64,000 bases of DNA from Deltaproteobacteria bacterium (GTDB taxonomy: Bacteria > Desulfobacterota > GWC2-55-46 > UBA9637 > GWC2-42-11). Numbering within the stretch: the stretch's first letter is position 1; the number at the start of each line of letters is the position of its first letter. The notes beneath the pieces were generated by a model. The model was not told where the DNA came from and searched no databases. It saw only the letters and a list, made by a program, of their open reading frames with translations. The stretch covers positions 627 through 64,626 of the forward strand of contig JACRPW010000044.1 in the NCBI GenBank assembly GCA_016223005.1, written 5' to 3'. The position numbers and the translations under genes were made by a program. Below are positions 1-64,000 of the stretch, piece by piece.

Positions 1-1310
1 GCCCTTTTCCTGATTTAGTACTTCAAACAAGCCCGACAACTCCACAGCATCATTGATTTTGAATTGCTCTTCGCGTTTTTTATTGTATGATGCAATAGTT
101 TCACATACTTCCTTTAAATTTTTGTCTTTGCTCAACAAGCCATTTTGTATTCGGTCTTTTATATCGTGCCAGTTGGCAAAATACTTATCGGAAACTCTAT
201 CTACGGCAGCTTTCGACCAATAAATGTCGTCCCACTCTTCGGTTTGTTTCAGCCAGTCAATGAACCTGTAAATGGTTTGTACATCCTCCTTTGTTTATAC
301 AGCGTCTTGAAAGGCAGAAGTTTTCTGAAATCCTTTTCAACCCTTCGTGCCTGATTGTACAGGTTAATAAGTAAGTTATAATGCCCGATAATCCGATTGT
401 ATTCCTCTATTCCCGATTGCGACAAACACTCTGAAAATCTGGCAATTTCAAACATCTTCTCCTCAATGGGAGATGCTTCTATCATTTTATTTGTTTCGGC
501 ATCCTTTATATGTGTTGTTCTGTTGGCATCTTTCAAATATTGGTAGGCATTCAGGTACTCGTCTTTTCGTGAAAAAGTTACTTTCGCATTATCCTGTGAT
601 TTCTTCTTTTTCTTTTGAACTTTCCCCTCCAAAAACTGAATGCAGTTATCACAAAACTTGGGTAAGTTATCGTGTATAATCCGCGTAGCAACAGCAGTCG
701 CTTTTTCTTCTTTTTTATAGTAATTTTCCCTGTTTTGGTTGTAACCGGAGAAATAGGTGAAGAATTTTTCAAATGTTTTTAAGTGCGTTTCTAATTCCTT
801 TCTCTCGTTCTCATCATCTGTTAACTTCCTAATATTGTTTTTGATATACTTCAATATTCCTGCTTCGGTCAAACATTTGACGCCCTCTTTTTTTAAAACT
901 GGTTTTCCCTTATTGTCTTCTCCCGCCTTTTCTTTTAAAGGTTGTGTTCCAACATCGAAGGTTTTAACAACGGCTTCCCGAAGCGATTTTTCTTCTGAAG
1001 TAATCGTATTTTCTTTTTCCTTCTTCAGTTTGTATTTCTCAAAATATTTAGAGAAATCGATTTGTTTAGCTTCATCAGAAGTCAAGCTTCTGTTGATTAC
1101 CTGCTCGTGTATATGGTCCATAACAGGTTTCAGGGCTATGTACGCATCTTTTATTTTCCTGTCGTTTTCAAGGATATTTCCAAGCAATCTTGCCGCATCT
1201 TCTGCTGCAAGTGGTTTCCCATCTTTTCCGATAGGTTTCAGTTCAAACCTCAGCGTTTTGGAAATCTGGTATTTATTTGTAAACTTCTCAAAGATTGATT
1301 CATTTTCCAT
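1..1310 (-). CDS. cas12a: Cas12a (Cpf1) type V-A CRISPR effector, N-terminal ~435 codons only. The gene continues beyond the window start. There is an apparent -1 frameshift in an A-run near 294 (the listed ORF 249..1310 stops at 249 while a second frame continues open to position 1).
   Basis: The N-terminus MENESIFEKFTNKYQISKTLRFELKPIGKD matches the conserved Cas12a start (xEKFTNxYxLSKTLRFxxIPxGKT). FEKFFTYFSGYNQNRENYYKKEEKATAVATRIIHDNLPKF matches the Cas12a REC1 block (FxxFTTYFxGFxxNRxNxFSxExxSTxIxxRxIxxNLPKF). LYNQARRVEKDFRKLLPFKTLYKQ matches LYNQKxKxKLPKFKPLYKQ. The downstream frame reads FIDWLKQTEEWDDIYWSKAAVDRVSDKYF, consistent with continuation of Cas12a. An AAGGAGG ribosome-binding site lies 9 nt upstream of the ATG at 1310. 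Confidence 0.85.
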
Positions 1311-1373
1311 AGATTGTGTCCTCCTTATAAATGCGTTCTAATCAAAAATCCTCTCAAGTCGAACGAATAAATA

Positions 1374-1542
1374 AAAATAAGGGTTCATTCGTAAACCCCG
1401 CACCCCGCCCACAGGGCGGGGCCTTTTGGGTGCGGGGTAAAAAAGTTGAAATGTCAGGAAGGGGTGAGTGAAGTAGGTTGGGTTAGTTTTATCAACCCAA
1501 CCTTTGCAATAAACCATTGGATTTAGCGCTGCTCAACCCAAC
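1374..1542. repeat. Copy A of a ~170-nt structured direct repeat. It contains nested GC hairpins (ccccgcacc..ggtgcgggg enclosing cgccc-acag-ggcgg followed by cctttt) and a ggttgggtt/aacccaacc hairpin.
   Basis: About 93% identical to 2186..2355 in the same orientation. The inverted repeats were read directly from the sequence. Confidence 0.9.
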
Positions 1543-1583
1543 CTACAACCTACAAACCAAGCCAAAACGGCTGAGCTTCCCGC

Positions 1584-1853
1584 TTATATCTGCTCATCAT
1601 GTGCAGATTTTTCCTGCTTTACCCTCTCATGCAGACAAACCTTTATCAACGCCCCGCGATCAACACCGATCGCTTCACGGATTGTGTCAATGTCGTTAAC
1701 CAGTGATTCCGCAACATCCAGTGTAAGTCGCACCTTTTTCCCATGACGTATAAGCTTTGCCTTAGACATGTCAATAATGTCATGGATATCTTCACTGGAG
1801 TCAAAGCGGCGATCAAATTCAGCGCTGCTTTTAGCCGTTTTTTTCGTTTTCAT
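1584..1853 (-). CDS. brnA: BrnA-like antitoxin (ribbon-helix-helix/CopG-type), partner of the DUF497 toxin
   Basis: 89 aa with a KVRLTLDVAESLV beta-strand/helix pattern. It lies immediately downstream of BrnT and overlaps it by ~23 nt (toxin-first BrnTA organisation). Confidence 0.6.
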   Translation of the reverse strand: MKTKKTAKSSAEFDRRFDSSEDIHDIIDMSKAKLIRHGKKVRLTLDVAESLVNDIDTIREAIGVDRGALIKVCLHERVKQEKSAHDEQI

Positions 1854-2151
1854 ATAGTTCTACCTCCTTTTTGTTTGCCCGTCTGACCGAAATGATACGG
1901 ATTGCTTCATTGCGGTTGGTGTAAATTGCGATCCATATCTTCTTTTGGAGCTTGCCGATCACGATCCATATCTTCTTTTGGAGCTTGCTGATCACGATCC
2001 ATCTGTCTTCTACGGGATGTGGCGCATGGATTTCAATGCGGTTTTCATCCAGCCACAACTCTTTTGCCGTATCAAAGTCGATGCCGTGTGTAGATTTGTT
2101 TGAACTGCTCTTGTCGGAATCCCATTCAAACTTCATGGTGTTATTATACAT
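1831..2151 (-). CDS. brnT: BrnT toxin (DUF497/COG2929 RelE-like ribonuclease toxin). The likely real start is the internal MKFEWD at 2136. It contains a 33-bp in-frame tandem duplication.
   Basis: MKFEWDSDKSSSNKSTHGIDFDTAKELW...RIISVRRANKKE is the typical DUF497 signature. The duplicated 11-aa block is WIVISKLQKKI/WIVIGKLQKKI. Confidence 0.75.
   Translation of the reverse strand: MYNNTMKFEWDSDKSSSNKSTHGIDFDTAKELWLDENRIEIHAPHPVEDRWIVISKLQKKIWIVIGKLQKKIWIAIYTNRNEAIRIISVRRANKKEVELYENEKNG
1931..1996. repeat. 33-nt tandem duplication (2 full units plus a partial third) inside brnT
   Basis: atccatatcttcttttggagcttgccgatcacg is repeated with one mismatch. It is in-frame (11 codons). Confidence 0.9.
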
Positions 2152-2170
2152 ATTTTGTCCAGATTTTCAA
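2142..2170 (-). promoter_or_regulatory. Candidate sigma70 promoter for brnTA: TTGAAA-17-TATAAT, with the -10 ending 6 nt before the MKFEW ATG (leaderless or very short leader)
   Basis: On the minus strand the hexamers TTGAAA (2165-2170) and TATAAT (2142-2147) are separated by a 17-nt spacer. No SD sequence lies between the -10 and the ATG. Confidence 0.5.
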
Positions 2171-2185
2171 CATTTACTTATTATG

Positions 2186-2355
2186 AAAATAAGGGTTCAT
2201 TCGTAAACCCCGCACCCCGCCCACAGGGCGGCCTTTTGGGTGCGGGGTAAAAAAGTTGAAATGTCAGGAAGGGGTGAGTGAAGTAGGTTGGGTTGGTTTT
2301 ATCAACCCAATCTATTCTGCAATAAACCGTTGGGTTTCGCGCTGCTCAACCCAAC
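2186..2355. repeat. Copy B of the ~170-nt structured direct repeat
   Basis: Aligns with 1374..1542 with a few substitutions and a 2-nt indel. Confidence 0.9.
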
Positions 2356-2388
2356 ATATAAACTAAAATACGAAAGACGAAGAATAAG

Positions 2389-3174
2389 TTACACCCGCCA
2401 GTTATACAGGTCAAAATCCGCATCAGGGACATGCTCTGCTATATACCCCCTCTTTGGCCACCTCTCCAGAGAGATTTCGTCTTTGACTATTGTGATAAAA
2501 AATCTGATTTCATCATTCGTTTTAAGACCAAGTGCATTAAACGGCACAGCAATCTCCACAACATCCTTCACTGCTATCTCTTTAATCTCTGCTTTTTTAG
2601 TCCACTGCCCATCCCTATACTTTTCAAATATGTATGCCCATTCAATAGAGGGTCCATTTATCTGTGCCTCTACCTTAGAGTTTTCTGTGGAAAAAATGTT
2701 TATTGCAAAACCCCATCTTATATCAGAAGGCATAATCCCGCTTATGAAATCAAATCTGAAAAAGAGGCAGTCAAGATTAAAGCCGTAGTTTATGGAACTT
2801 AGTATGCTGCTAGTATCTTTTTCCATGTGCATGGCGCTTCCACCCCATCCGATATCTATCTTACCTGAAGAAAGCCACTCAAAATAATCGGTTATCTCAC
2901 CGTCAATAACAGGCATTATAAAAGATGTCGGTCTCGCAGCAGGTTCACAAACCCTTTCTTCTGAGATAATCGGAATATCAAGATTTGTCGGCGGCTCTTT
3001 ACCTATGAGCATATAAAGTTTTTTAAGATGCTTCCTGAACAGTTCATCAAATTCAATGTCATTCATTGATGAGTGTTCTTCCCCATACCACCAGAACCAG
3101 TCGCTCCCCTCCGCTGTATATATCTCCTCCCATGCCTCTTTAAGTTTTGAGATACTATCTTCACTTAATTCCAT
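2389..3174 (-). CDS. Glycoside hydrolase family 57, C-terminal portion. Probably the 3' part of a single GH57 gene separated from 3212..4501 by a frameshift.
   Basis: Its reading frame stays open upstream to 3219. The upstream ORF stops at 3212-3214, so the two frames abut within ~6 nt, which is the signature of an indel. The gene context is GH57. Confidence 0.55.
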   Translation of the reverse strand: MELSEDSISKLKEAWEEIYTAEGSDWFWWYGEEHSSMNDIEFDELFRKHLKKLYMLIGKEPPTNLDIPIISEERVCEPAARPTSFIMPVIDGEITDYFEWLSSGKIDIGWGGSAMHMEKDTSSILSSINYGFNLDCLFFRFDFISGIMPSDIRWGFAINIFSTENSKVEAQINGPSIEWAYIFEKYRDGQWTKKAEIKEIAVKDVVEIAVPFNALGLKTNDEIRFFITIVKDEISLERWPKRGYIAEHVPDADFDLYNWRV

Positions 3175-3211
3175 ACCGCCCTTTTTTAAGTTATTTTCAA
3201 ACAGAACCAGT

Positions 3212-4501
3212 TCATTCGCCTATCGTCACACACTTTATCAAATTATTACTGCTTATTTTTGAATACAGGGCATTTAAAAAATCATTCCCATCATTTTTAT
3301 AATATTCCCATGCATTTTCACCATCCAGAACTATTGTGACAAGATGACCCTCTATCTCGCTGCCAAGGGATTCCCTGATGTATAACAACCTTTCAACAAG
3401 GTCATCTGCAGCCTTTCCTGCATCCCATTTTGAATAAACAAACCCGATTAAGTCAGAAAGTATGCGGTCCCTGAAGACCATCGCAATCTCATTACCACCC
3501 TTCAGCATCTTATATGGTTTATACAATATATGCGGGTCAAGACATCTGTTGTTATCATCCCTCCTTATATGTTTGCCTAAAGACTGCTCCAGTATCCTCT
3601 CATCAGTTGCAATCCAGTTAATACCATGTCTTGCTATTAAAGATACTGCATCTTCACTTACACCCCCTTCTGGAGGCCACATACCAGCAGGCTTCTTGCC
3701 AAAGACATTTTCATGGTATCTAATGCCCTTTGCTATCTGCTCCATTGCATCTTCAGGGTGGACGAATCTTGAATTTGGCAAAACCACCCACGGCATTGCA
3801 TCTCTGGCAGAGTCAGTATCGCATAAAAGCGGCAGTATCGGATGATAGTACGGAGAGGTTGACAGTTCAATAATACCCAAGTCCTGCATTTTCCTGTATT
3901 CATGGATTATGATTTTTAAAATATCATACTGCTTTTCTATAAGCCTTGATTTTTCATCTTCTGTAAAATACTGCCCTTTTTTTTCAAGTCCTTTAAGAAA
4001 GTCATCGTCATCACGAAGTAAAGGGTCTATCCACGCAAGATTGAAAAGAACCTGCAGGTCCAGAAAGTCCTGCACAGCATAGTAGCGTATGGCTTCAGAG
4101 AAATTGCCATTGTATGAATGCAGCCCCCTTTTTTTAAGCAATTCCCAGTATCTTGGAAACGGCATTATCATATTCTCCCAGTTGGCAAAGAAAAACTTAT
4201 CTAAGAGAAATCTCTTGTCATCCAAAGTCAATATATCCGCAGGTTTTGTTGTAACATCCAGAAATCTATCCTTTGCCCTGCCTTCTGTGTAGTCTATGAG
4301 CTGCTCTAAAAGGGACGGCACAATATTGACTGTCTGGTGGATACTGGGATACCTTTCAAGTATATGCACCATATCATAATAATCCTTTGTCCCATGCAGT
4401 CTGACCCACGGCAGGGGATACCTGCCATCTACAGGGTCTTTATATAACGGCTGGTGCATATGCCAGAGAAATGCCACATGAATGGGTGAGTTGTCTTTCA
4501 T
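3212..4501 (-). CDS. Glycoside hydrolase family 57 catalytic domain (alpha-amylase / 4-alpha-glucanotransferase / branching-enzyme family), N-terminal portion
   Basis: The N-terminus VAFLWHMHQPLYKD carries the GH57 HQP motif, in a (beta/alpha)-barrel-like context. Confidence 0.7.
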   Translation of the reverse strand: MKDNSPIHVAFLWHMHQPLYKDPVDGRYPLPWVRLHGTKDYYDMVHILERYPSIHQTVNIVPSLLEQLIDYTEGRAKDRFLDVTTKPADILTLDDKRFLLDKFFFANWENMIMPFPRYWELLKKRGLHSYNGNFSEAIRYYAVQDFLDLQVLFNLAWIDPLLRDDDDFLKGLEKKGQYFTEDEKSRLIEKQYDILKIIIHEYRKMQDLGIIELSTSPYYHPILPLLCDTDSARDAMPWVVLPNSRFVHPEDAMEQIAKGIRYHENVFGKKPAGMWPPEGGVSEDAVSLIARHGINWIATDERILEQSLGKHIRRDDNNRCLDPHILYKPYKMLKGGNEIAMVFRDRILSDLIGFVYSKWDAGKAADDLVERLLYIRESLGSEIEGHLVTIVLDGENAWEYYKNDGNDFLNALYSKISSNNLIKCVTIGE

Positions 4502-4507
4502 GATCTA

Positions 4508-4996
4508 TCAATCTCTCATATTTACAAACTGCAGATTTATCTCCATATCCTTTGCCTTTAACATCTGGATAACTGCCTGAAGGTCATCCCTTTTCTTTCC
4601 TGTTACCCTTACCTGTTCATCCTGAATCTGCGGCTGAACCTTTATGTCACCGTCTTTTATAATCTTAACGATTTCCTTTGCCTTTTCAGTTGGTATGCCC
4701 TGTCTGATTTTTATCACCTGTCTCTTTAAACCGCCTGATGCATCTTCAATCTTTCCATATTCCAGTGCCTTTAAAGAAACACCCCTTTTCACCATCTTCC
4801 CTTGCAGAACATCTATAACTGCCATCAGTTTATAGTCATCGTCACCTATAACTATTATCTCCCCTTTCTTCTCCCACCTTATCTCACTCTTTGAACCTTT
4901 AAAATCATACCTCTGGCTGATTTCCTTTACAGCCTGATGAACCGCATTGTCAACCTCCTGTGTGTCTACCTTTGAAACAATATCAAAAGACGGCAT
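4508..4996 (-). CDS. yajQ: YajQ family nucleotide-binding protein (UPF0234)
   Basis: [19 protein letters not shown]... is the conserved YajQ N-terminus. Length is 162 aa. Confidence 0.85.
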
Positions 4997-5087
4997 ATCA
5001 TCTCCTCCTGATTGTCAGAAAATGCTATTCCGTAAAATAGCGATTAAAAACCTCGCTATTTTGCATTTTCTTCTATGTTGATAAAAT

Positions 5088-6479
5088 CTATCTCACATCT
5101 CCTCCAACAACTATCTCTGGTATGCGCAGTGTTGGCTGGGCATCTGAAACAGGCACACCCTGAGCATCCTTACCGCATGTGCCAATACCAAAACCTAAAT
5201 CACTGCCCACCATATCAATATCTTTCAGAACCTTTGGGCCATTCCCTGCTAATGTGGCGCCTCTCACAGGCTCTGATATTTTACCATTTTCTATGAGATA
5301 CCCCTCTGTAACCTCAAACACAAAATCACCATTTACCGTATTAACCTGCCCCCCTCCCATCTTTTTTACCAGAAGCCCCTTTTCAAGAGATGCGATTATC
5401 TCCTGCGGGCCTGTTTTACCCGGTGCAATCAGGGTATTTGTCATCCTTGGTATCGGTCTATGAAGGTAAGATTCCCGTCTGCCGTTGCCTGTAGACCTTT
5501 TCCCATCCTTCATTGCAGTAAGTCTATCATACATATAACCTTTAAGAATACCATTTTCAACAAGCACAGTCTTCTGCCCCTTTGTGCCCTCATCATCAAA
5601 AAAGAATGAACCCCGTTTATTTGGGATTGTCGCATCATCTATTACAGTTATAAGAGGGGATGCAACCTGTTCGCCAATCTTATTTGAATAGACTGAAAGG
5701 CACTGCTGTGATAAATCAGCCTCCAGTCCATGTCCTATTGCCTCATGAATCATTGTGCCGCCTGCACTGCTTGATAATATTACAGGCATCTTGCCGCCAG
5801 TCGCCATTCTTGAATTTAACAAGATAATTGCCCTTCGTGCCGCTGTTTCGGCAATCTGTTCAGGCGGCATATCTTCTAATATCTCTATACCCATGCAGCC
5901 GCCAACAGGTTCATAACCTGTTTGAAGGACATCACCCTCCACAGCAACAACATTCACAAAAAAGAGTATGCTTGTTTTATCTTCCTCTGCCCATGCACCT
6001 TCACTATTTATAACAGCCATCCTTCTTGCTCCATCACCATATACAACCTTAACCTGTTGGACCCTTTTATCTGTCCGCCTCGCTGCCATGTTTGCCCTGT
6101 TTACAATCTCAACCTTCTCTAAAAGGGGGATACTATGAGGAGGTATCTTTATAAAAAACCCTGCTGAAATATTTTTATGAGTGAGTGCAATATCCCTTTC
6201 TGTCTCTCCTTTTTTAACTGCCTGATTTACAGTTTCAGCAAGGGTAATCAGCCCTTTCTGTGAAATGTCATTTGTATATCCGTATGCGGTTTTATAATCA
6301 AATATAACCCTTATTCCGCAGCCGACATCCCTGCCAGATATAACCTTTTCAATCCTGTCTTCTTCGCAGACAATTGATGTATTTACAGTCTCTTCAAAGT
6401 ATATATCAGCAAAGTCTCCGCCTTTTTTGAGTGCAGTTTTCAGGATTTCAAACGGGTCAATACCCTTAATCAGTTCCAT
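5088..6479 (-). CDS. tldD: TldD/PmbA family metalloprotease. The listed ORF extends to 6581 but the likely start is MELIKGIDPF at 6479.
   Basis: HEAIGHGLEADL metal-binding motif. The N-terminal extension in the 6581 start has no homology and overlaps thiE. Confidence 0.85.
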   Translation of the reverse strand: MELIKGIDPFEILKTALKKGGDFADIYFEETVNTSIVCEEDRIEKVISGRDVGCGIRVIFDYKTAYGYTNDISQKGLITLAETVNQAVKKGETERDIALTHKNISAGFFIKIPPHSIPLLEKVEIVNRANMAARRTDKRVQQVKVVYGDGARRMAVINSEGAWAEEDKTSILFFVNVVAVEGDVLQTGYEPVGGCMGIEILEDMPPEQIAETAARRAIILLNSRMATGGKMPVILSSSAGGTMIHEAIGHGLEADLSQQCLSVYSNKIGEQVASPLITVIDDATIPNKRGSFFFDDEGTKGQKTVLVENGILKGYMYDRLTAMKDGKRSTGNGRRESYLHRPIPRMTNTLIAPGKTGPQEIIASLEKGLLVKKMGGGQVNTVNGDFVFEVTEGYLIENGKISEPVRGATLAGNGPKVLKDIDMVGSDLGFGIGTCGKDAQGVPVSDAQPTLRIPEIVVGGDVR

Positions 6480-6533
6480 TCCGATACCTCCAAGTCTATT
6501 GTTTTTTTTTAGCATACATTGTAATATATTTCC

Positions 6534-7151
6534 ATGCCAAAACAGATGCCAAAGTTCTATCCAATTATAGATACATCTCAAGTTTTGCTTTCAAGAATAG
6601 ATGACATTACAAGAACTATTATTCAAGCAGGTGCAAGGCTCATACAATTAAGAGGAAAAGACATTTCCACACGAAAGTTTGTTGACACTGCAAATATAAT
6701 AAGACCAATTGCAAAAAAAAACAACGCAGCATTTATTATAAACGACAGGGTTGATATTGCTGTGCTTGTTGGTGCAGACGGGGTTCATCTTGGGCAGGGA
6801 GATTTGCCGATAGAAGAGGCAAGAAGGCTCTTGGGAGATGAGAAAATCATCGGCATTTCAACGCACAATGAGGACGAGGCTAAAGATGCACAGACGAGAG
6901 GCGCTGATTATATTTCATTCGGACCGATATTTACTACCAAGACAAAAAAGGATGCGCAAGAGCCAAAGGGTATTCTTGAACTTAAAAAAATAAGGACAAA
7001 AGTAAATAGCCCCATTGCTGCAATCGGCGGCATAACTTTAGAAAACGCACAGGATGTATATAGGGCAGGGGCAGACTCTGCTGCGGTAATTTCAGATATT
7101 TTAAAATCAGATGATATAAAAGACAGGGTTAAAAGATTTATTAGTTTATGA
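6534..7151 (+). CDS. thiE: Thiamine-phosphate synthase
   Basis: FYPIID...AGARLIQLRGKD...GADGVHLGQGD...IAIGGI motifs. It overlaps thiD by ATGA. Confidence 0.9.
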   Translation: MPKQMPKFYPIIDTSQVLLSRIDDITRTIIQAGARLIQLRGKDISTRKFVDTANIIRPIAKKNNAAFIINDRVDIAVLVGADGVHLGQGDLPIEEARRLLGDEKIIGISTHNEDEAKDAQTRGADYISFGPIFTTKTKKDAQEPKGILELKKIRTKVNSPIAAIGGITLENAQDVYRAGADSAAVISDILKSDDIKDRVKRFISL

Positions 7152-7897
7152 GCACGGTATTAACCATAGCAGGTTCTGACCCATCAGGCGGGGCAGGTAT
7201 CCAGAGAGATTTAAGGGTATTCTCGGATTTTAAGTGCAATGGTCTTTCTGCAATAACCGCCCTCACTGCGCAAAATTCAAAAAAGGTAAATGCAGTTTTT
7301 CCTATTCCTGCCCGATTTGTCAAAAGACAGATTGGTGTACTTGTTGAAGAATATAAAATAGACGGCTTGAAGACAGGCATGCTTGCAGCAGAGGGGATAG
7401 TTAAGGTTGTTGTTGGATTTTTAAAAAGAAGGCAGCAGAAAAACATTGTTGTTGACCCTGTATTTGTCTCAACAAGCGGTTATCCGCTCCTTGAAAAAAA
7501 AGGGGTTGCAAGATTGAAAAGCGAACTAATCCCTCTTGCAGACATTGTTACGCCAAATCTCTTTGAGGCGCATATACTTTCTGGGATAAAAATTAATGGC
7601 ATTGATGAAATGCATTCTGCGGCAGAGAGGATTAAAAGACTTGGTTGTAAGGCTGTGCTTGTTAAGGGAGGACACCTCCATAAAATTTCAAATTCCAAAT
7701 CCCAAATTTCAAATGATGTGCTATATGATGGCGAGGAATTTAAATTGTTTAAAACAAGAAGGGTTCAAAAAGACTTGCACGGCACAGGGTGCATTCTGTC
7801 AGCAGGCATTGCAGCAGGGCTTGCAAATGGGCTGGATATGCAGTCTGCGATTAAAAAAGCAAAAAGGCATGTTACAAGGATGCTAATTCAAATATAG
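7148..7897 (+). CDS. thiD: Hydroxymethylpyrimidine/phosphomethylpyrimidine kinase. It contains a translated heptamer-repeat insertion (KISNSKSQISND).
   Basis: LTIAGSDPSGGAGIQRDL... and a C-terminal GTGCxLSAAIAA motif. The repeat ttcaaat/tccaaat/cccaaat/ttcaaat lies at 7687-7714. Confidence 0.9.
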   Translation: MSTVLTIAGSDPSGGAGIQRDLRVFSDFKCNGLSAITALTAQNSKKVNAVFPIPARFVKRQIGVLVEEYKIDGLKTGMLAAEGIVKVVVGFLKRRQQKNIVVDPVFVSTSGYPLLEKKGVARLKSELIPLADIVTPNLFEAHILSGIKINGIDEMHSAAERIKRLGCKAVLVKGGHLHKISNSKSQISNDVLYDGEEFKLFKTRRVQKDLHGTGCILSAGIAAGLANGLDMQSAIKKAKRHVTRMLIQI

Positions 7898-7918
7898 TAA
7901 GTAGTTACCGCTTACTGT

Positions 7919-8368
7919 TTACTGCTCACCGCTTACCGCTTTTGTGATTTCTATCTGTCTTGAATTCTCGCCTGTATAATAAAATTTTATAAGAATATAT
8001 TCTGGCGGTAAAAGAGGCAATCCCTTTTCTGCCCACTCAACAACTGTTACTACATCTGTATAAAAAAAATCCTCTATGCCTGCTTCGGTCAGTTCACTAA
8101 CACTGCCTAGCCTGTAAATGTCAATATGATATAAAGGCATCCTCCCCTTATATTCATTTACTATTGTAAAAGACGGGCTTTTGACAAGTTCATTTACACC
8201 AAGCCCTTTGGCAAGCCCTTGAACAAATGTTGTCTTGCCAGAGCCAAGGTCTCCGATAAGGGCAATAACATCACCTGCTTTAAGTTTAGCGCCAATCTTT
8301 TTGCCAAGTTTCCTTGTTTCTTCTTGAGAGTTTGTGTTAAAGATTTCTAGTTTCACGATATATCTCAA
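7919..8368 (-). CDS. tsaE: tRNA threonylcarbamoyladenosine biosynthesis ATPase TsaE (YjeE)
   Basis: Walker A GDLGSGKTTF and typical length. The C-terminus overlaps a ttaccgc-type short repeat. Confidence 0.8.
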   Translation of the reverse strand: MRYIVKLEIFNTNSQEETRKLGKKIGAKLKAGDVIALIGDLGSGKTTFVQGLAKGLGVNELVKSPSFTIVNEYKGRMPLYHIDIYRLGSVSELTEAGIEDFFYTDVVTVVEWAEKGLPLLPPEYILIKFYYTGENSRQIEITKAVSGEQ

Positions 8369-8417
8369 ACCTGAAGGTTTGAGTTACAAACCCTGTGCAA
8401 GTCTGTAACTCAAGGCT

Positions 8418-9962
8418 TTAGCCTTGATATTCATTTAAAACATTTGGCAGGCTCTTCAAAAGGTCTGTTGCGAGCATTCCAATCTTGCCGATTTTTTCTG
8501 TAACACAATCACCTGCAAGTCCATGCAGATACACACCAAGTCTTGCTGCATCTATAGATGAATAACCCTGCGCAATAAAACCTGCAATTATCCCTGTTAA
8601 AACATCTCCTGTGCCTGCTGTTGCCATACCGGAATTCCCTGTCATATTTATATAGACCCTGCCAGATGGCTCTGCAATTAGAGTCCTTGCACCCTTTAAT
8701 ACAACAATAACATTATTTTTAGTTGCAGCCTTTGATGCAATGTTTATTCTGTCAGACTGGACATCCCTTGCAGATATACCTAGTAACTTTGCCATCTCTC
8801 CCGGGTGTGGAGTTAAAACGATTGGTGCATTTGCATCCTTCAATATATCCAAAACTCCCCTTAACACATTTACCCCATCAGCATCAATGACCATAGGTAT
8901 CTTAATTTTCTGAACAAGTTTTATGACAAGTTCCTTTATATCTGAATTAGTAGTAAGACCCGGACCTATTGCAATCGCCTCTTTATCTAAAGATAGCGCC
9001 TTGATTTTGTCAAACGACATACTACCCATTGTCTTTGCCTTTGTTTCAGGAAGGGGCTCTGTCATAACCTCTGTGAGTTTTTTCTCCATAATATTATTAA
9101 GGCTTTTGGGTATTCCGAGTGTAACAAGCCCTGTTCCAACCCTCATGGCACCCAAACAAGTCATTGCTGCTGCCCCTGTTTTGCCAACAGAACCTGCCAG
9201 AACAAGGAGGTGACCGAAACTCCCTTTGTGAGAGTTTTCAGGTCTTTTCTTTAAAACACCTTTTATAAAATCAGGAGCAATGGTTTCATATTTAATGCCT
9301 GCTTCATCAATGAGTTTTTTAGGTATGCCAATATCAACTATTTCCACTTCTCCTGCATGAGCAGCGCCGGGATATATAAATAGACCAAGTTTTGGAAGCG
9401 TCATAGTAATAGTTATATCTGCCTTGACACATGCCCCAAGCACATTGCCTGTTGATGCGTCAAGACCTGTTGGCACATCTATAGCAGCAACTGGTTTGCC
9501 AATAGAATTTATAAACTCTATGACCTTTCTATGGATACCCGTTATAGCATTTTCAAGACCTGTGCCAAAGATTGCATCAACGAGCAGATGGCTGTGCCTT
9601 ATCTGAGAGGCATGTTTTTTAATGTCATCTGCTGTTTTGACTGCATAAATCCTGCCGTCCATTTTTTCCCAGATTTCAAGATTTGTCTTTGCATCACCTT
9701 TAACTTGAGACTCCTCTCCTATAAGATATACGGTTATCTCTGCGCCGCCGCTCAAGTGTCTTGCAATTACAAAACCATCCCCGCCATTATTGCCCTTGCC
9801 TGCAAATATGCTGACCTTCTGCATATTGCCGCCATACCTTCTTAAGATAATTTCAGCAGCCCCTCTCCCTGCATTTTCCATCAGCACAATGCCGGGGATG
9901 CCGTACCTTTTAATAGCGGTCTCGTCAAGTAATCTCACTGTTCTTGCATCCGCAACCTTCAT
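8418..9962 (-). CDS. nnr: Bifunctional NAD(P)H-hydrate epimerase/dehydratase Nnr (YjeF N- and C-domains). The likely start is MKVADARTV. The listed ORF starts at 9998.
   Basis: The N-terminal YjeF-N domain (GKGNNGGDG) is followed by the carbohydrate-kinase-like C domain (GxGDVLTG). Confidence 0.85.
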   Translation of the reverse strand: MKVADARTVRLLDETAIKRYGIPGIVLMENAGRGAAEIILRRYGGNMQKVSIFAGKGNNGGDGFVIARHLSGGAEITVYLIGEESQVKGDAKTNLEIWEKMDGRIYAVKTADDIKKHASQIRHSHLLVDAIFGTGLENAITGIHRKVIEFINSIGKPVAAIDVPTGLDASTGNVLGACVKADITITMTLPKLGLFIYPGAAHAGEVEIVDIGIPKKLIDEAGIKYETIAPDFIKGVLKKRPENSHKGSFGHLLVLAGSVGKTGAAAMTCLGAMRVGTGLVTLGIPKSLNNIMEKKLTEVMTEPLPETKAKTMGSMSFDKIKALSLDKEAIAIGPGLTTNSDIKELVIKLVQKIKIPMVIDADGVNVLRGVLDILKDANAPIVLTPHPGEMAKLLGISARDVQSDRINIASKAATKNNVIVVLKGARTLIAEPSGRVYINMTGNSGMATAGTGDVLTGIIAGFIAQGYSSIDAARLGVYLHGLAGDCVTEKIGKIGMLATDLLKSLPNVLNEYQG

Positions 9963-10099
9963 GCAAGCAAAAATATCACAGTGCATGTATGTTTGCAATC
10001 CCTTTGCAGTTATTTGTTCTGTAATTTGAAAATAAGAGGGGTGCCTCTTGAGATTATCTTGGGCAGTGAGTGATGGTAGCGTAAACCGTGCTATACTCC

Positions 10100-11350
10100 C
10101 TATTCCCTTATCTGACCATCACCATATATTATGAACTTCTGTGTGGTGAGTTCTTCAAGACCCATAGGTCCAAAGGCATGAATCTTGGTCGTTGATATGC
10201 CTATCTCTGCGCCAAGACCTAATTGAAATCCATCAGAAAATCTTGTTGAGGCATTGACAAGGACTGTGGATGAATTTACCTCTTTTAAAAACCTCTGGCT
10301 GTTCCTGTAATCCTTTGTGATTATGGACTCTGTATGCAAAGAGCCATATTTTCTAATATGCCTTATTGCCTCATCAATATCATCTACAACCTTTATTGCC
10401 AGAATTAGGTCAAGATACTCTGCATGCCAGTCTTCTTCTTTAGCCTCTTTTGCATAAGGTATAATCTTTCTTGTCTCTTCGCATCCCCGTATCTCAACAC
10501 CTGCTTCAGCATATCTCTTTCCCATCTCTGGTAGAAATCTTTCAGCAATATTTTTATGCACAAGGAGTGTCTCCATTGCATTACATACACCGGGTCTTTG
10601 CACCTTAGCATTGAAACAAATCCGGTAAGCCATATCCGTATCACTAGACTCGTCCACAAATATATGGCACACACCTTTATAATGCTTGATAACAGGGATT
10701 TTGGAATTTTCAACCACAAACCGTATAAGCCCCTCACCGCCCCTTGGTATAATCAGGTCAATATATTCTTCAAGTTTCAGCATTTCAAGAACCGCTTCTC
10801 TTTCTACCACAGGCACGACCTGTATGCATGTATCATTGACGCCCTCTTTCCTGCATGCATCCTTAAGAACCTTTGCTATGGCAAGGTTTGAATTTATCGC
10901 CTCACTGCCTCCCCTTAAGATTACTGCATTCCCTGACTTGAGACATAATGCTGCTGCATCAGCAGTAACATTAGGCCTTGCCTCATAGATAATACCTATA
11001 ACGCCCAAGGGAATCCGCATCTTGCCGACAACCAGACCATTCGGTCTTTTCCACATCCGCGTAATCTCACCAACAGGGTCAGGGAGTCCTGCAACCTCCC
11101 TTACACCGTCTGACATAGCATTTAAGACCTTGTCAGTGATTGTGAGTCTGTCAATCATTGCCGCAGACAGACCCTTTCCCTTTGCTAATGCCACATCTTT
11201 TGTGTTTGCCTCCTTTATGGCATCTGCATTTATAAGGAGTTCATCCGCCATTCTTAAAAGGGCATTATTTTTAATGCCTGTATTGAGATTGGCTAATTCA
11301 AAAGAGGCAGAGCGGCTATCTTTTGCTATTTGTAATATTATAGATTCCAT
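10100..11350 (-). CDS. proA: Gamma-glutamyl phosphate reductase
   Basis: Aldehyde dehydrogenase fold with the ProA-specific blocks ([12 protein letters not shown], catalytic Cys region). Length is 416 aa. Confidence 0.9.
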
Positions 11351-11406
11351 AGTCTTACAAAAAGGTTTTCAAGGCTAAAGCCTTGAGTTACTGTAACTCA
11401 AAGTCT

Positions 11407-12591
11407 TTAATCCGCCTGCCTCCTCAAAAATGTAGGCATATCAAGAATATCATCACCTGCTGAATTAAGGCTGCTCATCCTCGTCTGCCTTACGCCTTCC
11501 AAATTAAAAGGCTTATAACTTTTTTCTGTTTCAGGTTTTTTAGTTATACTGATTATCGGCGTTTCCAGCTCTGTTTTCATTTTTGGTTTCGTAGGTAGTG
11601 TTTTTTTTGAATGCTCTCTTATGCATTCTTCCCTGCCAAAACCTGTTGCAATCACTGTAACCCTTATCTCATCACCCATATTTTCATCTATTACAGCGCC
11701 GCAGATAATATTTGCATCCTCGTGTGCCTCCTCATGAATAAGGGAAGATGCCTCTTTAATCTCATGCAAAGCCATATCAGAAGAACCTGTGATATTTATA
11801 AGCACACCCATTGCACCATTTATGGATATATTTTCAAGGAGCGGACTGGATATTGCCTTTGTTGCTGCCTCAACAGCCCTGTTCTCGCCGCTGTGAGTGC
11901 CTGAGCCCATAAGTGCAAGCCCCATTTCTGCCATGATTGTCTTTACATCTGCAAAATCAACATTCATAAGACCATGGATTGTTATGACATCTGATATCCC
12001 TTTTACAGCCTGAAACAGCACCTCATCAGCCTTTTTAAAGGCATCCTGAAGGGATGTGTTCTTATTTGCTATGGAAAAGAGTCTTTCATTCGGGATTGTG
12101 ATAACTGTATCAACATAATTTTTCAATTCCTTTATACCCTCGTCTGCAAACCTTGCCCTTTGCCTGCCTTCGTGTACAAACGGCTTTGTCACAACTGCAA
12201 CTGTTAATGCGCCAATCTCTTTTGCAATCTCAGCAATTATAGGTGCGCCGCCTGTGCCTGTGCCTTTACCCATGCCAGCAGTTATAAATATCATGTCAGC
12301 GCCGTCAAGAACCTCTCTGATTCTGTCCCTGCTCTCAATCGCGGCATTTTTACCGATTTCAGGCCTTGCACCTGCACCAAGCCCCCTTGTCAACTGGACG
12401 CCAAGTTGAATCTTAACAGGGGACTTTGATACTGAAAGTGCCTGTGAGTCTGTGTTTGCAGTTACAAATTCAACACCCTCAAGCCTTTCATTTATCATGG
12501 TATTTACTGCATTTCCTCCTGCACCGCCAATACCTATAACCTTTATAATCGCCCTTTTGTGCAAACTATCTTCTAATTGGAACATAGGCAC
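11407..12591 (-). CDS. ftsZ: Cell division GTPase FtsZ
   Basis: GGGTGTG tubulin signature and IKVIGIGGAGGNAVN. Confidence 0.97.
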   Translation of the reverse strand: MPMFQLEDSLHKRAIIKVIGIGGAGGNAVNTMINERLEGVEFVTANTDSQALSVSKSPVKIQLGVQLTRGLGAGARPEIGKNAAIESRDRIREVLDGADMIFITAGMGKGTGTGGAPIIAEIAKEIGALTVAVVTKPFVHEGRQRARFADEGIKELKNYVDTVITIPNERLFSIANKNTSLQDAFKKADEVLFQAVKGISDVITIHGLMNVDFADVKTIMAEMGLALMGSGTHSGENRAVEAATKAISSPLLENISINGAMGVLINITGSSDMALHEIKEASSLIHEEAHEDANIICGAVIDENMGDEIRVTVIATGFGREECIREHSKKTLPTKPKMKTELETPIISITKKPETEKSYKPFNLEGVRQTRMSSLNSAGDDILDMPTFLRRQAD

Positions 12592-12677
12592 CTCCTTTTT
12601 ACTCGCTTTGCGAGAATTGTAAAATGGAAATTGTAAATTTTAAAATTCCCAATCTTCAATTTGCAATTTTCAATTAT

Positions 12678-13910
12678 TTAAAAAAACTCCCTCACCCACC
12701 CCTTCATCCTTGCAATGAGTTTATTAAATGTATTCCTATCCCCCCTTCCAAATCTGTTTTTTTGCGGCATCAGGTGACTATTTCCATATAGGACAAGCCC
12801 GACACCTGTTGAATACATTGGACTCCTTACCACATCCACAAGCCCGCCGATCCCTGTTGGCAATCCCCTCCTTACAGGCATATTAAATACCTGCTCTGCC
12901 AGTTCAACTATCCCGTCCATACTTGCAGTTCCGCCTGTAAGCACAATGCCTGATGCTGTCATGTTGTCATAACCTGAACTGCCTATCTCTGCACATACAA
13001 GTTGAAAAAGTTCCTCCATCCTTGGTTCTATAATCTCTGATAATATTTGCCTTGATACTGTCCTTGCCTGCCTCCCGCCTACACTCGGAACATCTATCAT
13101 CTCATCCCTGCCAACCATTGATGTCATTGCACAGCCGTATTTCTTTTTAATCTTCTCTGCCTCACTTATAGGGGTGCGAAGACCTACTGCAATATCCCCG
13201 GTAACCTGATTTCCTCCAAGAGATATAACCCCTGTATGTTTGATTGTCCCGCTGTGGTAGATGGCAATATCTGTTGTGCCTCCACCAACATCTATAAGGG
13301 CAACACCCAGGTCCTTCTCATCCGGGGCCAAAACCGCCTCGCTGCTTGCGATTTGCTGGAGGATAATATCAGCAACATCAAGTCCTGCCTTGTTTGCACT
13401 CTTTATAATATTCTGTGCTGATGTAACAGCAGCAGTGACTATATGGATTTTAACCTCTAACCTCACACCGCTCATGCCAAGGGGGTCAAGGATGCCATCC
13501 TGCTCATCCACTATATATTCCTGCGGGAGTATGTGAATTACCTCTCTGTCAGGCGGTATTGCAACTGCCTTGGCTGCGTCTATGACCCTGTCTATATCAG
13601 GTTTAGTCACCTCCTTGTCCTTGACTGCTATTACACCATGACTGTTAAACCCTTTTATATGTCCGCCTGCTATCCCTGTATAAACTGTGTTTATGCTGCA
13701 GCCTGCCATCAGTTCAGCCTCTTCTACAGCCTTTTTAATGGATTGGACAGTAGATTCAATATTCACAACAACACCCTTTCTAAGTCCTCTGGAAGGATGG
13801 CTGCCTATGCATATAATCTCAATGCCTTCTTCCTTTATTTCACCAACAATGGTGCATATTTTTGTTGTTCCTATATCCAGCCCAACAACAAGATTATCTT
13901 TTTTCCCCAT
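12678..13910 (-). CDS. ftsA: Cell division protein FtsA
   Basis: Actin-like ATPase. VGLDIGTTKI N-terminus and position between ftsQ and ftsZ. Confidence 0.95.
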   Translation of the reverse strand: MGKKDNLVVGLDIGTTKICTIVGEIKEEGIEIICIGSHPSRGLRKGVVVNIESTVQSIKKAVEEAELMAGCSINTVYTGIAGGHIKGFNSHGVIAVKDKEVTKPDIDRVIDAAKAVAIPPDREVIHILPQEYIVDEQDGILDPLGMSGVRLEVKIHIVTAAVTSAQNIIKSANKAGLDVADIILQQIASSEAVLAPDEKDLGVALIDVGGGTTDIAIYHSGTIKHTGVISLGGNQVTGDIAVGLRTPISEAEKIKKKYGCAMTSMVGRDEMIDVPSVGGRQARTVSRQILSEIIEPRMEELFQLVCAEIGSSGYDNMTASGIVLTGGTASMDGIVELAEQVFNMPVRRGLPTGIGGLVDVVRSPMYSTGVGLVLYGNSHLMPQKNRFGRGDRNTFNKLIARMKGWVREFF

Positions 13911-13932
13911 CTGTCATCACCACCTTTCTTAT

Positions 13933-14757
13933 TCAACTATTAGCCATCTTAACAACAACCCTTTTCCCATAATTCATATCTACTGTCTTTACATACTTAA
14001 TGGTACCGTTTAGTTCCTTTAACACCCTGTCAAGTCTTTCAAGTTTTTTTTGGAAGTTGTCAAATCCCATTTCAACCCTTACACCGCTGTCCATTGTATA
14101 TAGTGTTAAGCCGTAGACAGGGTCAACCTTTATCTCTGAAATGTCATCTGTGCCAAATATCTCTCTATCATCCAGCAGTTTTATTAAAAGGACAGCGTCA
14201 ATTATAAGTGATGATACCTTTTCATTATCTTCCACTCCGTCTTTTGAAATCCCAGCATTTATGACTGGCAAATCAAGGTCATCCTCCAAAGAAGCCCTTT
14301 TAAAAACAGAACCGCTCTCATCTATCAGGTAAAGTTCATCCATATTTATAAATGCAGCAGGGACCCTTTCCTTTATCTCCACAACCAACTTGTCAGGCAT
14401 CCTTCTTTTTATCTTTAATGTATTTATCCATGGATGCTTTCTGATATTTACTGCCATGTCATCTATACTGGCAGCAAGGATATTATCCCCTATACGAATG
14501 CCTGCCAGTTCCAGAATCTCATCTCTGGAAATCCTTTTGACGCCCTGTATATCTATCTCTTTTATCCGTAACAGCGGTGAGTTTAAAAGTTCCTCATAAA
14601 ATCTTTTGCCTGAAAAAGATATTGCTATGACTACTATTACTGCTGCTATGCCCTTAAATATCCTTTTAGACCTTCTGGACATACAGGTCTTTTTGACTCT
14701 TTTGAATAATGGTTCTTTCCTCCTAAAGTTTTTTGGTCTTTTAAATAACATGGGCAT
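13933..14757 (-). CDS. ftsQ: Cell division protein FtsQ/DivIB
   Basis: N-terminal TM segment, POTRA-like region and dcw position. Confidence 0.8.
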   Translation of the reverse strand: MPMLFKRPKNFRRKEPLFKRVKKTCMSRRSKRIFKGIAAVIVVIAISFSGKRFYEELLNSPLLRIKEIDIQGVKRISRDEILELAGIRIGDNILAASIDDMAVNIRKHPWINTLKIKRRMPDKLVVEIKERVPAAFINMDELYLIDESGSVFKRASLEDDLDLPVINAGISKDGVEDNEKVSSLIIDAVLLIKLLDDREIFGTDDISEIKVDPVYGLTLYTMDSGVRVEMGFDNFQKKLERLDRVLKELNGTIKYVKTVDMNYGKRVVVKMANS

Positions 14758-14760
14758 TTT

Positions 14761-15735
14761 TTAACCTTTATTCCTTACAGCCAAAAGCATCCTCTCAATA
14801 AGTTCTGTAAAATCTATGCCTGCACACCTTGCTGCCTTTGGCAGTAAACTCAGTTCTGTTAGACCAGGGACTGTGTTAAGTTCAAGAACATAGGGGTCAT
14901 TTTTTTTGTCAAGGCATACATCAACCCTTGCTGCGCCGCAGCACCCAAGGGCATTGTATGCATTAATGGCAGCCTCTTTTACCCTGCATTCAACCCCTTT
15001 CTCCAATGGTGCAGGCGCGATGTAATCTGTCATCCCTTTTGTATATTTTGACCTATAGTCATATAAACCTTTTTTGGGTTTTATCTCTACTACAGGCAAA
15101 GGTTCTCCGCTTAATATCCCTACAGTAACCTCCCTGCCCTGAATAAACCTTTCCAGGACAATCTTGTTATCAAACCTGAAGGCTTTTTTAATTGCCTTTT
15201 GCAAATCCTTTTTATCCTTTACAACAGTAAGCCCTATTGTTGAACCCTGCCTTGCAGGTTTTACTACAAGAGGAAATTTGTAATTTGTAGTTCGTAATTC
15301 GTAATTCTTAATTCCTAATTCGTAATTTCTTATAACCTGCCAATCAGGTGTTGGTATACCATGAAACCTAAAAATCTCCTTTGCTGCTGCCTTGTCAAAT
15401 GCCACTCCACTTGCAAGCACACCTGACCCTGTATATGGTATCCCCATTATCTCAAGGAGCCCCTGTATTGTGCCGTCTTCTCCATATTTGCCGTGTAGGG
15501 CGATAAATGCAAGTTTAATCTTCTTTTTCTCAATTACCTTTGCTGTATCCCTGCCTGCATCCACTGCAACCACTTTATAACCTTTACCCTTAAGCGCCTT
15601 ATATACAGCCATGCCTGAGCAGAGGGATACCTCCCTTTCAGATGACATCCCGCCCATCAAAACCCCTATTTTAAGTTTTTTTAAATTAGTAATTCGTAAT
15701 TCGTAATTCGTAATTTTTTTACTCCTCTCCGACAA
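14761..15735 (-). CDS. ddl: D-alanine--D-alanine ligase. It has a TTG start with a GAGGAGG SD. Heptamer-repeat peptides sit at the N-terminus (ITNYELRITN) and internally (NYELGIKNYELRTTNYKF).
   Basis: ATP-grasp Ddl motifs (KIGVLMGGMSSEREVSL, GSGVLASGVAFDK). The aattcgt-type repeats lie at 15684-15718 and 15275-15330. Confidence 0.92.
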   Translation of the reverse strand: MSERSKKITNYELRITNLKKLKIGVLMGGMSSEREVSLCSGMAVYKALKGKGYKVVAVDAGRDTAKVIEKKKIKLAFIALHGKYGEDGTIQGLLEIMGIPYTGSGVLASGVAFDKAAAKEIFRFHGIPTPDWQVIRNYELGIKNYELRTTNYKFPLVVKPARQGSTIGLTVVKDKKDLQKAIKKAFRFDNKIVLERFIQGREVTVGILSGEPLPVVEIKPKKGLYDYRSKYTKGMTDYIAPAPLEKGVECRVKEAAINAYNALGCCGAARVDVCLDKKNDPYVLELNTVPGLTELSLLPKAARCAGIDFTELIERMLLAVRNKG

Positions 15736-16660
15736 TCTTTATCTCCTCCTCAAGCAATACCCCTTTTTCCTTTAATACCCTATCCTTAATAATATTTATA
15801 AGTAACAGCACATCCTTTGTCTTTGCATCCCCAAGATTTACAATATAATTTGCGTGGACATCTGATACCATTGCATCACCTATCCTTGCACCCTTTAAAC
15901 CAACCTCATCTATGAGTTTGCCTGCGCAAAGCCCTTCAGGGTTTTTAAATATTGAGCCTGCATTCGGCAGGCGAACAGACTGGGTCTTTTCCCTCCTTTT
16001 AATAAATTCGTTCATTTGTTTTTCTATTATAGATACATCCCCTTTTTTAAATTTAAGATGAACCCTTGTAATTATATAATCCGGCTTAAGACTGCACGAC
16101 CTGTATGAAAAATGCAGTTCATCTCTTCTTATAAATATTTTACTGCCTCTTGTATCAGTCACATCAATCCCTGCCACAAGACTGCCTACATCAGCGCCGT
16201 ATGCACCTGCATTCATTGCCACTACCCCACCAATGGTTCCTGGTATTTGGACTGCAAATTCAAGCCCTGAAAGTCCCCTTTTACTACATTCATTCACAAT
16301 CTTTGCAAGTTTAACCCCTGCACCTGCGACCACATAGTCATCAGCCTGCCAGTATAAATCTTTAAATCCATCTGCGAGGTTTATTACAACACCCCTTATG
16401 CCGCCATCTCGGACAACAAGGTTTGTTCCAGCGCCAAGTAAAAAAACAGGGAAATCCTTTACATATGCAAACTTAAGTATCTCCTGAAGGTCATCTTCAT
16501 CCAGAGGAAACGCCATAACATCCGTAGGACCGCCTATTTTCATGGATGTCCACTCTTTCATCAGGACATCAAAGAGGATGCGTCCTTTGAAGTTGCAAGT
16601 TGCAAGCCTGCCCCTGTAAGCAGTAAACAGGGGTTGCAAGTTGCAAGTCTTATCTTTCAC
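15719..16660 (-). CDS. murB: UDP-N-acetylenolpyruvoylglucosamine reductase. The start is either GTG 16660 with a strong SD (which translates a repeat/hairpin element) or ATG 16561.
   Basis: FAD-binding MurB blocks (GGPTD, LLGAGTNLVV) and dcw position. Confidence 0.9.
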   Translation of the reverse strand: MKDKTCNLQPLFTAYRGRLATCNFKGRILFDVLMKEWTSMKIGGPTDVMAFPLDEDDLQEILKFAYVKDFPVFLLGAGTNLVVRDGGIRGVVINLADGFKDLYWQADDYVVAGAGVKLAKIVNECSKRGLSGLEFAVQIPGTIGGVVAMNAGAYGADVGSLVAGIDVTDTRGSKIFIRRDELHFSYRSCSLKPDYIITRVHLKFKKGDVSIIEKQMNEFIKRREKTQSVRLPNAGSIFKNPEGLCAGKLIDEVGLKGARIGDAMVSDVHANYIVNLGDAKTKDVLLLINIIKDRVLKEKGVLLEEEIKIVGEE

Positions 16661-16680
16661 TCTGTTAATTACCTCCTCTC

Positions 16681-18069
16681 TTAAACCTTGAAACTTGCAT
16701 CTTGAATCTTCTTTAAAATCTCATCCCCTATCTGCCATATATCACCTGCACCAAATGTAATAATCATATCATCAGACTTAACCATATCTGCCAGATAATT
16801 AGGCACATCCTTTTTATTAGGTATATACACAACATTTTTATGACCATACCCTTTGATTCCTTCAAACAAACCTTTACCTGTTACACCTTCAACCTTGCCC
16901 TCTCCGGCAGGGTATATATCAGTGAGTATGAGGATGTCTGCATCATTAAATGCAGAGAGAAATTCATTAAATAGGTCTTTTGTTCGTGTGTAGCGATGCG
17001 GCTGAAACACAGCGATAACCCGTTTATTCCAGCCGTCCTTTGCTGCCTTAAGGGTCGCCTTAATCTCCTCTGGATGGTGTCCATAATCATCAATAACTAT
17101 AACATCATCCACTGTCCCTCTTATCTGAAACCTCCGTTCAACGCCGCTAAAATCCTTAAGCCCATTTTTAATATCATCAAAATCCAAGCCGAGTTCTATA
17201 GCAACTGCGGCTGCAGCAAGGCAGTTATATACATTGTGGAGTCCAGGGGTATGAGTTAGAACGCAGCCAATTTTATCTGCCCTGTTCCATATTTCAAAGG
17301 ATGTTTCCATCCCATTAAATGAAATCCCTTTCGCATGATAGTCTGCCTGTGCAAAAAGCCCATAAGTTACATGTCTCCTCTCCACCTTTGGAATCAAAGA
17401 CTGCACATTTGGATGGTCAAGACACAAGACACTTAAACCATAAAACGGCACCTTGTTTATAAATGAGAGATAGGCACCTTTGACTTCGTCCATATCTTTA
17501 TAATGGTCCATGTGCTCCCTGTCTATATTTGTTACGACAGCAATTACAGGAGATAGTTTTACAAATGTCCCATCGCTTTCATCAGCCTCTGCAACAAGGA
17601 ACTCCCCGCTTCCAAGTTTTGCATTGGTTGCCATACTATTAAGCCTGCCGCCTATAACAACAGTGGGATCCATGCCAGCGATACTGAGTATCGTTGCAAT
17701 GATTGAGGTGGTCGTTGTCTTCCCATGCGTCCCTGCAACCAAAATCCCGTATTTCATCCGCATTAGTTCTGCAAGCATCTCTGCCCTTGGAATAACAGGC
17801 AAAAGTCTTTCATGGGCATGCCTTATCTCAGGGTTGTCCTCTTTCACTGCTGAGGAATAGACCACAACATCAGCGCCATCTATATTCTCTTTCTTATGGG
17901 ATATATGCACTGCTGCACCAAGAGATGCCAGCCGCTTTGTTATAGAAGATTCTTTCGCATCTGAGCCTGTAATCTTATATCCAAGGTTTAGAAGCACCTC
18001 TGCAATCCCGCTCATGCCTATTCCGCCTATCCCAACAAAATGTATATGTTTAATCCTCCCTTTATACAT
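16681..18069 (-). CDS. murC: UDP-N-acetylmuramate--L-alanine ligase
   Basis: IHFVGIGGIGMSGIAEVL N-terminus and GTHGKTTTTS P-loop. Confidence 0.95.
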   Translation of the reverse strand: MYKGRIKHIHFVGIGGIGMSGIAEVLLNLGYKITGSDAKESSITKRLASLGAAVHISHKKENIDGADVVVYSSAVKEDNPEIRHAHERLLPVIPRAEMLAELMRMKYGILVAGTHGKTTTTSIIATILSIAGMDPTVVIGGRLNSMATNAKLGSGEFLVAEADESDGTFVKLSPVIAVVTNIDREHMDHYKDMDEVKGAYLSFINKVPFYGLSVLCLDHPNVQSLIPKVERRHVTYGLFAQADYHAKGISFNGMETSFEIWNRADKIGCVLTHTPGLHNVYNCLAAAAVAIELGLDFDDIKNGLKDFSGVERRFQIRGTVDDVIVIDDYGHHPEEIKATLKAAKDGWNKRVIAVFQPHRYTRTKDLFNEFLSAFNDADILILTDIYPAGEGKVEGVTGKGLFEGIKGYGHKNVVYIPNKKDVPNYLADMVKSDDMIITFGAGDIWQIGDEILKKIQDASFKV

Positions 18070-19139
18070 GCATCCCTCTATAAATATCTTCTACAATAAT
18101 ACTAGCCGCATCAGGCATTCCCAATTGGTGTGCCCTTTCCTCAATCTCTTTTATCTTTACTAAATTTTCATAAAGTGAAGTCAATGCATGGGCAAGTTTT
18201 GCCCCATCCAGTTCTTCCTGTTTGAACATGACAGCAGCGCCTCTGTCTGCAAGATACCTTGCATTAACCTCCTGATGGTTGTCCGCAGCAAATGGATACG
18301 GGATAAGGATCGATGCCTTGCCAAGCGCCGTAATCTCTGCAATACTTGTTGCACCGCTCCTACAGATAATCAAGTCTGCCATTTTGTATGCATCTGCCAT
18401 ATCGTCAATAAAATTAAACACATTAGTTTTGAGTTTTGAGTTTATTGTATGTTTCTTTCACCCTCTCATAATCCTCTTCACCTGTCTGGTGGATGATATT
18501 TATTGAGCAATGTTTAAGATATTCCAGCGACTCAAGAAATATTGAGTTTATTGCCTTTGCACCTTGACTGCCTCCAAAAACCAGAATGGTGAATCCTTCG
18601 CCTTTCGCCTTTCGCCTTTCGCCTTTCGCCTTTAGTATTTCCTTCCTCACAGGATTTCCTGAAACTACCACCTTGCCCTTTGGAAAATATTTTTTTGCAT
18701 CAGGAAATGCAACAAATACCCTGTCAACAAACCTCCCAAGGTATCTGTTCGTAATGCCCGGCAGGGTATTTTGTTCAAGGATTATTGTCATAACCTTCAT
18801 AATCTTTGCAGCCGCTACAACTGGAAAGGCACTATACCCGCCTGCACCTACTACAAGGTCAGGCATATATCTTCTAATCAACTTTATAGATTTAAAAATC
18901 CCCATAAGTGCCTTTAAAATGGAAATCGCCCTATTTAATAATCCCTTTCCTTTCACACCTCCAACATCTAATGTCTCAAGATGGAAACCATATTTGTAGA
19001 GTATCTTTGCCTCCAGACCCTTCTTGCTCCCTATAAATGTAATCTCATTTCCAGAATCCCTTTCCTTAAAGATTTCTGCCAGTGCAATCGCTGGAAATAA
19101 ATGTCCTCCGGTTCCGCCTCCAGTTAGTATAATTTTCAA
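18062..19139 (-). CDS. murG: MurG glycosyltransferase. It is encoded as two ORFs in different frames (18423..19139 for the N-domain, 18062..18421 for the C-domain), joined at a 3-unit aaactca heptamer tract. Deleting one 7-nt unit restores a single frame.
   Basis: The N-ORF has GGGTGGHLFPAIALA. The C-ORF has FIDDMADAYKMADLIICRSGA, the conserved MurG C-terminal motif. The frames abut at 18424-18444. Confidence 0.85.
18424..18444. repeat. Heptamer tandem repeat (minus-strand aaactca x3) at the murG frame junction
   Basis: The + strand reads tagtttt gagtttt gagttta. Confidence 0.9.
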
Positions 19140-19141
19140 TA

Positions 19142-20245
19142 TTAAACACTCTCCTGACTTTTTTTGTAGATATTTAAGAGTATGCCCACACCTATCATAT
19201 TGATGACAAGTGATGAGCCTCCATAACTTATAAACGGCAGGACAAGCCCTTTTGTTGGCAATAGCCCTGTTACAACAGCCATATTCACAACTGCCTGAAG
19301 CGAGACAAGAAGTGTCACACCTATTGCCAGATAGGTGCCGTACAGGTCAGATGCAATTAAAGAAATCTTTATGCCTGATATAAGAAAAAGTATGTATAAA
19401 GAGATTACAATGCCAACACCAATAAGTCCAAGTTCCTCCCCAATAACAGAAAATATAAAGTCTGTATGTGCCTCAGGGAGATAAAATAGTTTCTGCTTAC
19501 CCTCACCCAGACCAACCCCCCATATACCACCAACACCAAATGCAAGAAAAGACTGGATAATCTGCCAACCATCGCCATGAAAGTCCTTCCATGGATCAAT
19601 AAAGACCATTATTCTGTCCACTATATAACCCTTCTTTAAGATAATGTAATATATAATAAGAACAAATATTGGCAAAAGGGCTGCTATATATCTTATCCGC
19701 ACCCCTGCGATAATCATCATGGCAAGCACAATAGCGCCAAGGGACAACATACCCCCAAAATCTTTCTCAAAATATATCAGAGAGAGTATAATGCCCGGTA
19801 TGATGATGTGAGGCAAGAAACCTATTTTAAAGGTTTTTATCTTTTCATTTTTTGTGGAGAGGGAATAGGCAAGGTATATAATAATTGATAATTTTGCAAG
19901 TTCAGAGGGTTGAAATGTCCAGTTGCCTATTTTAAGCCATCTTCTTGCACCACCAGCCATATAACCGATTCCCGGAATAAGAACCAATATGAGCAGAACT
20001 GTAGAGATTATGAGAAGCGGATACACAAGACCTTTATAAGTGTGATAGGAAATCCGTGTTGTTATGTAAAATATAGTAAATGCAATAACCAATGAAACCA
20101 GATGTTTGCTTACAAACAGATACTCGTTTCCATATCTCTTAATTGCCATGATATAGGTAGTTGAATATATCATTACAAAACCGGCTGCAAGAAGCAGAAG
20201 TGTTGCAATTATCAATAACTTGTCTATTTCCCGTGCCTTAATCAC
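19142..20245 (-). CDS. ftsW: Lipid II flippase/peptidoglycan polymerase FtsW (SEDS family)
   Basis: Multi-TM SEDS protein located between murD and murG. Confidence 0.9.
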   Translation of the reverse strand: MIKAREIDKLLIIATLLLLAAGFVMIYSTTYIMAIKRYGNEYLFVSKHLVSLVIAFTIFYITTRISYHTYKGLVYPLLIISTVLLILVLIPGIGYMAGGARRWLKIGNWTFQPSELAKLSIIIYLAYSLSTKNEKIKTFKIGFLPHIIIPGIILSLIYFEKDFGGMLSLGAIVLAMMIIAGVRIRYIAALLPIFVLIIYYIILKKGYIVDRIMVFIDPWKDFHGDGWQIIQSFLAFGVGGIWGVGLGEGKQKLFYLPEAHTDFIFSVIGEELGLIGVGIVISLYILFLISGIKISLIASDLYGTYLAIGVTLLVSLQAVVNMAVVTGLLPTKGLVLPFISYGGSSLVINMIGVGILLNIYKKSQESV

Positions 20246-21663
20246 AGCGCCTCTACCAATTTTTTAAAGACATCCCCTCTCTCCTCATAACTCTTAAACA
20301 TATCAAAACTTGAACATGCAGGGGAAAGGAGGACTATGTCTCCGCTTTTTGCTGTATTGTGTGCCTTTTTAACAGCATCTTCCATTGACAAGGCGAATAC
20401 AGTCTCTGTGCAGGCACCCAGCGCCTTTTTCATCTTCTGTCTTGCCTCTCCTATAAGTATCAAGAGTTTGACCTTTTCCTTTATCAAATCTTTAAGCACA
20501 CTGTAGTCGCCGCCTTTGTCCTTACCACCTGCTATTAGGACAATTGGCGCATTAAACCCCTCCAGACACTTCTGCAAGGCGCCGATATTTGTGCCTTTTG
20601 AATCATCGTAATAGGAAACACCGTTGATCTCTCTTGCAAACTCTACCCTGTGCGGCAGGGCATCAAAGGCATTTATGATTTTGATTACTTCATCATCCTT
20701 TAAACCGCACATTTTTGCTGCCGCTATTACAGCCATTATGTTTTCTATGTTATGGATACCCTTAAGTTTGAAACCGACAGTTGGATATATTTCTTTTGCG
20801 CCATCAAGAGAATAAACAATCCTGTTATCCTTATAATAAACCCCCTCTTCCAGAACATGGGTGCTGCTGAAAGGGATGATACGGATTTGAGATTTGAGAT
20901 TTGAGATTTGAGATTTTATAACCGGGTCATCTATATTCACAACCGCAATATCCCCTTGCCCCTGATTTTTGAATATATTAAATTTTGCATCCGCATATTC
21001 CTTAAAATTTGCGTATCTGTCCAGATGGTCCTCGGTAATGTTCAGAAGTATAGAAATATACGGCTTAAACCGTCTTATGCCCTCCAGTTGAAAACTGCTT
21101 ACCTCTGCTACCACATAATCAGACCTTTCTTTTCCCATGGCATAGTCAATCAGAGGAGTACCAATATTGCCGCCCACAAAGACATCTCTGCCTGCATCAC
21201 TCAAAACCCTGCCCAGCAGTGCTGTGGTTGTAGTTTTGCCATTTGTTCCTGTAACAGCAATAATAGGGGTGTCTATAAAATTATATGCCAGTTCAATCTC
21301 GCTTATAACCTCAATACCTTTCTTTCTTGCCCCCTGTATAGGTTCTATACTTGACGGCACACCCGGGCTTAAGATTATAAGGTCTGCCTCTGTAAAAATA
21401 TCTGCCGGGTGTTTACCTGCTGCAACCTTTACCCCTTCCATGTCATCTGAATAAGGCAGGTCTTCTATTGGTTTTAAGTCTGTTACAGTAACAACTGCCC
21501 CCTTTTCCTTCAGGAACCTTATGGTAGAAAGTCCTGTAGATGCAAGACCGACAACAAGGACATGCTTGCCTTTCAGGTCAAACTGATTAATGCGAGAAAC
21601 GATGTAACGCGGGAAACGATGTAAGGTTTCCTGCCTTTCCTGCCTTTCCCGCCTTTCTCGCAT
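20242..21663 (-). CDS. murD: UDP-N-acetylmuramoylalanine--D-glutamate ligase. The ATG 21663 start with a GAGGTG SD gives a repeat-encoded N-terminal extension (MRERRERQERQETLHRF). There is an internal KSQISNLKSQI heptamer insertion.
   Basis: Mur ligase blocks (GTNGKTTTTAL). The gatttga x4 repeat lies at 20884-20911. Confidence 0.92.
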   Translation of the reverse strand: MRERRERQERQETLHRFPRYIVSRINQFDLKGKHVLVVGLASTGLSTIRFLKEKGAVVTVTDLKPIEDLPYSDDMEGVKVAAGKHPADIFTEADLIILSPGVPSSIEPIQGARKKGIEVISEIELAYNFIDTPIIAVTGTNGKTTTTALLGRVLSDAGRDVFVGGNIGTPLIDYAMGKERSDYVVAEVSSFQLEGIRRFKPYISILLNITEDHLDRYANFKEYADAKFNIFKNQGQGDIAVVNIDDPVIKSQISNLKSQIRIIPFSSTHVLEEGVYYKDNRIVYSLDGAKEIYPTVGFKLKGIHNIENIMAVIAAAKMCGLKDDEVIKIINAFDALPHRVEFAREINGVSYYDDSKGTNIGALQKCLEGFNAPIVLIAGGKDKGGDYSVLKDLIKEKVKLLILIGEARQKMKKALGACTETVFALSMEDAVKKAHNTAKSGDIVLLSPACSSFDMFKSYEERGDVFKKLVEAL

Positions 21664-21667
21664 TACT

Positions 21668-22765
21668 TCACCTCAGTTTAAGTGTAGATATTGCTATCAA
21701 AGAAAGTATTATTGAAATTATCCAGAATCTGACAATAATCTTGGGTTCAGCCCATCCCTTGAGTTCAAAATGGTGATGGATTGGTGCCATAAGGAGAACC
21801 CTCTTCCCGCGGATCTTATAAGAGCCAACCTGAAATATTACAGAGAGCGCCTCTACAACAAAAATCCCTCCCACCAATACCAGAAGGATTTCATGCTTTG
21901 TAATAACAGCAAGTGTTCCAATAGCGCTGCCAAGTGCAAGAGAGCCTACATCACCCATAAATACCTGAGCAGGATATGTATTGAACCAGAGGAAACCAAG
22001 ACTCGCACCAACCATTGCACCTGCAAATATTGTAAGTTCACCGCTTTTTGCCACATAAAGTATCTGCAGATAGTTGGCGATTTTTATGTTTCCTGTCAGG
22101 TATGCAAGGAGCATATATGTTGCAGAAACTATCATTACAGGTCCTATAGCAAGTCCATCAAGCCCGTCTGTAAGATTCACTGCATTGGACGCACCTACTA
22201 CAACAAGCATGACAAACGGTATGTAAAAGACCCCCATGTCTATCATAACCTCTTTAAAAAAAGGCACTGTTACACGGGTATCAAACCCATTAAGGTACAG
22301 AAATAGGGCAACTGCAAACGCTATTAGAAACTGTCCTAAAAGTTTGTATGGGGGCAGAAGCCCGCGGCTGTCCCTTTTCACCAATTTGATATAATCATCA
22401 ATAAAACCGACTGCACCAAAGCCGAGGGTAATGAGGACAAGGAGCCAGACATAAAGATTTGTGAGGTTTGCCCACAGGAGTGTGGGTATAACAACTGCAA
22501 ATATTATGAGTGTCCCCCCCATAGTGGGAGTGCCTTCTTTACTTATATGATTCGGGGGGCCGTCCTTTCTTATGACCTGACCGACTTGCATCTCAGAAAG
22601 TTTCCTTATAATGTAGGGACCCAGAATAAAACTCAGAAGCAGGGCTGTAATAACAGCATAGATTGCCCTGAATGTAATATACTGAAATACATTAAAGACC
22701 GTATGATATGTGTGTAACGGATATAGTAAATGGTAAAGCATTAGTCGCTTCGCTCCATTGTCCAT
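21668..22765 (-). CDS. mraY: Phospho-N-acetylmuramoyl-pentapeptide transferase
   Basis: Polytopic membrane protein with MraY motifs ([10 protein letters not shown]). Confidence 0.95.
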
Positions 22766-22821
22766 CGGAAATTGTAGATTTTAAATTTTATAAACATTTT
22801 GCAATTCCCAATTCCCAATCT

Positions 22822-24039
22822 TCACTTTACAATGTCGTATTGTAACCTTTCAATTATCTCTTCCATGCCGACTGCCCTTGAACCTTTCACAAGCAGGATG
22901 TCTCCATTTTTCAAAATCTTTTCTAAGGCATTAACAACCTCTGATTTATTGTTAAGCGTTTGAACACATTTTTTATCCATTCCTGCCTTAATCGCGCCGT
23001 CTGCAATATCTTTTTTGAATTCACCCACAACAAATAAAAGGTCTAATCCTAATCCGCCTGCAACTTTGCCTATATATCTGTGCCTTTCTTTTGATGCATC
23101 CCCAAGTTCCAGCATATCACCCAGCACAGCGATTTTTCTGCCTTTCATCTCCGAAAGGCTTCTTAAGGATGCCTCAACAGATGCAGGATTTGCATTGTAT
23201 GTGTCATCTATGACTGTAATATCATTTTCAAGTTTAATCGGCCCCATCCTTCCATACAGGGGTTTATAGTTTTTAAGCCCATCAATAATATTTTGCTTCT
23301 TTGCGCCAATGGCAAGGCTTGCCGCAATTGCAGCAGCGGCATTTGAAAGATTATGAACGCCGTATCCATTTATATTTACCTCTGTATTGTCTCCATTCAC
23401 ATTAAATACTGCGGACATGCCGCCGTTATTCTTTGAATATTCTTTAAGAAAAACATCGGCATTAGATTTAATGCTGAATGTAATCTTTTTTTGCTTTATA
23501 GATTCTGCTATTTTTACAATCCACGGGTCATCCATATTTATTACAACAACACCATCCTCTCTGAGCCCCGAAAATATTTCACCTTTAGCAGATGCAACAC
23601 CATCAATATCTCCGAGTGTCTTCAGATGTGCTGAACCAATATTAGTCAGAAGGGCAATATCAGGCTTGCAGATACTTGTAAGTTTTGTCATCTCACCCTT
23701 TTCGCTTATACCAAGTTCTACAACTGCAATATCGTGTATGTTGTTCATCTTAAGCAGTGTAAGGGGCAGACCTATCAGGTTGTTCAGATTACCCTCTGTC
23801 TTCAGGACACAATGGGATTGCCTGAGTATTGAGGCTATCATCTCCTTTGTTGTTGTCTTGCCGCAACTGCCGCTGACTGCAATCAAGGGCACAGGGTGTC
23901 TCTCCCGCCAGTATCGTGCAAGATTGCCGAGAGCGGAAATTCCGTTAATGGCATCTATGATTTCTTTTGCTGTCAGTTCAAACATACAAACATTAGTGTC
24001 AGTGATTAGTGTCAGTGTCAGTAAAATCTTGCCTCTCAC
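22822..24039 (-). CDS. murF: UDP-MurNAc-tripeptide--D-alanyl-D-alanine ligase. The likely start is MFELTAKE near 23988.
   Basis: Mur ligase with a GSCGKTTTKEM P-loop. Confidence 0.9.
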   Translation of the reverse strand: MRGKILLTLTLITDTNVCMFELTAKEIIDAINGISALGNLARYWRERHPVPLIAVSGSCGKTTTKEMIASILRQSHCVLKTEGNLNNLIGLPLTLLKMNNIHDIAVVELGISEKGEMTKLTSICKPDIALLTNIGSAHLKTLGDIDGVASAKGEIFSGLREDGVVVINMDDPWIVKIAESIKQKKITFSIKSNADVFLKEYSKNNGGMSAVFNVNGDNTEVNINGYGVHNLSNAAAAIAASLAIGAKKQNIIDGLKNYKPLYGRMGPIKLENDITVIDDTYNANPASVEASLRSLSEMKGRKIAVLGDMLELGDASKERHRYIGKVAGGLGLDLLFVVGEFKKDIADGAIKAGMDKKCVQTLNNKSEVVNALEKILKNGDILLVKGSRAVGMEEIIERLQYDIVK

Positions 24040-24060
24040 TGTCCACTGACACTGACACTA
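23994..24060. repeat. Long hairpin whose arms are themselves tandem tgtcag(t) repeats (agtgtcagtgtcagt ... actgacactgacact) in the murF-murE spacer. The right arm overlaps the murE stop.
   Basis: The two arms form a 15-nt inverted repeat with no mismatches and a ~22-nt loop. Confidence 0.85.
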
Positions 24061-25548
24061 TTCATTATTCATTGCCTTTCTAACTTCTTCCACATCATCA
24101 AATGGTATCTTTTTATCACCGATAATTTGATATTTTTCATGCCCTTTTCCGGCAATAACTATAAAATCCCCTGCCTCTGCAATAGTTACTGCCTTTTCAA
24201 TTGCCTCTTTCCTATCAGGAATTATCATGTAGTCTTGACCCTTGACCCCTGCCTCTATCTCCTTTATAATTGCAAGCGGGTCTTCATCTCTCGGATTGTC
24301 AGATGTAATTATTGTAATATTGGAGAACCTTGCTGCAATTTCCCCCATAATGGGTCTCTTGCCTCTATCCCTGTTACCACCGCAGCCAAACACTGTGATT
24401 ACCCTTGCCCCTGCCACATCCCTTATTGTTGTAAGAAGCCTTTCAAGTGCATCACCTGTATGGGCATAGTCAATAACTGCCTGAAAGCCTTTCTTTGACG
24501 AAACCCTTTCAATCCTGCCTTCCACAGTTTTAAGATTTGAGATGCCTTTTTCAATGACATCTATTTTCAAACCCAATCCGATCCCGGCACCAACCGCTGC
24601 CATTATATTTTGCAAGTTATGCTTGCCTAAAAGTTTTGATGAGATATGAATACTGCCAATAGGTGTTGATAAAGAAGCCTCAATTCCGTTATCTGTAAAA
24701 TCCATTTTTTTAGGGAATATATTGCCCATTGCCTCTGCGTTAAGACTATATTCAATAGTTTTGACTTTTGACTTCGGGGCACCCACGATAGTGGGTCGTT
24801 TGACTTTTAATAATCTTCCCCATTCATCATCTATGTTAATTACTGCAAAACAATCTTCTGACTGCGGCAGAAACTCCTCAAACAGTCTTGCCTTGCTCTC
24901 AAAATAATCCTCCATAGTCTTGTGATAATCAAGGTGGTCCTGTGTAAGGTTTGTAAATACCCCTCCCTTAAAGATACAGCCGTCCACCCTCTTCTGGGAA
25001 AGGGCATGTGATGAGACCTCCATAACACAGTTGGTAACACCATTATCCGCCATATCTTTTAAGAGCCTCTGCAAATCAGGAGACTCAGGTGTTGTATGGG
25101 ATGCATCCAGTATCTTCCCCCTGTATCTGTAATTTATTGTGCCTATCACACCCGATTCCAGACCCGCCTGTTTAAGTATAGATTCAATCAGAAATGTCGT
25201 TGTTGTCTTGCCATTTGTTCCGGTAACACCTACAAGATTGAGTTTTCTTGAAGGCTCTCCATAAAACCTGCATGCAAGTTTTGCCATCGCATCTCTTGAA
25301 TCAGGCACAATAATCTCTGGGACTTTAACAGCACTGTCTATCCTTTCTGATACAATTGCTGCTGCACCATTTTTCACTGCATCAGGAATAAAGTTATAGC
25401 CATCTGTATTCTCCCCTTTTAGCGCTGCGAACAGGGAACCCTTTTTTACATCTCTGGAGTTATATGCAATACCCTTTATCTCTATATCCTCATTTAAGTT
25501 TTGAATTTCAAATGGTGATAAAACTTCTAATAAATCTTTTAATTTCAC
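24058..25548 (-). CDS. murE: UDP-MurNAc-L-Ala-D-Glu--2,6-diaminopimelate ligase
   Basis: Mur ligase GVTGTNGKTTTT, with a DNPR motif in the C-terminal domain. Confidence 0.93.
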   Translation of the reverse strand: MKLKDLLEVLSPFEIQNLNEDIEIKGIAYNSRDVKKGSLFAALKGENTDGYNFIPDAVKNGAAAIVSERIDSAVKVPEIIVPDSRDAMAKLACRFYGEPSRKLNLVGVTGTNGKTTTTFLIESILKQAGLESGVIGTINYRYRGKILDASHTTPESPDLQRLLKDMADNGVTNCVMEVSSHALSQKRVDGCIFKGGVFTNLTQDHLDYHKTMEDYFESKARLFEEFLPQSEDCFAVINIDDEWGRLLKVKRPTIVGAPKSKVKTIEYSLNAEAMGNIFPKKMDFTDNGIEASLSTPIGSIHISSKLLGKHNLQNIMAAVGAGIGLGLKIDVIEKGISNLKTVEGRIERVSSKKGFQAVIDYAHTGDALERLLTTIRDVAGARVITVFGCGGNRDRGKRPIMGEIAARFSNITIITSDNPRDEDPLAIIKEIEAGVKGQDYMIIPDRKEAIEKAVTIAEAGDFIVIAGKGHEKYQIIGDKKIPFDDVEEVRKAMNNE

Positions 25549-25560
25549 CCGAAAATACCT

Positions 25561-25611
25561 CTTTCGCCTTTCGCCGTGAAAAGCATGCTTTTCACCCTTA
25601 CGCCTTTAGCC
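25561..25611. repeat. Mini-palindrome element: cgccttt-type direct repeats flanking the palindrome gtgaaaagcatgcttttcac (murE-ftsI spacer). It is homologous to 50666-50710.
   Basis: The 20-nt palindrome is identical in both copies, and the flanks are related. Confidence 0.9.
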
Positions 25612-25615
25612 TGCC

Positions 25616-27589
25616 TCACTGAAATCTCACCTCACACACAACACCTGGGCTGAGATTTGCTCCAGGCATCGGGCTCTGATAAAATGCCCTGCCGCTCCCA
25701 ACAACCTTTACCTCCATAGGTATTTCCCTTAAAATCTTAAGAACCTGCCTGATTGTCTTGTCTTTCAAGTCAGGCATTGCATAATTTCCTTCATCTGAGT
25801 AACTATCAAAAGCAGCACTGCTGTCTTCAAAGAACCTTTTATTAGAAGTGCTAACAAAGGAATCACTTACATATCTTTCTGCCTTTCCGTCATTTGTATA
25901 AATGCCAAGATATGGCAAGACCTGTTTTGAAATCTCTCTAAAAACAGGCGCAGCAACCTGTCCGCCGTAAAAGACCCCGCGCGGTTCATCCAAGATGATA
26001 AGGATAACTATCCCCGGATTATCTGCTGGCACAAATCCTATAAATGAACTCATATATCTGTCTTCCAGGTACCCTCCTGTTAAAAGGTTTGCCTTCTGCG
26101 CGGTTCCTGTCTTGCCTGCAACTTCAAAACCATCTACCTGCGCCTTAATACCTGACCCTCCGGTATTTGTTACTGTTTTTAAGACCTCTGTAACCTTTTT
26201 TGCCGTGTCTTCGCTTATTACGCGTCTTTGAATCTCAGGGGTAAACTCTTTTACTATCTTGCCTTCGCTATCAATAATTCTTTTGACTATGATTGGTTTC
26301 ATAAGATAACCGCCATTTGCAATTGATGAAAATGCGGCGGCGAGTTGAATGCCTGTAATAGAAATCCCTTGTCCAAATGATATTGTATCAATAGAAACAC
26401 CTGACCATCTTTTTGGGTGCTGGACACTGCCTGCTATTTCACCCGGCAGGTCAATATTTGCCTTTGAACCAAACCCAAAACCCTTTATATATCTATAGAA
26501 TGCCTCCTTGCCCAGTTTTTCACCAATCTTTGCCGCACCTATATTGCTTGAATGTCTTATTATGTCCGTTACAGAAAGCCATCCAAATTTCCTGTCGTGT
26601 GCATCATGGATTACCCTGTCAAAAACCTTATATTCACCGTTCTCGCAAAAAAATATATCTGTTTGTTTTGCAACTCCTTCCTCAAATGCTGCTGCTATCA
26701 GAAAGGTCTTGAATGTCGAGCCTGGTTCAAACGCGTCTGAAACCAGCCTGTTTTTCCAGAGGTGCGCACGATACTGCAAGAAGGTATTTGGGTCAAAAGA
26801 AGGCAGGTCTGCCATAGCAAGAACCTCACCCGTTTTAGGGTCCATGACCATTGCCGTGCCTCCCTTTGCCCCTGTTGATGCAACAGCCTTTCCCAACTCC
26901 TTTTCTGTTATATATTGAACAGTCTTGTCAATTGTAAGGACAATATCCATACCTCTGGATATCCTTACCCTGTCCACATTATTATTCAGTGTTATGGCAT
27001 CTCCGTTGGCATCTTTCTCATCAATAATGACCCTTCCGCTGCCCTGAAGATAAGCATCAAACTTAAATTCTATGCCCTCCAGGCCGTTTGAGTCAAGTCC
27101 TGTGAAACCTATGATATCACTTGCCAGCCGAAAATTCGGATAGACCCTTTTATCTTCTGTCAGGATACCTACACCCTTTATCTTCAACTCCTTCCTTTCA
27201 GAAATCTTTTGAAAATCAACCTTTCTTTTTATCCACACAAACGGCTTATCTCTATTTATCTTCTCTATTATCTCACTCTTGTTCATCGCAGTTACAGGTG
27301 CAAGCGCCTTCACAACATCACCACGGTTTTCAATATGCTGGGGCTGTACATAAATAGAAGCAGCATCCATAGAAACAGCCATATCTTTCATGTTTCTGTC
27401 ATATATCGTGCCGCGCCTCGGTAAAAGTGTTTCCTCTTTCAATCGCTGTTTTAATGCAATCGCCTTAAATTTTGGACTGTCGACAACCTGAAATTGAAAT
27501 GCCCGTATAAAAACAATAGAAAATGCCACAAAAAAAAGGAGCATCGCTATAAATATTCTGAACTTGAGCCATGTCTTAAACCTGTTCAT
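25616..27589 (-). CDS. ftsI: Peptidoglycan transpeptidase FtsI/PBP (class B penicillin-binding protein)
   Basis: N-terminal TM segment, dimerisation domain, and the STFK, SSN and KTGT transpeptidase motifs. Confidence 0.93.
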   Translation of the reverse strand: MNRFKTWLKFRIFIAMLLFFVAFSIVFIRAFQFQVVDSPKFKAIALKQRLKEETLLPRRGTIYDRNMKDMAVSMDAASIYVQPQHIENRGDVVKALAPVTAMNKSEIIEKINRDKPFVWIKRKVDFQKISERKELKIKGVGILTEDKRVYPNFRLASDIIGFTGLDSNGLEGIEFKFDAYLQGSGRVIIDEKDANGDAITLNNNVDRVRISRGMDIVLTIDKTVQYITEKELGKAVASTGAKGGTAMVMDPKTGEVLAMADLPSFDPNTFLQYRAHLWKNRLVSDAFEPGSTFKTFLIAAAFEEGVAKQTDIFFCENGEYKVFDRVIHDAHDRKFGWLSVTDIIRHSSNIGAAKIGEKLGKEAFYRYIKGFGFGSKANIDLPGEIAGSVQHPKRWSGVSIDTISFGQGISITGIQLAAAFSSIANGGYLMKPIIVKRIIDSEGKIVKEFTPEIQRRVISEDTAKKVTEVLKTVTNTGGSGIKAQVDGFEVAGKTGTAQKANLLTGGYLEDRYMSSFIGFVPADNPGIVILIILDEPRGVFYGGQVAAPVFREISKQVLPYLGIYTNDGKAERYVSDSFVSTSNKRFFEDSSAAFDSYSDEGNYAMPDLKDKTIRQVLKILREIPMEVKVVGSGRAFYQSPMPGANLSPGVVCEVRFQ

Positions 27590-27945
27590 TGTTGGGTTTG
27601 TTCTTTTATCCTTATAATCTGTTCCTGCGATGGATATACTAATCCCAATTCTGTCCTTGCTATCCTGTCTATCCTGTCAGGTGATTTCAGGGAAGTAATC
27701 TCTATATTCAATAACCCCTTTTCCTTCAGAAGATTTTTTCGTTCCAGTTCCACCCTTGATATCTCGTAACCAAGATTTATAGTCAAAAGCCTGCTCCACA
27801 CATAAAAAAGTGTAACCATTGCAATAACTGTTATTACGATGATTGCAGAAAATAAAAACCATGGGCTGTTAACATCCCTCTTATCTTTAACCCTTTGGCG
27901 TCCAAGGACACCGGTAAAAGAATTTTTTTTTAATATCGCCTGCAT
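27586..27945 (-). CDS. ftsL: Cell division protein FtsL
   Basis: Small bitopic protein with a coiled coil, located between rsmH and ftsI. Confidence 0.7.
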   Translation of the reverse strand: MQAILKKNSFTGVLGRQRVKDKRDVNSPWFLFSAIIVITVIAMVTLFYVWSRLLTINLGYEISRVELERKNLLKEKGLLNIEITSLKSPDRIDRIARTELGLVYPSQEQIIRIKEQTQQ

Positions 27946-27962
27946 CTTCTTGACCCTTGACC

Positions 27963-28898
27963 CTATATCCTCTCCGCCGCCCTCATCTTTGCACTCCGCG
28001 CACGGGGATTATTTTTTATTTCAGTTTCAGATGGTATTACAGGTTTTTTTGTAATAACCTTCACTAGCGGCACCCTTTCACAAATACACATGGGCAGGTC
28101 AGGGGGACAGATGCACACCTTTTCCAGAGACCTGAATCTTTCTTTTACTATCCTGTCTTCCAAAGAATGATATGAAATAACAACGAATCTGCCTTCATGG
28201 GCAAGAAGGGATACACCTTCATCTATCGCTCTTTTAAGATTTTCAAGTTCATTATTCACCTTAATTCTGATTGCCTGAAATGTCTTTGTGGCAGGATGTA
28301 TGCTGGTGGGATGGTATCTTACAGGTATTGCCGAGTATACAATATCTGCAAGTTCTTTTGTGGTTGTTATCTTACAAACCCTCCTCTTTTCCACAATCTT
28401 CTTTGCTATCCTTCTTGCCCACCTCTCTTCCCCATACTGATAAATAACATCACCTAAGTCTTGTTCAGAAAGACCATTAACCAGATCACAGGCTGAAGTG
28501 CCTTTTGTCCTGTCCATCCTCATATCAAGATACCCTTCATGCCTGAAACTAAAGCCCCTTTCAGGTTTTTCAAAATGGTAAGAAGACACACCAAGGTCAA
28601 GGAGTATCCCATTAACTTCTATTACATGATGTTCTTCAAGTATAGACTTTATATCTGCAAAGTTTCCCCTTATTATAGTTACCCTTGAAATGTCTTCTAT
28701 TAACCTTTTTTCTGCAGCCAAGACCGCATCTTCATCCCAATCAATGCCTATGACCTTTCCATCAGGTTTTATTGCATTAAGTATGTTTAGTGTATGTCCA
28801 CCTCCCCCTAATGTTCCGTCAACATATGTATTACCCGGGCTGCAATTTAAAAATCTTACAACCTCCCCTGACAATACTGATGTGTGTTCAAAATCCAC
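27963..28898 (-). CDS. rsmH: 16S rRNA m4C1402 methyltransferase RsmH (MraW)
   Basis: HTSVLSGEV...DGTLGGGGH SAM-binding N-terminus. Confidence 0.95.
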   Translation of the reverse strand: MDFEHTSVLSGEVVRFLNCSPGNTYVDGTLGGGGHTLNILNAIKPDGKVIGIDWDEDAVLAAEKRLIEDISRVTIIRGNFADIKSILEEHHVIEVNGILLDLGVSSYHFEKPERGFSFRHEGYLDMRMDRTKGTSACDLVNGLSEQDLGDVIYQYGEERWARRIAKKIVEKRRVCKITTTKELADIVYSAIPVRYHPTSIHPATKTFQAIRIKVNNELENLKRAIDEGVSLLAHEGRFVVISYHSLEDRIVKERFRSLEKVCICPPDLPMCICERVPLVKVITKKPVIPSETEIKNNPRARSAKMRAAERI

Positions 28899-28900
28899 TC

Positions 28901-29347
28901 CTAAAGCCCCAAACTCGCAAGGGCATCGCGGACATCATGGGCATCAAAGTTCTCCTGAGATTTTACTATTACAGATTCCCACCGTGTCTTACTCCATATC
29001 TCAATCCTTTTAAGCATCCCCACAAACACAATATCCTTTTCCAGTTTTGCATAATCCCGCAGTACCTGTGGAATGAGCAGACGACCAAGTTTATCAATAC
29101 AGCACTCTGCAGCCCCTGAATAAAAGAACCTTAAAAACTGGGCAGGTTCCTTTTTCAGCATTGATAAGTTTGATGCCTTTTGTTCAATAATCTCCCATTC
29201 AGAAAATGGATAGGCAACAAGACAGCCGTCATAGTTAGTGACTATAAGCCTTTCCTCATATTTATCCTTTAATATTTCACGGAATTTTGAAGGAACGCTA
29301 ACCCTTCCTTTTGCATCTATGGTGTGTTCAAATCTGCCTCTGAACAT
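28901..29347 (-). CDS. mraZ: Transcriptional regulator MraZ. The likely start is MFRGRFEH. The listed ORF extends to 29398.
   Basis: Duplicated MraZ domain (DAKGRVSVP / DKLGRLLIP). It is the first gene of the dcw cluster. Confidence 0.9.
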   Translation of the reverse strand: MFRGRFEHTIDAKGRVSVPSKFREILKDKYEERLIVTNYDGCLVAYPFSEWEIIEQKASNLSMLKKEPAQFLRFFYSGAAECCIDKLGRLLIPQVLRDYAKLEKDIVFVGMLKRIEIWSKTRWESVIVKSQENFDAHDVRDALASLGL

Positions 29348-29554
29348 GGTGGTTACAAGATTTACCTTTCTTGAATTTATTCTACCCCTGTCCCCCACCC
29401 AAATAAAAACTTATCCACTTTATACCACTTTATCCCACTGTGGCTAAACTATATGCCTCTTGGCAATTCTTGTCAAGTAAATTTTTAAGCAAATTTTAAG
29501 AGTTTTTTTATAATATTTTAGGACTTGAATAAATCCTTAAGAGTGCTATTATAA

Positions 29555-30328
29555 ATGGGCAATATGGTTATTGTTATAGACATAGGCAATACAAATATCG
29601 TAATCGGTGTTTATGATAAAGGTGAATTAGTCCATCACTGGCGGATAGGAACAAAAAAGGCACGTACCGCGGATGAATACGGCATTATGATGATGGACCT
29701 GTTAAATTTTGCAAGGATAAAGACTGCGGATATAAAAGGCGCTATAATCTCCTGTGTTGTCCCGCCGCTAACTGATACATTCTCTGATATGTCAGAAAGA
29801 TATTTTGGAATCAAACCCTTGATAGTTGGACCAGGCATAAAAACAGGCATACCGATTTTGACTGATAATCCAAAAGAGGTTGGTGCTGACAGGATTGTAA
29901 ATGCTGTGGCTGCATACGACAAATACCACTCTGCAGTGATTGTTGTTGATTTTGGCACAGCAACCACATTTGACTACATATCGCCAAAGGGTGAATATAT
30001 GGGCGGGGCAATTGCCCCTGGCATAGGCATATCAACTGATGCGCTCTCTCAAAGGGCTTCAAAACTACCAAGGATTGAGATTGCAAAGCCAAAGAGATTG
30101 GTTGGCAAAAATACAATAGACAGTATGCAGGCAGGCATTTTCTATGGTTATGCAGGGCTTGTAGATGGAATTGCAAAAAGGATGTCCGATGAGGTTGGAA
30201 CAAAGCCAATGCTCGTTGCAACAGGGGGCTTTGCAAAACTTATCACCTCTGAAAGTAAAATCATAAGAGATATAGATGAGTTCCTTACATTAAAGGGCTT
30301 ACTCATTATTTATGAAAGGAATTTATAA
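29555..30328 (+). CDS. coaX: Type III pantothenate kinase
   Basis: [15 protein letters not shown]-terminus and ASKHA fold. Confidence 0.9.
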
Positions 30329-30344
30329 TAGACAAGGAGATACT

Positions 30345-32441
30345 ATGGAAATCCCCATTGATAAAAAAAGAAATATTACTGTCATTGGCCACAGCGGGGC
30401 AGGCAAGACCACTTTGATGGAATCTATGCTGTTTGATACAAAATCCACTGATAAAATCGGCAGGGTAGATAATGGCTCTTCTGTTTTGGATTTTGAGCCA
30501 GAAGAGATTAAGAGAAAAATCACAATATCCGCAAAGGTGCATTGCTACGAGTGGGATAAGTGTTTAGTAAATATTATAGATTCGCCCGGATATTCGGATT
30601 TTATCCATGATACCAGAGATTGTCTTATGGTCGCAGGCGGAGCAGTCGTTATCCTGTCTGCCATATCCGGGGTAAAGGTTGCCACAGAAGAGGTATGGAA
30701 ATTTGCAGACGAATACGCAGTTTCAAGGATTGCCTTTGTAAACAAGATGGATAAGGAATATGCAAATTTTTTAAGGGCTGTAGATGATATGGAAAAGGTA
30801 TTAAATGTCAAAGGTGTCCCTGTGCAGATTCCGATTGGCATCGCCGAGGATTTTAAAGGTGTGGTTGACCTTATGCACATGAAGGCACTTATTTACAAGG
30901 ATGACCTCTCTGGCACTTACGAAACAAAGGATATCCCTCAGGAACTTATGGAAGATGCAGGGAAGATGCGTGAGCATATGATTGAACTGATTGCTGAAAT
31001 AGATGATGCGCTTACTGAAAAGTATCTAAATGGTGAGAAGTTAACAATAGATGAACTCACAATGGGGTTAAAAGAAGGCACCCTCGCAAGGAGATTTGTG
31101 CCTGTGGTATGCGGTTCTGCATTCAAGAATATAGGCATACAGTCTTTAATGGACATGATAAATATGTGCCTGCCATCACCCATGGAAAAGGGGATTGTGC
31201 GGGGTGTAATAAAAGGTAAAAATCCTGTAACAGGTGAAGAGGTTGAAAGGCATCCGTCTCTTGATGAGCCTTTTTCTGCATTTGTATTCAAAACTACGGT
31301 TGACCCATATACAGGAAGATTAAATATCTTCCGCATACATTCAGGCAGGATAAAATCAGATTCTACGGTCTTAAATTCTTCTAATGGTGTAAAGGAAAAG
31401 ATAAGTCACCTCTATCGTGTTCAGGGGAAAAAACTGAAAGAGATAGGGACAGCAGGTGCAGGTGATATTGTTGCTGTTGCAAAGTTTAAGGATACTGGCA
31501 CAGGCGACACCCTTTGTGATGAGCATCACCCTGTCATTTTTCCAACAATACCACCTGTTAATGCCGTGCTTTCGTATGCAATCACTCCAAAGACAAAATC
31601 TGATGAAGATAAACTGCACCCTGCCATATTAAAACTTATGGACGAAGACCCGACAATAAAATTCTCAAGAGAAGATGAGACAAAGGAGTTTATACTATCG
31701 GGTGTGGGGCAGGTTCATCTTGAGGTGTCTATTGACAAGATGAAAAGGAAATACGGGGTTGATGTTGAATTAAATATCCCGCGGGTGCCTTACAAAGAGA
31801 CAATCCGCTCATCTGTAAAAATACAGGGTAGATATAAAAAACAATCAGGCGGCAGGGGGCAATACGGCGACTGCTGGTTGGAATTAAAGCCGATGCCAAG
31901 AGGCGCAGGATTTGAATTTATTGACAATATCGTAGGCGGTGTTATTCCAAGACAGTATATCCCTGCTGTTGAAAAGGGCGTTGTTGAGGCAATGCACAGC
32001 GGCATACTTGCAGGCTATCCTGCTGTTGATGTTCAGGTTACTTTGTATGATGGCTCATACCACTCTGTTGACTCCTCTGAGATGGCATTTAAAATCGCAG
32101 GCTCAATGGCTTTTAAAAAGGCTATGGAGATGGCTCATCCTGTCCTTCTTGAACCCGTAATGAGAGTGGAAATAAATGTGCCTGATGAAAGTATGGGTGA
32201 TGTTATAGGAGACATAAACTCAAGACGGGGTAAGATACAAGGTGTTGAACCAAAGGCAAACAGCCAGACAATAAAGGCAGTTGTGCCAATGGCAGAGGTT
32301 CTGAAATATACATCAGATTTAAGAGGCATGACAGGTGACAGGGGCATGTTTACAATGGAGTTTTCGCATTATGAAGATGTGCCGACACACCTTTCACAGA
32401 AGATAATAATTGCTGCAAAGGCAGGGAAAGAGAAGGAATAG
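30345..32441 (+). CDS. Elongation factor G family GTPase (EF-G paralog). The likely start is MEIPIDKKRN. The listed ORF starts at 30312.
   Basis: GHSGAGKTTL and DSPGYSDF G-motifs. The five-domain EF-G architecture runs through the C-terminal domains. Confidence 0.85.
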   Translation: MEIPIDKKRNITVIGHSGAGKTTLMESMLFDTKSTDKIGRVDNGSSVLDFEPEEIKRKITISAKVHCYEWDKCLVNIIDSPGYSDFIHDTRDCLMVAGGAVVILSAISGVKVATEEVWKFADEYAVSRIAFVNKMDKEYANFLRAVDDMEKVLNVKGVPVQIPIGIAEDFKGVVDLMHMKALIYKDDLSGTYETKDIPQELMEDAGKMREHMIELIAEIDDALTEKYLNGEKLTIDELTMGLKEGTLARRFVPVVCGSAFKNIGIQSLMDMINMCLPSPMEKGIVRGVIKGKNPVTGEEVERHPSLDEPFSAFVFKTTVDPYTGRLNIFRIHSGRIKSDSTVLNSSNGVKEKISHLYRVQGKKLKEIGTAGAGDIVAVAKFKDTGTGDTLCDEHHPVIFPTIPPVNAVLSYAITPKTKSDEDKLHPAILKLMDEDPTIKFSREDETKEFILSGVGQVHLEVSIDKMKRKYGVDVELNIPRVPYKETIRSSVKIQGRYKKQSGGRGQYGDCWLELKPMPRGAGFEFIDNIVGGVIPRQYIPAVEKGVVEAMHSGILAGYPAVDVQVTLYDGSYHSVDSSEMAFKIAGSMAFKKAMEMAHPVLLEPVMRVEINVPDESMGDVIGDINSRRGKIQGVEPKANSQTIKAVVPMAEVLKYTSDLRGMTGDRGMFTMEFSHYEDVPTHLSQKIIIAAKAGKEKE

Positions 32442-32765
32442 ATACAATCTATACTCTATCAGGGTTCGCGATACACTTACTATCTTTACATATCGGCTTC
32501 CCAGAGTTACTGATTTAGGTGTTGGTGCTGGTTTCTGAACAGGTGGTTGAACTACTTTTGGTGGCGGTGGTGGTGCCGGTGGTTGTATTTTCTTTTGCTC
32601 AAGTGCTTTTTGCATCTGTATCAACTGTGCCTCTGCATTTTTCAGGACACTTTGCATTTCTTGTATTTGCTGCGGAGTCGCTTGAGCACCCTGTAAATTC
32701 TTGTTAGGCACTGAAAATATTACAACTACAAATACAATTAAAAAATTTGCAAATAACCTTTTCAT
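32394..32765 (-). CDS. Hypothetical small secreted protein (signal peptide, coiled coil, Pro-rich PPAPPPPPK tract)
   Basis: ORF with an N-terminal hydrophobic signal-like segment. It overlaps the EF-G 3' end convergently by ~48 nt. No homology call was made. Confidence 0.35.
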   Translation of the reverse strand: MKRLFANFLIVFVVVIFSVPNKNLQGAQATPQQIQEMQSVLKNAEAQLIQMQKALEQKKIQPPAPPPPPKVVQPPVQKPAPTPKSVTLGSRYVKIVSVSRTLIEYRLYLFLLFPCLCSNYYLL

Positions 32766-33109
32766 AATCTAACCCTCCTGTTTTTAACAGGGTGTTGAAA
32801 AAATCTTCTCCAACGGAAAAAGTGTCATGCCCGCGAAAGCGGGCATCCAGTAACATATTGAAAAAACTGCACGTCAAAGGGGGTCAAATCTTTTCCTTTC
32901 TATGCAGGAAAAGGGGACAGATTTATTTAATTGACAGGAAAAGGGGAGACAGGAAAATCTTTTCCTTTCTATGGGGTATCCTCCTTTTATGTGTTCTTTT
33001 GGCTATGGGAAGGATACCCCTTTCTTATCTCTAACACAAACTATGATACATTACCGCTACTTTTAAAGTTTGGTATGTTTAACAATTCTGTGATAGTATT
33101 TAGCTGCGT

Positions 33110-33185
33110 CGGATTTCACCTCCCGGTATGTATTGTTGTCAGCAAAACTATACCAGATACGGCTGAAATCCGATGCACTTTTTTA
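33110..33185 (+). terminator. Intrinsic-terminator-like structure: 10-bp stem tcggatttca/tgaaatccga enclosing a sub-hairpin, followed by TTTTTT
   Basis: Inverted repeat and T-run read directly. It sits in a 600-nt gene-poor region ~235 nt upstream of the OppF-like ATPase start. Confidence 0.5.
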
Positions 33186-33419
33186 TCTCATTGATATTGC
33201 ACGGCTTTTAGTCATATGTTACACTAATACCAACTTTTTTATGAAAGAACCAACAATTTTCTCATATGAACTTGAACTTAATAATGAATTGATTAGAAAG
33301 AGCGCCTAACAATCAAATCCATGAGACGGTGCGCTAGCCCGCCTGTGATTTAAGCCGTTATTATGATAAATTATGAACGAAATAGGGGAAGTGTCCCTGT
33401 ATTTTCTGTATTTTGTAAT

Positions 33420-34409
33420 ATGGGTAACTTACTTACAATAAAAAACTTAAAAAAGCACTTCCATGTGAGCAGGGGGATATTTGATAGACACGGCAGCACA
33501 GTGTATGCTGTTGACGGTGTGGGTCTATCTGTAAAAAAGGGCGAGACCTTTGGTCTTGTCGGAGAATCAGGGTGCGGCAAATCAACACTTGCAAGGGTTG
33601 TGATGCGGCTTATAGAACCAACAGGTGGGAGTATCATCTTCGATGGTCGTGATATATCATCTCTATCGCAAAGAGAGATGATTCCGATTAGAAGAAAGGT
33701 GCAGATGATATTTCAAGACCCTTATGCATCTTTAAACCCGAGGATGACAGTTGGGGATATTATTGGAGAGGCACTTATAATACACAAACTTGCAGAAAGT
33801 AATGTTCAGAAGAATAATATTGTTGCAAAACTTATGGATGTGGTTGGTCTTCCAAAGGATTCTATAAACCGCTACCCGCATGAATTCAGCGGAGGTCAGA
33901 GACAGAGAGTCGGCATAGCAAGGGCGCTTGCAGTAAAACCTGATTTAATCATTGCAGATGAACCTATATCTGCCCTTGATGTATCTATTCAGGCACAGAT
34001 TCTAAACTTGTTACAGGATTTGCAGAAGGAATTTAATCTCACATACCTTTTTATAGCCCATGATTTAAGGGTTGTGGAGTATATAAGCGACAGGATTGCG
34101 GTTATGTATCTTGGAAAGATCGTTGAACTCGGAAATGCCAGCGATGTTTATAATCACCCTGTCCATCCATATACTGAGTCGCTTTTGTCTTCTATACCAA
34201 TACTGGGGACAGATTTGAAATCTGTCCCCACTGTCCACAAAAAAAAGAAGAGGATAATACTTAAAGGTGACATACCAAGCCCTATGAACCCGCCTTCAGG
34301 CTGTGCATTTCACACAAGGTGTATATATGCACAGGAAAGGTGCAAGATAGAAGCACCGCTGCTGACAGAAAGGGATGGAAGGGTTGCGTCATGCCACTTC
34401 CCGTTATAA
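33420..34409 (+). CDS. ABC transporter ATP-binding protein, oligopeptide/dipeptide (OppF/DppF-like) family with a Cys-containing C-terminal extension. No cognate permease is adjacent. The listed ORF starts at 33363.
   Basis: Walker A GESGCGKST, ABC signature LSGGQRQRV, Walker B IIADEP, and a C-terminal CAFHTRC...C tail. Confidence 0.85.
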   Translation: MGNLLTIKNLKKHFHVSRGIFDRHGSTVYAVDGVGLSVKKGETFGLVGESGCGKSTLARVVMRLIEPTGGSIIFDGRDISSLSQREMIPIRRKVQMIFQDPYASLNPRMTVGDIIGEALIIHKLAESNVQKNNIVAKLMDVVGLPKDSINRYPHEFSGGQRQRVGIARALAVKPDLIIADEPISALDVSIQAQILNLLQDLQKEFNLTYLFIAHDLRVVEYISDRIAVMYLGKIVELGNASDVYNHPVHPYTESLLSSIPILGTDLKSVPTVHKKKKRIILKGDIPSPMNPPSGCAFHTRCIYAQERCKIEAPLLTERDGRVASCHFPL

Positions 34410-34420
34410 GAGGAGGAAAG

Positions 34421-35392
34421 ATGAAAAAGATTATGGTTACAGGATGTGCAGGGTTTATAGGCTGCATGGTTGCGAGAAAACTACTTGATGAAGACATTCA
34501 TGTAATAGGCATTGACAATCTAAATAACTATTATGATGTAACCTTGAAAACCCATCGTCTTGATGGGTTAAAGAGGTATAAAAACTTTACATTCAATCCT
34601 CTTGATATAGAAAACCTGAAAGCTATGGAGGATATATTCAGGCACAATAATCTTCTGGCTGTTATAAATCTTGCTGCAAGGGCAGGTGTCAGATACAGCA
34701 TGGAAAATCCGCATGTCTATATGACTACCAATGCCAATGGCACATTAAATCTCCTTGAACTTATGAAAAAATATGGTATAAAAAAGATGGTCCTTGCCTC
34801 TACATCATCTCTGTATGCAGGACAGAAAATCCCATTTTCAGAAGACCTGCCTGTTAATACCCCTATTTCACCTTATGCAGCATCAAAAAAGGCGGCAGAG
34901 GTAATGGCATATACATACCATTACCTTTATGGGCTGGACATATCAGTGGTGCGGTATTTTACTGTGTATGGACCTGCAGGCAGACCTGACATGAGTATAT
35001 TCAGATTCATAAAATGGATAGACGAAGGGGTGCCTTTAGAACTGTTTGGCGATGGTTCACAAAGCAGAGACTTTACCTATATAGATGATATAGCGAATGG
35101 GACAATAAAGGGGCTTAAAAGTCTTGGATATGAAATAATAAATCTGGGCGGCGGAAAAGAGCCGACATCACTCAATTATGTAATAGATAGACTTGAAGGA
35201 TACTTAGGCAAAAAGGCTAAAATAGATTACAAACCATTTCATAAGGCTGATATGACAAAGACCGAAGCAGATATAACAAAGGCAAAGAAACTCATTGACT
35301 GGGAACCTCAGACTGACTTAGATGAAGGGTTAAAAAAGACAGTTGACTGGTATATTGAAAACAGTGATTGGCTAAAAGAAATAAAAATTTAA
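34421..35392 (+). CDS. NAD-dependent nucleotide-sugar epimerase (UDP-glucuronate 4-epimerase-like SDR). The GAGGAGG SD precedes the ATG at 34421.
   Basis: GCAGFIG Rossmann motif, YxxxK (YAASKKA), and IDNLNNYYD typical of the Cap1J/LpsL family. Confidence 0.8.
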   Translation: MKKIMVTGCAGFIGCMVARKLLDEDIHVIGIDNLNNYYDVTLKTHRLDGLKRYKNFTFNPLDIENLKAMEDIFRHNNLLAVINLAARAGVRYSMENPHVYMTTNANGTLNLLELMKKYGIKKMVLASTSSLYAGQKIPFSEDLPVNTPISPYAASKKAAEVMAYTYHYLYGLDISVVRYFTVYGPAGRPDMSIFRFIKWIDEGVPLELFGDGSQSRDFTYIDDIANGTIKGLKSLGYEIINLGGGKEPTSLNYVIDRLEGYLGKKAKIDYKPFHKADMTKTEADITKAKKLIDWEPQTDLDEGLKKTVDWYIENSDWLKEIKI

Positions 35393-35408
35393 CTGCAAGG
35401 AGTGTGCA

Positions 35409-35918
35409 ATAGATAACGAGAATATTAATTGGTATGCTGTTCATGTCAGGTCAAGACATGAGTTTAAGGTATTTGAGCATCTGACGAGGTCAGGGATAGA
35501 TACATTTCTTCCTGTAGTGGAAAGGCTTTCCAGATGGAAGGACAGGAAGAAGTTAATAGATTTCCCGCTTTTCCCGGGTTATATGTTTGTGCATATCCAA
35601 AAGGTTTATGATACCATGCTCTCTGTTCTCAAAACACCGGGTGTTGTAAGGATGCTTGGGCTTTCTGCATCTGAGCCATATCCTGTGCCTGAAGAACAAA
35701 TCATATCTTTAAAAAAACTTATTGCATGCAAGCAAGACATTGACCCTTACCCGTATCTCAAGGAAGGGAAGATGATTAGAATAAAAAGCGGGCCTTTTAA
35801 AGGCATTGAAGGAATACTTGCAAAAAAGCATGACAAACACATGCTTGTAATTTCTATTGATGTCTTACAGCGGGGTGTTGCGGTAAGAATAGCAGCATCT
35901 GATGTGGAGATGATTTAA
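35409..35918 (+). CDS. NusG-family transcription antiterminator paralog (UpxY/LoaP-like: NGN domain plus KOW). The NGN domain is encoded upstream of the listed ATG (35517). The reading frame opens at 35385 with no canonical start codon; ATA 35409 follows an AAGGAG SD.
   Basis: Upstream in-frame translation reads NINWYAVHVRSRHEFKVFEHLTRSGIDTFLPVVE (NGN motif). The C-terminus has a KOW-like GKMIRIKSGPFKGIEGIL. Confidence 0.6.
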   Translation: MDNENINWYAVHVRSRHEFKVFEHLTRSGIDTFLPVVERLSRWKDRKKLIDFPLFPGYMFVHIQKVYDTMLSVLKTPGVVRMLGLSASEPYPVPEEQIISLKKLIACKQDIDPYPYLKEGKMIRIKSGPFKGIEGILAKKHDKHMLVISIDVLQRGVAVRIAASDVEMI

Positions 35919-35952
35919 AGGCGGGAAAGGCTGGAAAAAAGGGGGACTCAAA

Positions 35953-37257
35953 ATGGAATTGGTTCAGATGATTAAGTCAAAGAGTGCCAGAATTGGCATA
36001 ATTGGTCTTGGGTATGTTGGACTTCCGCTTGTTATTGAATTCTGTAAGGCAGGATTCAAGGTTACAGGCTTTGATGTGGATAATGAAAAGGTAGAACTGT
36101 TAAAACAGGGCAAGAGTTATATAAAACATATTGACTCAAAACTCATAACTCAAAACTCAAAACTCTTCATTCCAACAACCGATTTTAGTCAGTTGTCAAC
36201 TATGGACTGCATCATTATATGCGTTCCCACACCGCTGAATAAATACCGCGAACCTGATATGTCATATGTTTTTAATACAACTAAGACCATTGCGAAGTAT
36301 CTAAAAAGAGGTCAGATTATAATTCTGGAATCAACTACATATCCAGGCACAACAGATGAAGATGTAAAAGAAATACTTGAGGAATCAGGGTTAAAGGCAG
36401 GAGAGGACTTTTATCTTGCATTTTCTCCTGAGAGAGAAGACCCGAACAACAGGGATTTTTCCACAAGCACAATTCCTAAGGTTGTTGGCGGTTTCACCCC
36501 AAAATGTCTTGAGATAGCCCGAACACTTTATGACAATATAGTTGTTAAGACAGTCCCTGTTTCATCTACAAGAACTGCTGAGGCGACTAAACTCCTTGAA
36601 AATATCTATCGCGCAGTAAACATTGCCCTTGTGAATGAACTCAAAATGCTATTTGACAGGATGGGGATTGATGTATGGGAGGTAATAGAGGCATCAAAGA
36701 CAAAGCCTTTTGGCTTTCAGGCATTCTATCCGGGACCAGGACTCGGTGGGCACTGCATTCCGGTTGACCCCTTCTATCTTACATGGAAGGCGCGGGAATA
36801 TGACTTTTCAACAAGGTTTATTGAACTTGCAGGCGAGATAAATACGAATATGCCCTATTATGTTGTTCAAAGGACTATAGAGGCATTGAACGAAAGAGGT
36901 AAGAGTATAAATGGTGCAAAGGTTTTGATATTAGGGCTTGCATATAAAAAAGATGTGGATGACCCAAGAGAATCCCCGTCTTTCAGACTTATAGAGTTGT
37001 TGGAGGGAAAAGGTGCAATTGTTGATTATAATGACCCCTACATACCAAAGGCGCCAAAGATGAGAAGGCATAAGATTAATAAGGAATCTGTCCTATTAAC
37101 AAAGGAAAATCTGGCGGGATATGACTGTATTGTTATAGCGACTGACCATTCAAGTTATGATGCAGAGTTTATAGTGAATAATTCAAATCTTATAATTGAT
37201 ACCAGAAATCTTGTCGGCAAAAAAGGCATAAAGGATAGGAGGGTGGTAAAGGCATGA
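35953..37257 (+). CDS. Nucleotide-sugar dehydrogenase (UDP-glucose / UDP-N-acetylhexosamine 6-dehydrogenase family) with an in-frame ctcaaaa x5 repeat insertion (KLITQNSKLF)
   Basis: IGLGYVGLP NAD-binding motif and catalytic GGHCIPVDP. Confidence 0.85.
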   Translation: MELVQMIKSKSARIGIIGLGYVGLPLVIEFCKAGFKVTGFDVDNEKVELLKQGKSYIKHIDSKLITQNSKLFIPTTDFSQLSTMDCIIICVPTPLNKYREPDMSYVFNTTKTIAKYLKRGQIIILESTTYPGTTDEDVKEILEESGLKAGEDFYLAFSPEREDPNNRDFSTSTIPKVVGGFTPKCLEIARTLYDNIVVKTVPVSSTRTAEATKLLENIYRAVNIALVNELKMLFDRMGIDVWEVIEASKTKPFGFQAFYPGPGLGGHCIPVDPFYLTWKAREYDFSTRFIELAGEINTNMPYYVVQRTIEALNERGKSINGAKVLILGLAYKKDVDDPRESPSFRLIELLEGKGAIVDYNDPYIPKAPKMRRHKINKESVLLTKENLAGYDCIVIATDHSSYDAEFIVNNSNLIIDTRNLVGKKGIKDRRVVKA

Positions 37258-38687
37258 TAGTAAGTGAAAAGATATTCAGGGAATACGATATACGCGGAGA
37301 GGTAGGGAAAGATATTGATAGAGATATTGCTATCTCCATTGGTAAGGCATTTGCCTCTTTTGTCAGAGTGAAAATCCCTGATGCGAGGTGTGTAAGTGTT
37401 GGAAGGGATGTGAGGATAAGTTCAGATGATTTAGCATCAGGGGTAATGGAGGGGATAGCCTCTTCGGGTCTTGATGTATATGATGTCGGGGTTTGTCCAA
37501 CACCGCTTCAATACTTTTCTCTGTTTCACCTAAATCTTGATGGCGGCATAATGGTTACAGGCAGCCATAATCCGCCTGAATATAATGGCTTTAAGATAAG
37601 TATCGGCAAAGACACTATTCACGGTGAGGATATACAAAGGATAAAAGAGGAGATACTAAAAGGAGAGTCAGTGATTTCCGGAAAGATAGGAGATATTAAA
37701 AGATATAACATAACTACAGCATATAAGGACTATATGCTGAAAGAGTTTTTATATCTTAATGATTCAAGGTTTAAAAGGTTAAAGATAGTTGTAGATGCTG
37801 GTAACGGCACAGGAGGTATTGTTGCCCCTGAAATCTTAAGTGCGATAGGCTGTGAAGTGACACCGCTTTATTGCGAGCCTGATGGAAATTTTCCAAATCA
37901 TCACCCAGACCCTACAGTAGTTGAATACATACAGGATTTGATTGGCAAGACTAAAGAGTTGGGTGCAGATATGGGGGTTGGATATGATGGTGATGCTGAC
38001 AGAATTGGAATAGTAAATAGAGATGGTGGTATTGTATGGGGCGACCAATTGATGATAATCTTAAGCCGTGAGATATTAAAACAGAGAAAAGGTGCAAAGA
38101 TAATTGCTGATGTTAAATGTTCTCAAATTCTGTTTGATGATGTGAAAAACCACGGCGGCATACCGATTATGTGGAAGACAGGGCATTCACTTATAAAGCA
38201 AAAGATGCGGGATGAAGGGGCGGTTGTTGCAGGGGAATTCAGCGGACATATATTTATCAAGGACAGATATTTTGGATATGATGATGCAATCTATACTACC
38301 TTAAGACTTGTAGAAATCATGAAGAATACAGGCAGTGATATAAAGAAACTTCTTTCTGATATTCCAAATATGTATTATACACCCGAGATAAGGATTGATT
38401 GTCCTGATGAAATAAAAAAAGATGTGGTTAAACAGATTGTATCCAGATTTATAGGATATAAAAAAAATGGCGGATGTGAATATAATATTAAGGATGTGAA
38501 TACAATAGACGGCGTCAGGATTACATTTGAAAACGGGTGGGGGCTTTTAAGGACAAGCAACACACAGCCGGTAGTGGTTATGCGGGTTGAGGCAGAAGAC
38601 AAGGAGAGTTTAAACAGTTACAGGCTGTTTCTTGAGAATGAACTTAAAAATGCACCTGTCTGCCGACAGGCAGGGAGGACAGTGTAA
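37254..38687 (+). CDS. Phosphomannomutase/phosphoglucomutase (alpha-D-phosphohexomutase)
   Basis: Active-site TGSHNPPEYNGFK and the domain order of the PMM/PGM family. Confidence 0.9.
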   Translation: MIVSEKIFREYDIRGEVGKDIDRDIAISIGKAFASFVRVKIPDARCVSVGRDVRISSDDLASGVMEGIASSGLDVYDVGVCPTPLQYFSLFHLNLDGGIMVTGSHNPPEYNGFKISIGKDTIHGEDIQRIKEEILKGESVISGKIGDIKRYNITTAYKDYMLKEFLYLNDSRFKRLKIVVDAGNGTGGIVAPEILSAIGCEVTPLYCEPDGNFPNHHPDPTVVEYIQDLIGKTKELGADMGVGYDGDADRIGIVNRDGGIVWGDQLMIILSREILKQRKGAKIIADVKCSQILFDDVKNHGGIPIMWKTGHSLIKQKMRDEGAVVAGEFSGHIFIKDRYFGYDDAIYTTLRLVEIMKNTGSDIKKLLSDIPNMYYTPEIRIDCPDEIKKDVVKQIVSRFIGYKKNGGCEYNIKDVNTIDGVRITFENGWGLLRTSNTQPVVVMRVEAEDKESLNSYRLFLENELKNAPVCRQAGRTV

Positions 38688-38688
38688 G

Positions 38689-40134
38689 ATGAAGGCAATA
38701 ATCCTTGCAGGTGGAAGCGGGACAAGGCTTTGGCCCTTGTCCAGAAGGAACTATCCCAAACAGTTTCTAAAACTAAACGGCGATAAGTCCCTTCTTCAGC
38801 AGACAGTGGAAAGATTGTCAGGTGCAGTTCAACTTGAGGACATTATCGTAATGACGAACAGTAATTATAAATTCCATGTGCTGTCAGACCTTCAGGCTCT
38901 TAACTCTAAACTCTCAACTCTGAACTCTAATATCATCCTTGAACCAGCGGCAAGAAATACTGCGCCTGCTATTGCGCTAGGGGTTAAATATTGTCTTGAA
39001 AGACTCGGCTGTGATTATGATGAAATAATATTCCTGTCGCCTTCAGACCACATCATCAAACCCAATGACAAGTTCACAGAATACCTTGCATCTGCAAAGG
39101 CTATTGCAGAGAAAGGCTATATAGTAACATTTGGGATAAAACCGGATAGACCTGAGACAGGATATGGATATATAAAAGTCAGAAGTCAGGAGCCTGCCCC
39201 CGCAGGCTTCAATCGGGGGTCAGAAGTCAGAAGTCAGGAATTCTTGAGAGTTGAAAGGTTTGTGGAAAAACCAGATGTAGAGACTGCAAGACGTTATTTA
39301 GATGAAGGGAATTACTACTGGAATTCAGGCATGTTTGCATTCAGTATAGGCACAATGATTAAGGAATTTGAAAGACATGCACCGGCAATAAGTAATATGC
39401 TAACTAAAAGTTTTGACGAGATGCTGTCAAACTTTAAGGATATGCCTGATGTATCCATAGACTACGCTGTAGCAGAAAAATCAAAGGATGTTGTAACAGT
39501 CCCCCTTGATTTATACTGGAATGACATTGGCTCATGGGATTCATTGTGTGATGTTATGGATAAGGATGAAGATGGAAATATCAAAAAGGGTGATGTTATT
39601 GCTATAGACACAAAAAATACCCTGATAATAGGAAATAAAAGGCTTATATCAACCATTGGACTTAATGACTGTCTTATAGTTGAAACTGACGATGCTGTGC
39701 TTATAGCAAGAAAAGGAGAGACTCAAAAGGTTAAAGATATAGTTAGAAAGTTAAAGGCAGATGGCAGAAAAGAGGCAGAAGAACATGTTACCACATATAG
39801 GCCATGGGGCAGTTATACAGTGCTTGAAGAGGGGGAGCGGTATAAGATAAAAAGGATTGTTGTTTACCCAAATAAAAAGTTAAGCCTGCAGATGCACCAT
39901 CACAGGAGCGAACACTGGGTTGTTGTGAAAGGAACTGCACGGGTGACAGTTGGCGATATAAAAAGGACTATCCATGAAAACGAATCTGCATATGTCCCTA
40001 AATCAACTGTCCATAGACTTGAAAACCCCGGCAAAGTGCCTCTAGAGATAATAGAGGTTCAAAATGGTGAATATGTTGGAGAAGATGATATTGTGAGGGT
40101 TGATGATGATTATGGGAGACAAAAACTTACTTGA
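38689..40134 (+). CDS. manC: Mannose-1-phosphate guanylyltransferase / mannose-6-phosphate isomerase (ManC type, cupin C-terminus). It carries an in-frame insertion of a heptamer/mini-palindrome element.
   Basis: MKAIILAGGSGTRLWPLSR N-terminus and C-terminal cupin. The ORF listed from 38632 is an upstream extension overlapping the PMM gene. Confidence 0.88.
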   Translation: MKAIILAGGSGTRLWPLSRRNYPKQFLKLNGDKSLLQQTVERLSGAVQLEDIIVMTNSNYKFHVLSDLQALNSKLSTLNSNIILEPAARNTAPAIALGVKYCLERLGCDYDEIIFLSPSDHIIKPNDKFTEYLASAKAIAEKGYIVTFGIKPDRPETGYGYIKVRSQEPAPAGFNRGSEVRSQEFLRVERFVEKPDVETARRYLDEGNYYWNSGMFAFSIGTMIKEFERHAPAISNMLTKSFDEMLSNFKDMPDVSIDYAVAEKSKDVVTVPLDLYWNDIGSWDSLCDVMDKDEDGNIKKGDVIAIDTKNTLIIGNKRLISTIGLNDCLIVETDDAVLIARKGETQKVKDIVRKLKADGRKEAEEHVTTYRPWGSYTVLEEGERYKIKRIVVYPNKKLSLQMHHHRSEHWVVVKGTARVTVGDIKRTIHENESAYVPKSTVHRLENPGKVPLEIIEVQNGEYVGEDDIVRVDDDYGRQKLT

Positions 40135-40260
40135 CAGTATGCAACGGTATTTTGTATTCTAACAATCTTTAAATCAGTGTAAACCTAGTTAGAAAATCTG
40201 CAACTGTTTAGATTGTTAGAAATAACGGCTAAACATCATTGAAATTTGTAAGGGGATTTT

Positions 40261-41613
40261 ATGTTTGATGGATTAAGTGATAGATTAAACAGTATATTTA
40301 AAAGGCTTAAGGGATACGGAAGGCTGTCTGAGGTAAACATTCAAGAGGCGCTCAAGGATGTCAGGATGTCACTTCTTGAGGCTGATGTCAATTTCAAGGT
40401 TGTAAAGGACTTTATTCAGAAGGTTAAGGATAGGGCAGTTGGCAAAGATGTGTTAGACAGCCTGACACCGGGGCAGCAGATTGTTAAGATTGTCAGAGAT
40501 GAACTCACAGATATACTCGGCGGTACTGTATCATCTCTTAACCTCGGGACAAAACCGCCTGCAGTAATTATGTTAGTTGGGCTTCAGGGTTCAGGAAAAA
40601 CAACCACAGCAGCAAAACTCGCAAGGCATCTGCGTGGGAAAGGCAGGAGACCCTATCTTGTTCCGGCTGATGTGTATAGACCTGCTGCAATCCTGCAGCT
40701 GAGGAAACTATCTAAAGAAATAGATATAGATGTGTTTGAAGACGATGCCTTTAAAATGCCTCAGGATATATGCCATGAGGCACTCAGGATTGCCAAAATA
40801 AAAGGTTATGATACTGTCATTATTGATACAGCAGGCAGGCTGCATATTGACAAATCCCTTATGGATGAATTAAAGGACTTAAAAGAAATACTAAATCCTA
40901 AAGAGATACTCTTTGTTGCAGATGCAATGACAGGACAGGATGCTGTGAACACAGCAGCAGGATTTAACAGCGATATTGACATTACAGGTGTTATTCTTAC
41001 AAAACTAGATGGTGATGCAAGGGGTGGTGCGGCACTTTCTATGGTGACTGTCACCGGAAAACCCATAAAGTTTATTGGAGCAGGGGAAAAGGTTGATGCT
41101 ATTGAGGTTTTCTATCCTGATAGACTCGCAGGCAGGATACTTGGTATGGGTGATGTCCTTACGCTCATTGAAAAGGCAGAGGCAGTAGTTGATAAAGAAA
41201 AGGCAAAGATTATGGAAGAGAAACTCCGCAAGAATTTATTTACACTTGAGGATTTTAAGGAGCAGTTAAGTCAGATAAAAAAAATAGGGTCTTTGGAGAG
41301 CATACTTTCAATGGTGCCTGGTTTTAAACAAATTAAGATGACCCGCGATGTTAATCCTGATCCTAAAGAACTTGTGAGGATAGAGGCGATAATAAATTCC
41401 ATGACAATGAAGGAAAGGGTAAAGCCTGATATCCTTAATGCCAGTAGGAAAAAACGGATAGCAAATGGAAGCGGCACAACTGTTCAGGATGTTAATAAAC
41501 TTATAAAGCAATATCTTCAGGCAAGACAGATGATGAAGAAATTTGCTAATATAGGTCCAAAGGCAATGACGGGGCAGGCATTAAAGGTTTTGAGGGGTGG
41601 CATGCCGTTTTAA
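40261..41613 (+). CDS. ffh: Signal recognition particle protein Ffh
   Basis: NG domain GLQGSGKTTT and Met-rich M domain. Confidence 0.97.
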   Translation: MFDGLSDRLNSIFKRLKGYGRLSEVNIQEALKDVRMSLLEADVNFKVVKDFIQKVKDRAVGKDVLDSLTPGQQIVKIVRDELTDILGGTVSSLNLGTKPPAVIMLVGLQGSGKTTTAAKLARHLRGKGRRPYLVPADVYRPAAILQLRKLSKEIDIDVFEDDAFKMPQDICHEALRIAKIKGYDTVIIDTAGRLHIDKSLMDELKDLKEILNPKEILFVADAMTGQDAVNTAAGFNSDIDITGVILTKLDGDARGGAALSMVTVTGKPIKFIGAGEKVDAIEVFYPDRLAGRILGMGDVLTLIEKAEAVVDKEKAKIMEEKLRKNLFTLEDFKEQLSQIKKIGSLESILSMVPGFKQIKMTRDVNPDPKELVRIEAIINSMTMKERVKPDILNASRKKRIANGSGTTVQDVNKLIKQYLQARQMMKKFANIGPKAMTGQALKVLRGGMPF

Positions 41614-41661
41614 TGGTGTAACCACCTGAAATGTCAATGATTTCATGATAAACAAAAGGAG

Positions 41662-41943
41662 GTGATAAATAAAGTGGCTGTTAAATTACGGCTTACAAGG
41701 CTTGGTGCAAAGAAAAAACCATTTTACAGGATAGTGGCTGCGGATTCAGATTCTCCAAGGGATGGAAAATTTATTGAGGTTGTTGGCACCTATGACCCAA
41801 ATAAGAATCCTGCAAAGGCTGACCTCAATGAGGGTCTTGTCCTGAAATGGCTTGATAGGGGCGCTGTTCCGACAGAGACTGTAAAAAACCTGTTCAAGAA
41901 GGCAGGCATTTTTAACAAAACATCTGGGAGACTATCAGCGTAA
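41662..41943 (+). CDS. rpsP: 30S ribosomal protein S16
   Basis: [22 protein letters not shown] start with an AAAGGAGGTG SD. Confidence 0.93.
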
Positions 41944-42001
41944 CCTTTTTCTGATTGGGCTAATATAAACGCATTAAAACTAAACTTACGGAGGTGTAAC
42001 G

Positions 42002-42232
42002 GTGAAGGAACTTATTGAGTATATAGCAAAGGCGCTTGTAGACCATCCTGATAAGGTAAGGGTCGGTGAGATCATGGGTGAGAATACCTCGGTCATTGAG
42101 CTCATTGTTGCAAAGGAGGACCTTGGTAAGGTGATAGGCAAGGAAGGCAGAACTGCACGGGCAATGAGAGTAATTCTCACGGCAGTGTCAACAAAACTAA
42201 AGAAGAGGGCAGTTCTGGAGATAGTTGAGTAA
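42002..42232 (+). CDS. khpA: KH-domain RNA-binding protein (KhpA/YlqC, UPF0109)
   Basis: [18 protein letters not shown] motif. Conserved position between rpsP and rimM. Confidence 0.85.
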
Positions 42233-42257
42233 AAGATTGCCAACTGCTTTTTAAAAG

Positions 42258-42800
42258 ATGTCCAAAAAACCTGCTGAAAACCTTTGTGAAGAGGGCGCAG
42301 ACCTTGTTTTGATAGGCAGGGTTGTTGGTGTTCACGGCATAAACGGTGAAATAAAAATCTTACCTTATGGGGACCGTGAACAGAAGAAGTGGAGGGCAAT
42401 CTATCTAAAAAAGAATGCCTTGCAGAAGAGGTATAGGATAAAGGGGATAAGACCTCACAAAGGTGTGCTGCTGGTCAGTCTTTACGGCTGTGATACCAGA
42501 AATGATGCAGACACATTGATAGATTCAGAGGCTTTAATAGAAAGGTCAGAATTACCAAAACTTCCAAAAGGTGAATATTATCATTTTGAACTTGAGGGCA
42601 CCATGGTTTTTACTGAGGACAATACCTTTATTGGCACAATAGAAGGCATATTGTCAACACGGGGGGGTAGCGATGTTTATATTGTTAAAGGTAGTTCAGG
42701 TGAGATATTGGTTCCAGCAGTGGATAATATTATCGTAAGTATTGATACAGATAAAAAGAGGATGATTGTCAGACCGCCAGAAGGTCTCTTTAAGAAATGA
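42258..42800 (+). CDS. rimM: 16S rRNA processing protein RimM
   Basis: LIGRVVGVHGINGEIKI PRC-barrel N-terminal motif. Confidence 0.9.
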   Translation: MSKKPAENLCEEGADLVLIGRVVGVHGINGEIKILPYGDREQKKWRAIYLKKNALQKRYRIKGIRPHKGVLLVSLYGCDTRNDADTLIDSEALIERSELPKLPKGEYYHFELEGTMVFTEDNTFIGTIEGILSTRGGSDVYIVKGSSGEILVPAVDNIIVSIDTDKKRMIVRPPEGLFKK

Positions 42801-43534
42801 GATTTGATGTATTAAGCATCTTCCCTGATTTTTTTAAGTCACCATTAAGTCAGACTATACTTAAGCGGGCTATAGAAAAAGGACTGATAAGTGTAAATAT
42901 TAACAATATAAGGGATTATGCCTCTGGCAGGCATAAAAGTACAGACGACTATCCGTATGGCGGCGGCAAAGGGATGATAATGATGGCAGAGCCAATCATC
43001 TCTGCTGTAGAGGATATAAGGTCAAAGATTGAGAGCAAGGCTTCCCTTAAAATAATCCTTACTACGCCTCAGGGGAAATTGCTTGAACAGGGTATAGTAA
43101 GAAAACTTGCTGGTTTTAAAAATATTATAATAATATGTGGAAGATATGAGGGTATTGATGAGAGGGTAAGGACTATTCTAAATCCTGAAGAGATATCTAT
43201 AGGTGATTATGTCTTAAGCGGTGGTGAACTCCCTGCTATTGTAATTATTGATGCGGTTTCCAGAAATATACCCGGTGTTGTTGGTTCAGAGGTATCGGTT
43301 GAGACAGACACATTTTCAGGAGGTCTTCTTAAATATCCTCAATGGACAAGACCCGAGGAGTTCATGGGTTTGAGAGTGCCTTCTGTACTTCTTTCAGGCA
43401 ATCATAAGGAGATAGAAAGATGGCGAAGGCAAGAAACAATAAAGAAAACACTTGAAAAAAGACCTGACCTTCTGGAAAAGGCAGAGGTTTCAGAAGATGA
43501 TAAAATAATAATAAGTGAATTAAAAAAGCAATAG
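42797..43534 (+). CDS. trmD: tRNA (guanine37-N1)-methyltransferase
   Basis: [14 protein letters not shown]-terminus and SPOUT fold. Confidence 0.95.
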
Positions 43535-43542
43535 GAGGAATT

Positions 43543-43884
43543 ATGGGAATAATAGAGAGTATAGAAAAGGACTACCTTCGCACAGATATCCCTGAGTTAA
43601 GGATAGGAGATACAGCGAGGGTTAATGTCAGGATAAAAGAAGGGGAAAAGGAAAGGGTTCAGCAGTTTGAGGGGATAGTGATAAGTAAGAGGGGAAGTGG
43701 ACTAAAAGCAACATTTACTGTCCGAAAGGTTTCTTATGGTATTGGCGTTGAAAGGACATTCCCGCTTCACTCCCCTGCCCTTGAAACAATAAAGGTCATA
43801 AGTCATGGGCAGGTTAGAAGGGCTAAACTTTACTATATCCGTAATCTCAAGGGTAAGGCAGCAAGGATTAAAGAAAAGGTGTAA
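43543..43884 (+). CDS. rplS: 50S ribosomal protein L19
   Basis: Conserved L19 sequence. Operon rpsP-rimM-trmD-rplS. Confidence 0.95.
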
Positions 43885-43959
43885 GGACAGAGTCAAAGCT
43901 AAAAAATCATTCTCCACGGTACTCTGACTCTTTGACCCTCTGACTCTCCGACTCTAAGT

Positions 43960-44580
43960 ATGATGAATTCCTATGAACTGGAAGCACTGAAAAATGGCTT
44001 CAAAATTATTGCAGGTGTAGATGAGGCTGGAAGGGGTCCACTGGCAGGGCCTGTGGTTGCTGCTGCTGTAATATTTCCTTTTGATGCCTGCAATAAACCT
44101 AGAGAGTTCCTCAATCTTGGGATAAACGACTCAAAAAAACTAACCCCTCTTAAAAGGGAAAATCTTTGCAATAAAATCTTTCAAAATGCCCGTTCTGTAG
44201 GAATCGGGATTGCATGGCCTGATTATATAGAACAAGTCAATATCAATGTTGCCACGCAGAAGGCAATGGTAAATGCTGTTTCTAAATTGATGCCGTCTCC
44301 TGATTTTCTGTTAATTGACGGCATTTATGGAATTCCATACAATATCAGTCAAAGAACAATTATAGGTGGTGATGCTGCCAGTGTAAGTGTGGCTGCTGCA
44401 TCTATTATTGCAAAGGTTGCAAGGGATAGAATAATGAGCGGGTATCATAATCTACTGCCTGATTACAGGTTTGCAAAACATAAAGGTTATGGGACATTAG
44501 ACCACTGTACGTTTATAGAAAAGTATGGTCCCTCTTCAATACACAGGAGGGGTTTCAAAGGCGTAAGAGAGCATACATGA
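43960..44580 (+). CDS. rnhB: Ribonuclease HII
   Basis: IAGVDEAGRGPLAGPVV active-site motif. Confidence 0.93.
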   Translation: MMNSYELEALKNGFKIIAGVDEAGRGPLAGPVVAAAVIFPFDACNKPREFLNLGINDSKKLTPLKRENLCNKIFQNARSVGIGIAWPDYIEQVNINVATQKAMVNAVSKLMPSPDFLLIDGIYGIPYNISQRTIIGGDAASVSVAAASIIAKVARDRIMSGYHNLLPDYRFAKHKGYGTLDHCTFIEKYGPSSIHRRGFKGVREHT

Positions 44581-44945
44581 ATGATGCACGGATTACATTA
44601 GGGAAGACAGGGGAGTTGGCAGCCATTTCATTTTTACAGAGGCATGGTCTTAAGATAATAGAGCAGAATTATAAATGCCGGTATGGTGAGATTGATATTA
44701 TTGCTAAGGATAAAGATATAATTGCCTTTGTTGAGGTAAAGACAAGAAAAAACCTTTCCTGCGGGATTCCTCAGATGGCGGTTGATTTAAGGAAACAGAG
44801 GCAAATGTCAAAGGTTGCATCACATTATATCAGATGCAGGAGGGCTGTAAATATCCCTGCCAGATTTGATGTTATTGCAATAAATCTTGCAGACGGACCT
44901 GCAAAAATAGAATATATAAAGGATGCCTTTGAAATGTGTCTTTAA
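44577..44945 (+). CDS. yraN: YraN family (UPF0102) predicted endonuclease
   Basis: GELAAISFLQRHGLKII...GEIDIIA signature. It follows rnhB, as in many genomes. Confidence 0.85.
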   Translation: MNDARITLGKTGELAAISFLQRHGLKIIEQNYKCRYGEIDIIAKDKDIIAFVEVKTRKNLSCGIPQMAVDLRKQRQMSKVASHYIRCRRAVNIPARFDVIAINLADGPAKIEYIKDAFEMCL

Positions 44946-44968
44946 AAATCAAAAAAATCAAAAAAATC

Positions 44969-44998
44969 TTGACAAATATTATGACAAATTAGTAGTAT
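44969..44998 (+). promoter_or_regulatory. Candidate sigma70 promoter TTGACA-18-TAGTAT upstream of the lipoprotein gene
   Basis: Hexamers read directly. A GAAAGGAGGTG SD precedes the ATG 45052. Confidence 0.4.
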
Positions 44999-45051
44999 TC
45001 AACATCAAATTCTATATTCAGATAGAAATCTGAAAGGAGGTGAGATTTTAG

Positions 45052-45240
45052 ATGAAGAGGATTTATAGTCTGATTGTTGTATTATTGTTAGTATCTCCTA
45101 TGTTTCTTGCTGCTTCATGCGGTAAGAAGGCAGAGGAAACAAAGCCAGCAGAAACAGCAGCTCCAGCAGCACCTGCAGCACCAGCCCCAGAGGCAGCACC
45201 AGCAGCACCAGCCCCAGAGGCAGCACCAGCAAAGAAGTAA
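45052..45240 (+). CDS. Small Ala/Pro-rich lipoprotein (lipobox LAASC) built from 21-nt tandem repeats
   Basis: Signal peptide plus Cys lipobox. The unit PAAPAPEAA is repeated; the DNA repeats lie at 45175-45232. Confidence 0.6.
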   Translation: MKRIYSLIVVLLLVSPMFLAASCGKKAEETKPAETAAPAAPAAPAPEAAPAAPAPEAAPAKK

Positions 45241-45289
45241 CTTATATGCCGGGTATAAGATAGGGAAGGGAGAGGTAATTATTCATTCA

Positions 45290-46609
45290 TTACTTTTTCT
45301 CTTTCCTATCAATATCTTCCTTTATTACCTTCTCGTATCCTATATCCTTTGGTCTATAATATCTTTTGTCTTTAAGTTTTTCAGGCAGATAATCCTGTTT
45401 GACATCTCTCTTTTCATAATCATGCGGATATTTATACCCCTTTCCATAACCGAGTTCTTTCATAAGTTTTGTCGGTGCATTTCTTATGTGCAGAGGCACA
45501 GGCAAACTGCCCTTTTCCCTTACATCTTCCAAAGCCCCAAGATACGCAGTATAAGAGGCATTGCTCTTTGGCGCTGTTGCAAGATATGCGACACCCTGTG
45601 CAAGCGGTATCCAGCCCTCTGGCATGCCGACAAAATCAAATGCGTCCTTAACTGAAATTGCAACCCTTAAAGCGTTTGGGTCAGCATTACCAATGTCTTC
45701 TGATGCGAATATTACCATCCTTCTTGCAATGAATAAAGGGTCTTCGCCTGCCTCAAGCATTCTTGCAAGATAATATAATGCAGCATCCGGATCGCTTCCG
45801 CGCATAGATTTTATGAATGCCGATATGACATTGTAATGCTCCTCACCGTCCTTATCATACAATAGCGCCTTTTTCTGGATTGCCTCATGGATTATCTCAG
45901 ATGTAATATGTCTTGTGCCGTCTTTATCAGGGGCAGTAGTCATAACCGCTGCCTCAATTGTATTAAGGGCGCTCCTCCCATCTCCATGAGAGTATTCTGC
46001 AATTATATCTATTGCGCCATCTCCAATATTTAACCTGTATTTGCCTAAACCCATTTCCTTATCATCTATTGCCCTCTGGATAATCTTTTTAATATCTTCC
46101 TGCAAAAGTTGTTTTAAAAGCAGAACCTTGCATCTTGAAAGGAGCGGCGCATTCATCTCAAATGACGGGTTTTCTGTAGTAGCGCCGATGAGGGTTATTG
46201 TGCCGTCCTCCACATGATGAAGAAATGCATCCTGCTGGGATTTGTTAAATCTGTGGATTTCATCAACAAAAAGGATTGTCTTTCTCTTATGGTAAACAAA
46301 TTCGTCTTTTGCCTCTTTTATGACCTCTCTTATTTCCTTTACACCTGAAAGGACTGCTGAAAATGATATAAACCTGCTCCCTGTTGACTCTGCAATTATA
46401 TTTGCAATGGTTGTCTTACCTGTACCCGGAGGTCCCCAGAGTATTATTGAAGGGACATCTTTTCTTTCAATCAGATTTCTTAAAAATCTGCCCTTTGCAA
46501 CAAGATGCCCCTGCCCTACAAATTCATCAAGGTTTTTTGGACGCATCCTGTCTGCGAGAGGCGCAGGCGGTCTTGCAGGCTCACTCGGTTTAACATCAAA
46601 TAATTCCAC
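45290..46609 (-). CDS. rarA: Replication-associated recombination protein A (RarA/MgsA, AAA+ ATPase)
   Basis: Walker A GPPGTGKTT, and the RarA C-terminal domains. Confidence 0.93.
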   Translation of the reverse strand: MELFDVKPSEPARPPAPLADRMRPKNLDEFVGQGHLVAKGRFLRNLIERKDVPSIILWGPPGTGKTTIANIIAESTGSRFISFSAVLSGVKEIREVIKEAKDEFVYHKRKTILFVDEIHRFNKSQQDAFLHHVEDGTITLIGATTENPSFEMNAPLLSRCKVLLLKQLLQEDIKKIIQRAIDDKEMGLGKYRLNIGDGAIDIIAEYSHGDGRSALNTIEAAVMTTAPDKDGTRHITSEIIHEAIQKKALLYDKDGEEHYNVISAFIKSMRGSDPDAALYYLARMLEAGEDPLFIARRMVIFASEDIGNADPNALRVAISVKDAFDFVGMPEGWIPLAQGVAYLATAPKSNASYTAYLGALEDVREKGSLPVPLHIRNAPTKLMKELGYGKGYKYPHDYEKRDVKQDYLPEKLKDKRYYRPKDIGYEKVIKEDIDRKEKK

Positions 46610-46629
46610 GAATTTAATATAGCATAAAA

Positions 46630-46655
46630 CCTAAAAATAGACATTGATTTTTGGG
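46630..46655. repeat. 26-bp palindromic element CCCAAAAATAGACATTGATTTTTGGG, copy 1 of 3 (the others are 62357-62384 and 63898-63924). All three are promoter-proximal.
   Basis: 9-nt inverted arms around an 8-nt core. The three copies are near-identical. Confidence 0.85.
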
Positions 46656-46809
46656 AAAACCTGCCTGTCTGCCGTGCCAACGGCACAGGCAGGCAAGTTT
46701 GTCCAATAGCGAGGTTTTTAATCGCTACTTTACGGATAAAATTTTGATTTTGAAAATACGCAGGCAATATGCTATCTTGCAGGAAAACTGAATTATTGGG
46801 AGGAATATT

Positions 46810-48615
46810 TTGTCAGGGCATATTATAGAAAATCTTGGGGATTGGAAAAGGGACGTTTACTGTGGAGATACAACTGCGCCTCATATCGGGAAAGAGATAA
46901 TGCTTATGGGCTGGGTTCAAAGGCGGCGCGACCACGGGAACTTGATATTTATTGATTTGCGGGACAGGACAGGCATTGTTCAGGTTGTATTCAATCCTGA
47001 ATTTGAAAAATTAGTCCACGAAAAGGCGCATCATATAAGAAATGAATTTGTCATCGCAGTTAAAGGCATTGTTTCAAAAAGACCGGCAGGCACTGAAAAT
47101 CCTGATTTAAGGACAGGCGCGATTGAAGTCCATGTCAAAGAATTGAAGATTTTAAATGAGTCTCAGCCGCTCCCATTTCTTATTGAAGATGATATTGACG
47201 CTACTGAAAATATAAGGCTGAAATACAGGTATCTTGATTTGAGAAGGCCTGCCTTGCAGAAAAACCTTATCCTGCGCCACAAAATATGCAAGGTGGTGCG
47301 GGATTTTCTTTCTGATAAAGGAGGCTTCATTGAACTTGAAACGCCTATGCTTACAAAATCAACGCCTGAAGGCGCAAGGGACTATCTTGTGCCGAGCAGA
47401 TTAAACCCCGGACATTTCTATGCACTGCCTCAGTCCCCGCAATTATTTAAACAAATATTGATGGTATCTGGCTTTGACAGGTATTTTCAGATTGTCCGGT
47501 GTTTCAGAGATGAGGACTTAAGGGCGGACAGACAGCCTGAATTTACACAGATAGACGCTGAGATGAGTTTTGTTGACAAGGAAGATGTAATGGACATAAT
47601 GGAAAAACTCATTGCAGAGGTCTTTGAAAAGGCAGCGGATAAAAAACTTTGCCTGCCATTTCCAAGATTGACATACAAAGAGGCAATAAGCAGGTTCGGG
47701 CTTGATAACCCTGATACAAGGTTCGGGCTTGAGTTAAAGGATGTTACAGAGATTGTCCGAAATTCAGACTTTAAGGTATTCAAAGATGCTGTCCATAAAC
47801 GCGGAATTGTCCAGATAATCAATGCAAAAAACTGCGCTGAATTTTCAAGAAAGGAACTTGATGAATTAACAGAACTCGCTGCAACTTACGGCGCAAAGGG
47901 TCTTGCGTGGGTCAAAATCACAAAAGATGGCTGGCAGTCGCCTATTGCAAAGTTTTTAAAAGATGCAGAAAAAGATGGCATTGTAAAAACCACAGATGCT
48001 GTTATAGGTGATTTGCTCCTTTTTGCTGCTGATGTGCCGAAGGTCGTGAATACAACGCTTGGCAGAATCAGGCTCAACCTTGCTGAGAGACTGAACCTTA
48101 TACCAAAAGACACCTTTAATTTTGTATGGGTAACAGACTTCCCTCTCCTTGAATATGATGAAGAAGAAAAGAGGTTTGTTGCAGTCCATCATCCTTTCAC
48201 AGCGCCTGTAGATGAGGATACTCCTAAACTTGATGTCAATCCCATTGAGGCAAGGGCAAAGGCTTATGACCTTGTCCTAAACGGCTCTGAAATCGGCGGC
48301 GGAAGCATAAGGATACACAGACAGGATATTCAGTCAAAGATATTTGACAAACTCGGCATATCAAAGGATGAGGCAAGGCTTAAATTCGGCTTTCTACTGG
48401 ATGCCCTCGAATTCGGCACCCCCCCTCACGGCGGCATTGCATTCGGACTTGACAGGCTCTGCGCAATAATCTGCAATGCACAGTCCATAAGGGATGTCAT
48501 AGCATTTCCAAAAACCCAGAAAGGCACATGCCTTATGACAGAAGCACCATCACTTGTAGAAAAGAAACAGATGGATGAACTGTTTATAAGATTAAAAACA
48601 GAGGTTCCCAAATAA
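46810..48615 (+). CDS. aspS: Aspartate--tRNA ligase
   Basis: Class II aaRS motifs ([31 protein letters not shown]). TTG start. Confidence 0.95.
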
Positions 48616-48685
48616 AACATTCATGCCGACAAGTTGGCACAAAGGAGAATGAAAATATTATCAACCCCTCGGAGGGTATTTTCAA

Positions 48686-49324
48686 GTGAAAATCTCAGAG
48701 ATATTTTTCAGTATACAGGGGGAGTCAAGTTATGCAGGGCTCCCCTGTATTTTTATAAGGCTTGCAGGGTGTAACCTGCGATGTGTTTACTGCGATACGG
48801 TTTATGCACAAGATATGGAGCAGGGCTATGAGATGCCTATTGATGAGATTCTGCATGAGGTAAAAAAATTCAAATGCAAGATGGTTGAAATAACAGGCGG
48901 CGAGCCGCTTATGCAGGATGAGGCCGTGCCTCTTATAAATAAACTATTTGCATTAAAATATAAAGTTCTTCTTGAAACAAACGGTACAATAAGTTTAAAA
49001 GGCATAGACAAACGGGTTGTAAAAATCATGGATATAAAAACGCCCGGAGGCGGATTTGCACAGGATTTTATGGAAGGAAATCTAAAATATCTTAAAAAAA
49101 ATGATGAGATAAAGTTTGTTCTTATGGACAGAAACGACTATGAATGGGCAAAGGAAATTATAAAAAGATATTCCCTAGACAAAAAGACAAAGGTATTATT
49201 ATCTGCTGCCCACAAGAAACTATCCCTTGATAAACTTTCAAAATGGATTTTAGAAGATGGACTGCATGCAAGACTACAGCCGCAGATGCATAAAATTATT
49301 TGGGGAGAAAAAAGAGGAGTTTAA
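48686..49324 (+). CDS. queE: 7-carboxy-7-deazaguanine synthase QueE (radical SAM)
   Basis: CNLRCVYCDT radical-SAM cluster motif, and EIFFSIQGES N-terminus. Confidence 0.9.
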   Translation: MKISEIFFSIQGESSYAGLPCIFIRLAGCNLRCVYCDTVYAQDMEQGYEMPIDEILHEVKKFKCKMVEITGGEPLMQDEAVPLINKLFALKYKVLLETNGTISLKGIDKRVVKIMDIKTPGGGFAQDFMEGNLKYLKKNDEIKFVLMDRNDYEWAKEIIKRYSLDKKTKVLLSAAHKKLSLDKLSKWILEDGLHARLQPQMHKIIWGEKRGV

Positions 49325-49403
49325 TTGTTATATGTCCTTGCATAAGTAAGATGTCATTGCGAGGATTTTTGTTCCGAAGCAATCTCTAATTATTTGATTT
49401 TAT

Positions 49404-49479
49404 TGGAGCGGGCGACGGGATTCGAACCCGCGACCCCAACCTTGGCAAGGTTGTGCTCTACCAGCTGAGCTACACCCGC
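49404..49479 (-). tRNA. tRNA-Gly (anticodon GCC), CCA encoded
   Basis: The reverse complement folds as a cloverleaf: GCGGGUG acceptor, anticodon loop UUGCCAA, T-loop GGUUCGAAUCC. Confidence 0.9.
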
Positions 49480-49624
49480 TTAAAGACAGTGAATAGTTAT
49501 TAGTAAGTGGTGTTTAGTAAATACTAGACAAAAACTTTTTTACATTAATTCCTGTAAAGATTAATAATAACTTGTTTTAGAATTTATCATACTATATAAT
49601 GCTGTCAAGATTTTTTTCTATCAT

Positions 49625-50356
49625 ATGGATAAATCCCAAGAGGAAATTCAGAAACCAAAAAACTGGTTTGAGAGTCTGGACTGTGCTATAGAGGGTGCTA
49701 TCTTCGCTGTAAAGACTGAACGGCACATGAGGTATCACTATGTAATTGCTGCTGTTATCCTGCTGACAAGTCTTCTGCTGAATCTGACAACAACTGAATT
49801 TCTCATATTTGCCCTTTCCATAGTGCTGCTCTTATTTGCTGAGATGTTTAATACTGCAATAGAGCATCTGGGTAACATCATTTGGGAGAAACATCACATC
49901 TTCATAAAACAGGCAAAGGATATAGCAGCAGGTGCAGTTCTAATATCTTCTATTGGAGTTTTCCTTACATCTTATGTAATATTTTCAAAATATCTGTACC
50001 GTCCTGCTGAACTATTTCTAATAGGGGTAAAGACATTGTCAGGTCATATAGCAATTATATCACTGCTTTTCGTTTTTATTGCTGTTGTCTTCTCAAAGGC
50101 ATATTTACATAAAGGAAGACCGCTTCACGGGGGTATGCCAAGCGGTCATTCTGCAGTTGCATTTTCTCTGTGGGTATCAATATCGCTTATTACAGTAAAC
50201 CCTTTGGTGACAATTTTATCATTCGTTATGGCTGTCATGGTCAGCCAAAGCAGGCTCATTGGCCGCATCCATACTTTCTTTGAAGTATTTATGGGCGCTC
50301 TGCTGGGAGCAGGTCTCACATTTCTAATCTTTTACCTTTTTTCAAATACCCTCTGA
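49625..50356 (+). CDS. Fusion protein: prokaryotic diacylglycerol kinase (DgkA) N-domain plus a PAP2-family phosphatase C-domain
   Basis: The N-terminal half has the DgkA-like AIEGAIFAVKTERHMRYH...EMFNTAIEHL. The C-terminal half has PAP2 motifs KGRPLHGGMPSGHS...SRLIGRIHT. Confidence 0.7.
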   Translation: MDKSQEEIQKPKNWFESLDCAIEGAIFAVKTERHMRYHYVIAAVILLTSLLLNLTTTEFLIFALSIVLLLFAEMFNTAIEHLGNIIWEKHHIFIKQAKDIAAGAVLISSIGVFLTSYVIFSKYLYRPAELFLIGVKTLSGHIAIISLLFVFIAVVFSKAYLHKGRPLHGGMPSGHSAVAFSLWVSISLITVNPLVTILSFVMAVMVSQSRLIGRIHTFFEVFMGALLGAGLTFLIFYLFSNTL

Positions 50357-52026
50357 TGTCAAATAAATCAATAATAGCATCTGTTATATCAGGCACTATT
50401 ATGATATTTGCATTCCCGCCTTTTGATATATGGGTTATAGGTTGGTTTGGCATGGCGCCTTTATTCTTTGCCATTTATGATAAAAAGCCGTTGCAGGCAT
50501 TTGCACTGGGCTTTATCTGGGGCATTGTTTTTTTTCTCGGCACTGTTTACTGGGTTGTAAACTCAATGGTAAATTACGGTGGTGTGCCTGTATGGGCAAG
50601 TGTGCTGGCGCTTCTGCTTCTTGTAATTGTCTTAAGCCTTTACCCTGCTGTATTCGCTTATTTTACCTTTAGCCGTGAAAAGCATGCTTTTCACCCTTCA
50701 GCCTTTCGCCTGATTTTTATCCCTTTCCTCTGGGTCAGTCTTGAATTTGTGCGGACATATCTTTTTACAGGCTTTCCTTGGGTCTTACTTGGTTATTCAC
50801 AAACAGCATTCCTCCCAATAATGCAGATTGCTGATATAACAGGTGTCTATGGTGTATCGTTTTTGATAATCATGGTCAATGTTTTTCTATTCAATTGCGG
50901 ACTGCAGATTGCAGATTGCGGATTTAAAATTAAAATTTCTAAAATGGAATGGATTATAGTATTTTCGGTTTTAATCCTTGTCTTTGGTTATGGTCATTTA
51001 AGGATTGGACAGATTGATAATTTAACTAAAAACTGGAGGCAGATTAAGATAGGTATTGCCCAGGGCAATATAGATCAGGCGCAGAAATGGGACCCTGCAC
51101 ATCAGGAAGGAACGATAGATATTTACAGGCAGATTAGTATAGACATTGCACAAAATGAAAAGGACATTGACCTTATTATATGGCCAGAAACAGCCACACC
51201 ATTTTATCTTCAGTCTGATGAAAAATTCGGTCCGCTTATCTTTGATATAGCAAAAACTCTGGCAGTAAACCTTATTACAGGAAGTCCTGCGCATGAGTAT
51301 ACATCTGATGGTAAAACTATAAATTACTATAACAGCGTGTTTCTGATTTCAAAGCAGGGAGGCATTGTCAATAGATACGATAAAGTCCATCTCGTGCCTT
51401 TCGGCGAATATGTCCCTTTTAAAAGATTTCTTCCATTTGAAAAACTTGTTGCAGGTGTCGGGGATTTCAGTTCAGGAAAAAACTTCAAGCCCCTTGCATT
51501 AAATAATGATGATACATTTGGCATCCTCATATGTTTTGAGGCAATATTTCCTGACATAGCAAGGCAGCTTTTGAAAAATGGCGCAGACTTTTTAATCACA
51601 GTAACAAATGATGCATGGTTTGGAAGGTCATCTGCACCATATCAGCACCTATCCCAATCATTAGTGCGGGCTGTTGAAGGCAGGACATTTTTAATCCGCT
51701 CTGCCAATACAGGTATAAGCGCAGTGATTGACCCTGTTGGAAGGATAAAGGTTAAAAGCGGACTGTTTACAAGAGAAGGTTTAGTAGATACAATATCATT
51801 AAAAGAAAGGTCTTTCACAACATTTTATACCCGATATGGCGATGTGTTTGCCATTGGATGCATATTCATCTCAATAGTTATATTTATTACTAATGCAAGA
51901 AAAAGGGGGCAGACTTGCCTATTGACATTTGCCCTCTTTATCTTCTCTATCACCTTTTTTACCTCTGCCGTCCCCTTTTCTTATTTTTCTTATTGGTCCC
52001 CTTTTCTTGTTTTCTTATTATCCTAA
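50356..52026 (+). CDS. lnt: Apolipoprotein N-acyltransferase (CN-hydrolase). It carries an in-frame mini-palindrome insertion (FSREKHAFHPSAFRL) and a heptamer-repeat insertion (GLQIADCGFKIKI).
   Basis: Multi-TM N-terminal domain plus CN-hydrolase with E...K...C (ILICFEAIFPD). The repeats lie at 50666-50710 and 50894-50935. Confidence 0.88.
   Translation: MSNKSIIASVISGTIMIFAFPPFDIWVIGWFGMAPLFFAIYDKKPLQAFALGFIWGIVFFLGTVYWVVNSMVNYGGVPVWASVLALLLLVIVLSLYPAVFAYFTFSREKHAFHPSAFRLIFIPFLWVSLEFVRTYLFTGFPWVLLGYSQTAFLPIMQIADITGVYGVSFLIIMVNVFLFNCGLQIADCGFKIKISKMEWIIVFSVLILVFGYGHLRIGQIDNLTKNWRQIKIGIAQGNIDQAQKWDPAHQEGTIDIYRQISIDIAQNEKDIDLIIWPETATPFYLQSDEKFGPLIFDIAKTLAVNLITGSPAHEYTSDGKTINYYNSVFLISKQGGIVNRYDKVHLVPFGEYVPFKRFLPFEKLVAGVGDFSSGKNFKPLALNNDDTFGILICFEAIFPDIARQLLKNGADFLITVTNDAWFGRSSAPYQHLSQSLVRAVEGRTFLIRSANTGISAVIDPVGRIKVKSGLFTREGLVDTISLKERSFTTFYTRYGDVFAIGCIFISIVIFITNARKRGQTCLLTFALFIFSITFFTSAVPFSYFSYWSPFLVFLLS
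50666..50710. repeat. Second copy of the gtgaaaagcatgcttttcac mini-palindrome element, inside lnt and translated in-frame
   Basis: Same palindrome with cctttagcc / ccttcagcctttcgcc flanks. Confidence 0.9.
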
Positions 52027-52212
52027 CCTGTCTTCTAAATGTCAATAATGACAAAAATATTCTTGCTTTTAGCAATAATCTATCATATAAATTTTGTTCC
52101 GTATAATTCTTACTGCACTCTACACTTGGTATGGGTTTAAGTGTTAATCTGTATCAGGAGACAAGTCTGGAACGGCAGCAGCAACAAACAGTCAAAGGGA
52201 GGAAGTGAAGCA

Positions 52213-53796
52213 ATGAGGGTTCTCATAAGCGACAGCATGTCTGACAAGTGCGTTGAGATATTAAAGAATGTTTCAGGCATTCAGGTTGATGTCAATACAA
52301 AACTAAAGCCAGAGGAATTAAAAAATATTATAAAGGATTATCACGGCCTTGTTGTAAGGAGCGCGACAAAGGTTACAAAAGAGATTATTGATGCTGCGGA
52401 TAACCTTAAGGTTATTGGCAGGGCTGGGACAGGCGTTGACAACATTGACATAAATGCCGCGACAAAAAGGGGCATTGTTGTGATGAACACCCCGGGCGGC
52501 AATACAATAACAACTGCTGAACATGCAGTATCAATGCTCCTTTCCCTGTCAAGAAAGATACCGCAGGCAACAGCATCCATGAGAAAAGGCGAGTGGGAAA
52601 AGAAAAGGTTTGAAGGCACAGAGGTTACAGGAAAGACCCTGGGCATATTAGGTGTTGGGAATATCGGCAGTGTTGTTGCTGACAGGGCAATTGGCTTAAA
52701 GATGAATGTGATTGCATACGACCCGTTTATTTCAGAGGAGGCTGCTAACAGGCTTGGGATTGAGGTTGTATCATTAGACGCACTTTATAAAAGGAGCGAC
52801 TTTATATCTATCCATGTGCCTTTGACAAACGAGACAAAAAATATGGTGAATAAAGATGCCTTTGCAAATATGAAAAAGGGCGTAAAACTCATAAACTGTG
52901 CCAGAGGTGGCATTGTAAATGAAAAGGATTTGGCTGATGCGATAAAAAAAGGCATTGTCTCAGGCGCTGCATTTGATGTTTTTGAAAAAGAACCGACGCC
53001 AGCAGATAATCCTCTTCTGCAGATGGAAGAGGTAATCCTGACCCCCCACCTCGGCGCTTCAACATTTGAGGCGCAGGAGAGCGTTGCAATTGCAATTGCA
53101 GAGCAGATTGCAGAATATCTTTCAAAAGGCACAATAAGAAATGCTGTGAATGTGCCGTCTGTGCCTACTGAACTATTGTTGACACTTGGGCAGTATATAA
53201 CCCTTGCTGAAAAACTTGGTAGCCTTCAGGGGCAGATACTCAAAGGCGGGATAGAGGAGATAGTAGTTGAATATACAGGTGATGTTGCAAATTATGATGT
53301 TGCATCTGTTACCATATCAGCACTGAAAGGCGTCCTTGACCAGGTGCTTGACCAGCAGGTAAACTTTGTAAATGCCCCGTTTATAGCAAAGGAACGAGGC
53401 ATAAAGGTTATTGAAACAAAAAGTTCCAGAACAATAGACTTTGCAAGCACAATTACAATAAAGGTTAAGACAAAGGAAAAGGAGAATCTTGTTGAAGGCG
53501 CCTTATTTGGCAAGAAGGATTTAAGGATAGTTAGAATAAATGAATTCTTTATAGATGCGGTTCCGGATGGTTATCTGCTGCTCCTCCATAATTATGATAA
53601 ACCAGGGGTTATAGGCAATATCGGGACACTCCTCGGTAAAAGCAATATAAATATTGCAAGACTCCATCTCGGCAGAGAGTCTATCGGAGGTGAGGCTGTC
53701 TCTGTCTGGAATGTGGACACCCCTGTTTCTGAAAATGTTATGGGAAAACTTCTTAAACTTCCAAACATAATCTCTGTAAAGGTTGTAAGATTATAA
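52213..53796 (+). CDS. serA: D-3-phosphoglycerate dehydrogenase with a C-terminal ACT domain. The likely start is MRVLISDS. The listed ORF starts at 52141.
   Basis: 2-hydroxyacid dehydrogenase GxGxxG (GILGVGNIGS), with catalytic R/E/H residues. Confidence 0.9.
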   Translation: MRVLISDSMSDKCVEILKNVSGIQVDVNTKLKPEELKNIIKDYHGLVVRSATKVTKEIIDAADNLKVIGRAGTGVDNIDINAATKRGIVVMNTPGGNTITTAEHAVSMLLSLSRKIPQATASMRKGEWEKKRFEGTEVTGKTLGILGVGNIGSVVADRAIGLKMNVIAYDPFISEEAANRLGIEVVSLDALYKRSDFISIHVPLTNETKNMVNKDAFANMKKGVKLINCARGGIVNEKDLADAIKKGIVSGAAFDVFEKEPTPADNPLLQMEEVILTPHLGASTFEAQESVAIAIAEQIAEYLSKGTIRNAVNVPSVPTELLLTLGQYITLAEKLGSLQGQILKGGIEEIVVEYTGDVANYDVASVTISALKGVLDQVLDQQVNFVNAPFIAKERGIKVIETKSSRTIDFASTITIKVKTKEKENLVEGALFGKKDLRIVRINEFFIDAVPDGYLLLLHNYDKPGVIGNIGTLLGKSNINIARLHLGRESIGGEAVSVWNVDTPVSENVMGKLLKLPNIISVKVVRL

Positions 53797-53865
53797 AAAA
53801 AAGTTAAAGAGTTTAAGAGTAAAAGCAAAAACAGTTGAGGAGTTAAATACTCCTAATCCTAAACT

Positions 53866-54861
53866 ATGGTTAGTCAACTAAACATATCCCTCCCGCAGGG
53901 TGTCCGTGATATACTCCCTGAAGAGGCTGAAAAGGCAAGGCATGTTGAGGATGCTGTAATTTCAGTTTTTGAGAAAAATGGATTTAAGCAGGTTATTACG
54001 CCGCTTCTGGAATATCTTGATGTTGTATTGCTTGGATTGGGCGCTGAACTAAAGGACAAGATATTTAAGTTTGTTGAGTCTGTTTCAGGTAAAATAATAG
54101 CCATAAGACCTGACATCACGCCGCAGGTGGCTAGAATGGTTGCCGCACGGATGAAAGATTATCCGCTGCCGCTCAAGTTGTGCTATAATGAAAACATTGT
54201 CAGATATGATGACCTTCGTGCAGGAACACCTGTAGAACTCCGTCAGATAGGTGCAGAATACATAGGTGAAGACTCTTCAAAGGCAGATGCAGAGATTATA
54301 TCAACTGCCATAGAGGCGATGAAGAAGACGAAGGTAATGGGTTTCAAGATTGATATAGGGCATATAGGTTTTTTTAAAGGACTTATGGAGGATATTAAGG
54401 CTAACAAATCCATTGAAAAAAGTATCAGACGATCTGTGCTTATAAAAGACAGTTCGTCTTTAAAAGAGATACTGTCTTCTGTTAAAGATAGTGATTCAAA
54501 AAGAATCATTGCTGAACTGCCCTTTATGTTTGGCGGAAAAGAAGTTATAGGCAGGGTCAAACCTCTTGTGAAGGCAGAATCTGCCAGAAAGGCATTGGAT
54601 GATATTGCAAAAGTTATTGAGATACTCAAGAAGAGGAAAATGGAACAGTATGTAACCGTTGACCTCGGTGAGGTAAGGGGTTTTGATTATTATACAGGCA
54701 TAATATTTGAAGGCTTTGCAAAAGGTGTTGGCAAAGCACTGCTTCGGGGTGGACGATACGATAATCTCTTGGGAAAATACGGCTATCCATGCCCTGCAAC
54801 CGGTTTTGCAATTAATATAGAAAGTGTAGCGGCAGCAATAAAAAAAGAGAATGGGGTTTAA
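53866..54861 (+). CDS. hisZ: ATP phosphoribosyltransferase regulatory subunit HisZ (HisRS paralog)
   Basis: LPQGVRDILPEEA class-II HisRS-like N-terminus without an anticodon-binding domain. A short-form hisG is present at 63159. Confidence 0.85.
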   Translation: MVSQLNISLPQGVRDILPEEAEKARHVEDAVISVFEKNGFKQVITPLLEYLDVVLLGLGAELKDKIFKFVESVSGKIIAIRPDITPQVARMVAARMKDYPLPLKLCYNENIVRYDDLRAGTPVELRQIGAEYIGEDSSKADAEIISTAIEAMKKTKVMGFKIDIGHIGFFKGLMEDIKANKSIEKSIRRSVLIKDSSSLKEILSSVKDSDSKRIIAELPFMFGGKEVIGRVKPLVKAESARKALDDIAKVIEILKKRKMEQYVTVDLGEVRGFDYYTGIIFEGFAKGVGKALLRGGRYDNLLGKYGYPCPATGFAINIESVAAAIKKENGV

Positions 54862-56157
<1,296 letters not shown>

Positions 56158-56164
56158 TTGTTAA

Positions 56165-56255
56165 GGAGAGATGTCCGAGCGGCCGAAGGAGCACGACTGG
56201 AAATCGTGTGTGCGCTAATACCGTACCGAGGGTTCAAATCCCTCTCTCTCCGCCA
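56165..56255 (+). tRNA. tRNA-Ser (anticodon GGA) with a long variable arm, CCA encoded
   Basis: GGAGAGA/TCTCTCC acceptor, anticodon loop CUGGAAA, T-arm GAGGGTTCAAATCCCTC. Confidence 0.9.
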
Positions 56256-56348
56256 GATTGAGTTGAGAGTTAAGGAGTTATGGAGTTACTGTTTTTGTTT
56301 TTACTCCTAAACTCTTTAACTCCGAACCGTAGTTAATTGTGGTTAGTA

Positions 56349-56456
56349 TTGATAGCCGGGTCTTGCGCAGCGGTTAGGTTGCGAACCCCGCCAGGTCCGG
56401 AAGGAAGCAACGGCAGTAACTCTATTCCGGGTGCCGCAAGTCTGCCTGGCTATCAA
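56349..56456 (+). ncRNA. ffs: Signal recognition particle RNA (4.5S/ffs, small bacterial type)
   Basis: Conserved domain IV motif CCAGGUCCGGAAGGAAGCA. The terminal helix is gatagcc...ggctatc. It has the conserved position immediately upstream of dnaX. Confidence 0.85.
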
Positions 56457-56511
56457 TAATAACCACAAGATTATTTCAAATCTTAAATCTTAAATTTGAA
56501 ATTACAAAATT

Positions 56512-58095
56512 ATGTCCTATCTCGTACTTGCAAGAAAATGGAGACCACAGGTCTTTGAAGATGTTATTGGGCAGAGGCATGTCAGCCAAACCCTTCAAAA
56601 TGCCATTACATCAAAAAGGGTTGCCCATGCATACCTTTTTTCTGGACCAAGAGGCGTTGGAAAAACAACCGTTGCCCGTATCTTTGCAAAGGCATTAAAC
56701 TGTCTTAATGGCCCAGCCCCTGTTCCGTGCAATGAATGCCAGATATGCAGGGATATAACCCGCAGTTCCTCTGTTGATGTCCTTGAAATAGACGGTGCAT
56801 CCAATACCGGCGTGGATAGTATAAGGGAACTACGGGAAACAGTTAAGTATCTTCCTTCTATGGGAAGATACAGGATTTATATAATAGATGAGGTGCATAT
56901 GCTCTCAAATAACGCATTTAACGCACTTCTAAAAACCCTTGAAGAACCGCCAGCCCATACAATCTTTATGTTTGCAACTACCGAACCTCACAAGATTCCA
57001 AATACAATCCTCTCGCGGTGCCAGAGATTTGATTTTAAGAGGATACCGCTGAAAGATGTGCAAACACAGTTAAGGCATATTGCCGCATCAGAAGGCATTG
57101 ATATAAGTGATACCGCGATTTTTCTTCTGGCAAATGAGTCTGAAGGTAGCATGAGGGATTCCCAGAGCCTCTTGGACCAGGTCATATCATTTTCAGGCAG
57201 TAAAATCTCTGATGAAGATGTTATGAATGCCCTTGGTATCATGGATAGAAAACTTTTGTTCCAGTTTGCTGACTCCATCATAAAAAGGGACGATGAGACG
57301 GTTCTGAATTTAATTGAAAATATATATAACTTTGGGTATGATCTTAAAAGATTTTGCCAGTCGCTCCTTGAGTATTTCAGAAATCTTGTTGTAATAAAGA
57401 CAGTTAAAGATGGGAAGGATGTCCTTGATGTGCCTGATATTGAGATTCTAGAACTCCAAAAACTGGCAAAAGATACCTCTTTTTTAAATCTGCAAATGCT
57501 GTTTAACATCCTCTATCGCGGTTTTGAGGATGTTTCAAGGTCGGCACTGCCTCGTTTTATTTTTGAAATGACAGCGCTTCGCATGACACATATTGACTCA
57601 TCTGAATCATTGACAGATATTATTAAAAAACTTGATACCCTGTCATCAGGAAGCACAGGAAAAGAAGAACAGAAAGTAAAAGGTAACAACAACTTGGCAG
57701 ATGTTGTTTCTGATATGCCATATTCAAGTTCTAACAAGGAAATATCAGTTTTTGGTTTTAAATCGTCAGGCAGTAGCAGTGATTTGTGGAAAAAACTTGT
57801 TGCATTTATAAAAAAGAAAAAACCTGCACTGGCATCTCACCTTGAGTTTGCAGTGCCTGATGTGATTAATGAAAAAGATATTTCAGTAAGGGTCAAGGAC
57901 GGCCATTACTATACATATCTTGTCAACAACAAGGATAACTTTTCAAAACTGTGTGAGGAGTTCTTTGGTAAACAGATGGTAATTGAGATAAGGGCAGGTA
58001 AAGATGAAAATGAGACTGTAAGTGCCAAAAATGAAACTATGGAAGACCCTATTATTAAGGATGCCTTGAAGATATTTGGCGGAAGGATTGTATAA
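56512..58095 (+). CDS. dnaX: DNA polymerase III subunit gamma/tau
   Basis: AAA+ GPRGVGKTT, Zn module CNECQIC, SRC motif. Confidence 0.95.
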   Translation: MSYLVLARKWRPQVFEDVIGQRHVSQTLQNAITSKRVAHAYLFSGPRGVGKTTVARIFAKALNCLNGPAPVPCNECQICRDITRSSSVDVLEIDGASNTGVDSIRELRETVKYLPSMGRYRIYIIDEVHMLSNNAFNALLKTLEEPPAHTIFMFATTEPHKIPNTILSRCQRFDFKRIPLKDVQTQLRHIAASEGIDISDTAIFLLANESEGSMRDSQSLLDQVISFSGSKISDEDVMNALGIMDRKLLFQFADSIIKRDDETVLNLIENIYNFGYDLKRFCQSLLEYFRNLVVIKTVKDGKDVLDVPDIEILELQKLAKDTSFLNLQMLFNILYRGFEDVSRSALPRFIFEMTALRMTHIDSSESLTDIIKKLDTLSSGSTGKEEQKVKGNNNLADVVSDMPYSSSNKEISVFGFKSSGSSSDLWKKLVAFIKKKKPALASHLEFAVPDVINEKDISVRVKDGHYYTYLVNNKDNFSKLCEEFFGKQMVIEIRAGKDENETVSAKNETMEDPIIKDALKIFGGRIV

Positions 58096-58207
58096 AGATG
58101 TCTGATTACACAGATTACAAAGGCAGATTACGCAGATTAGAAAAGATTAGTTTTAAATCGGTGTAATCGTTTTTAAAAATCTGTGTAATCATTTATAGGG
58201 AGGATAG

Positions 58208-58519
58208 ATGAAGAATCTGGGTAATATATTGAAACAGGCACAAAAGATGCAGGAAAAGATGGCACAGGTTCAGCAGGAACTTGCTGCCAAAACCATTGAA
58301 TCTTCTTCAGGAGGCGGCATGGTTACTGCTGTTGTAAACGGCAAGCAGGAACTTGTATCTATAAAGATTGACCCTTCTGTTGTAAATGCCGATGATGTGG
58401 AAATGCTTCAGGATCTGGTTGCGGCTGCTGTAAACAGCGCTATAAAAAAATCACAGGAGATGATGTCTGAAGAGATGGGCAAGGTAACAGGGGGACTCAA
58501 TATCCCTGGACTATTTTAA
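58208..58519 (+). CDS. ybaB: Nucleoid-associated protein YbaB/EbfC
   Basis: MQEKMAQVQQELA...GGGMV conserved YbaB sequence. The dnaX-ybaB-recR synteny is present. Confidence 0.92.
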   Translation: MKNLGNILKQAQKMQEKMAQVQQELAAKTIESSSGGGMVTAVVNGKQELVSIKIDPSVVNADDVEMLQDLVAAAVNSAIKKSQEMMSEEMGKVTGGLNIPGLF

Positions 58520-58558
58520 ACTGTTTTTACCTTACCTTTGAGTTTTGCAATTTGATTT

Positions 58559-59173
58559 TTGAGTTATTTTTATATGGCATACTATGCAGAGCCGATAATG
58601 AGGCTTGTTCAGGAACTTTCAAGACTGCCGGGTATAGGAGAAAAGACCGCAACCCGTCTTGCAATATACATCCTGAATTCCTCTAATGGATACGCAGAGG
58701 CGCTTGTTAAAAGTCTTCTGGATGTAAAACAGAATATAAAGGCATGTTCAGTCTGTTTTAATATGACAGACAGGGACACTTGTTCAATATGCAGTAATAC
58801 AGGAAGAAATCATGAGATTATATGCCTTGTTGAAGGCATAAACGACCTTGCTGCTATTGAAAAGGCAGGCAGATATAAAGGCACCTACCATGTCCTGCAT
58901 GGCGTAATCTCTCCTTTAAAGGGTATAGGTCCTGATGATATAGGGGTAGCGGAACTGCTTAAAAGGGTTCATGCCGGAAATATTAAAGAGGTTATAATCG
59001 CAACAAACCCCACTGTTGACGGAGAGGCAACTGCCCTTTATATTACAAAGGTTTTAAAACCATCAGGCATAAAGATTACAAGGCTCGCAACAGGCATCCC
59101 AATGGGAAGCGATATTGAATATATAGATAGTGCAACACTTAGCATGGCAATAGATGGAAGAAGGGAGATATGA
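58559..59173 (+). CDS. recR: Recombination protein RecR
   Basis: HhH LPGIGEKTA, C4 zinc finger CSVC...CSIC, Toprim. Confidence 0.95.
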   Translation: MSYFYMAYYAEPIMRLVQELSRLPGIGEKTATRLAIYILNSSNGYAEALVKSLLDVKQNIKACSVCFNMTDRDTCSICSNTGRNHEIICLVEGINDLAAIEKAGRYKGTYHVLHGVISPLKGIGPDDIGVAELLKRVHAGNIKEVIIATNPTVDGEATALYITKVLKPSGIKITRLATGIPMGSDIEYIDSATLSMAIDGRREI

Positions 59174-59176
59174 TTT

Positions 59177-59764
59177 TTGGAGGTTGAAATGGCTGATTAC
59201 ACTGAGATAAGATGGCATGGAAGGGCACAGCAGGGCATTGTTACTGCGGCAAAGGTTCTGGCAGAGGCGGCATTATCCAGCGGCAAGTATGTTCAGGCGT
59301 TTCCTGAGTTTGGTCCAGAAAGGATGGGCGCTCCTGTCAGGGCGTTCAACAGGATTTCATCGGAACCAATCAGGATTCATGGACAGGTAACCAATCCCCA
59401 TATCATCCTTATAGTTGACCCAACCCTTATAGGCACGGTAAATGTTACAGAAGGCACACCTCAAAATGCAGTATTTATCATAAATACCCCGAAACTACCT
59501 GATGAGATGAAGAAAAAACTATCACTGGGCAGCCATGCAAGGGTCTTCACCATTGATGCAAGCAAGATATCAATTGAGTGTATCGGCAGGCATATACCGA
59601 ATACGCCGATGCTCGGTGCAATGGCAAAGGCAACAGGTGTAGTAAGTGTTGATGCACTGACAGATGACTTTAAAGAGAACTATGCAAAGAAATATAGTCC
59701 AAAGGTTATAGAGGGAAATATTAGTGCTATCAGGCATGGCTTTGAACAGGTAAGGGAGGGCTAG
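59177..59764 (+). CDS. porC: Pyruvate:ferredoxin (2-oxoacid) oxidoreductase gamma subunit
   Basis: EIRWHGRAQQGIVTAAKVLAEAA, the canonical gamma-subunit N-terminus. Confidence 0.88.
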   Translation: MEVEMADYTEIRWHGRAQQGIVTAAKVLAEAALSSGKYVQAFPEFGPERMGAPVRAFNRISSEPIRIHGQVTNPHIILIVDPTLIGTVNVTEGTPQNAVFIINTPKLPDEMKKKLSLGSHARVFTIDASKISIECIGRHIPNTPMLGAMAKATGVVSVDALTDDFKENYAKKYSPKVIEGNISAIRHGFEQVREG

Positions 59765-59897
59765 ACGACATTCTGCGAATGTCGAATTGTAAATTGAAGA
59801 TTGAAAATTGGGAATTTGAAAATGTTTATAAAATTTAAAATCTAATATTTACAATTTTCATTTTACAATTTGAGCGAAGCGAACAAAGGGAGGGCTG

Positions 59898-60197
59898 ATG
59901 AAAAGGGGCTGGAAAGAGACGCCAATAAGGGGCATTATACTTGAGGCAGGCAGTTCCCATGATTATGCAACAGGCGGATGGCGGAAAATAAAGCCTGTCC
60001 TTGACAGTGCAAAGTGTATAGACTGTATGCTCTGCTGGGTCTTCTGCCCTGATTCTGCTGTTATAGTTGAAAATGGAAAGATGCTCGGCTTTGACCTTGA
60101 ACACTGCAAAGGGTGCGGTATATGTGCAGAGGAATGTCCTGACAAGGTCAAGGCAATCACAATGCTTGCAGAGGAAGAAGAGGAGGAGATAGCATGA
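59898..60197 (+). CDS. porD: Pyruvate:ferredoxin oxidoreductase delta subunit (2x[4Fe-4S] ferredoxin)
   Basis: CIDCMLCWVFCP and CKGCGICAEECP cluster motifs. Confidence 0.88.
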   Translation: MKRGWKETPIRGIILEAGSSHDYATGGWRKIKPVLDSAKCIDCMLCWVFCPDSAVIVENGKMLGFDLEHCKGCGICAEECPDKVKAITMLAEEEEEEIA

Positions 60198-61396
60198 CTG
60201 CAGAAAAAAAGGCTAAATGCTCTACAGGGCTTACAGGAAACATCGCTGTTGCCTATGCAATGAAGCAAATCAACCCTGATGTAGTCGCAGCGTATCCCAT
60301 AACCCCTTCAACAACTGTTGTAGAAGAATTTTCCAGTTATGTTGCAGATGGCGCTGTTACCACAGAATTAATTACAGTTGAAAGCGAGCATTCTGCTATG
60401 AGCGCATGCATAGGCGCTGCTGCGGCAGGCGCAAGGGTTATGACAGCCACTTCTTCGCAGGGTCTTGCACTTATGTGGGAGATGCTTTATATCGCATCGG
60501 GCATGAGGCTTCCTATTGTTATGACATGCGTGAATAGGGCATTGTCAGCGCCTTTAAATATCCACTGCGACCATTCTGATTCAATGGGCGCAAGGGATTC
60601 GGGCTGGATTCAACTTTATTCAGAGACTGTTCAGGAGGCATACGATAATGTCGTACAGGCTGTAAGGATTGCAGAGCATGGGAATTTGCTGCTTCCTGTA
60701 ATGGTCTGCCTTGACGGGTTCATCACAAGCCATTCCATTGAAAATCTCTGTGTCTTTGATGATGACACTGTAAAGGGTTTTATAGGTGAATACAAACTAA
60801 ATCAGCCGTCGCTTCTGGATGTTGAACACCCCACATCATACGGCGCGGTAGCACTGCCTGATTCATATATAGAGAGCAGGAGACAACTGGCAGAGGCAAT
60901 GATAAATGCAAAGGATGTTATAACGGATGTTGCAAAGGAGTATGAAAAGGTGTCAGGCAGGCATTACGGACTTATGGAAAGGTATATGATGGATGATGCA
61001 GATGCGGCAATAGTCATAATGAGTTCTGCTGCAGGCACAACAAAGGTTGCTGTGGATGAGATGAGGAAAAGGGGATTAAAGGTCGGGCTTTTAAAACCAA
61101 GGGTCTTCAGACCATTCCCATATATTGAAATTGCGGATGCCCTTAAAAATATAAAGTCTGTTGCAGTCCTTGACAGGGCTGACTCTTACAGTTCATTTGG
61201 CGGACCATTATTTACAGAAATCAGGTCATCTTTATACGAACTTGACAAGAGACCAAAAATCATCAGCAGGATTTTCGGTCTGGGCGGCAGGGAATATGGT
61301 GTTCAGGATGCTGTCAAGATATTTGAAGAACTTTTGAAAATAAAGGAAACAGGCAAGGTTGATAAATTGTATAACTATATAACTGTGAGGGAATAA
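60194..61396 (+). CDS. porA: Pyruvate:ferredoxin oxidoreductase alpha subunit
   Basis: GNIAVAYAMKQINPDVVAAYPITPST, the typical alpha N-terminus. Confidence 0.9.
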   Translation: MTAEKKAKCSTGLTGNIAVAYAMKQINPDVVAAYPITPSTTVVEEFSSYVADGAVTTELITVESEHSAMSACIGAAAAGARVMTATSSQGLALMWEMLYIASGMRLPIVMTCVNRALSAPLNIHCDHSDSMGARDSGWIQLYSETVQEAYDNVVQAVRIAEHGNLLLPVMVCLDGFITSHSIENLCVFDDDTVKGFIGEYKLNQPSLLDVEHPTSYGAVALPDSYIESRRQLAEAMINAKDVITDVAKEYEKVSGRHYGLMERYMMDDADAAIVIMSSAAGTTKVAVDEMRKRGLKVGLLKPRVFRPFPYIEIADALKNIKSVAVLDRADSYSSFGGPLFTEIRSSLYELDKRPKIISRIFGLGGREYGVQDAVKIFEELLKIKETGKVDKLYNYITVRE

Positions 61397-62329
61397 ATGG
61401 CTACTTTAAAAGAACTTACAGGTAAAAAGGAATTATTTGCAGGCGGGCACCGTCTATGTTCAGGGTGCGGCATACCGCCTATAGTAAGACTGATACTTCG
61501 GTCAACCGAGCACCCCATTGTTGCATCAACTGCAACAGGGTGTCTTGAGGTGGGCACCAGCATATATCCATATACATCATGGAGGATACCGTGGATACAT
61601 AGTGCATTTGAAAACACTGCTGCAACCATCAGCGGGATTGAGACAGCATACAGGGCATTAAAAAAAAGAGGCAGACTTCCTGCTGATAAGGAAATAAAGT
61701 TTGTTGCATTCGGCGGTGACGGCGGCACCTATGACATAGGGCTTCAGGCTTTATCAGGTGCTTTGGAAAGGAGACACTCTTTCCTCTATGTGTGTTATGA
61801 CAACGGGGCATACATGAACACAGGTATCCAGAGGTCAAGTTCAACCCCATTCGGTGCAAACACAACCACATCACCTGTCGGAGAGGTAATACCCGGAAAA
61901 CAGGAATTCAGGAAAGACCTTACAAAAATCGTAATTGCCCACAATGTTCCATATGCGGCACAGGCATCACCGCATAACTGGAAAGACCTGAACAACAAGG
62001 CACAGAAGGCACTGGCAATAAATGGGCCTACATTTTTAAATATTATTTCACCCTGTCCGCTCGGCTGGTATACAAAGCCTGAAGAATCCATAGAGATTGC
62101 AAAGGTCGCTGTAGATACATGCTTCTGGCCGCTTTATGAAGTTGAAAACAGCATATTAAAGGTCAATTATAAACCAAAGGAAAAAAGAGCAATAGAAGAC
62201 TGGCTCAAGATGCAGGGAAGGTTTAAGCATTTATTCTTACCGAACAACAAATGGATGATTGACAAATTTCAGGAATATATCAATAAAGAATGGGAAAGAC
62301 TTTTAATGCTTGATGGAAAGCAGGTGTAA
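61397..62329 (+). CDS. porB: Pyruvate:ferredoxin oxidoreductase beta subunit (TPP-binding)
   Basis: CSGCG...GGDGGTYDIG TPP-binding motif. Confidence 0.9.
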   Translation: MATLKELTGKKELFAGGHRLCSGCGIPPIVRLILRSTEHPIVASTATGCLEVGTSIYPYTSWRIPWIHSAFENTAATISGIETAYRALKKRGRLPADKEIKFVAFGGDGGTYDIGLQALSGALERRHSFLYVCYDNGAYMNTGIQRSSSTPFGANTTTSPVGEVIPGKQEFRKDLTKIVIAHNVPYAAQASPHNWKDLNNKAQKALAINGPTFLNIISPCPLGWYTKPEESIEIAKVAVDTCFWPLYEVENSILKVNYKPKEKRAIEDWLKMQGRFKHLFLPNNKWMIDKFQEYINKEWERLLMLDGKQV

Positions 62330-62398
62330 GTTTCAGATAAGAAGGTTTTTTTAAGTCCCCAAAAATAGACATTGATTTTTGGGGAAAGTCAAATAACC

Positions 62399-62426
62399 TT
62401 GACAATACCATCTTATCTGTTACAAT
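62399..62426 (+). promoter_or_regulatory. Candidate sigma70 promoter TTGACA-16-TACAAT for rpsU
   Basis: Consensus -35, 16-nt spacer, near-consensus -10, ~70 nt upstream of the rpsU ATG with a GAGGAGGGGGTG SD. Confidence 0.5.
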
Positions 62427-62497
62427 CTGATATCCGATTTATGTGCCTAATATTTTTATTTTAACTATTTTTGCATAGAGGAGGGGGTGAAAAATGA

Positions 62498-62695
62498 ATG
62501 CCGGGTATTAGGGTTAAAGACAACGAGTCATTTGAGAGTGCCCTTAAAAGGTTTAAAAAACAGTGTGAAAAGGCAGGGATACTCTCTGAGATTAAAAAAC
62601 GGGAACATTATGAAAAACCGAGTGTAAAAAAGAAAAAAAAGACAATTGCAGCAAGGAAACGGGCTGCAAAGAAGGTTAAAAGAAGAGAGTTTTAA
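62498..62695 (+). CDS. rpsU: 30S ribosomal protein S21
   Basis: [21 protein letters not shown], highly conserved S21. Confidence 0.95.
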
Positions 62696-62697
62696 AG

Positions 62698-63162
62698 ATG
62701 CCGCTAAGAGAAGATTTGATAAATCAGATGAATCAGGCTGCAAAGTCACAGAATAAAGGGAAACTTGGAACATTACGGTTTATTCTTGCAGCAGTAAAAA
62801 ACAAAGAAATAGAACTTAAGAAAAGGGAAAGCGGACTATCTGACGAGGAGATTATTTATGTAATCTCCAGCATGATAAAGCAGAGGCTTGATTCTATTGA
62901 GCAGTTTCAAAAAGGGGGGCGTGAGGACCTTGTCCAAAAGGAATTAGCAGAACTTGCTATCCTTAAAACATTCATGCCCCCTCAACTCTCCAGAGAAGAG
63001 GTAATAACAATTGTCGAGCAAACTGCAGTCAATATAAATGCAGCAGGACTTCGCGACATGGGAAGGCTTATGAAAGAGGTAATGCCAAAACTTATCGGCA
63101 AGGCAGATGGGAAATTGATAAGTGATGCAGTAAAAGAGGTGCTAGCTTCATTGCAGCATTAA
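62698..63162 (+). CDS. yqeY: GatB/YqeY domain protein
   Basis: YqeY-family sequence immediately after rpsU, the conserved pairing. Confidence 0.8.
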   Translation: MPLREDLINQMNQAAKSQNKGKLGTLRFILAAVKNKEIELKKRESGLSDEEIIYVISSMIKQRLDSIEQFQKGGREDLVQKELAELAILKTFMPPQLSREEVITIVEQTAVNINAAGLRDMGRLMKEVMPKLIGKADGKLISDAVKEVLASLQH

Positions 63163-63821
63163 CCGCCAATCACAGTTTCTAACCCTTCTATAATCTCTTT
63201 TATCCGTTCTGGCTTTATTTTCAAGGATGCCCTATTTACAATAAGTTTACTTGTAACCCTCATGATTTCTTCAACCTCAACAAGACCATTCTTCTTGAGT
63301 GTCTCACCTGTTGATACAAGGTCAACAATCCTTTCAGACAAACCAAGTATCGGTGCAAGCTCAATTGAACCATAAAGTTTTATAATATCAACCTGAATGC
63401 CTTTATCTAAAAAATATTTGAGCGTAATATTTGGATATTTGGTTGCTACCCTTATATGTGTCCAGTGGTGAGGATTATCCTTTTTGCCAAGTTCCTTTGG
63501 CTCTGCAACTATCATTTTGCAAAAGCCTATGCCCATATCAATGGGTTCGTAGACATCCCTGCCCTGTTCAAGGAGAACATCCCTGCCGACTATACCCATG
63601 TCTGCAGCACCGTATTCAACATAGGTCGGCACATCCTGTGCCCTTACAACCATAAATTTCACATTAGATTTTTTATCTTCAAAAATGAGTTTTCTGCTGT
63701 CATCAAGTATGCCCTTTACCTGTATGCCAATCTTTTTAAAGAGACTAACTGCCTCTTTCATTACCCGTCCCTTTGGCAAGGCTATTGTCAATGGTTCTTG
63801 TATTTTCTTTAAAGATTTCAT
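63159..63821 (-). CDS. hisG: ATP phosphoribosyltransferase, short form (HisZ-dependent)
   Basis: LTIALPKGRV N-terminus, ~220 aa without the C-terminal regulatory domain. Confidence 0.92.
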   Translation of the reverse strand: MKSLKKIQEPLTIALPKGRVMKEAVSLFKKIGIQVKGILDDSRKLIFEDKKSNVKFMVVRAQDVPTYVEYGAADMGIVGRDVLLEQGRDVYEPIDMGIGFCKMIVAEPKELGKKDNPHHWTHIRVATKYPNITLKYFLDKGIQVDIIKLYGSIELAPILGLSERIVDLVSTGETLKKNGLVEVEEIMRVTSKLIVNRASLKIKPERIKEIIEGLETVIGG

Positions 63822-64000
63822 ATCTGTATTATTTGAGTATTAGTTGAGTGTGTAATTTAGCATGGTAGTGTCGTATTGTCAATCAATTGGAAAACCACCC
63901 AAAAATAGACATTGATTTTTGGGGAAACCACTGTAATTTAAAAATTTATGCATATTTATGTTGACTAGGATTGTTAAAAGTTGTATTAAATAGTTGTTAA

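Follow-up and report, generated by a model that had tools for sequence, protein, structure and literature searches.

A BrnT/BrnA toxin-antitoxin pair enclosed by two long direct repeats lies directly upstream of a cas12a gene at one edge of the 64-kb window (the whole stretch of DNA analysed in this study), which raises the question of whether pair, repeats and CRISPR effector belong together and how their arrangement arose. The observation is genuine, and its components are ordinary and mostly decaying. No functional tie among the brnTA cassette, the repeat block (R) and cas12a is supported by the evidence, and on balance we regard the decayed cas12a, the cassette and the two R copies as separate things that lie adjacent at the margin of an ordinary housekeeping segment of the chromosome. 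The features of the region are listed below.

1..290, minus strand: continuation of cas12a with the start of REC2, in another frame and running off the window (weak match of the frame-0 translation to PF21918 REC2)
249..1310, minus strand: 5' part of cas12a, an ORF of 353 aa whose residues 1 to ~341 are Cas12a WED/REC1 (TIGR04330, PF18501)
288..294, minus strand: junction of a 164-nt deletion in cas12a, with a frameshift at ~291, from alignment to L001
1311..1370, minus strand: cas12a leader of 60 nt, with the ribosome-binding site AAGGAGGA
1371..1555, minus strand: repeat copy A, with a doublet of GTAG-tagged repetitive extragenic palindromes (REPs), then a C-rich linker, a nested GC hairpin and, last, a small hairpin plus T-tail
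1556..2182, minus strand: probably mobile brnTA cassette of ~627 nt, with promoter, brnT, brnA and a short 3' hairpin
1584..1853, minus strand: brnA antitoxin gene, 89 aa (NF047399 BrnA_antitoxin_add, E 3.7e-18, 65.4 bits against a cut-off of 60)
1831..2136, minus strand: brnT toxin gene, 101 aa from ATG 2136 (PF04365 BrnT_toxin, E 1.6e-23)
1929..1994, minus strand: in-frame tandem duplication of 33 nt in brnT, adding 11 residues in the central strands
2143..2170, minus strand: putative brnT promoter TTGAAA-16-TATAAT, with 11 of 12 consensus matches, read 2170->2143
2183..2368, minus strand: repeat copy B, built as copy A, with one of the two GTAG tags degenerate (ATAT)
2389..4501, minus strand: GH57 glycoside hydrolase gene, the upstream neighbour, split into ORFs of 429 aa and 261 aa (PF03065)

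The assignment of the effector to type V-A, made in the initial annotation, was confirmed. The product of ORF 249..1310 is identical to the NCBI protein HZC45_05125 (P0001) and matched TIGR04330 over positions 1-294 of 1288 (E 6.5e-44; 150 bits, short of the 300-bit cut-off for the full length, since the sequence is a fragment) and the REC1 profile PF18501 (109 bits against a cut-off of 37). An exhaustive HMMER search aligned it with the N-termini of many proteins of 1200-1477 aa. A split Cas12a family, suggested by a word-indexed search in which all 71 matches were no longer than 765 aa, was rejected, since the full-length proteins found by the exhaustive search indicate that this pattern was a search bias. 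Two cas12a relatives, L001 (the closest, 88% nucleotide identity) and L026 (40% amino acid identity), possess the RuvC and NUC domains together with cas4-cas1-cas2 and a canonical array of 36-nt repeats ending in AATTTCTACTATTGTAGAT. Upstream of cas12a, L001 carries a ParE toxin gene and neither R nor brnTA, and L026 carries a WYL regulator, not a toxin-antitoxin pair. An initial impression of a Cas3-HD fragment upstream of the L001 gene was dropped, as Pfam gave no match.

The gene reads from ATG 1310 on the minus strand and, as originally described, extends beyond position 1, but not as ~435 continuous codons: the frame shifts after about residue 341, and the last ~12 codons of ORF 249..1310 are out-of-frame read-through. 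Window positions 292-1286 correspond to L001 1577-595 and window positions 145-290 to L001 1887-1742, L001 1578-1741 has no counterpart in the window, and the homologues P0002-P0004 have ~53 extra residues at this point. The 164-nt internal deletion thus breaks the frame at ~291. The continuation (85% nucleotide identity to L001 1742-1887) extends into the partial protein P0058 (HZC45_05120, 253 aa), which reaches the end of the source contig (65,087 nt); from the protein records, this end falls inside cas12a at about codon 690, ~0.6 kb past the window. With this deletion and frameshift the reading frame is not intact and cas12a here is a pseudogene fragment; it is probably a horizontally acquired type V-A gene, decayed by internal deletion and frameshift and cut by the contig end. 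The promoter scan gave no promoter-like site in the interval from repeat copy A to the cas12a start codon, and no Cas12a-type CRISPR repeat (...TCTACT-N-GTAGAT) was present in the whole 64-kb window with up to 3 mismatches allowed. A crRNA-like regulator was considered and rejected, as the Cas12a repeat was not found within 3 mismatches.

The toxin-first BrnT/BrnA pair upstream of cas12a was likewise borne out by its PF04365 and NF047399 matches. The PF04365 match scored 83.2 bits against a cut-off of 34.5 and covered the full profile (1-77), BrnT also matched the solved toxin 7vd7_A, and the two genes overlap by 23 nt. The longest brnT ORF begins at 2151, and the true start is probably ATG 2136 (MKFEWD), 6 nt past the -10 box. 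Because the -10 box ends 6 nt before this ATG, the brnT mRNA is probably leaderless. The promoter proposed for the pair stood, with a spacer of 16 nt rather than 17 nt; it is kept in all cassette copies, and its sequence inclines us to take it as a sigma-70-type promoter of the cassette's own.

The cassette is 81-90% identical at the nucleotide level to L003-L007, L012 and L027-L031, and its homology to eight other loci stops at window positions 1556 and 2188, the inner edges of R. These limits, coinciding with the repeat edges, support the earlier suggestion that brnTA is a discrete inserted cassette. Elsewhere the same cassette adjoins unrelated genes, including vapBC, pnp and lon-rmuC, and the only match of a cassette 23-mer in a metagenome scan was a brnT remnant located between lon and rmuC. 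The comparison leans towards horizontal movement of the cassette between distantly related groundwater bacteria. The 33-nt duplication in brnT was absent from the four aligned cassette copies (alignment A2; L003, L005 and L006 among those named), and the 106-aa length of BrnT was matched by none of the 120 homologues listed. In the unduplicated sequence, a copy of the 8-nt repeat ATGGATCG is present on either side of the 33-nt segment. The duplication may have inactivated BrnT, which would weaken the argument from addiction for the persistence of the cassette at present.

Two structured direct repeats do flank the pair, as had been reported, with a length of 185-186 nt instead of 170 nt and an identity of 91.5% (188 aligned columns, two indels) instead of ~93%. 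They form the only strong direct repeat with copies no more than 3 kb apart in the 64-kb window, and the window holds just these two copies, both touching the cassette. That the repeats are structured was upheld by folding against shuffled sequence, with a z of -4.3 for the minus strand and -3.0 for the plus strand. The copies differ at three stem positions, each time by a GU<->GC exchange that preserves the minus-strand pair; the 47 predicted pairs are all retained, and no compensatory changes were seen across the two copies. On the minus strand of copy A the elements follow as the REP doublet (~1546->1473), the nested GC hairpin (1438->1395) and the small hairpin with T-tail (1399->1380). 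The palindrome unit consists of GTAG followed by GTTGGGTT...AACCCAAC; in copy A it occurs at 1473-1503 (plus) and 1546->~1516 (minus), and in both copies the two units are in opposite orientation, facing each other across a 12-nt spacer. The motif GTAGGTTGGGTT was found in R, and further occurrences in the 64-kb window did not exceed chance. A C-rich single-stranded stretch, CACCCCUUCCU, is followed downstream by a terminator-like site, at 1399->1380 in copy A and 2211->2192 in copy B on the minus strand, with the tails TATTTTTATT and TATTTTCATA. There were 7 such sites in the region against 1.1 expected, all of them consensus matches only (a GC-containing hairpin plus a T-run on the transcribed strand). 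As far as sequence can tell, R is slightly better accounted for than not as a REP/BIME-type 3'-UTR and terminator module, a BIME being a mosaic element built from REPs.

R was then sought elsewhere. The covariance model scored 237 bits on copy A and found no full R over 21 loci (207 kb); its only match outside the window was a partial one of 13.9 bits in L008, to the first REP hairpin beside a brnT remnant. No full R was found in 25 other loci by BLAST and nhmmer, nor in plasmids by blastn, nor as an exact 24-mer in the genome collection or as exact 21-26-mers in viral contigs. The initial annotation had also raised a duplicated structured RNA, for which the Rfam search yielded no family: R had no match at gathering thresholds and no credible one at E up to 10, the best sub-threshold match (DUF3800-IX, 18.9 bits against a gathering threshold of 36.8) covering a generic GC hairpin only. 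Because no full R was found at the other cassette loci and homology ends at the R edges, R is not part of the travelling cassette. Copy B starts 20 nt after the stop codon of the GH57 gene, which is itself damaged, with ~46 codons deleted and a frameshift at ~3210; tblastn of the homologue P0193 placed its residues 2-124 and 171-443 in different frames and left residues 125-170 without a counterpart. Three lesions are thus present within 3.2 kb, close to the contig end. The nearest GH57 homologue has a simple hairpin downstream and no R. No empty site was found through GH57 homologues, the nearest outside this genome being only 64% identical, and R is therefore only presumed to be native to the 3' side of GH57.

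Brackets of a comparable kind recur at other loci. In L005, L006 and L007 the cassette is bracketed by a different repeat (51-71 nt, 90-96% identity), which encodes the C-terminal part of a PIN protein, and more distant brnTA pairs in L017, L019, L021 and L023 are bracketed by locus-specific direct repeats, formed by REP-like hairpins in L017 and including a duplicated wecG 3' end around a toxin-antitoxin island in L021. In five contexts (the window, L005, L011, L017 and L019) no strong repeat other than the bracket, or no other repeat at all, has copies 3 kb or less apart. No bracket was found in two of the four close-cassette-family contexts with enough flank (L003/L004 and L028/L029/L031). 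The downstream repeat copy of L006 holds 90 extra in-frame PIN nucleotides, so that a plain target-site duplication does not fit this locus, and the cassette ends vary by ~15 nt among contexts, so that no single precise mechanism is evident. In L013, a Y1 (IS200-like) transposase fragment flanked by repeats was observed.

The bracket in the window would be best read, with a little more confidence than doubt, as the scar of a recombinational insertion, retained since the toxin-antitoxin pair resists loop-out. The cassette would have entered by recombination at R and been left exactly between two R copies, either through a circle carrying R and the cassette that integrated by a single crossover or through an insertion that duplicated its target. 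Copy B would then terminate GH57 and copy A would terminate brnTA, and the direct-repeat bracket would persist because loop-out would delete the toxin-antitoxin pair. A broader proposal, which we offer as speculative and unlikely, is that small toxin-antitoxin cassettes may spread by an undescribed route that leaves long (40-190 nt) locus-specific direct repeats of the target, R-brnTA-R being one instance of a general integrase-free cassette system. Such a route could consist of repeated loop-out and loop-in of a circle with one repeat and the cassette, possibly assisted by HUH/Y1 (RAYT-like) enzymes acting on hairpins; its targets would be REP/terminator blocks and the 3' ends of PIN or wecG genes, and the toxin-antitoxin pair would protect an otherwise unstable duplication. 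In the literature, nothing specific was found on toxin-antitoxin cassettes flanked by direct repeats.

The repeats themselves allow other explanations. REP-associated tyrosine transposases (RAYTs) copy inverted doublets of REPs, known as REPINs, and R might be a member of a dispersed REP/BIME-like (REPIN-type) family with many genome copies, the cassette having landed between two members or been shuffled by recombination or by a RAYT that acts on the REP hairpins. We consider this possible, though clearly the less probable outcome: the GTAG-tagged inverted palindromes fit the published REP description, REP-like hairpins also make up the L017 bracket, repeats flank the Y1 transposase fragment of L013, the weak match in L008 is to the first REP hairpin beside a brnT remnant, and the 8.5% divergence of the copies would be easily explained by different members, but a dispersed family is at odds with two copies only in 64 kb, both at the cassette, and with the lack of other GTAGGTTGGGTT motifs beyond chance in the window. 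The similarity also spans the full 185 nt, including the non-REP linker and the terminator, each copy directly abuts the cassette, and brackets elsewhere are coding fragments, not REPs. Small RNAs typically combine a C-rich single-stranded stretch with a terminator after it, and this layout in R, its significant minus-strand folding and the GU<->GC differences that preserve pairs would suit a duplicated structured-RNA gene, that is, a small RNA or a cis-regulatory leader controlling the downstream brnT and cas12a. This is improbable, however, as R has no Rfam family even at E up to 10 and no homologue in any collection or locus searched, compensatory changes are absent (two copies), the promoter scan gave no site ahead of either copy, the conserved promoter of brnT itself lies on the downstream side of R, and the position of copy B 20 nt after a stop codon is a better fit to a 3' UTR than to a separate gene.

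That brnTA serves the CRISPR-Cas12a locus as a partner in addiction or regulation, as had been suggested at the outset, is scarcely credible. Adjacency to cas12a and the toxin gene (ParE) just upstream of the closest cas12a relative speak for it, yet a terminator-like R copy lies between brnTA and cas12a, and no CRISPR-repeat-like sequence is found near brnT. With cas12a frameshifted there is nothing functional for brnTA to guard, at least 5 other contexts place the same cassette next to unrelated genes and never next to cas genes, and brnTA is missing from L001 while a WYL regulator takes the upstream position in L026. It is also very unlikely that the bracket, the deletions or both are artefacts of metagenome assembly. 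The source is a metagenome-assembled genome and the three lesions cluster near a contig end, but the R copies differ by 8.5% and two indels and so cannot stem from a single graph node that was collapsed or re-used, three independent assemblies from another lineage show equivalent brackets, and the 33-nt duplication lies between natural 8-nt repeats, as from replication slippage.

At present the outcome is a correction to the annotation: cas12a becomes a fragment of a pseudogene, brnTA a cassette that hitch-hikes, and R a probable REP-like terminator block. The wider interest lies in the finding, across several unrelated genomes, of this brnTA cassette or related ones flanked by direct repeats peculiar to each locus. 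If this recurrent bracketing held true in a systematic survey, it would reveal a way for toxin-antitoxin modules to move without integrons or transposases and to stabilise duplications that are otherwise lost.

Compared with known systems, the gene here shares its N-terminal WED/REC1 sequence with type V-A Cas12a (TIGR04330) and differs by its 164-nt deletion, its frameshift and its truncation at the contig end, with no RuvC or Nuc domain, adaptation genes or array visible as far as the contig reaches. The pair resembles the BrnT/BrnA type II toxin-antitoxin system (PF04365/NF047399) in toxin-first order, overlapping genes and its own promoter, whereas brnT here has an 11-residue in-frame duplication and, probably, a leaderless mRNA. 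GTAG-tagged REPs are palindromes of 20-40 bp with an unpaired GTAG tag at one end; most lie downstream of genes, and inverted dimers are common (Di Nocera et al. 2013, PMC3733652). R is similar to these REP, BIME and REPIN elements in having short palindromes with an unpaired GTAG tag in an inverted pair, and in its position just downstream of a gene between co-directional ORFs, where it is plausibly transcribed; it differs in its unit of 185 nt, with a linker and terminator beyond the REP doublet, and in being seen as two copies only within 64 kb, and no RAYT was identified among the window ORFs scanned. In chromosomal integrons, toxin-antitoxin cassettes are flanked by attC, and in Acinetobacter plasmids brnTA dif modules are flanked by pdif; such modules are thought to resist loss of the region. 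An attC/integron (CALIN) identity of R was rejected by inspection, both motifs being present in the wrong order on both strands (GTTGGGT...ACCCAAC, inside-out relative to attC RYYYAAC...GTTRRRY), and no Xer-type 11-6-11 (dif) site was seen by eye. The cassette resembles integron cassettes and pdif modules in being a small toxin-antitoxin unit, driven by a promoter of its own, between two similar structured sites; unlike in those systems, the sequences that bracket brnTA are locus-specific and can be coding fragments, and the ends of the cassette are imprecise.

Across the first 6.5 kb, all genes of the window were found on the minus strand, in the following order in the direction of transcription.

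4501 to 2389, minus strand: GH57 glycoside hydrolase gene
2368 to 2183, minus strand: repeat copy B
2136 to 1831, minus strand: brnT
1853 to 1584, minus strand: brnA
1555 to 1371, minus strand: repeat copy A
60 nt, minus strand: cas12a leader with a strong ribosome-binding site
ATG at 1310 to beyond the window edge, minus strand: cas12a

The initial annotation, which described a cas12a 5' end led by a BrnT/BrnA cassette between structured direct repeats, was confirmed with corrections as an observation and partly supported as an interpretation. The flanking repeats (R) are a real pair that abuts the cassette with zero spacer at both copies; they are longer than the 170 nt first proposed and 91.5%, not 93%, identical over 188 aligned columns, with one 2-nt and one 3-nt indel.

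The type V-A assignment was upheld, since the 353-aa ORF at 249..1310 matched positions 1-294 of the 1288 in TIGR04330 (E 6.5e-44) as well as the Pfam REC1 model, and many of the 938 relatives returned by an exhaustive HMMER search of 1.84 billion representative proteins are full-length (1200-1477 aa) and align at their N-termini. The Cas12a N-terminus does run on the minus strand to the window edge, though not in the unbroken frame that had been assumed: after ...LPFKTLYKQ, Cas12a sequence resumes in a different frame. The closest cas12a relative, locus L001 from another genome (88% nt identity), carries 164 additional nt precisely at the frame switch and protein homologues carry ~53 additional residues there, so that the gene here has lost internal sequence of a length not divisible by three. 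The ORF product exactly matches HZC45_05125 at NCBI, a record from a metagenome-assembled genome labelled 'Deltaproteobacteria bacterium', on a contig of 65,087 nt. The next cas12a piece, HZC45_05120 (partial, 253 aa), reaches the contig end, and the contig thereby ends inside cas12a with only ~0.6 kb of further gene sequence past the window, which puts RuvC/Nuc, cas4/1/2 and an array out of its reach. Complete type V-A loci with RuvC, NUC, cas4, cas1, cas2 and a 36-nt repeat ending in AATTTCTACTATTGTAGAT were found at L001 and at a second relative, L026, and no Cas12a-type repeat with this end occurs in the whole 64-kb window. Homology to L001 ends at 1286, slightly inside the cas12a coding start; in L001 the upstream neighbour of cas12a is a ParE toxin gene, and neither R nor brnTA is present.

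The cas12a genes of L001 (poly-A frameshift at ~2545-2552, ORFs of 676 and 669 aa) and L026 (in-frame TGA at 7344-7346, ORFs of 687 and 671 aa) are each followed by intact cas4-cas1-cas2. The two lesions differ, yet both lie near cas12a codon 680, an odd coincidence of position; since full-length Cas12a relatives exist, a split near this codon is not general. In the window, a lesion of the same kind as that of cas12a was observed 3 kb away in the GH57 gene, which is split into ORFs of 429 and 261 aa (junction ~3210) and, compared with the homologue P0193, lacks ~46 codons with an altered frame. Eight other genes, when checked, were all intact.

BrnT and BrnA were identified, as initially annotated, by matches to PF04365 (E 1.6e-23) and NF047399 (above the model cut-off), respectively. 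The TTGAAA and TATAAT boxes of the brnT promoter are present at 2170->2143, with a spacer of 16 rather than 17 nt. The first ATG (2151) falls within reach of the -10 box and overlaps it, whereas the ATG at 2136 (MKFEWD) lies 6 nt past the end of the box, which suggests that brnT probably starts at 2136 and that its mRNA is probably leaderless. An in-frame 33-nt tandem duplication in brnT (1929-1994) is missing from the four aligned cassette copies, and the BrnT length of 106 aa was matched by 0 of 120 homologues among the matches listed; natural copies of the 8-nt repeat ATGGATCG enclose the duplication on both sides, an arrangement that would be expected from replication slippage. The suggestion that brnTA is a partner of the CRISPR locus was not supported, because the cas12a frame is disrupted, an R copy resembling a terminator stands between the two, no promoter-like site was called ahead of cas12a and the cassette adjoins unrelated genes elsewhere.

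BLAST comparison of window 1300-2400 with loci found via BrnT homologues gave 81-90% nt identity over ~600-635 nt in Nitrospirota, Desulfuromonadales and 'Deltaproteobacteria' genomes and several further assemblies. The homology never exceeded 1556 and 2188, the inner edges of the two R copies, which bears out the discrete cassette proposed initially, whose entry by recombination we only infer. The contexts are mutually unrelated and include vapBC neighbours (L003), a PemK fragment and vapBC (L006/L007), an HTH gene (L005), pnp (L028) and, for a cassette remnant at L008, the interval between lon and rmuC. Cassette ends vary by ~15 nt between contexts, which speaks against a system with precise site specificity. 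Within 7174-7522 of L008, the brnT remnant (199 nt, 84% identity to the window cassette) adjoins the hairpin TGTAGGTCGGGTCAAGCGAAGCGGATCCGAC, which is similar to the first repetitive extragenic palindrome (REP) unit of R (13.9-bit match).

At L005, L006 and L007 the same cassette lies between copies of another direct repeat, 51-71 nt long with 90-96% identity and spaced by 758 nt, which encodes the C-terminal part of a PIN protein; downstream of the cassette the copy has a longer in-frame PIN C-terminus with a natural stop codon, and the duplication is older than the L005/L006 split. More distant brnTA pairs also have locus-specific bracket repeats, of 41 nt and REP-like at L017, 49 nt at L019, 59 nt at L021 (where a toxin-antitoxin island is also enclosed by a duplication of the wecG 3' end) and 88 nt at L023, and at L020 mazEF, yefM-parE and brnTA form an array with repeats between the cassettes. 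In the window and at L005, L011, L017 and L019 no direct repeat, or no other strong one, occurs <=3 kb apart besides the bracket, and repeat pairs with 600-1000-nt spacing all bracket brnTA. The bracket is absent in two of the four close-cassette-family contexts having enough flank to judge.

The toxin-antitoxin arrays of L021 (1-6200) and L020 (500-4300), from Desulfobacteraceae and 'Deltaproteobacteria' genomes, contain two brnTA pairs, DUF4258/zinc-ribbon, mazEF and yefM-parE; copies of a local repeat separate the cassettes, no integrase is in view, and the L021 array is bounded by an intact wecG on one side and a duplicate 3' fragment of that gene on the other. L013 carries, at 2127-3727, a chimeric ORF that includes a Y1 (IS200-like) transposase domain; direct repeats of 124 nt, 86% identical, flank this ORF, and a brnTA pair follows ~270 nt downstream of it.

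Misassembly could in principle account for all of the lesions, but the divergence of the two R copies and the equivalent brackets in independent assemblies speak for a genuine bracket. Most parsimoniously, the sequences are read as an entry of brnTA through recombination at R, or through an insertion that duplicated R, after which the bracket would have been kept because its deletion would take out the toxin-antitoxin pair. That toxin-antitoxin cassettes stabilise repeat-rich arrays is a known idea, and such a persistence of the bracket would agree with it. Plain staggered-cut target duplication failed to fit L006; a candidate route that would fit every case is loop-out and loop-in of a circle carrying one repeat and the cassette. 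The collections that were searched contain no close host relative (64% identity for the nearest GH57 homologue), and hence no empty site for comparison.

The window is confirmed as chromosomal by housekeeping RNAs of an ordinary kind, namely two tRNAs and the small SRP RNA of bacteria (49407-49479, minus strand; 56165-56252 and 56354-56454, plus strand). An exact 30-nt palindromic repeat, CCCAAAAATAGACATTGATTTTTGGGGAAA, which may be a shared operator, occurs at 62358-62387, a short way upstream of a TTGACA...TACAAT promoter-like site ahead of rpsU, and at 63898-63927, where a TTGAC hexamer follows closely at the window end.

Only two copies of R were found in the window by BLAST, nhmmer and a covariance model built from both copies; no Rfam family matched it, and viral contigs, the genome collection, plasmids and the fetched loci yielded none, with the L008 hairpin match as the sole exception. 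R had rightly been called structured, as its minus strand folds better than shuffled sequence (z = -4.3) and the nested GC hairpin is present. In the two-sequence consensus structure 0 of 47 predicted pairs are broken and no compensatory changes occur; the copies differ at three stem positions, each a GU<->GC exchange that preserves pairing only on the minus strand. Read on that strand, R consists of GTAG with a hairpin, GTTGGGTT...AATCCAAT, separated by a 12-nt spacer from a second, inverted hairpin, AGGTTGGGTT...AACCCAACCTAC; after these come a C-rich linker, the nested GC hairpin, and a small hairpin followed by TATTTTTAT. GTAG-tagged REPs are short palindromic sequences that bear an unpaired GTAG, often arranged as inverted dimers, located mainly 3' of genes and plausibly transcribed (PMC3733652). 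The first part of R agrees with this published description and the last part matches the intrinsic terminator consensus, and from these likenesses we read R as a REP/BIME-like 3'-UTR and putative terminator block; high copy number is a defining property of REPs, and R is known here from two copies in 64 kb. Every component at the locus is of a known kind, and the wider interest lies in the recurrent, locus-specific bracketing of toxin-antitoxin cassettes.

What the first reader, a model, noticed from the sequence alone, without database searches (positions are those of the whole stretch)
249..300. Apparent -1 frameshift in cas12a at an A-run
The listed ORF stops at 249. A second frame that is open from ~294 down to position 1 continues with Cas12a-like sequence (FIDWLKQTEEWDDIYWSKAAV...). 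The two frames overlap only between 249 and 294. One extra A in the AAA tract (minus strand ...TATAAACAAAGG...) would fuse them as ...LYKTKEDVQTIYRFIDW. This is either a decaying effector or a homopolymer indel error. The window also has frame breaks in an essential gene (murG) and in the GH57 gene, which argues for the error explanation.
Basis: seen in the sequence. Interest (0 to 1): 0.55.

Follow-up and report, generated by a model that had tools for sequence, protein, structure and literature searches.

The report
cas12a broken by missing 163 bases
The reading-frame break in this CRISPR cas12a gene comes from 163 bases (54 codons plus one) that every relative has and this assembly lacks, not from a one-base slip in an A-run; it is most likely a local assembly fault or else an ordinary recent gene-killing deletion.

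Summary
The minus-strand ORF 1310..249 is the Cas12a N-terminus, and a -1 frame open from 294 to 1 continues as Cas12a. The cause is different. DNA alignment with the two closest relatives shows exactly 163 nt missing between window bases 293 and 292. That is 54 conserved codons at the REC1/REC2 boundary plus one base. All 46 homologues covering the site keep this segment, so adding an A would fuse the frames but not give an intact gene. The assembly reads 122 homopolymers of 6 nt or more inside long open frames, and no break sits at one. The contig has two more lesions of the same class. GH57 lacks 134 nt, and essential murF lacks its whole N-terminal domain (about 231 nt). murG is shifted at a 7-nt repeat. 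Lesions in essential genes point to a common assembly (scaffold-join) artefact (about 0.55). A genuine recent deletion is the main rival (about 0.38). Nearby relatives carry decayed cas12a genes, and the gene shows no further damage. Read mapping would decide. Interest is low.

The parts
249..1310 (-). cas12a 5' reading frame (353 aa: WED-I and REC1), ending in 13 out-of-frame codons and TGA at 251-249
   Evidence: TIGR04330 E=6.5e-44, PF18501 E=4.8e-31. 100% identical to MBI5682531.1. 83-85% aa identity to relatives over 336 codons.
288..296 (-). Junction of the missing 163-nt segment (AAAC|AAAGG, between bases 293 and 292, +/-2 nt). Relatives have 54 codons here (IGCGEKK...KYFEKTYGE).
   Evidence: DNA alignment with L001 and L002 shows one 163-column gap. 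Protein alignment with 7 relatives. Coordinates.
1..294 (-). cas12a continuation in the -1 frame (REC2 region, 98 codons). It runs off the window and, per MBI5682530.1, stays open to the contig end.
   Evidence: The downstream piece P0058 is 81% identical and gap-free over 215 aa to P0003. dN/dS is 0.13 versus relatives.
1320..1326 (-). Shine-Dalgarno-like AAGGAGG, 9 nt upstream of the cas12a ATG
   Evidence: Sequence read directly (coordinates).
1584..2151 (-). BrnT toxin (2151..1831) and BrnA antitoxin (1853..1584) immediately upstream of cas12a. BrnT carries a 33-nt tandem duplication at 1929-2002.
   Evidence: PF04365 E=1.6e-23. NF047399 65 bits, above the cut-off of 60. TRF. Translation shows IVISKLQKKIW / IVIGKLQKKIW.
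3207..3220 (-). Same class of lesion in the GH57 gene: 134 nt missing (GGCGAAT|GAACTGG). This removes about 44 aa including [22 protein letters not shown] and shifts the frame.
   Evidence: It is the only sizeable gap in a 2.1-kb alignment with L018 (79% nt identity).
23932..23949 (-). Same class of lesion in essential murF: about 231 nt (77 aa) missing, in frame. This removes the whole N-terminal Mur ligase domain.
   Evidence: PF01225 is present in relative L017 and absent in the window protein, and the middle domain starts at residue 36 instead of 113.
18421..18440 (-). murG frame break at a heptanucleotide array (CTCAAAA CTCAAAA). Removing one unit restores ...NKLKTNVFNFIDDM...

Best explanation
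**Shown.** The two cas12a frames are separated by the absence of a 163-nt stretch (54 codons + 1 nt) at the REC1/REC2 boundary, not by a one-base slip. All relatives have this stretch. As written, the sequence encodes a 353-aa fragment without REC2, PI, RuvC or Nuc.

**Inferred.** The missing stretch is most likely a local assembly fault of this short-read MAG contig. Two contig pieces would have been joined with the sequence between them dropped. The organism would then carry an ordinary, intact type V-A cas12a.

**Reasoning.**
- The same contig lacks 134 nt inside GH57 and about 231 nt inside murF.
- It also has a copy-number fault in a 7-nt repeat inside murG.
- murF and murG are essential, so these lesions were not filtered by selection.
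- Apart from the one gap, each affected gene is pristine.
For: **The gap and its conservation**
- There is a 163-nt gap against L001 and L002, with at most 1-2 nt of microhomology.
- The segment is present in 10 of 10 related loci and 46 of 46 homologues.

**No other damage to the gene**
- There is no further damage on either side of the gap.
- dN/dS is 0.13-0.22 both upstream and downstream.
- The downstream frame is open for 98 codons in the window.
- P0058 then continues it, 81% identical and gap-free to P0003.

**Same-class lesions on the contig**
- GH57 is missing 134 nt with no microhomology.
- murF is missing its N-terminal domain.
- murG is shifted at a heptamer array.
- BrnT carries a 33-nt tandem duplication.
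- Two of the four gene-breaking lesions (cas12a, GH57, murF, murG) hit essential dcw genes, while the other shared orthologues aligned lack no conserved segment of 40 aa or more.

**Assembly context**
- Two of the gaps lie in the last 3.3 kb of the window, and the contig breaks off inside cas12a about 0.6 kb beyond the window start.
- The missing pieces are nowhere else in the window.
- Homopolymers are clean: 122 runs of 6 nt or more lie inside long open frames. That fits Illumina data with structural rather than base-level errors.

**Unverified lead on provenance**
- The locus-tag and accession series suggests BioProject PRJNA640378.
- That project used 150-bp paired reads, MEGAHIT contigs and IDBA-UD scaffolding (PMC7906910).
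- Its ~40% GC Deltaproteobacteria bins have only 6-7x coverage.
Against: - No reads could be examined, so the artefact is inferred, not shown.
- De Bruijn-graph contigs normally need read support for every junction. The artefact therefore requires a scaffolding or gap-closing step that leaves no N run, and the window has no N.
- My recollection that IDBA-UD trims contigs at negative estimated gaps is from memory and was not tested.
- The provenance of the MAG is not verified.
- cas12a and GH57 are dispensable genes, where real deletions are tolerated.
- Decayed cas12a genes are common among the nearest relatives. L014/L015 carry a CAA>TAA nonsense codon in two separate runs, L016 is 3'-truncated, and L001 is shifted in an A7 run.
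- My rough estimate of the odds is only about 3:2 in favour of artefact.
Confidence: 0.55

Rival explanations
1. The deletion is genuine and recent. A 163-bp out-of-frame deletion with little or no microhomology inactivated cas12a in the sampled population, or in a strain variant the assembler followed. The locus is then a young pseudogene in an accessory island (BrnTA plus cas12a) next to GH57.
For: - Loss of cas12a function is frequent in the closest clade.
  - L014/L015 have a CAA>TAA nonsense codon reproduced in two SRA runs, and only one CRISPR repeat is left after cas2.
  - In L016, cas12a homology stops after about 480 aa.
  - L001 is shifted in an A7 run.
- Graph assemblers need reads across a junction.
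- cas12a and GH57 are dispensable.
- Relative L018 has a ROK kinase gene after GH57 where the window has BrnTA plus cas12a, so this is variable accessory DNA.
Against: - There is no second lesion and no relaxed selection on either side of the gap.
- The same kind of gap removes the N-terminal domain of essential murF, and murG is also broken. That cannot be tolerated biology.
- The lesion rate estimated from essential genes alone already accounts for the lesions seen in the non-essential genes.
- No independent assembly carries the same junction. The 353-aa product forms a cluster of one.
Confidence: 0.38
2. One reading: the gene is intact in the organism, and a single A was lost from the AAA tract by a homopolymer sequencing or assembly error.
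For: One inserted base does fuse the two frames. A real example of this lesion type exists in relative L001, where a 7-A run is one base short.
Against: - The length difference from relatives is 163 nt, not 1 nt.
- The fused product would lack 54 residues conserved in 46 of 46 homologues.
- The tract is only 3 nt long.
- 122 homopolymers of 6 nt or more, including 15 of 8 nt or more, are read through in frame elsewhere in the window.
Confidence: 0.02
3. The break is functional: either a programmed -1 ribosomal frameshift, or a naturally split or shortened Cas12a made from the two frames.
For: The downstream frame is intact and conserved. An SD-like AAGGAGG lies at the junction.
Against: - There is no X XXY YYZ slippery heptamer in the 249-294 overlap (read directly).
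- No relative has a frame change here.
- The product would lack a universally conserved segment.
- The downstream frame has no start codon with a ribosome-binding site. Its first ATG/GTG/TTG is a TTG about 50 codons in.
Confidence: 0.02

Closest known systems
Type V-A CRISPR effector Cas12a/Cpf1 (NCBIfam TIGR04330; solved example Lb2Cas12a, PDB 8h9d)
   Same: - The N-terminal WED-I/REC1 region matches TIGR04330 and PF18501.
- The LYKQI region aligns to Lb2Cas12a residues 208-280 (E=4.8e-10).
- Full-length relatives score 535-544 bits against a cut-off of 300 and have RuvC and Nuc domains.
- Relatives have cas4-cas1-cas2 and 36-nt repeats ending AATTTCTACTATTGTAGAT.
   Different: - The window copy lacks 54 codons right after the end of the Pfam REC1 domain (residue 337 in P0003) and is out of frame.
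- Only about 440 codons lie in the window, and the contig ends inside the gene.
- No array or adaptation genes are visible.
- The subclade has LYKQIGCG where classical Cas12a has LYKQILSD.
Intact orthologues on Lake Tanganyika metagenome contigs (L003, L004, L007; 1358 aa) and Logan contig L001
   Same: 83-85% amino-acid identity over the first 336 codons. About 81% over the REC2/WED part carried by P0058. Same gene start and motifs.
   Different: They contain the 163 nt that the window lacks. They are followed by cas4-cas1-cas2 and a CRISPR array where the contig is long enough.
Naturally decayed cas12a loci in the same clade (L014/L015, L016, L001)
   Same: An otherwise conserved cas12a is disrupted by a single lesion.
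   Different: The lesions are of other types: a nonsense codon, a 3' truncation, and a 1-nt shift in an A7 run. None shares the 163-nt gap.
Local join errors in scaffolded short-read metagenome assemblies (established knowledge, not a database family)
   Same: - Segments of 134-231 nt are missing without microhomology.
- Short tandem duplications of 7 and 33 nt are present.
- Essential genes are hit as readily as dispensable ones.
- Lesions cluster near a contig end.
- Base-level accuracy is otherwise clean.
   Different: There is no N run at the joins and no read-level evidence was available. The assembler and coverage for this MAG are not verified (searches are only a lead).

Membership tests
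Type V-A Cas12a (Cpf1) effector gene | Sequence homology of the N-terminal WED/REC1 region to the curated Cas12a models | tested here: met
   TIGR04330 E=6.5e-44 (profile 1-294 of 1288). PF18501 E=4.8e-31, 109 bits against a cut-off of 37.4.
Type V-A Cas12a (Cpf1) effector gene | Whole-protein score above the TIGR04330 equivalog cut-off (300 bits) | tested here: not met
   The 353-aa product scores 150 bits, because only a quarter of the protein is encoded. Full-length relatives L003 and L009 score 535 and 544 bits.
Type V-A Cas12a (Cpf1) effector gene | Single uninterrupted ORF containing the conserved REC1-REC2 connecting segment | tested here: not met
   163 nt are missing and the frame is shifted. 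Spacing is 22 aa against 51-80 aa in 46 homologues.
Type V-A Cas12a (Cpf1) effector gene | C-terminal RuvC and Nuc nuclease domains | not testable with these tools
   This part lies beyond the window, and the public contig ends inside the gene (MBI5682530.1 is partial). Relatives have PF18516 and PF18510.
Type V-A CRISPR-Cas locus | Adjacent cas4-cas1-cas2 and a CRISPR array whose repeats end in the AAUUUCUACU-NNN-GUAGAU handle | not testable with these tools
   The downstream side is outside the contig. Nothing of the kind is in the window: 0 matches with up to 3 mismatches and no array by TRF. Relatives have both.
Homopolymer indel (sequencing error) | Length difference of 1-2 nt from relatives, located in a run of several identical bases | tested here: not met
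   The difference is 163 nt and the tract is AAA. 122 runs of 6 nt or more are in frame elsewhere.
Programmed -1 ribosomal frameshift | Slippery X XXY YYZ heptamer in the overlap, and conservation of the two-frame arrangement in relatives | tested here: not met
   There is no such heptamer between 249 and 294 (read directly). All relatives are in one frame across the site.
Genuine pseudogene | Disrupted ORF together with independent signs of decay (further lesions, relaxed selection) or the same lesion in an independent assembly | tested here: inconclusive
   Disruption is met. There are no further lesions, and dN/dS is 0.13-0.22 on both sides. No second assembly of this allele exists in the collections.
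Local assembly (scaffold-join) artefact | Junction unsupported by reads, with the missing sequence present in the read set | not testable with these tools
   Reads were not available. The support is indirect: same-class gaps in essential murF and in GH57, and a murG repeat fault.

The most novel reading that the evidence does not exclude
The 163-bp deletion is genuine and the locus is still used. One possibility is that the 353-aa WED/REC1 fragment acts as a crRNA-binding decoy or regulator. Another is that it combines with a separately translated C-terminal piece as a natural split Cas12a with a shortened REC lobe.
Probability: 0.02. Interest if true: 0.55.

Novelty: not a real feature. Interest (0 to 1): 0.1.

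Why it matters
The value is mainly as a correction.
- **For this gene.** Taken at face value, the site could be filed as a programmed frameshift, a decaying CRISPR effector, or a trivially repairable homopolymer error. Anyone mining this MAG for a Cas12a should not repair it by adding an A, because the result would lack 54 conserved residues.
- **For this MAG.** Its frame breaks are mostly dropped segments, including in essential murF. Pseudogene counts or metabolic calls made from it would be unreliable.
- **If the deletion is real.** It would be one more example of the frequent loss of cas12a seen in this clade, which is unremarkable.

Tried and rejected
- **Source contig.** Exact look-ups of the two annotated products gave nothing. 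Scans of genome and metagenome collections returned only relatives, not the source MAG or a second assembly of it. The junction could therefore not be checked independently.
- **One-base repair in either AAA tract.** Rejected, because the difference from relatives is 163 nt.
- **Repeat-mediated collapse.** The flanks share at most 1-2 nt (cas12a) or 0 nt (GH57) of microhomology in the relatives' sequence. A partial resemblance inside the deleted stretch of L001 (CAAAGGAGAATACAAAC) does not sit at the left breakpoint.
- **Misplaced segments.** None of the three missing segments is elsewhere in the window. The only hit is the paralogous MurE N-domain.
- **Relaxed selection test.** dN/dS and lineage-specific changes show no difference between the window and its relatives, or between upstream and downstream. 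This is uninformative on real versus artefact, except that the lesion is young.
- **Chimeric contig.** GC is a uniform 39-43% across the window, including cas12a.
- **More frame breaks.** Three back-to-back same-frame ORF pairs (53866/54862, 58559/59177, 60194/61397) were suspected. They are separate genes with complete domains.
- **Provenance.** The supplement of PMC7906910 lists JACQ/JACR accessions and low-coverage bins of about 40% GC, but not this locus tag. It remains a lead only.

Full report
**1. The observation**

The minus-strand ORF 1310..249 encodes 353 aa. Its ATG is preceded by AAGGAGG at 1326-1320, and it ends at TGA 251-249. It is the N-terminus of Cas12a. TIGR04330 gives E=6.5e-44 over profile positions 1-294 of 1288. 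PF18501 (REC1) gives E=4.8e-31.

The frame one base back is closed by TAA at 297-295. It is then open from 294 to base 1 (98 codons: KEDVQTIYRFIDWLKQTEEWDDIYWSKAAV...). The third frame is full of stops. The second frame gives only a weak REC2 hit (PF21918, E=0.003). It aligns well with the same region of relatives.

The public record annotates the same split. MBI5682531.1 has 353 aa. MBI5682530.1 has 253 aa, is partial, and runs off the end of a 65,087-nt contig of a 'Deltaproteobacteria bacterium' MAG.

**2. What the break really is**

The closest homologues all carry 41-55 extra residues between FKTLYKQ and EDVQTI (IGCGEKKTLFHELKYDTKEQQQ...AGKKYFEKTYGE). They are 83-85% identical over the first 336 codons.

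At the DNA level, the window aligned with L001 and L002 has a single gap of exactly 163 columns. It lies between ...CTGTATAAAC and AAAGGAGGATG..., that is between window bases 293 and 292. 163 nt is 54 codons plus 1 nt, which is why the frame changes.

- Ten related loci have the segment. Eight of them carry full-length single-frame cas12a genes of 1328-1434 aa.
- In 46 homologous proteins covering the site, the distance from LYKQ to the IYWSK-type anchor is 51-80 aa (median 76). That set includes classical LYKQILSD-type Cas12a. In the window it is 22 aa.
- In P0003 the Pfam REC1 domain ends at residue 337, which is LYKQI. The window's second frame starts matching the REC2 model only at profile position 37. 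The lost piece is therefore the REC1/REC2 junction and the first part of REC2.

A one-base repair would give an ORF, but not an intact Cas12a.

**3. Homopolymer error and recoding are excluded**

- The tract is only AAA.
- Elsewhere in the window, 122 homopolymers of 6 nt or more lie inside stop-free stretches of at least 200 codons. Of these, 42 are 7 nt or longer and 15 are 8 nt or longer.
- The overlap 249-294 has no X XXY YYZ slippery site.
- No relative changes frame here.
- The downstream frame has no plausible start. Its first ATG/GTG/TTG is a TTG about 50 codons in, with no ribosome-binding site.

**4. State of the rest of the gene**

Apart from the gap, the gene looks healthy. dN/dS against L001 and L003 is 0.16-0.22 upstream and 0.13 downstream. 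Window-specific substitutions are no more non-synonymous than those of L001. The annotated downstream piece is 81% identical and gap-free over 215 aa to P0003. The lesion is either very young or not biological.

**5. The family**

Relatives are bona fide type V-A systems.
- TIGR04330 scores are 535 and 544 bits against a cut-off of 300.
- They have RuvC and Nuc domains and cas4-cas1-cas2.
- Their arrays have 36-nt repeats ending AATTTCTACTATTGTAGAT.

None of this can be seen for the window copy, because the contig ends inside the gene. The window holds no such repeat. Upstream of cas12a lies a BrnT/BrnA toxin-antitoxin pair.

Relative L018 shares the gene order ftsZ...TldD-GH57. It then continues with a ROK kinase gene where the window has BrnTA plus cas12a. 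The locus is therefore an accessory island.

**6. The other breaks in the window**

- **GH57.** The two ORFs match consecutive parts of one solved GH57 chain. Against the closest relative L018 (79% nt identity), the window lacks exactly 134 nt at 3214|3213. This removes about 44 aa, including the conserved [22 protein letters not shown], with no microhomology.
- **murG.** The frame is broken by a second copy of the heptamer CTCAAAA. Removing one copy restores NKLKTNVFNFIDDM.
It lacks its entire N-terminal Mur ligase domain, 77 aa or about 231 nt, in frame. PF01225 is present in relative L017 and absent here. The middle domain starts at residue 36 instead of 113.
- **BrnT.** It has a 33-nt tandem duplication with one mismatch.
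- **Controls.** The other shared orthologues aligned lack no conserved segment of 40 aa or more. Ten further genes have complete domains. The missing segments are not elsewhere in the window.

**7. Real or artefact**

*For a real deletion.*
- cas12a decay is common in the nearest clade.
  - L014/L015 carry a CAA>TAA nonsense codon reproduced in two separate runs, and have a single leftover repeat.
  - L016 is truncated after about 480 aa.
- cas12a and GH57 are dispensable.
- Graph assemblers normally need reads across each junction.

*For an artefact.*
- murF and murG are essential members of an otherwise well-conserved dcw operon. Their lesions cannot be tolerated biology.
- The murF lesion is of the same class as those in cas12a and GH57: 134-231 nt missing, little or no microhomology, and no secondary damage.
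- About two faults fall in roughly 35 kb of essential genes. That rate alone predicts the two or three lesions seen in the rest of the window.
- Two of the gaps lie in the last 3.3 kb of the window, next to where the contig breaks off inside cas12a.

*A concrete mechanism.* This is a lead, not verified. The locus-tag and accession series suggests BioProject PRJNA640378. That project used 150-bp paired reads, MEGAHIT contigs and IDBA-UD scaffolding (PMC7906910). Its ~40% GC Deltaproteobacteria bins have 6-7x coverage. At such coverage a 65-kb N-free sequence must be stitched from several contigs. From memory, that scaffolder trims contig ends when it estimates a negative gap, which would drop real sequence without leaving Ns.

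*Estimate.* I put the artefact at about 0.55 and a genuine deletion at about 0.38. Read mapping across 200-400 would settle it.

**8. Comparison and verdict**

The gene is a member of a known kind, type V-A cas12a, in a subclade marked by LYKQIGCG. The feature flagged is not a frameshift site. It is a 163-nt hole that is probably not biological and, if biological, is an ordinary young pseudogene. Interest is low.

The most unusual thing in the window is unrelated to the finding. It is a dense set of 7-nt tandem arrays read through in frame inside housekeeping genes. These are listed under things noticed in passing.

Noticed in passing
window 1539-1559, 7681-7714, 7905-7941, 12650-12677, 15273-15327, 15684-15715, 18423-18443, 18595-18635, 20884-20920, 24234-24255, 36134-36165, 38897-38930, 39219-39241, 50900-50924, 56478-56503, 59785-59823: - There are 18 heptanucleotide tandem arrays of 3 or more units in 64 kb, against 0.2 in shuffles. 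Periods 5, 6, 8 and 9 are near background.
- About ten lie inside housekeeping ORFs (thiD, ddl, murG, murD, murE and others).
- They are read through in frame as 7-aa-periodic loops such as KSQISNLKSQI and KAKGERRKAKGE.
- The murD array sits at the same place with the same unit in relative L017.
- thiD differs from L018 by exactly 21 nt, which is 3 units.
- MurG homologues at 55-65% identity show heptamer-like peptides at the same two loops.
- Heptamer elements inside genes were reported for Geobacter metallireducens (PMC2700814).
- Why a lineage keeps slippage-prone arrays in essential genes is unexplained.
   Followed up: partly
window 22822-23985 (murF), junction about 23941|23940: Essential murF is 387 aa against 465 aa in relative L017. 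It lacks the entire N-terminal Mur ligase domain (PF01225), an in-frame loss of about 231 nt. It is the strongest hint that the contig has dropped segments.
   Followed up: yes
window 3207-3220 (GH57, ORFs 4501..3212 and 3174..2389): The GH57 frame break is a 134-nt gap relative to L018. It removes the conserved [15 protein letters not shown].AWD motif and is not a small indel.
   Followed up: yes
window 18421-18440 (murG): The murG frame break is an extra copy of the heptamer CTCAAAA in one of the coding heptamer arrays. Only 1 or 4 units would be in frame. Relatives have a 9-aa heptamer-like loop there.
   Followed up: yes
window 1929-2002 (inside BrnT, 2151..1831): A 33-nt tandem duplication (2.2 copies, one mismatch) duplicates 11 residues of the toxin core: IVISKLQKKIW then IVIGKLQKKIW. 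It could be a real in-frame duplication or an unmerged contig overlap.
   Followed up: partly
L001:2545-2551; L014:1489-1491 and 5305-5340 (also L015); L016:~4070-4121: The closest cas12a relatives are often broken.
- L001 is one A short in a 7-A run.
- L014/L015 have a CAA>TAA nonsense codon in two separate SRA runs, and only a single CRISPR repeat after cas2.
- L016 loses cas12a homology after about 480 aa.
   Followed up: partly
window 1-4500 versus L018:7566-10859: Gene order ftsZ-aldH-yjeF-tsaE-thiD-thiE-tldD-GH57 is shared with relative L018. The relative then continues with a ROK kinase gene, where the window has BrnTA plus cas12a. The window also has an extra DUF520 gene (4996..4508) between tldD and GH57.
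   Followed up: partly
L002, L003, L004, L005 (record titles): Near-identical or related cas12a contigs are binned into very different phyla: Candidatus Nealsonbacteria, Planctomycetota, Weeksellaceae and Deltaproteobacteria. This suggests mis-binning of short contigs and/or horizontal spread of this Cas12a subclade.
   Followed up: no
window 51970-52019: A 26-nt tandem duplication (2.0 copies, 92% match) lies just before the stop of ORF 50356..52026. It is not a multiple of three, so it may alter the C-terminus.
   Followed up: no

Follow-up and report, generated by a model that had tools for sequence, protein, structure and literature searches.

Organization and identity of the brnTA locus

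The window, which is the whole 64,000-nt stretch of DNA that was analysed, comes from a groundwater 'Deltaproteobacteria' MAG and contains a toxin-first bicistron on its minus strand. In this operon, brnT is followed directly by brnA, which encodes an antitoxin of the RHH/CopG type; this is the arrangement of a type II brnTA module (Table 1). The product of brnT matched the Pfam family PF04365 (BrnT_toxin/DUF497) with a score of 83.5 bits (cutoff 34.5; E=1.3e-23), and the product of brnA matched the NCBIfam equivalog NF047399 with 65.4 bits (cutoff 60). The PF04365 match was returned in two stretches, the reported first stretch covering residues 5-60 and profile positions 1-57 of 77, which fits an HMM alignment split by an insertion. 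Sequence matches of BrnT to solved toxins were found for 7vd7_A (E=3e-6) and 3u97 (E=0.05). The toxin had been assigned to BrnT/DUF497 in the first-pass annotation, and both the Pfam score and the BrnA gene downstream bear this out. On the evidence of sequence, the locus is a true type II toxin-antitoxin cassette of the brnT-brnA kind, and the brnT product is, by family, a BrnT/DUF497 RelE-like ribonuclease toxin.

Both proteins are present in NCBI, the toxin as MBI5682533.1 ('BrnT family toxin', 101 aa, MKFEW start) and the antitoxin as MBI5682532.1 (CopG family regulator). The first-pass annotation had named the same MKFEW start, which is the ATG at 2136, but its listed ORF began at the ATG at 2151 (MYNNT), and it had left the minus-strand orientation of the gene unmentioned. 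The duplicated brnT, for which a named NCBI entry already exists, is an ordinary mutant version of a gene from a known family. The 3' end of brnT shares 23 nt with brnA, and this length of overlap was the most frequent one among the relatives (22 of 51 loci).

Table 1. Features of the brnTA locus, in coordinates of the window
Feature	Position	Strand	Description	Basis
brnTA cassette	1556..2188	minus	~630 bp; own promoter, both genes, weak terminator-like hairpin 1572..1560	blastn, boundary comparison
brnT CDS	1831..2136	minus	101 aa; MKFEW start; stop 1833..1831	Pfam, PDB, AF2, NCBI
Duplication copy 1	1969..2001	minus	codons 46-56, WIVISKLQKKI	TRF, sequence, alignment to relatives
Duplication copy 2	1936..1968	minus	codons 57-67, WIVIGKLQKKI	TRF, sequence, alignment
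'Partial third unit'	1929..1935	minus	start of the next strand (W68-I69...; WIAI)	DNA alignment with L110, L001, L111
Sigma-70-type promoter	2143..2170	minus	TTGAAA-16 nt-TATAAT	promoter scan, 11/12 matches
Spurious N-terminal extension	2137..2151	minus	MYNNT; ATG-TAT-AAT, the -10 box read as codons	homolog gene calls
brnA antitoxin	1584..1853	minus	89 aa; CopG/RHH type	NCBIfam NF047399; MBI5682532.1
brnA Shine-Dalgarno	1863..1868	minus	AGGAGG, 9 nt before ATG, within brnT CDS	sequence
Direct repeat R2	2185..2362	minus	~180 bp; highly structured; abuts promoter side	RNA fold z = -4.9
Direct repeat R1	1373..1548	minus	abuts brnA side; 60 bp upstream of cas12a	~94% identity to R2

In blastn comparisons, homology to the related loci L110, L001, L111 and L112 (85-90% identity) spanned exactly 2188..1556/1568. 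Homology to the closest relatives ended at these points, so the mobile unit is a cassette of ~630 bp that carries its own promoter. In the window, the cassette is bordered on either side by a direct repeat (R1 and R2, both with RNA fold z-scores near -4.9). Only two copies of the R element were found in the 64 kb, and R repeats were absent beside the same cassette in L110, L001 and L111. A search of window positions 1-6000 against Rfam at permissive E-values gave no match, indicating that the R repeats belong to no known RNA family. An integron gene cassette, in which the R repeat would be attC, was considered and rejected: R is absent by the cassette in the three related loci, it occurs in two copies only, and the polarity of its stem (GTTGGGTT...AACCCAAC) is opposite to that of attC R''/R'. 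The N-terminus of cas12a lies downstream (REC1 Pfam and PDB Cas12a matches at 1e-24); this gene appears frame-shifted near 285-295 and extends past the window edge.

A 33-bp tandem duplication found in one allele only

TRF reported a single array at 1929-2002 with a period of 33, 2.2 copies, 97% matches and a score of 141, and by this score the array ranked above all other tandem repeats within the 64-kb window. The duplication is in frame within the minus-strand ORF 2151..1831. Its two copies were identical at 32 of 33 bp; the one mismatch gives a Ser codon in copy 1 (AGC, 1989-1987) and a Gly codon in copy 2 (GGC, 1956-1954). The repeat had earlier been described as a perfect in-frame 33-bp duplication with a partial third unit. 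The length and the frame stand, whereas the copies are not perfect, and the supposed third unit reduces to just 8 bp, ATGGATCG, which open the next strand and are present in unduplicated relatives. The peptide of copy 2 was the same as that of the closest relatives (P0001-P0003 and P0006), and the DNA of copy 2 was the same as that of L001 and L111.

A homolog search of a 5.8-billion-protein collection returned 332 matches, and the comparisons given here use the 120 listed. The closest among the matches listed were 90-96% identical to the window BrnT outside an 11-residue gap. Across the core (W5-Y95), 119 of the 120 listed homologs differed in length from the window BrnT by this gap alone. 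No internal tandem repeat was found in any of the 120 listed protein homologs. The duplication was likewise absent from 79 genome loci, in which the brnT ORFs were at most 98 aa and four were truncated, and from 29 metagenome loci. Exact-sequence look-ups of the window's BrnT (101 and 106 aa), BrnA, YajQ and P0121 in the contig index gave no match, and the duplicated allele is recorded on one contig (65,087 bp) only. Because no homolog examined carries the duplication, it is not a shared lineage trait of the relatives, and the initial reading of a slippage event rather than a lineage feature is upheld on this point.

The closest unduplicated alleles are P0001/L110 (Logan SRR22388058), P0006/L001 (Deltaproteobacteria MAG JACQEJ01) and P0003/L111, whose proteins show the 90-96% identity outside the insertion. 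They have the ~630-bp cassette, the promoter, the brnA overlap and the boundaries in common with the window. They differ from it in having a single 33-bp unit, Lys16, the Arg in RRARKKE, Gly20 and Trp73 in BrnA, and no flanking R repeats. The closest solved structure to the window BrnT is chain A of the Salmonella Typhimurium toxin-antitoxin complex 7VD7 (29% identity); it is without the duplication and aligns over the repeat region with a 6-residue gap.

Predicted effect of the duplication on the toxin

In the AF2 model of the unduplicated relative P0006 (pLDDT 93.6), four strands (residues 34-38, 45-52, 55-64 and 67-75) were followed by a C-terminal helix (78-87). Given these strand positions, the duplicated unit (residues 46-56) comprises, in the model, strand beta3, the tight turn after it and two residues at the start of beta4. 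The repeat had been placed inside the conserved DUF497 core, and the AF2 models locate it there, in beta3 and the beta3-beta4 turn of the beta-sheet. The window BrnT was modelled with a pLDDT of 84.3 and a TM of 0.77-0.82 to 7vd7_A (Foldseek E=4.6e-8). The RelE-like fold, in which an antiparallel sheet packs against a pair of short helices at the N-terminus, was seen in the AF2 models only. In the model of the window BrnT, copy 1 was a low-confidence loop (pLDDT <50 at residues 47-52) and copy 2 formed a strand at 56-63. However, the choice of copy for beta3 carries no weight because it is dictated by gap placement in the MSA; retention of the fold in a prediction that is MSA-driven would, in the same way, decide neither for nor against activity.

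The BrnT/BrnA system of Brucella abortus (Heaton et al. 2012, J Biol Chem 287:12098; 3U97), as summarized in a review (PMC5086665), shares PF04365 with the window system. The two are also alike in the toxin-first operon, the CopG/RHH type BrnA and the RelE-like four-stranded sheet with helices. According to the same summary, Asp6, Glu7, Lys9, Arg41 and Glu78 are needed for the RNase activity of Brucella BrnT. Of these, D6, K9, R41 (window R45) and E78 (window E91) are present in the window toxin, which retains D6, K9, H17, R45 and E91. By contrast, the window toxin has Ser for E7, as across its subfamily, and Thr for the conserved Lys of the KHG motif (K16), a position occupied by Lys in 90% or more of the 120 listed homologs. 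Similarity between the two toxins is low (E=0.05), and the window toxin has in addition the 11-residue duplication of beta3 and the turn after the R41 equivalent.

In the pairwise alignment, Brucella R41 aligned with window R45, the residue directly before the duplicated block, and the insertion parts R45 from the copy of beta3 that has the ancestral sequence. The duplicated beta3 and turn start right after Arg45, and therefore one copy must be extruded. In one option, copy 2 would serve as beta3 and Arg45 would be shifted 11 residues from the strand, as in the AlphaFold model. In the other, copy 1 (Gly50Ser) would serve as beta3 and the beta3-beta4 hairpin would gain a loop of 11 residues.

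Substitutions were also found at conserved positions of both proteins. Compared with the 120 homologs, the window BrnT deviated at two columns conserved at 90% or more, K16T in the KHG motif and R88N in RRARKKE; this count is not an outlier, since at least two such deviations were seen in 36 of the 120 listed homologs. In the related toxin Aave_1720, the substitution K17A partly lowers toxicity and RNase activity (PMC10714953), and this K17 is probably the same Lys of the KH pair as window position 16. The window BrnA had G20S in a column that is 99% Gly and W73C in a column that is 94% Trp; only 6 of 72 BrnA sequences deviated at two or more conserved columns. Four close relatives were used to polarise the changes, and those private to the window numbered 3 synonymous and 7 nonsynonymous. 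Of these 7, four (K16T and R88N in BrnT, G20S and W73C in BrnA) hit columns at least 90% conserved, whereas in the four relatives 1-2 of 33 did so (Fisher p = 0.002-0.005). The excess of nonsynonymous over synonymous changes on the branch of the window lineage was not significant alone (p = 0.31). The pairwise pN/pS of the window and L110 was 0.20, which was similar to other pairs and not elevated; pairs with L001 were set aside, as they are distorted by a 2-codon deletion in that locus.

Null alleles of brnT occur naturally in the same subfamily with brnA retained. In L113 and L114, which come from two different groundwater metagenomes, the W46 codon carries a TGG-to-TAG nonsense change and brnA is intact; in L022, L077 and L080, brnT is truncated. 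The window allele differs from these in keeping its frame, so that loss of function can here only be inferred, as against the outright truncations in the relatives. Attenuation or inactivation is the most likely outcome because the core is free of indels in the family, the repeat abuts the catalytic Arg, private substitutions accompany it and null alleles exist in the relatives. Judged from these sequence features, the duplicated BrnT is probably attenuated or inactive. The whole brnTA module would then be drifting under relaxed constraint.

Alternatively, the duplication may be tolerated. Copy 2 would then bulge as a longer beta3-beta4 loop, Arg45 and the active site would stay in place, and BrnTA would be fully functional, with a working toxin open to neutralization by BrnA. 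The reading frame, the promoter, the start codon and brnA are all intact, the mapped catalytic residues are present, the AF2 model keeps the BrnT fold with its TM to 7vd7, and the pN/pS to L110 is 0.20; frame, promoter and catalytic residues together run counter to inactivation. However, in 119 of the 120 listed homologs the sheet core keeps its length, and copy 1, which would then be needed as beta3, has the Gly-to-Ser change at a nearly invariant Gly. The private changes, which affect conserved basic residues in BrnT and conserved positions in BrnA, also argue against full function. We consider a fully functional BrnTA unlikely.

Promoter geometry and probable leaderless expression of brnT

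The -10 box TATAAT ended 6 nt upstream of the ATG at 2136, and no SD motif was found. With the -10 box ending 6 nt before this ATG, the transcription start is predicted at or next to A2136. The scan (11/12 matches) thus agreed with the first-pass annotation, which had described a sigma70-like promoter 6 nt from the MKFEW start, an SD-less start and a leaderless mRNA.

Promoter geometry was compared in a set of 98 non-identical loci from many phyla, with starts anchored by homology. A -10-like hexamer ended 5, 6 or 7 nt before the brnT start in 17, 34 and 6 of the 98 loci, respectively (57/98), whereas at other positions it was found in about 1-2 loci each. An SD-like motif preceded only 1 of the 98 brnT starts, compared with 46 of the 52 brnA starts anchored by homology and 11% of positions taken at random. 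At two DUF497 loci of Synechocystis sp. PCC 6803 (sll1651/sll1652 and sll1965/ssl3719), TSS mapping gave a 0-nt 5' UTR and the transcripts were described as 'leader-less', and a third DUF497 toxin-first locus had a 45-nt leader (Toxins 2016, 8:228, PMC4963859). The Synechocystis loci are toxin-first like the window, but they are more distant and cyanobacterial, and leaderless transcription was measured there and is deduced from promoter geometry here. Taken together, the geometry across the 98 loci, the near absence of SD-like motifs and the mapped Synechocystis starts make it likely that the window brnT mRNA is leaderless, and leaderlessness is well supported as a trait of the BrnT/DUF497 family that is not peculiar to the window gene.

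A leadered brnT mRNA is improbable, though not without points in its favor. Transcription would start at an upstream promoter, or translation at the ATG at 2151, and TATAAT would be an operator or an AT-rich coincidence. A weak second promoter-like site was found at 2207..2180 (9/12 matches). The ATG at 2151 is in frame, and the equivalent codon was used as the start (MYNxx) in 37 of the 120 listed homolog gene calls. One of the three Synechocystis DUF497 loci has a leader. However, the position of the -10 hexamer peaks sharply 5-7 nt before the start in many phyla, two of the Synechocystis loci were mapped as leaderless, and neither candidate start in the window has an SD. The ATG at 2151 was rejected as the true start: it forms part of the -10 box, the NCBI annotation uses MKFEW, and in L002, L005 and L006 the corresponding upstream ATG is either in another frame or has a stop codon after it. 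Database gene calls of this family thus often bear a false MYNxx N-terminus that is a misread -10 box.

The window promoter showed no clear operator palindrome, its inverted repeats being short ones around the -35 box only; in more distant loci, GGTATA..TATACC palindromes spanned the -10 box and the start codon. A wider proposal is that BrnT/DUF497 toxins are leaderless as a rule across many phyla, with a -10 box, joined at many of the loci by a palindromic operator, abutting the start and the antitoxin translated from a strong internal SD. We hold this to be slightly more probable than its opposite. A general precedent comes from Mycobacterium tuberculosis, in which a primary TSS was mapped for 37 TA gene pairs, 32 of them leaderless, and TA modules are strongly enriched among leaderless transcripts (Cortes et al. 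2013, PMC3898074). However, a quarter of all genes are leaderless in that species, and its leaderless TA pairs are mostly of the antitoxin-first VapBC/MazEF type; in the window, by contrast, it is the toxin gene that is predicted to be leaderless, and a strong SD precedes the antitoxin gene.

The proposed mechanism is as follows. The near-consensus promoter would give a brnT message that is leaderless and SD-less, and the toxin would therefore be weakly translated, while brnA would be translated from the strong AGGAGG inside brnT. With one transcript translated poorly at the toxin start and efficiently, from the SD, at the antitoxin start, antitoxin would be in excess despite the toxin-first order. 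The pattern seen in the 98 loci, an SD-less toxin start 5-7 nt past the -10 box and an antitoxin that nearly always has an SD, would thus offer a simple and testable account of antitoxin excess in toxin-first BrnTA operons. If it is true across the family, the problem of the toxin-first order would be solved by a hard-wired translational asymmetry, and toxin synthesis could rise specifically when conditions favor leaderless translation. The duplicated allele of the window would then be one decaying member of a family of leaderless toxins.

Origin of the duplication

A single 33-bp unit was present in each of L110, L001 and L111 when the DNA was aligned, and the window brnT has exactly one additional 33-bp unit compared with these relatives. 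The octamer ATGGATCG occurred at both ends of the unit, 33 bp apart, in L110 and L111, and L001 differed by one base; in the relatives, the two octamer sites fall in Arg-Trp-Ile-Val and Ile-Trp-Ile-Ala codons. A spaced direct repeat is a substrate for slipped-strand mispairing, and a tandem duplication flanked by microhomology is a classic product of slippage. Replication slippage or unequal exchange between the two 8-bp copies in the ancestral gene would have produced the extra unit, and a subsequent G-to-A change would have converted the conserved Gly of the upstream copy to Ser. All relatives aligned have GGC (Gly) at the Ser site of copy 1, showing that the Ser codon is the later change. 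From the aligned sequences, we regard a slippage-type, microhomology-mediated tandem duplication as very probable and the duplication itself as real. The copies differ once in 33 bp, and the window and L110 have a synonymous divergence of 0.115; this suggests that the duplication is younger than the split from L110, although a very recent origin is not implied and the dating is highly imprecise.

An error of assembly or consensus in the MAG could in principle create such a repeat: the exact protein is known from one contig only, the related contigs are without the duplication, and the seemingly frame-shifted cas12a nearby could hint at local sequence errors. We judge this very improbable. The array of 74 bp should be shorter than an Illumina read, and, with k-mers of the usual length, the 8-bp ancestral repeat should not make the de Bruijn graph loop. 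In addition, the copies differ by one base, unlike a copy-paste error, the remaining window is dense with long intact ORFs, and flanking microhomology is typical of genuine slippage. An adaptive role, in which the extra strand would alter target or antitoxin specificity or make BrnT a non-toxic, BrnA-binding decoy that tunes autoregulation, has nothing direct in its favor beyond a kept frame and an operon that still looks expressible, and it is the least probable of the alternatives given that the allele is a singleton among >200 homologous loci with no spread or fixation in any clade and that the accompanying changes hit conserved residues in both partners in a decay-like manner.

As a whole, the account that combines a slippage duplication, a disabled toxin in a drifting module and leaderless expression of the family type is the one we favor, with somewhat better than even confidence. 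The duplication itself is of little import, being another route to disabling a chromosomal toxin gene. Even so, the duplicated and collapsed alleles form a natural pair for testing to what extent the BrnT sheet tolerates an extra strand beside the catalytic Arg. The W46 codon that carries the nonsense change in L113 is the first codon of the segment duplicated in the window.

Truncated brnT alleles in related loci

In two related groundwater brnT loci, L113 (2001-2300) and L114, the W46 codon was changed from TGG to TAG, and this nonsense codon was the first codon of the block that is duplicated in the brnT of the window. The TAG split the toxin into ORFs of 50 and 47 aa while brnA remained intact; the allele was found in two independent data sets. 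Truncated brnT was observed in three more genome loci, with a stop after MKFE in L022 and lengths of 74 aa and 24 aa in L077 and L080, respectively. Given these truncations, a few percent of brnT family members look like dead toxins.

Start codon and promoter of brnT

In the database gene calls of 37 of the 120 listed BrnT homologs (e.g., P0001-P0005), MYNxx preceded MKFEW. The corresponding codons, ATG-TAT-AAT, were those of the -10 box when the DNA of the three closest relatives (L110, L001 and L111) was inspected; the annotated N-termini of these gene calls are therefore very probably wrong. GGTATA...TATACC palindromes were present in the 50 nt upstream of brnT in more distant loci (L050, L057, L060, L062, L066, L073, L076 and L078), where they overlapped the -10 box and extended to the brnT start codon. 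They are plausible candidate BrnA operators that may also serve as promoter elements.

Repeats and neighboring genes

The brnTA cassette was bracketed exactly by two direct copies of a 180-bp element. The element contained three hairpins, two of the form GTTGGGTT...AACCCAAC and one GC-rich stem, and had a fold z-score of about -4.9 on either strand. It had no Rfam match and no third copy within the 64-kb window, and it was not present beside the same cassette in other genomes.

Features of the window
Feature	Position	Strand	Remark
cas12a (Cpf1), N-terminal part	1-1310	minus	start at 1310
180-bp element, direct copies	1373-1548 and 2185-2362		about 94% identity between copies
GH57 glycoside hydrolase ORF (429 aa) and 261-aa ORF	3212-4501 and 2389-3174	minus	
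AATTCGT x7.6 tandem repeat	15275-15327		inside long minus-strand ORF
TTCGCCT x5.3 tandem repeat	18597-18641		inside long minus-strand ORF
GATTTGA x4.7 tandem repeat	20884-20916		inside long minus-strand ORF
52-nt element, two copies	25562-25613 and 50661-50712		88% identity, 25 kb apart

The cas12a ORF ended in a stop at 249, but coding sequence in a different frame begins at about 290 and reaches the window start; it gave a weak match to REC2 (E = 0.003). This suggests that the frame shifts at an A-run (caaagg) or that a small deletion has occurred. The gene also extends past the contig end. The GH57 ORF was followed after 37 nt by the 261-aa ORF in a different frame, and homologs of the latter were often C-terminal portions of longer PF03065-containing proteins; the two ORFs represent one gene that has been split or else a true two-gene arrangement. 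All three heptanucleotide tandem repeats were hosted by long minus-strand ORFs at approximately 14.8-21.7 kb, a 7-nt period being unusual within coding sequence. The 52-nt element contained the palindrome GTGAAAAGCATGCTTTTCAC.

Follow-up and report, generated by a model that had tools for sequence, protein, structure and literature searches.

Why do core housekeeping genes of a bacterium carry tandemly repeated heptamers in short arrays, and how could such arrays come to be translated within conserved proteins? These questions are raised by a 64,000-nucleotide stretch of DNA (the window) from an uncultured groundwater bacterium, in which we count about 30 short heptamer arrays in total. An earlier note on the window had described them as peptide insertions or extensions, produced by an active slippage or insertion process and tolerated only where the reading frame is preserved.

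Period-7 arrays in the window

With TRF at a score of ≥30, 29 period-7 arrays are found in the window, compared with a mean of 1.30 (maximum of 4) in 40 codon-preserving shuffles; at a score of ≥40, these numbers are 10 and 0, respectively. The earlier observation of period-7 arrays is confirmed. Exact lag-7 runs of ≥10 matches number 12 versus 0.10 in 50 dinucleotide shuffles, and the exact-run scan of the window returns 0 runs for each of periods 4, 5, 8, 10, and 11, with period 7 the sole enriched non-triplet period. The arrays are discrete and cover 1.1% of the window; masking them abolishes the lag-7 signal (0.2561 versus 0.2563 for lag 4 and 0.2565 for lag 5). Adjacent units are closer in sequence than in permuted order, at marginal significance only (180 versus 194 ± 7.4, P = 0.037).

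The dcw (cell-division) region holds 20 of the 29 arrays (P = 4.6e-5). About half of the arrays lie in frame within genes, the hosts being ThiD, Ddl, MurG (two sites), MurD, the UDP-sugar dehydrogenase, ManC (two sites), and Lnt, and the others occupy operon spacers or gene ends. Every intragenic site named in the earlier note harbors an array, with coordinates exact or within a few bases, and several of these "imperfect" arrays are in fact perfect (e.g., murG, 5.3 copies; murD, 4.7 copies). Array lengths in the window are not biased toward multiples of 21 or 3, so the frame is not kept by frame-neutral triples, as had been suggested.

That the arrays are products of sequencing or assembly is scarcely credible. 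Short-read contigs do terminate within arrays, and the one frameshift, in murG, falls in an array; against this, Logan contigs assembled independently from two runs match every base of the arrays, with 100% identity to the window through 16590–16710, 17418–17432, and 18597–18633, which argues that these are not assembly artefacts. Data of other studies (unrelated MAGs and metagenome contigs) also show arrays at the same sites, and the arrays are translated in frame within otherwise intact conserved genes. Assembly error is a possibility only for the copy number at 18425–18443.

Arrays within coding sequences

The intragenic arrays are as follows (unit words of minus-strand genes are given in the sense orientation):

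7683..7714, plus strand: AAATTYC, 4.6 copies, in frame in ThiD, residues 179–189 (KISNSKSQISN)
15275..15330, minus strand: ACGAATT, ~8 copies, in frame in Ddl, residues 137–154 (RNYELGIKNYELRTTNYK)
18425..18443, minus strand: MurG site 2, CAAAACT, 2.7 copies, at which the frame breaks
18597..18633, minus strand: MurG site 1, perfect AGGCGAA, 5.3 copies, in frame, residues 169–181 (KAKGERRKAKGEG)
20884..20916, minus strand: perfect TCAAATC, 4.7 copies, in frame in MurD, residues 250–260 (KSQISNLKSQI)
24059–24073, 24234–24248, and 24759–24774, minus strand: three two-copy heptamer duplications within MurE
36134..36169, plus strand: ACTCAAA, 4.6 copies, in frame in the UDP-sugar dehydrogenase, residues 61–71 (DSKLITQNSKL)
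38897..38930, plus strand: AACTCTN, 4.9 copies, in frame in ManC (ALNSKLSTLNSN)
39219..39237, plus strand: perfect GTCAGAA, 2.7 copies, in frame in ManC (SEVRSQ), in a variable inserted loop
50894..50935, plus strand: ATTGCRG, 4.4 copies, in frame in Lnt, residues 180–190 (CGLQIADCGFKI)

The description of these arrays as low-complexity insertions mostly fails, since at five sites (Ddl, MurD, both MurG sites, and the UDP-sugar dehydrogenase) the net change in length is only −3 to +2 residues. The Ddl segment falls three residues short of its E. coli DdlB counterpart and exceeds that of close relatives by one, MurD gains two residues relative to solved MurD, the dehydrogenase shows no insertion relative to solved homologues, and the loop at MurG site 1, which directly precedes the FTILVFGG strand, has the same length as in array-free relatives. 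Conservation of the array segments in MurD, MurG (site 1), and Ddl falls in the lowest 0.3 to 0.7% of windows (0.4% for Ddl). The Ddl, MurD, MurG, and dehydrogenase arrays replace a poorly conserved segment, and intragenic arrays are mostly not insertions. Net gains are seen in ThiD (a loop five to six residues longer than in solved structures), ManC (38897..38930; six residues relative to T. maritima ManC), and Lnt (12 residues relative to E. coli Lnt). In ManC, the LNSKLxTLNSN peptide of the first array is common to several homologues of 72 to 77% identity and the GSEVRSQ(E/K)F peptide of the second also occurs in homologues; homologues from other sources (72–79% identity) have both, a finding that the earlier note had itself named as contrary to its proposal.

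The arrays of murG differ in their effect on the frame. Site 2 is translated as NKLKTQN*, followed in the +1 frame by VFNFIDD..., and the Y-to-V spacer is 25 nt versus 24 nt in array-free relatives. The earlier note had pointed to murG for single-unit changes that are not frame-neutral; the frameshift lies at this second, previously unlisted array (18425–18443). Contig L001 (run SRR12113407) carries at least 3.4 copies here versus 2.7 in the window, a difference that need not be genuine and could stem from an error of assembly; with 1.7 or 4.7 copies an allele would be in frame, and L164 has an in-frame array of a different word at this position. Among the sites that can be compared between assemblies, a copy-number difference, which the earlier note had proposed to look for, is seen only here: MurG site 1 has the same copy number in the SRR12113395 assembly, ManC is unchanged over the whole protein in a Logan assembly, copy number included, and copy number is identical wherever else it can be compared. 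The arrays are thus not hypermutable on the scale seen here.

One might take the murG frameshift as the OFF state of a contingency locus, in which slippage provides on/off phase variation as in neuO (PMC13001214), given that the frame is lost exactly at an array whose copy number differs in a second assembly and could restore the frame. We consider this very improbable, as the arrays reside in essential housekeeping genes present once (murG, murD, ddl, and lnt) rather than in surface or accessory genes, they are short (≤8 copies), all except one are in frame in the window and in every relative examined, and the other comparable sites are stable between runs.

Spacer arrays, orthologous sites, and shared words

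The remaining arrays lie in spacers or at gene ends (sense words for minus-strand genes):

7905..7941, no strand assigned: TTACCGC, 5.3 copies, at the convergent thiD/tsaE junction, overlapping the final TsaE codons
12615..12675, minus strand: two adjacent, mutually part-inverted arrays, TACAATT and AAAATTG, filling the ftsA/ftsZ spacer
15684..15718, minus strand: ACGAATT, 4.6 copies, murB/ddl spacer
16590..16648, minus strand: a hairpin with a short GCAACTT array on either side, at the murC/murB junction and MurB ORF start
16679..16710, minus strand: degenerate TTCAAGA, 4.6 copies, over the final MurC codons and stop
22769..22819, minus strand: two arrays, AAAATTT and GGAATTG, filling the murF/mraY spacer
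25561..25575, minus strand: two copies of the AAAGGCG class, ftsI/murE spacer; the word is that of MurG site 1
27949..27964, minus strand: two copies of the AAGGGTC class at the rsmH stop; the word is that of the internal MurE array (24234)
56473..56503, plus strand: AAATCTT/ATTTCAA array between the SRP RNA and the next ORF
59785..59857, plus strand: two inverted arrays, AATTGAA ... AAAATTT, 3' of an ORF, forming a long hairpin

Three positions given earlier are reassigned here. The array at 15684–15718, previously taken as a second site inside ddl, is intergenic, with the stop codon of murB (15719) on one side and the probable start of ddl (LKIGVLMGG) on the other, and the 324-aa ORF that spans it is not the annotated Ddl protein; the site at 15275–15330 stands. 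Among the intergenic examples, the 7896–7945 region does contain a heptamer array (7905..7941), but 43915–43950 has a period of 8 and 58105–58195 is a GATTAC direct and inverted repeat with a period of 11/22.

The dcw loci of related bacteria (2.04 Mb) contain 96 period-7 runs versus 8 to 20 for other non-triplet periods, with most of the period-7 runs in a few lineages. The density in the window is ~13-fold that of most relatives' dcw loci and in this sense unusual, as the earlier note held, but heptamer repeats have already been described in other bacteria (PMC4679880, PMC4692102, PMC2700814). Contrary to the expectation of lineage-specific insertions, the murD, murG, and murB/ddl sites are also occupied by arrays in related genera, with words that are identical, related, or different. 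The murD site harbors TCAAATC ×4.7 in the window, TCAAATC ×3.9 in L164, AATCTCG ×4.9 in L082, and a degenerate AAAnCnC in L003, and its array length is constant between lineages ~40% apart in protein sequence. MurG site 1 is occupied by AGGCGAA in the window, AGTCAGG in L082 and L003, and AGGGTCA in L164, and the murB/ddl spacer by ACGAATT, AAATTTC ×5.6 (L002), or AAATTAC ×4 (L164); the ftsA/ftsZ spacer of L003 also has arrays of different words. At these orthologous sites the arrays are internally homogeneous, with flanks down to 55 to 70% protein identity, a pattern of concerted evolution.

The words belong to several classes with no common motif. They are not different at each site, as had been thought: seven identical word pairs are found versus 0.3 to 0.75 expected, all on the sense strand, and there are no reverse-complement pairs in the window. 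Sites that share a word lie 7 to 18 kb apart (MurG site 1 and ftsI/murE; MurG site 2 and the dehydrogenase; MurE and the rsmH end). Spread of preformed blocks by copy-and-insert or ectopic gene conversion, as a very small mobile repeat, would account for one word at distant sites. It is consistent with word reuse at several sites in L090 and Methylomirabilota loci and with the insertions in ThiD, ManC, and Lnt relative to distant homologues. We nevertheless regard this reading as improbable. Terminal inverted repeats, target-site duplications, and a fixed element length are not seen at the arrays, five intragenic arrays show no net insertion, and orthologous sites are occupied across genera, indicating long residence rather than recent insertion; furthermore, the recurrent intragenic words form a single stop-free, polar-coding class (AAAnCTC) that selection alone would favor.

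Somewhat less improbable, but still unlikely, is that the arrays are cis-acting RNA elements of polycistronic mRNAs (protein landing pads, translation enhancers, or processing/stability hairpins), the intragenic copies being tolerated by-products; such a role was already proposed for the TAACTGA repeats of Beggiatoaceae (PMC4679880). Many arrays fill spacers just 5' of Shine–Dalgarno sequences and start codons (ftsA/ftsZ, murB/ddl, murF/mraY, and ftsI/murE), and the same spacers bear arrays of differing words in several lineages, Methylomirabilota among them. Word recurrence is limited to the sense strand, arrays are enriched in the dcw operon, and the inverted pairs fold well: the 59785..59857 hairpin has a predicted stability of −29.2 kcal/mol (z = −5.8; 0/200 shuffles fold as well), and z is −2.5 for the ftsA/ftsZ spacer. 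In most spacers, however, structure is not significant (e.g., 7905..7941), no word or motif is held in common within the genome or across lineages, and about half of the arrays are in coding sequence, where they follow protein constraints. The sense strand is also the presumed leading strand for every gene in the window, so strand specificity cannot be assigned to RNA.

Proposed slippage under selection and the closest known systems

We favor, at a probability of roughly two in three, the reading that these arrays are heptanucleotide simple-sequence repeats (long SSRs) of the kind known from cyanobacteria (the STRR class), Geobacter, Xanthomonas, and Beggiatoaceae, maintained by slippage and filtered by selection. 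Short arrays would be seeded at a few permissive sites, and strands that misalign out of register (±7 nt) when DNA is replicated or repaired would keep the units alike. Net slippage would add or remove whole units; transient misalignment followed by realignment may instead let a unit overwrite its neighbor or the adjoining flank at constant length, which would account for in-place segment replacement. Selection would then purge frame breaks, stops, and altered constrained residues or loop lengths, leaving arrays in operon spacers, gene ends, and the least constrained protein loops and linkers; surviving intragenic arrays would be translated in all three phases into bland, polar, 7-residue periodic peptides, probably with no dedicated function.

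Slippage filtered by selection fits the homogeneous arrays between diverged flanks, the unit adjacency, the murG copy difference that coincides with the frameshift, and the location in least-conserved segments. It sits less easily with identical copy numbers at other sites, and the constant length of the murD array over ~40% protein divergence is not expected from free slippage without strong selection on length. Sense-only recurrence, dcw enrichment, and inverted hairpin pairs are not predicted by plain slippage and hint at function or directed spread. For the unit length of seven, only a polymerase footprint has been put forward in print (Mrazek 2007, cited in PMC4679880, PMC4692102).

The window is a dense new example of an already known class of bacterial repeats rather than a novel element type. 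Heptanucleotide repeats are the commonest long SSRs in many bacteria (PMC4679880, PMC4692102). Like the window arrays, the prokaryotic long SSRs surveyed by Mrazek, Guo and Shah (2007), as reported in those papers, have 7-nt units in direct tandem as by far the commonest non-triplet period, a patchy distribution across lineages, and slippage as the proposed cause. Coding-region repeats in the survey, as so reported, are mainly multiples of three, whereas about half of the heptamer arrays of the window are in frame, in essential genes, and mostly leave protein length unchanged. The STRR of Calothrix and Nostoc (as cited in PMC4692102) and the GGGAATC/GGGGAYT repeats of Xanthomonas and Nostoc (PMC4692102) are likewise operon-spacer heptamers, sometimes in inverted pairs, that vary in length and sequence between the same genes of related species; they use one or few genome-wide consensus words, some G-rich and quadruplex-forming, in contrast to the many A/T-rich words here. 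Tandem STRR1–3, GGGAATC, TAACTGA, GGACCGG, and AAGACTC are all absent from the window. Within a related phylum (Desulfobacterota), Geobacter metallireducens harbors heptanucleotide elements within and between genes, GGACCGG ×4 (49 copies) and MTYCTGA ×5, which form a BLAST-matched family with one conserved GC-rich word in a fixed four copies, whereas word and copy number vary by site in the window (PMC2700814). The TAACTGA repeats of marine Beggiatoaceae, some Cyanobacteria, and Bacteroidetes comprise two to six copies of a single word mostly a few nucleotides 5' of start codons; this word stops in all three frames and is thus excluded from ORF interiors, with a few repeats at extreme ORF ends, MurG included (PMC4679880). 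The AAGACTC repeat of neuO, a gene of the E. coli K1 phage CUS-3, is also intragenic and likewise read in three phases as a 7-residue periodic polar peptide, and its word differs at a single base from AAAACTC, the word that MurG site 2 shares with the dehydrogenase; the repeat slips, and is read through when the copy number is divisible by 3 (PMC13001214). The neuO repeat is highly polymorphic (3–53 copies) and lies at the 5' terminus of an accessory gene, where it serves as a phase switch (PMC13001214), whereas the arrays described here, of two to eight copies, are mostly stable and reside in loops of essential genes.

Discrete period-7 arrays in and around the dcw cluster

TRF identifies 29 head-to-tail period-7 arrays in the window (2.1 to 7.6 copies, score ≥30), 20 of which fall within the dcw region, between 7.6 and 28 kb (7600-28000; binomial P = 4.6e-5). 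Codon-preserving shuffles within genes, 40 in all, give 1.30 such arrays at this threshold and none at a score of ≥40, where the window has 10. Counting stretches of 10 or more exact matches at lag 7, we obtain 12 in the window and 0.10 in dinucleotide shuffles; at periods 4, 5, 8, 10, and 11 the window has no stretch of this length. The arrays are 15 to 56 nt long and cover 728 bases, or 1.1% of the window; when they are masked, lag 7 behaves the same as lags 4 and 5, with no diffuse period-7 signal in the rest of the window, and the signal thus resides in discrete arrays. Logan contigs from two sequencing runs are identical to the window across several arrays, and this exact match in independent contigs rules out an artefact of this assembly. 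The period-7 repeats described in the earlier note are therefore real, on the strength of both the shuffles and the independent contigs.

The window has a GC content of 41%, and proteins deposited from its MAG include MBI5682548-52 (GenBank). Its nearest genomes in two large collections are groundwater Deltaproteobacteria/Thermodesulfobacteriota MAGs, with 71% MurC identity at best; gene content and these nearest relatives rule out a cyanobacterial or large-sulfur-bacterium host, which the STRR and TAACTGA repeats known from those groups had brought to mind and whose repeat words do not occur in tandem here. The right half carries plus-strand housekeeping genes, and the left half contains the following operon:

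11.4-29.4 kb, minus strand: complete dcw cluster (mraZ, rsmH, ftsL, ftsI, murE, murF, mraY, murD, ftsW, murG, murC, murB, ddl, ftsQ, ftsA, ftsZ)

GC skew and AT skew both switch sign at ~28000-29550, where gene directions diverge, with the dcw cluster running leftwards and coaX and fusA rightwards. A replication origin near 29 kb, where the GC skew switches, was considered and rejected, since DnaA boxes show no enrichment across the window (29 versus 21 expected) and no origin features were found at ~28000-29550. Upstream of mraZ (28901-29398, minus strand), three direct repeats of AGTGG[G/T/A]ATAA with a period of 10 nt (29411-29440) sit just downstream of a promoter-like pair, TTGACA-17-TATAGT, a layout that fits the one expected of an MraZ operator at the dcw promoter.

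Three further features were recorded outside the cluster:

249-1310, minus strand: 353-aa ORF with a canonical Cas12a (Cpf1) N-terminus (MENESIFEKFTNKYQISKTLRFELKPIGK...; Pfam REC1 PF18501, E = 4.8e-31)
1584-2151, minus strand: small two-gene pair, putatively of the BrnT/BrnA toxin-antitoxin type (MKFEWDSDKSSSNKSTHGIDF...)
45145-45231: CCAGCAGCA-type period-9/27 repeat, an Ala/Pro-rich low-complexity stretch

The Cas12a-like ORF stops after about 350 residues, so that the gene is truncated or frameshifted; its remainder would run past the contig end, and the window shows no CRISPR array. The putative toxin contains an in-frame 33-nt tandem duplication at 1929-2002 (WIVISKLQKKI twice). The period-9/27 repeat is hosted by an unannotated 182-aa ORF (45107-45655, plus strand) that overlaps the 3' end of rarA/mgsA on the opposite strand.

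Array placement in proteins and at orthologous sites

About half of the 29 arrays are intragenic (see table), and MurC and MurE additionally carry two-copy heptamer duplications inside their genes.

Table. Arrays internal to coding genes: residues, frame, and net length relative to homologues.
ThiD; residues 179-189; in frame; +5 to +6 versus distant solved homologues
Ddl; residues 137-154; in frame; -3 versus E. coli DdlB, +1 versus close relatives
MurG site 1 (18597-18633); residues 169-181; in frame; 0 (13 residues versus 11-14 in array-free relatives)
MurG site 2 (18425-18443); residues 233-239; listed as in frame, holds the frame break; 25 nt versus 24 nt in relatives
MurD; residues 250-260; in frame; +2 versus solved MurD, 0 versus L003, L005, and L007 (dcw-locus contigs)
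UDP-sugar dehydrogenase; residues 61-71; in frame; no gap versus solved homologues
ManC; residues 89-100 and 196-202; in frame; +6, and +11 to +14, versus distant solved homologues
Lnt; residues 180-190; in frame; +12 versus distant solved homologues

The non-internal arrays are placed as follows:

Spacers: ftsA|ftsZ, murB|ddl, murC|murB, murF|mraY, ftsI|murE
Gene ends and junctions: rsmH stop, thiD|tsaE junction
Others: after the SRP RNA, after the ORF at 59.8 kb

The spacer arrays of murB|ddl, ftsA|ftsZ, murF|mraY, and ftsI|murE precede start codons by no more than a few nucleotides. A second site assigned to the ddl coding region in the earlier note falls instead in the spacer that separates the stop codon of murB from the conserved start of ddl; a 324-aa ddl ORF that would take it in differs from the deposited protein. 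Three intergenic heptamer examples had also been proposed, one of which does have a period of 7, whereas the other two are non-heptamer short repeats in spacers, namely, a period-8 array at 43922-43955 (CTCTGACT x4.2), just upstream of rnhB, and a GATTAC-motif repeat at 58105-58195, with direct and inverted copies and a period of about 11/22, between ORFs.

The intragenic arrays had been read as peptide insertions or extensions, with triples of heptamers (21 nt) noted as frame-neutral. For the most part they are not insertions, with little or no net length change at Ddl, MurD, MurG, and the dehydrogenase, and array lengths (19-56 nt) show no bias to multiples of 3 or 21, so the frame is not maintained through units being appended in threes. 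The arrays in MurD, MurG site 1, and Ddl lie in the least conserved 0.3 to 0.7% of each protein's windows, and MurG site 2 ranks at the 8th percentile of conservation.

The most telling result is that related genera have arrays at these sites too, with the same or other words (given on the sense strand). In murD, TCAAATC is present at x4.7 in the window and at x3.9 in its closest relative, dcw-locus contig L164 (65% MurG identity); contig L082 has AATCTCG x4.9, and L003 a degenerate AAAnCnC array of equal length, translated as IKSQTPNLKAQI against IKSQISNLKSQI. MurG site 1 reads AGGCGAA in the window, AGTCAGG in L082 and L003, and AGGGTCA in L164, with loops of 13 to 29 residues in array carriers versus 11-14 in array-free relatives; at MurG site 2, L164 has an 11-residue in-frame array of a different word. 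The murB|ddl spacer is filled with ACGAATT in the window, AAATTTC in contig L002, and AAATTAC in L164, and the two repeat peptides of ManC, LNSKLxTLNSN and GSEVRSQ(E/K)F, are found in 72-77%-identity homologues from other sources. The arrays are thus long-standing residents of particular sites, homogenised within each lineage as the word drifts, a pattern of concerted evolution.

Heptamer arrays, often as inverted pairs, also fill dcw spacers in contigs L014, L016, L090, L017, L066, and L102, and are absent from the dcw loci compared in close relatives such as L084 and L085; L005 and L007 are likewise free of arrays. Across 2.04 Mb of such dcw loci, we count 96 period-7 runs versus 8-20 for other non-triplet periods. 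L066 and L102 belong to the Methylomirabilota, an unrelated phylum with the same array habit in the same operon; they carry GC-rich GAGAGCC/GCGAGCC arrays of up to 24 copies in dcw spacers (L102 5870-6039; L066 10416-10471 and 16498-16563), as well as GGAAACT arrays paired with the reverse complement CCAGTTT around murC, murB, and ftsQ.

The mraY|murD junction (21588-21657, minus strand) contains period-17 (x2.2) and period-9 (TTTCCTGCC x3.4) tandem repeats, which the annotated 473-aa MurD includes as the peptide MRERRERQERQETLHRF. Sequence at this position is unrelated in relatives, and the N-terminal extension is thus probably not part of the protein.

The murG frame break and the origin of the arrays

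The N-terminal 238 codons of murG end at a stop inside the site 2 array, with the other 119 codons in the +1 frame, and GenBank annotates a 238-aa fragment. L001, a Logan contig assembled from run SRR12113407, matches the window base for base over 2,752 bases up to this array, at which it carries at least 3.4 copies versus 2.7 in the window. Elsewhere copy number agrees between assemblies, at murG site 1 (SRR12113395) and over all of ManC (Logan assembly). Either the allele in the MAG is mis-assembled or a minority one, or the population is heterogeneous, and each case is a consequence of the array. A k = 21 assembly collapse was rejected as a simple cause of the 19-nt array, as no fewer than 20 periodic bases would survive it; the same contig also contains perfect arrays of 33 and 37 nt, which is further evidence against it. 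If the ribosome underwent programmed +1 frameshifting at AAA-A, both the frame and the usual loop of 8 residues would be regained, but we regard this as only remotely likely because neither a stimulatory signal nor conservation was found. An intact same-species MurG was sought and not found. For copy-number comparison, genome and metagenome scans returned nothing above 71% MurC identity, and exact-protein look-ups recovered three short Logan contigs only, with no match for Ddl, MraY, FtsZ, FtsA, ThiD, the dehydrogenase, Lnt, or either MurG fragment.

Phase variation, as in a neuO-type contingency locus, would have copy number switch a gene on and off, and MurG site 2 does set the frame in this way: with its 25-nt spacer the gene is out of frame, whereas a loss of 7 nt or a gain of 14 nt (alleles of 1.7 or 4.7 copies) would put it in frame. 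However, the hosts are essential housekeeping genes rather than accessory or surface-related ones, every other array is in frame in the window and in relatives, and the sites that could be compared show a stable copy number. We favor instead strand misalignment out of register by one unit, followed by selection, which fits homogeneous arrays in diverged genes, the copy-number difference at one site, and the unconstrained positions occupied; the greater likeness of adjacent units is counted in its favor as well. Transient misalignment and realignment would copy a unit over its neighbor or flank, which would explain replacement at constant length.

Spread of the arrays as pre-formed blocks, for example, as a miniature mobile repeat (MITE), is opposed by the lack of terminal inverted repeats, target-site duplications, or a defined length, and by ends that merge into the flanks. 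A role at the RNA level in polycistronic mRNAs would accord with arrays in operon spacers, with words on the sense strand, and with two inverted array pairs that fold well (z = -5.8 and -2.5); it is weakened by the want of a common motif, and predicted structure is significant in only two of eight spacer-array regions.

Beyond misalignment and selection, we give roughly one chance in seven to a dedicated, strand-specific, and length-preserving homogenisation that, instead of passive slippage, overwrites loops and spacers in place. In one form, a transient ±7-nt misalignment may be tied to the replication/repair machinery of certain lineages. Such a process may underlie the same sites across genera, the drifting word, and the reuse of few words on the sense/leading strand, and may favor the dcw operon in three or more lineages that are unrelated to one another, Methylomirabilota among them. 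If true, array-bearing and array-free sister lineages could reveal what fixes the unit at seven.

The locus offers a compact comparative system, in which the same essential genes and spacers have arrays in several related genera but are array-free elsewhere. Arrays that hold place and length while the word changes make two things testable: homogenisation by length-preserving misalignment, and co-variation of replication/repair genes with array presence. In practice, the arrays break short-read assemblies, can cause frameshifts, whether spurious or real, in essential genes such as murG, and give N-terminal ORF extensions that mislead gene callers (Ddl, MurB, and MurD).

Relation to known heptanucleotide repeats

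An excess of seven-base repeats has been known since 1990 in cyanobacteria and since 2007 in genomes at large; to our knowledge, the bacterial excess has never been explained. Among the 28 arrays compared here, seven pairs share a sense-strand word versus 0.3-0.75 expected, and no pair has reverse-complement words, a strand specificity that can be assigned to neither transcription nor replication because their directions coincide in the window. Intragenic arrays mostly belong to the AAAnCTC class and its neighbors, which are stop-free in three phases and encode K/S/Q/T/N/L-rich peptides, and in spacers AATTG/AAAATT words predominate; the use of the AAAnCTC class in genes can be accounted for by selection on translated arrays.

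According to Mrazek 2007, as cited in PMC4679880 and PMC4692102, heptanucleotide repeats are the commonest long SSR class in many bacteria, and a polymerase footprint has been proposed as the reason for seven. Heptamer families are described from cyanobacteria, Xanthomonas, and Nostoc (PMC4692102) and from Beggiatoaceae (PMC4679880); those of Geobacter metallireducens lie both inside and between genes (PMC2700814), and the neuO repeat is a heptamer array readable in frame (PMC13001214). None of these word families occurs in tandem in the window. STRR1 (CCCCAGT), STRR2 (TTGGTCA), and STRR3 (CAACAGT) have no tandem on either strand, and their hosts are (heterocystous) cyanobacteria, in contrast to the Deltaproteobacteria bacterium MAG examined here. 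TAACTGA, the Beggiatoaceae type, occurs as two single copies; its repeats lie a few nucleotides ahead of start codons, and of the window's arrays several spacer ones are so placed and about half are intragenic. GGACCGG, the Geobacter metallireducens element, which forms a dispersed BLAST-recognisable family with four tandem copies, is absent from the window, and the neuO word AAGACTC is of the same class as the intragenic AAAnCTC words. The prokaryotic heptanucleotide class of long SSRs consists of head-to-tail 7-nt units above compositional expectation, and the arrays described here show both features. As the known word families are not in tandem here, the window is a new, dense member of this known class. 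To what was known it adds arrays that occupy essential cell-wall genes in place and in frame, that persist at orthologous sites while their words turn over, and that recur in the dcw spacers of unrelated lineages.
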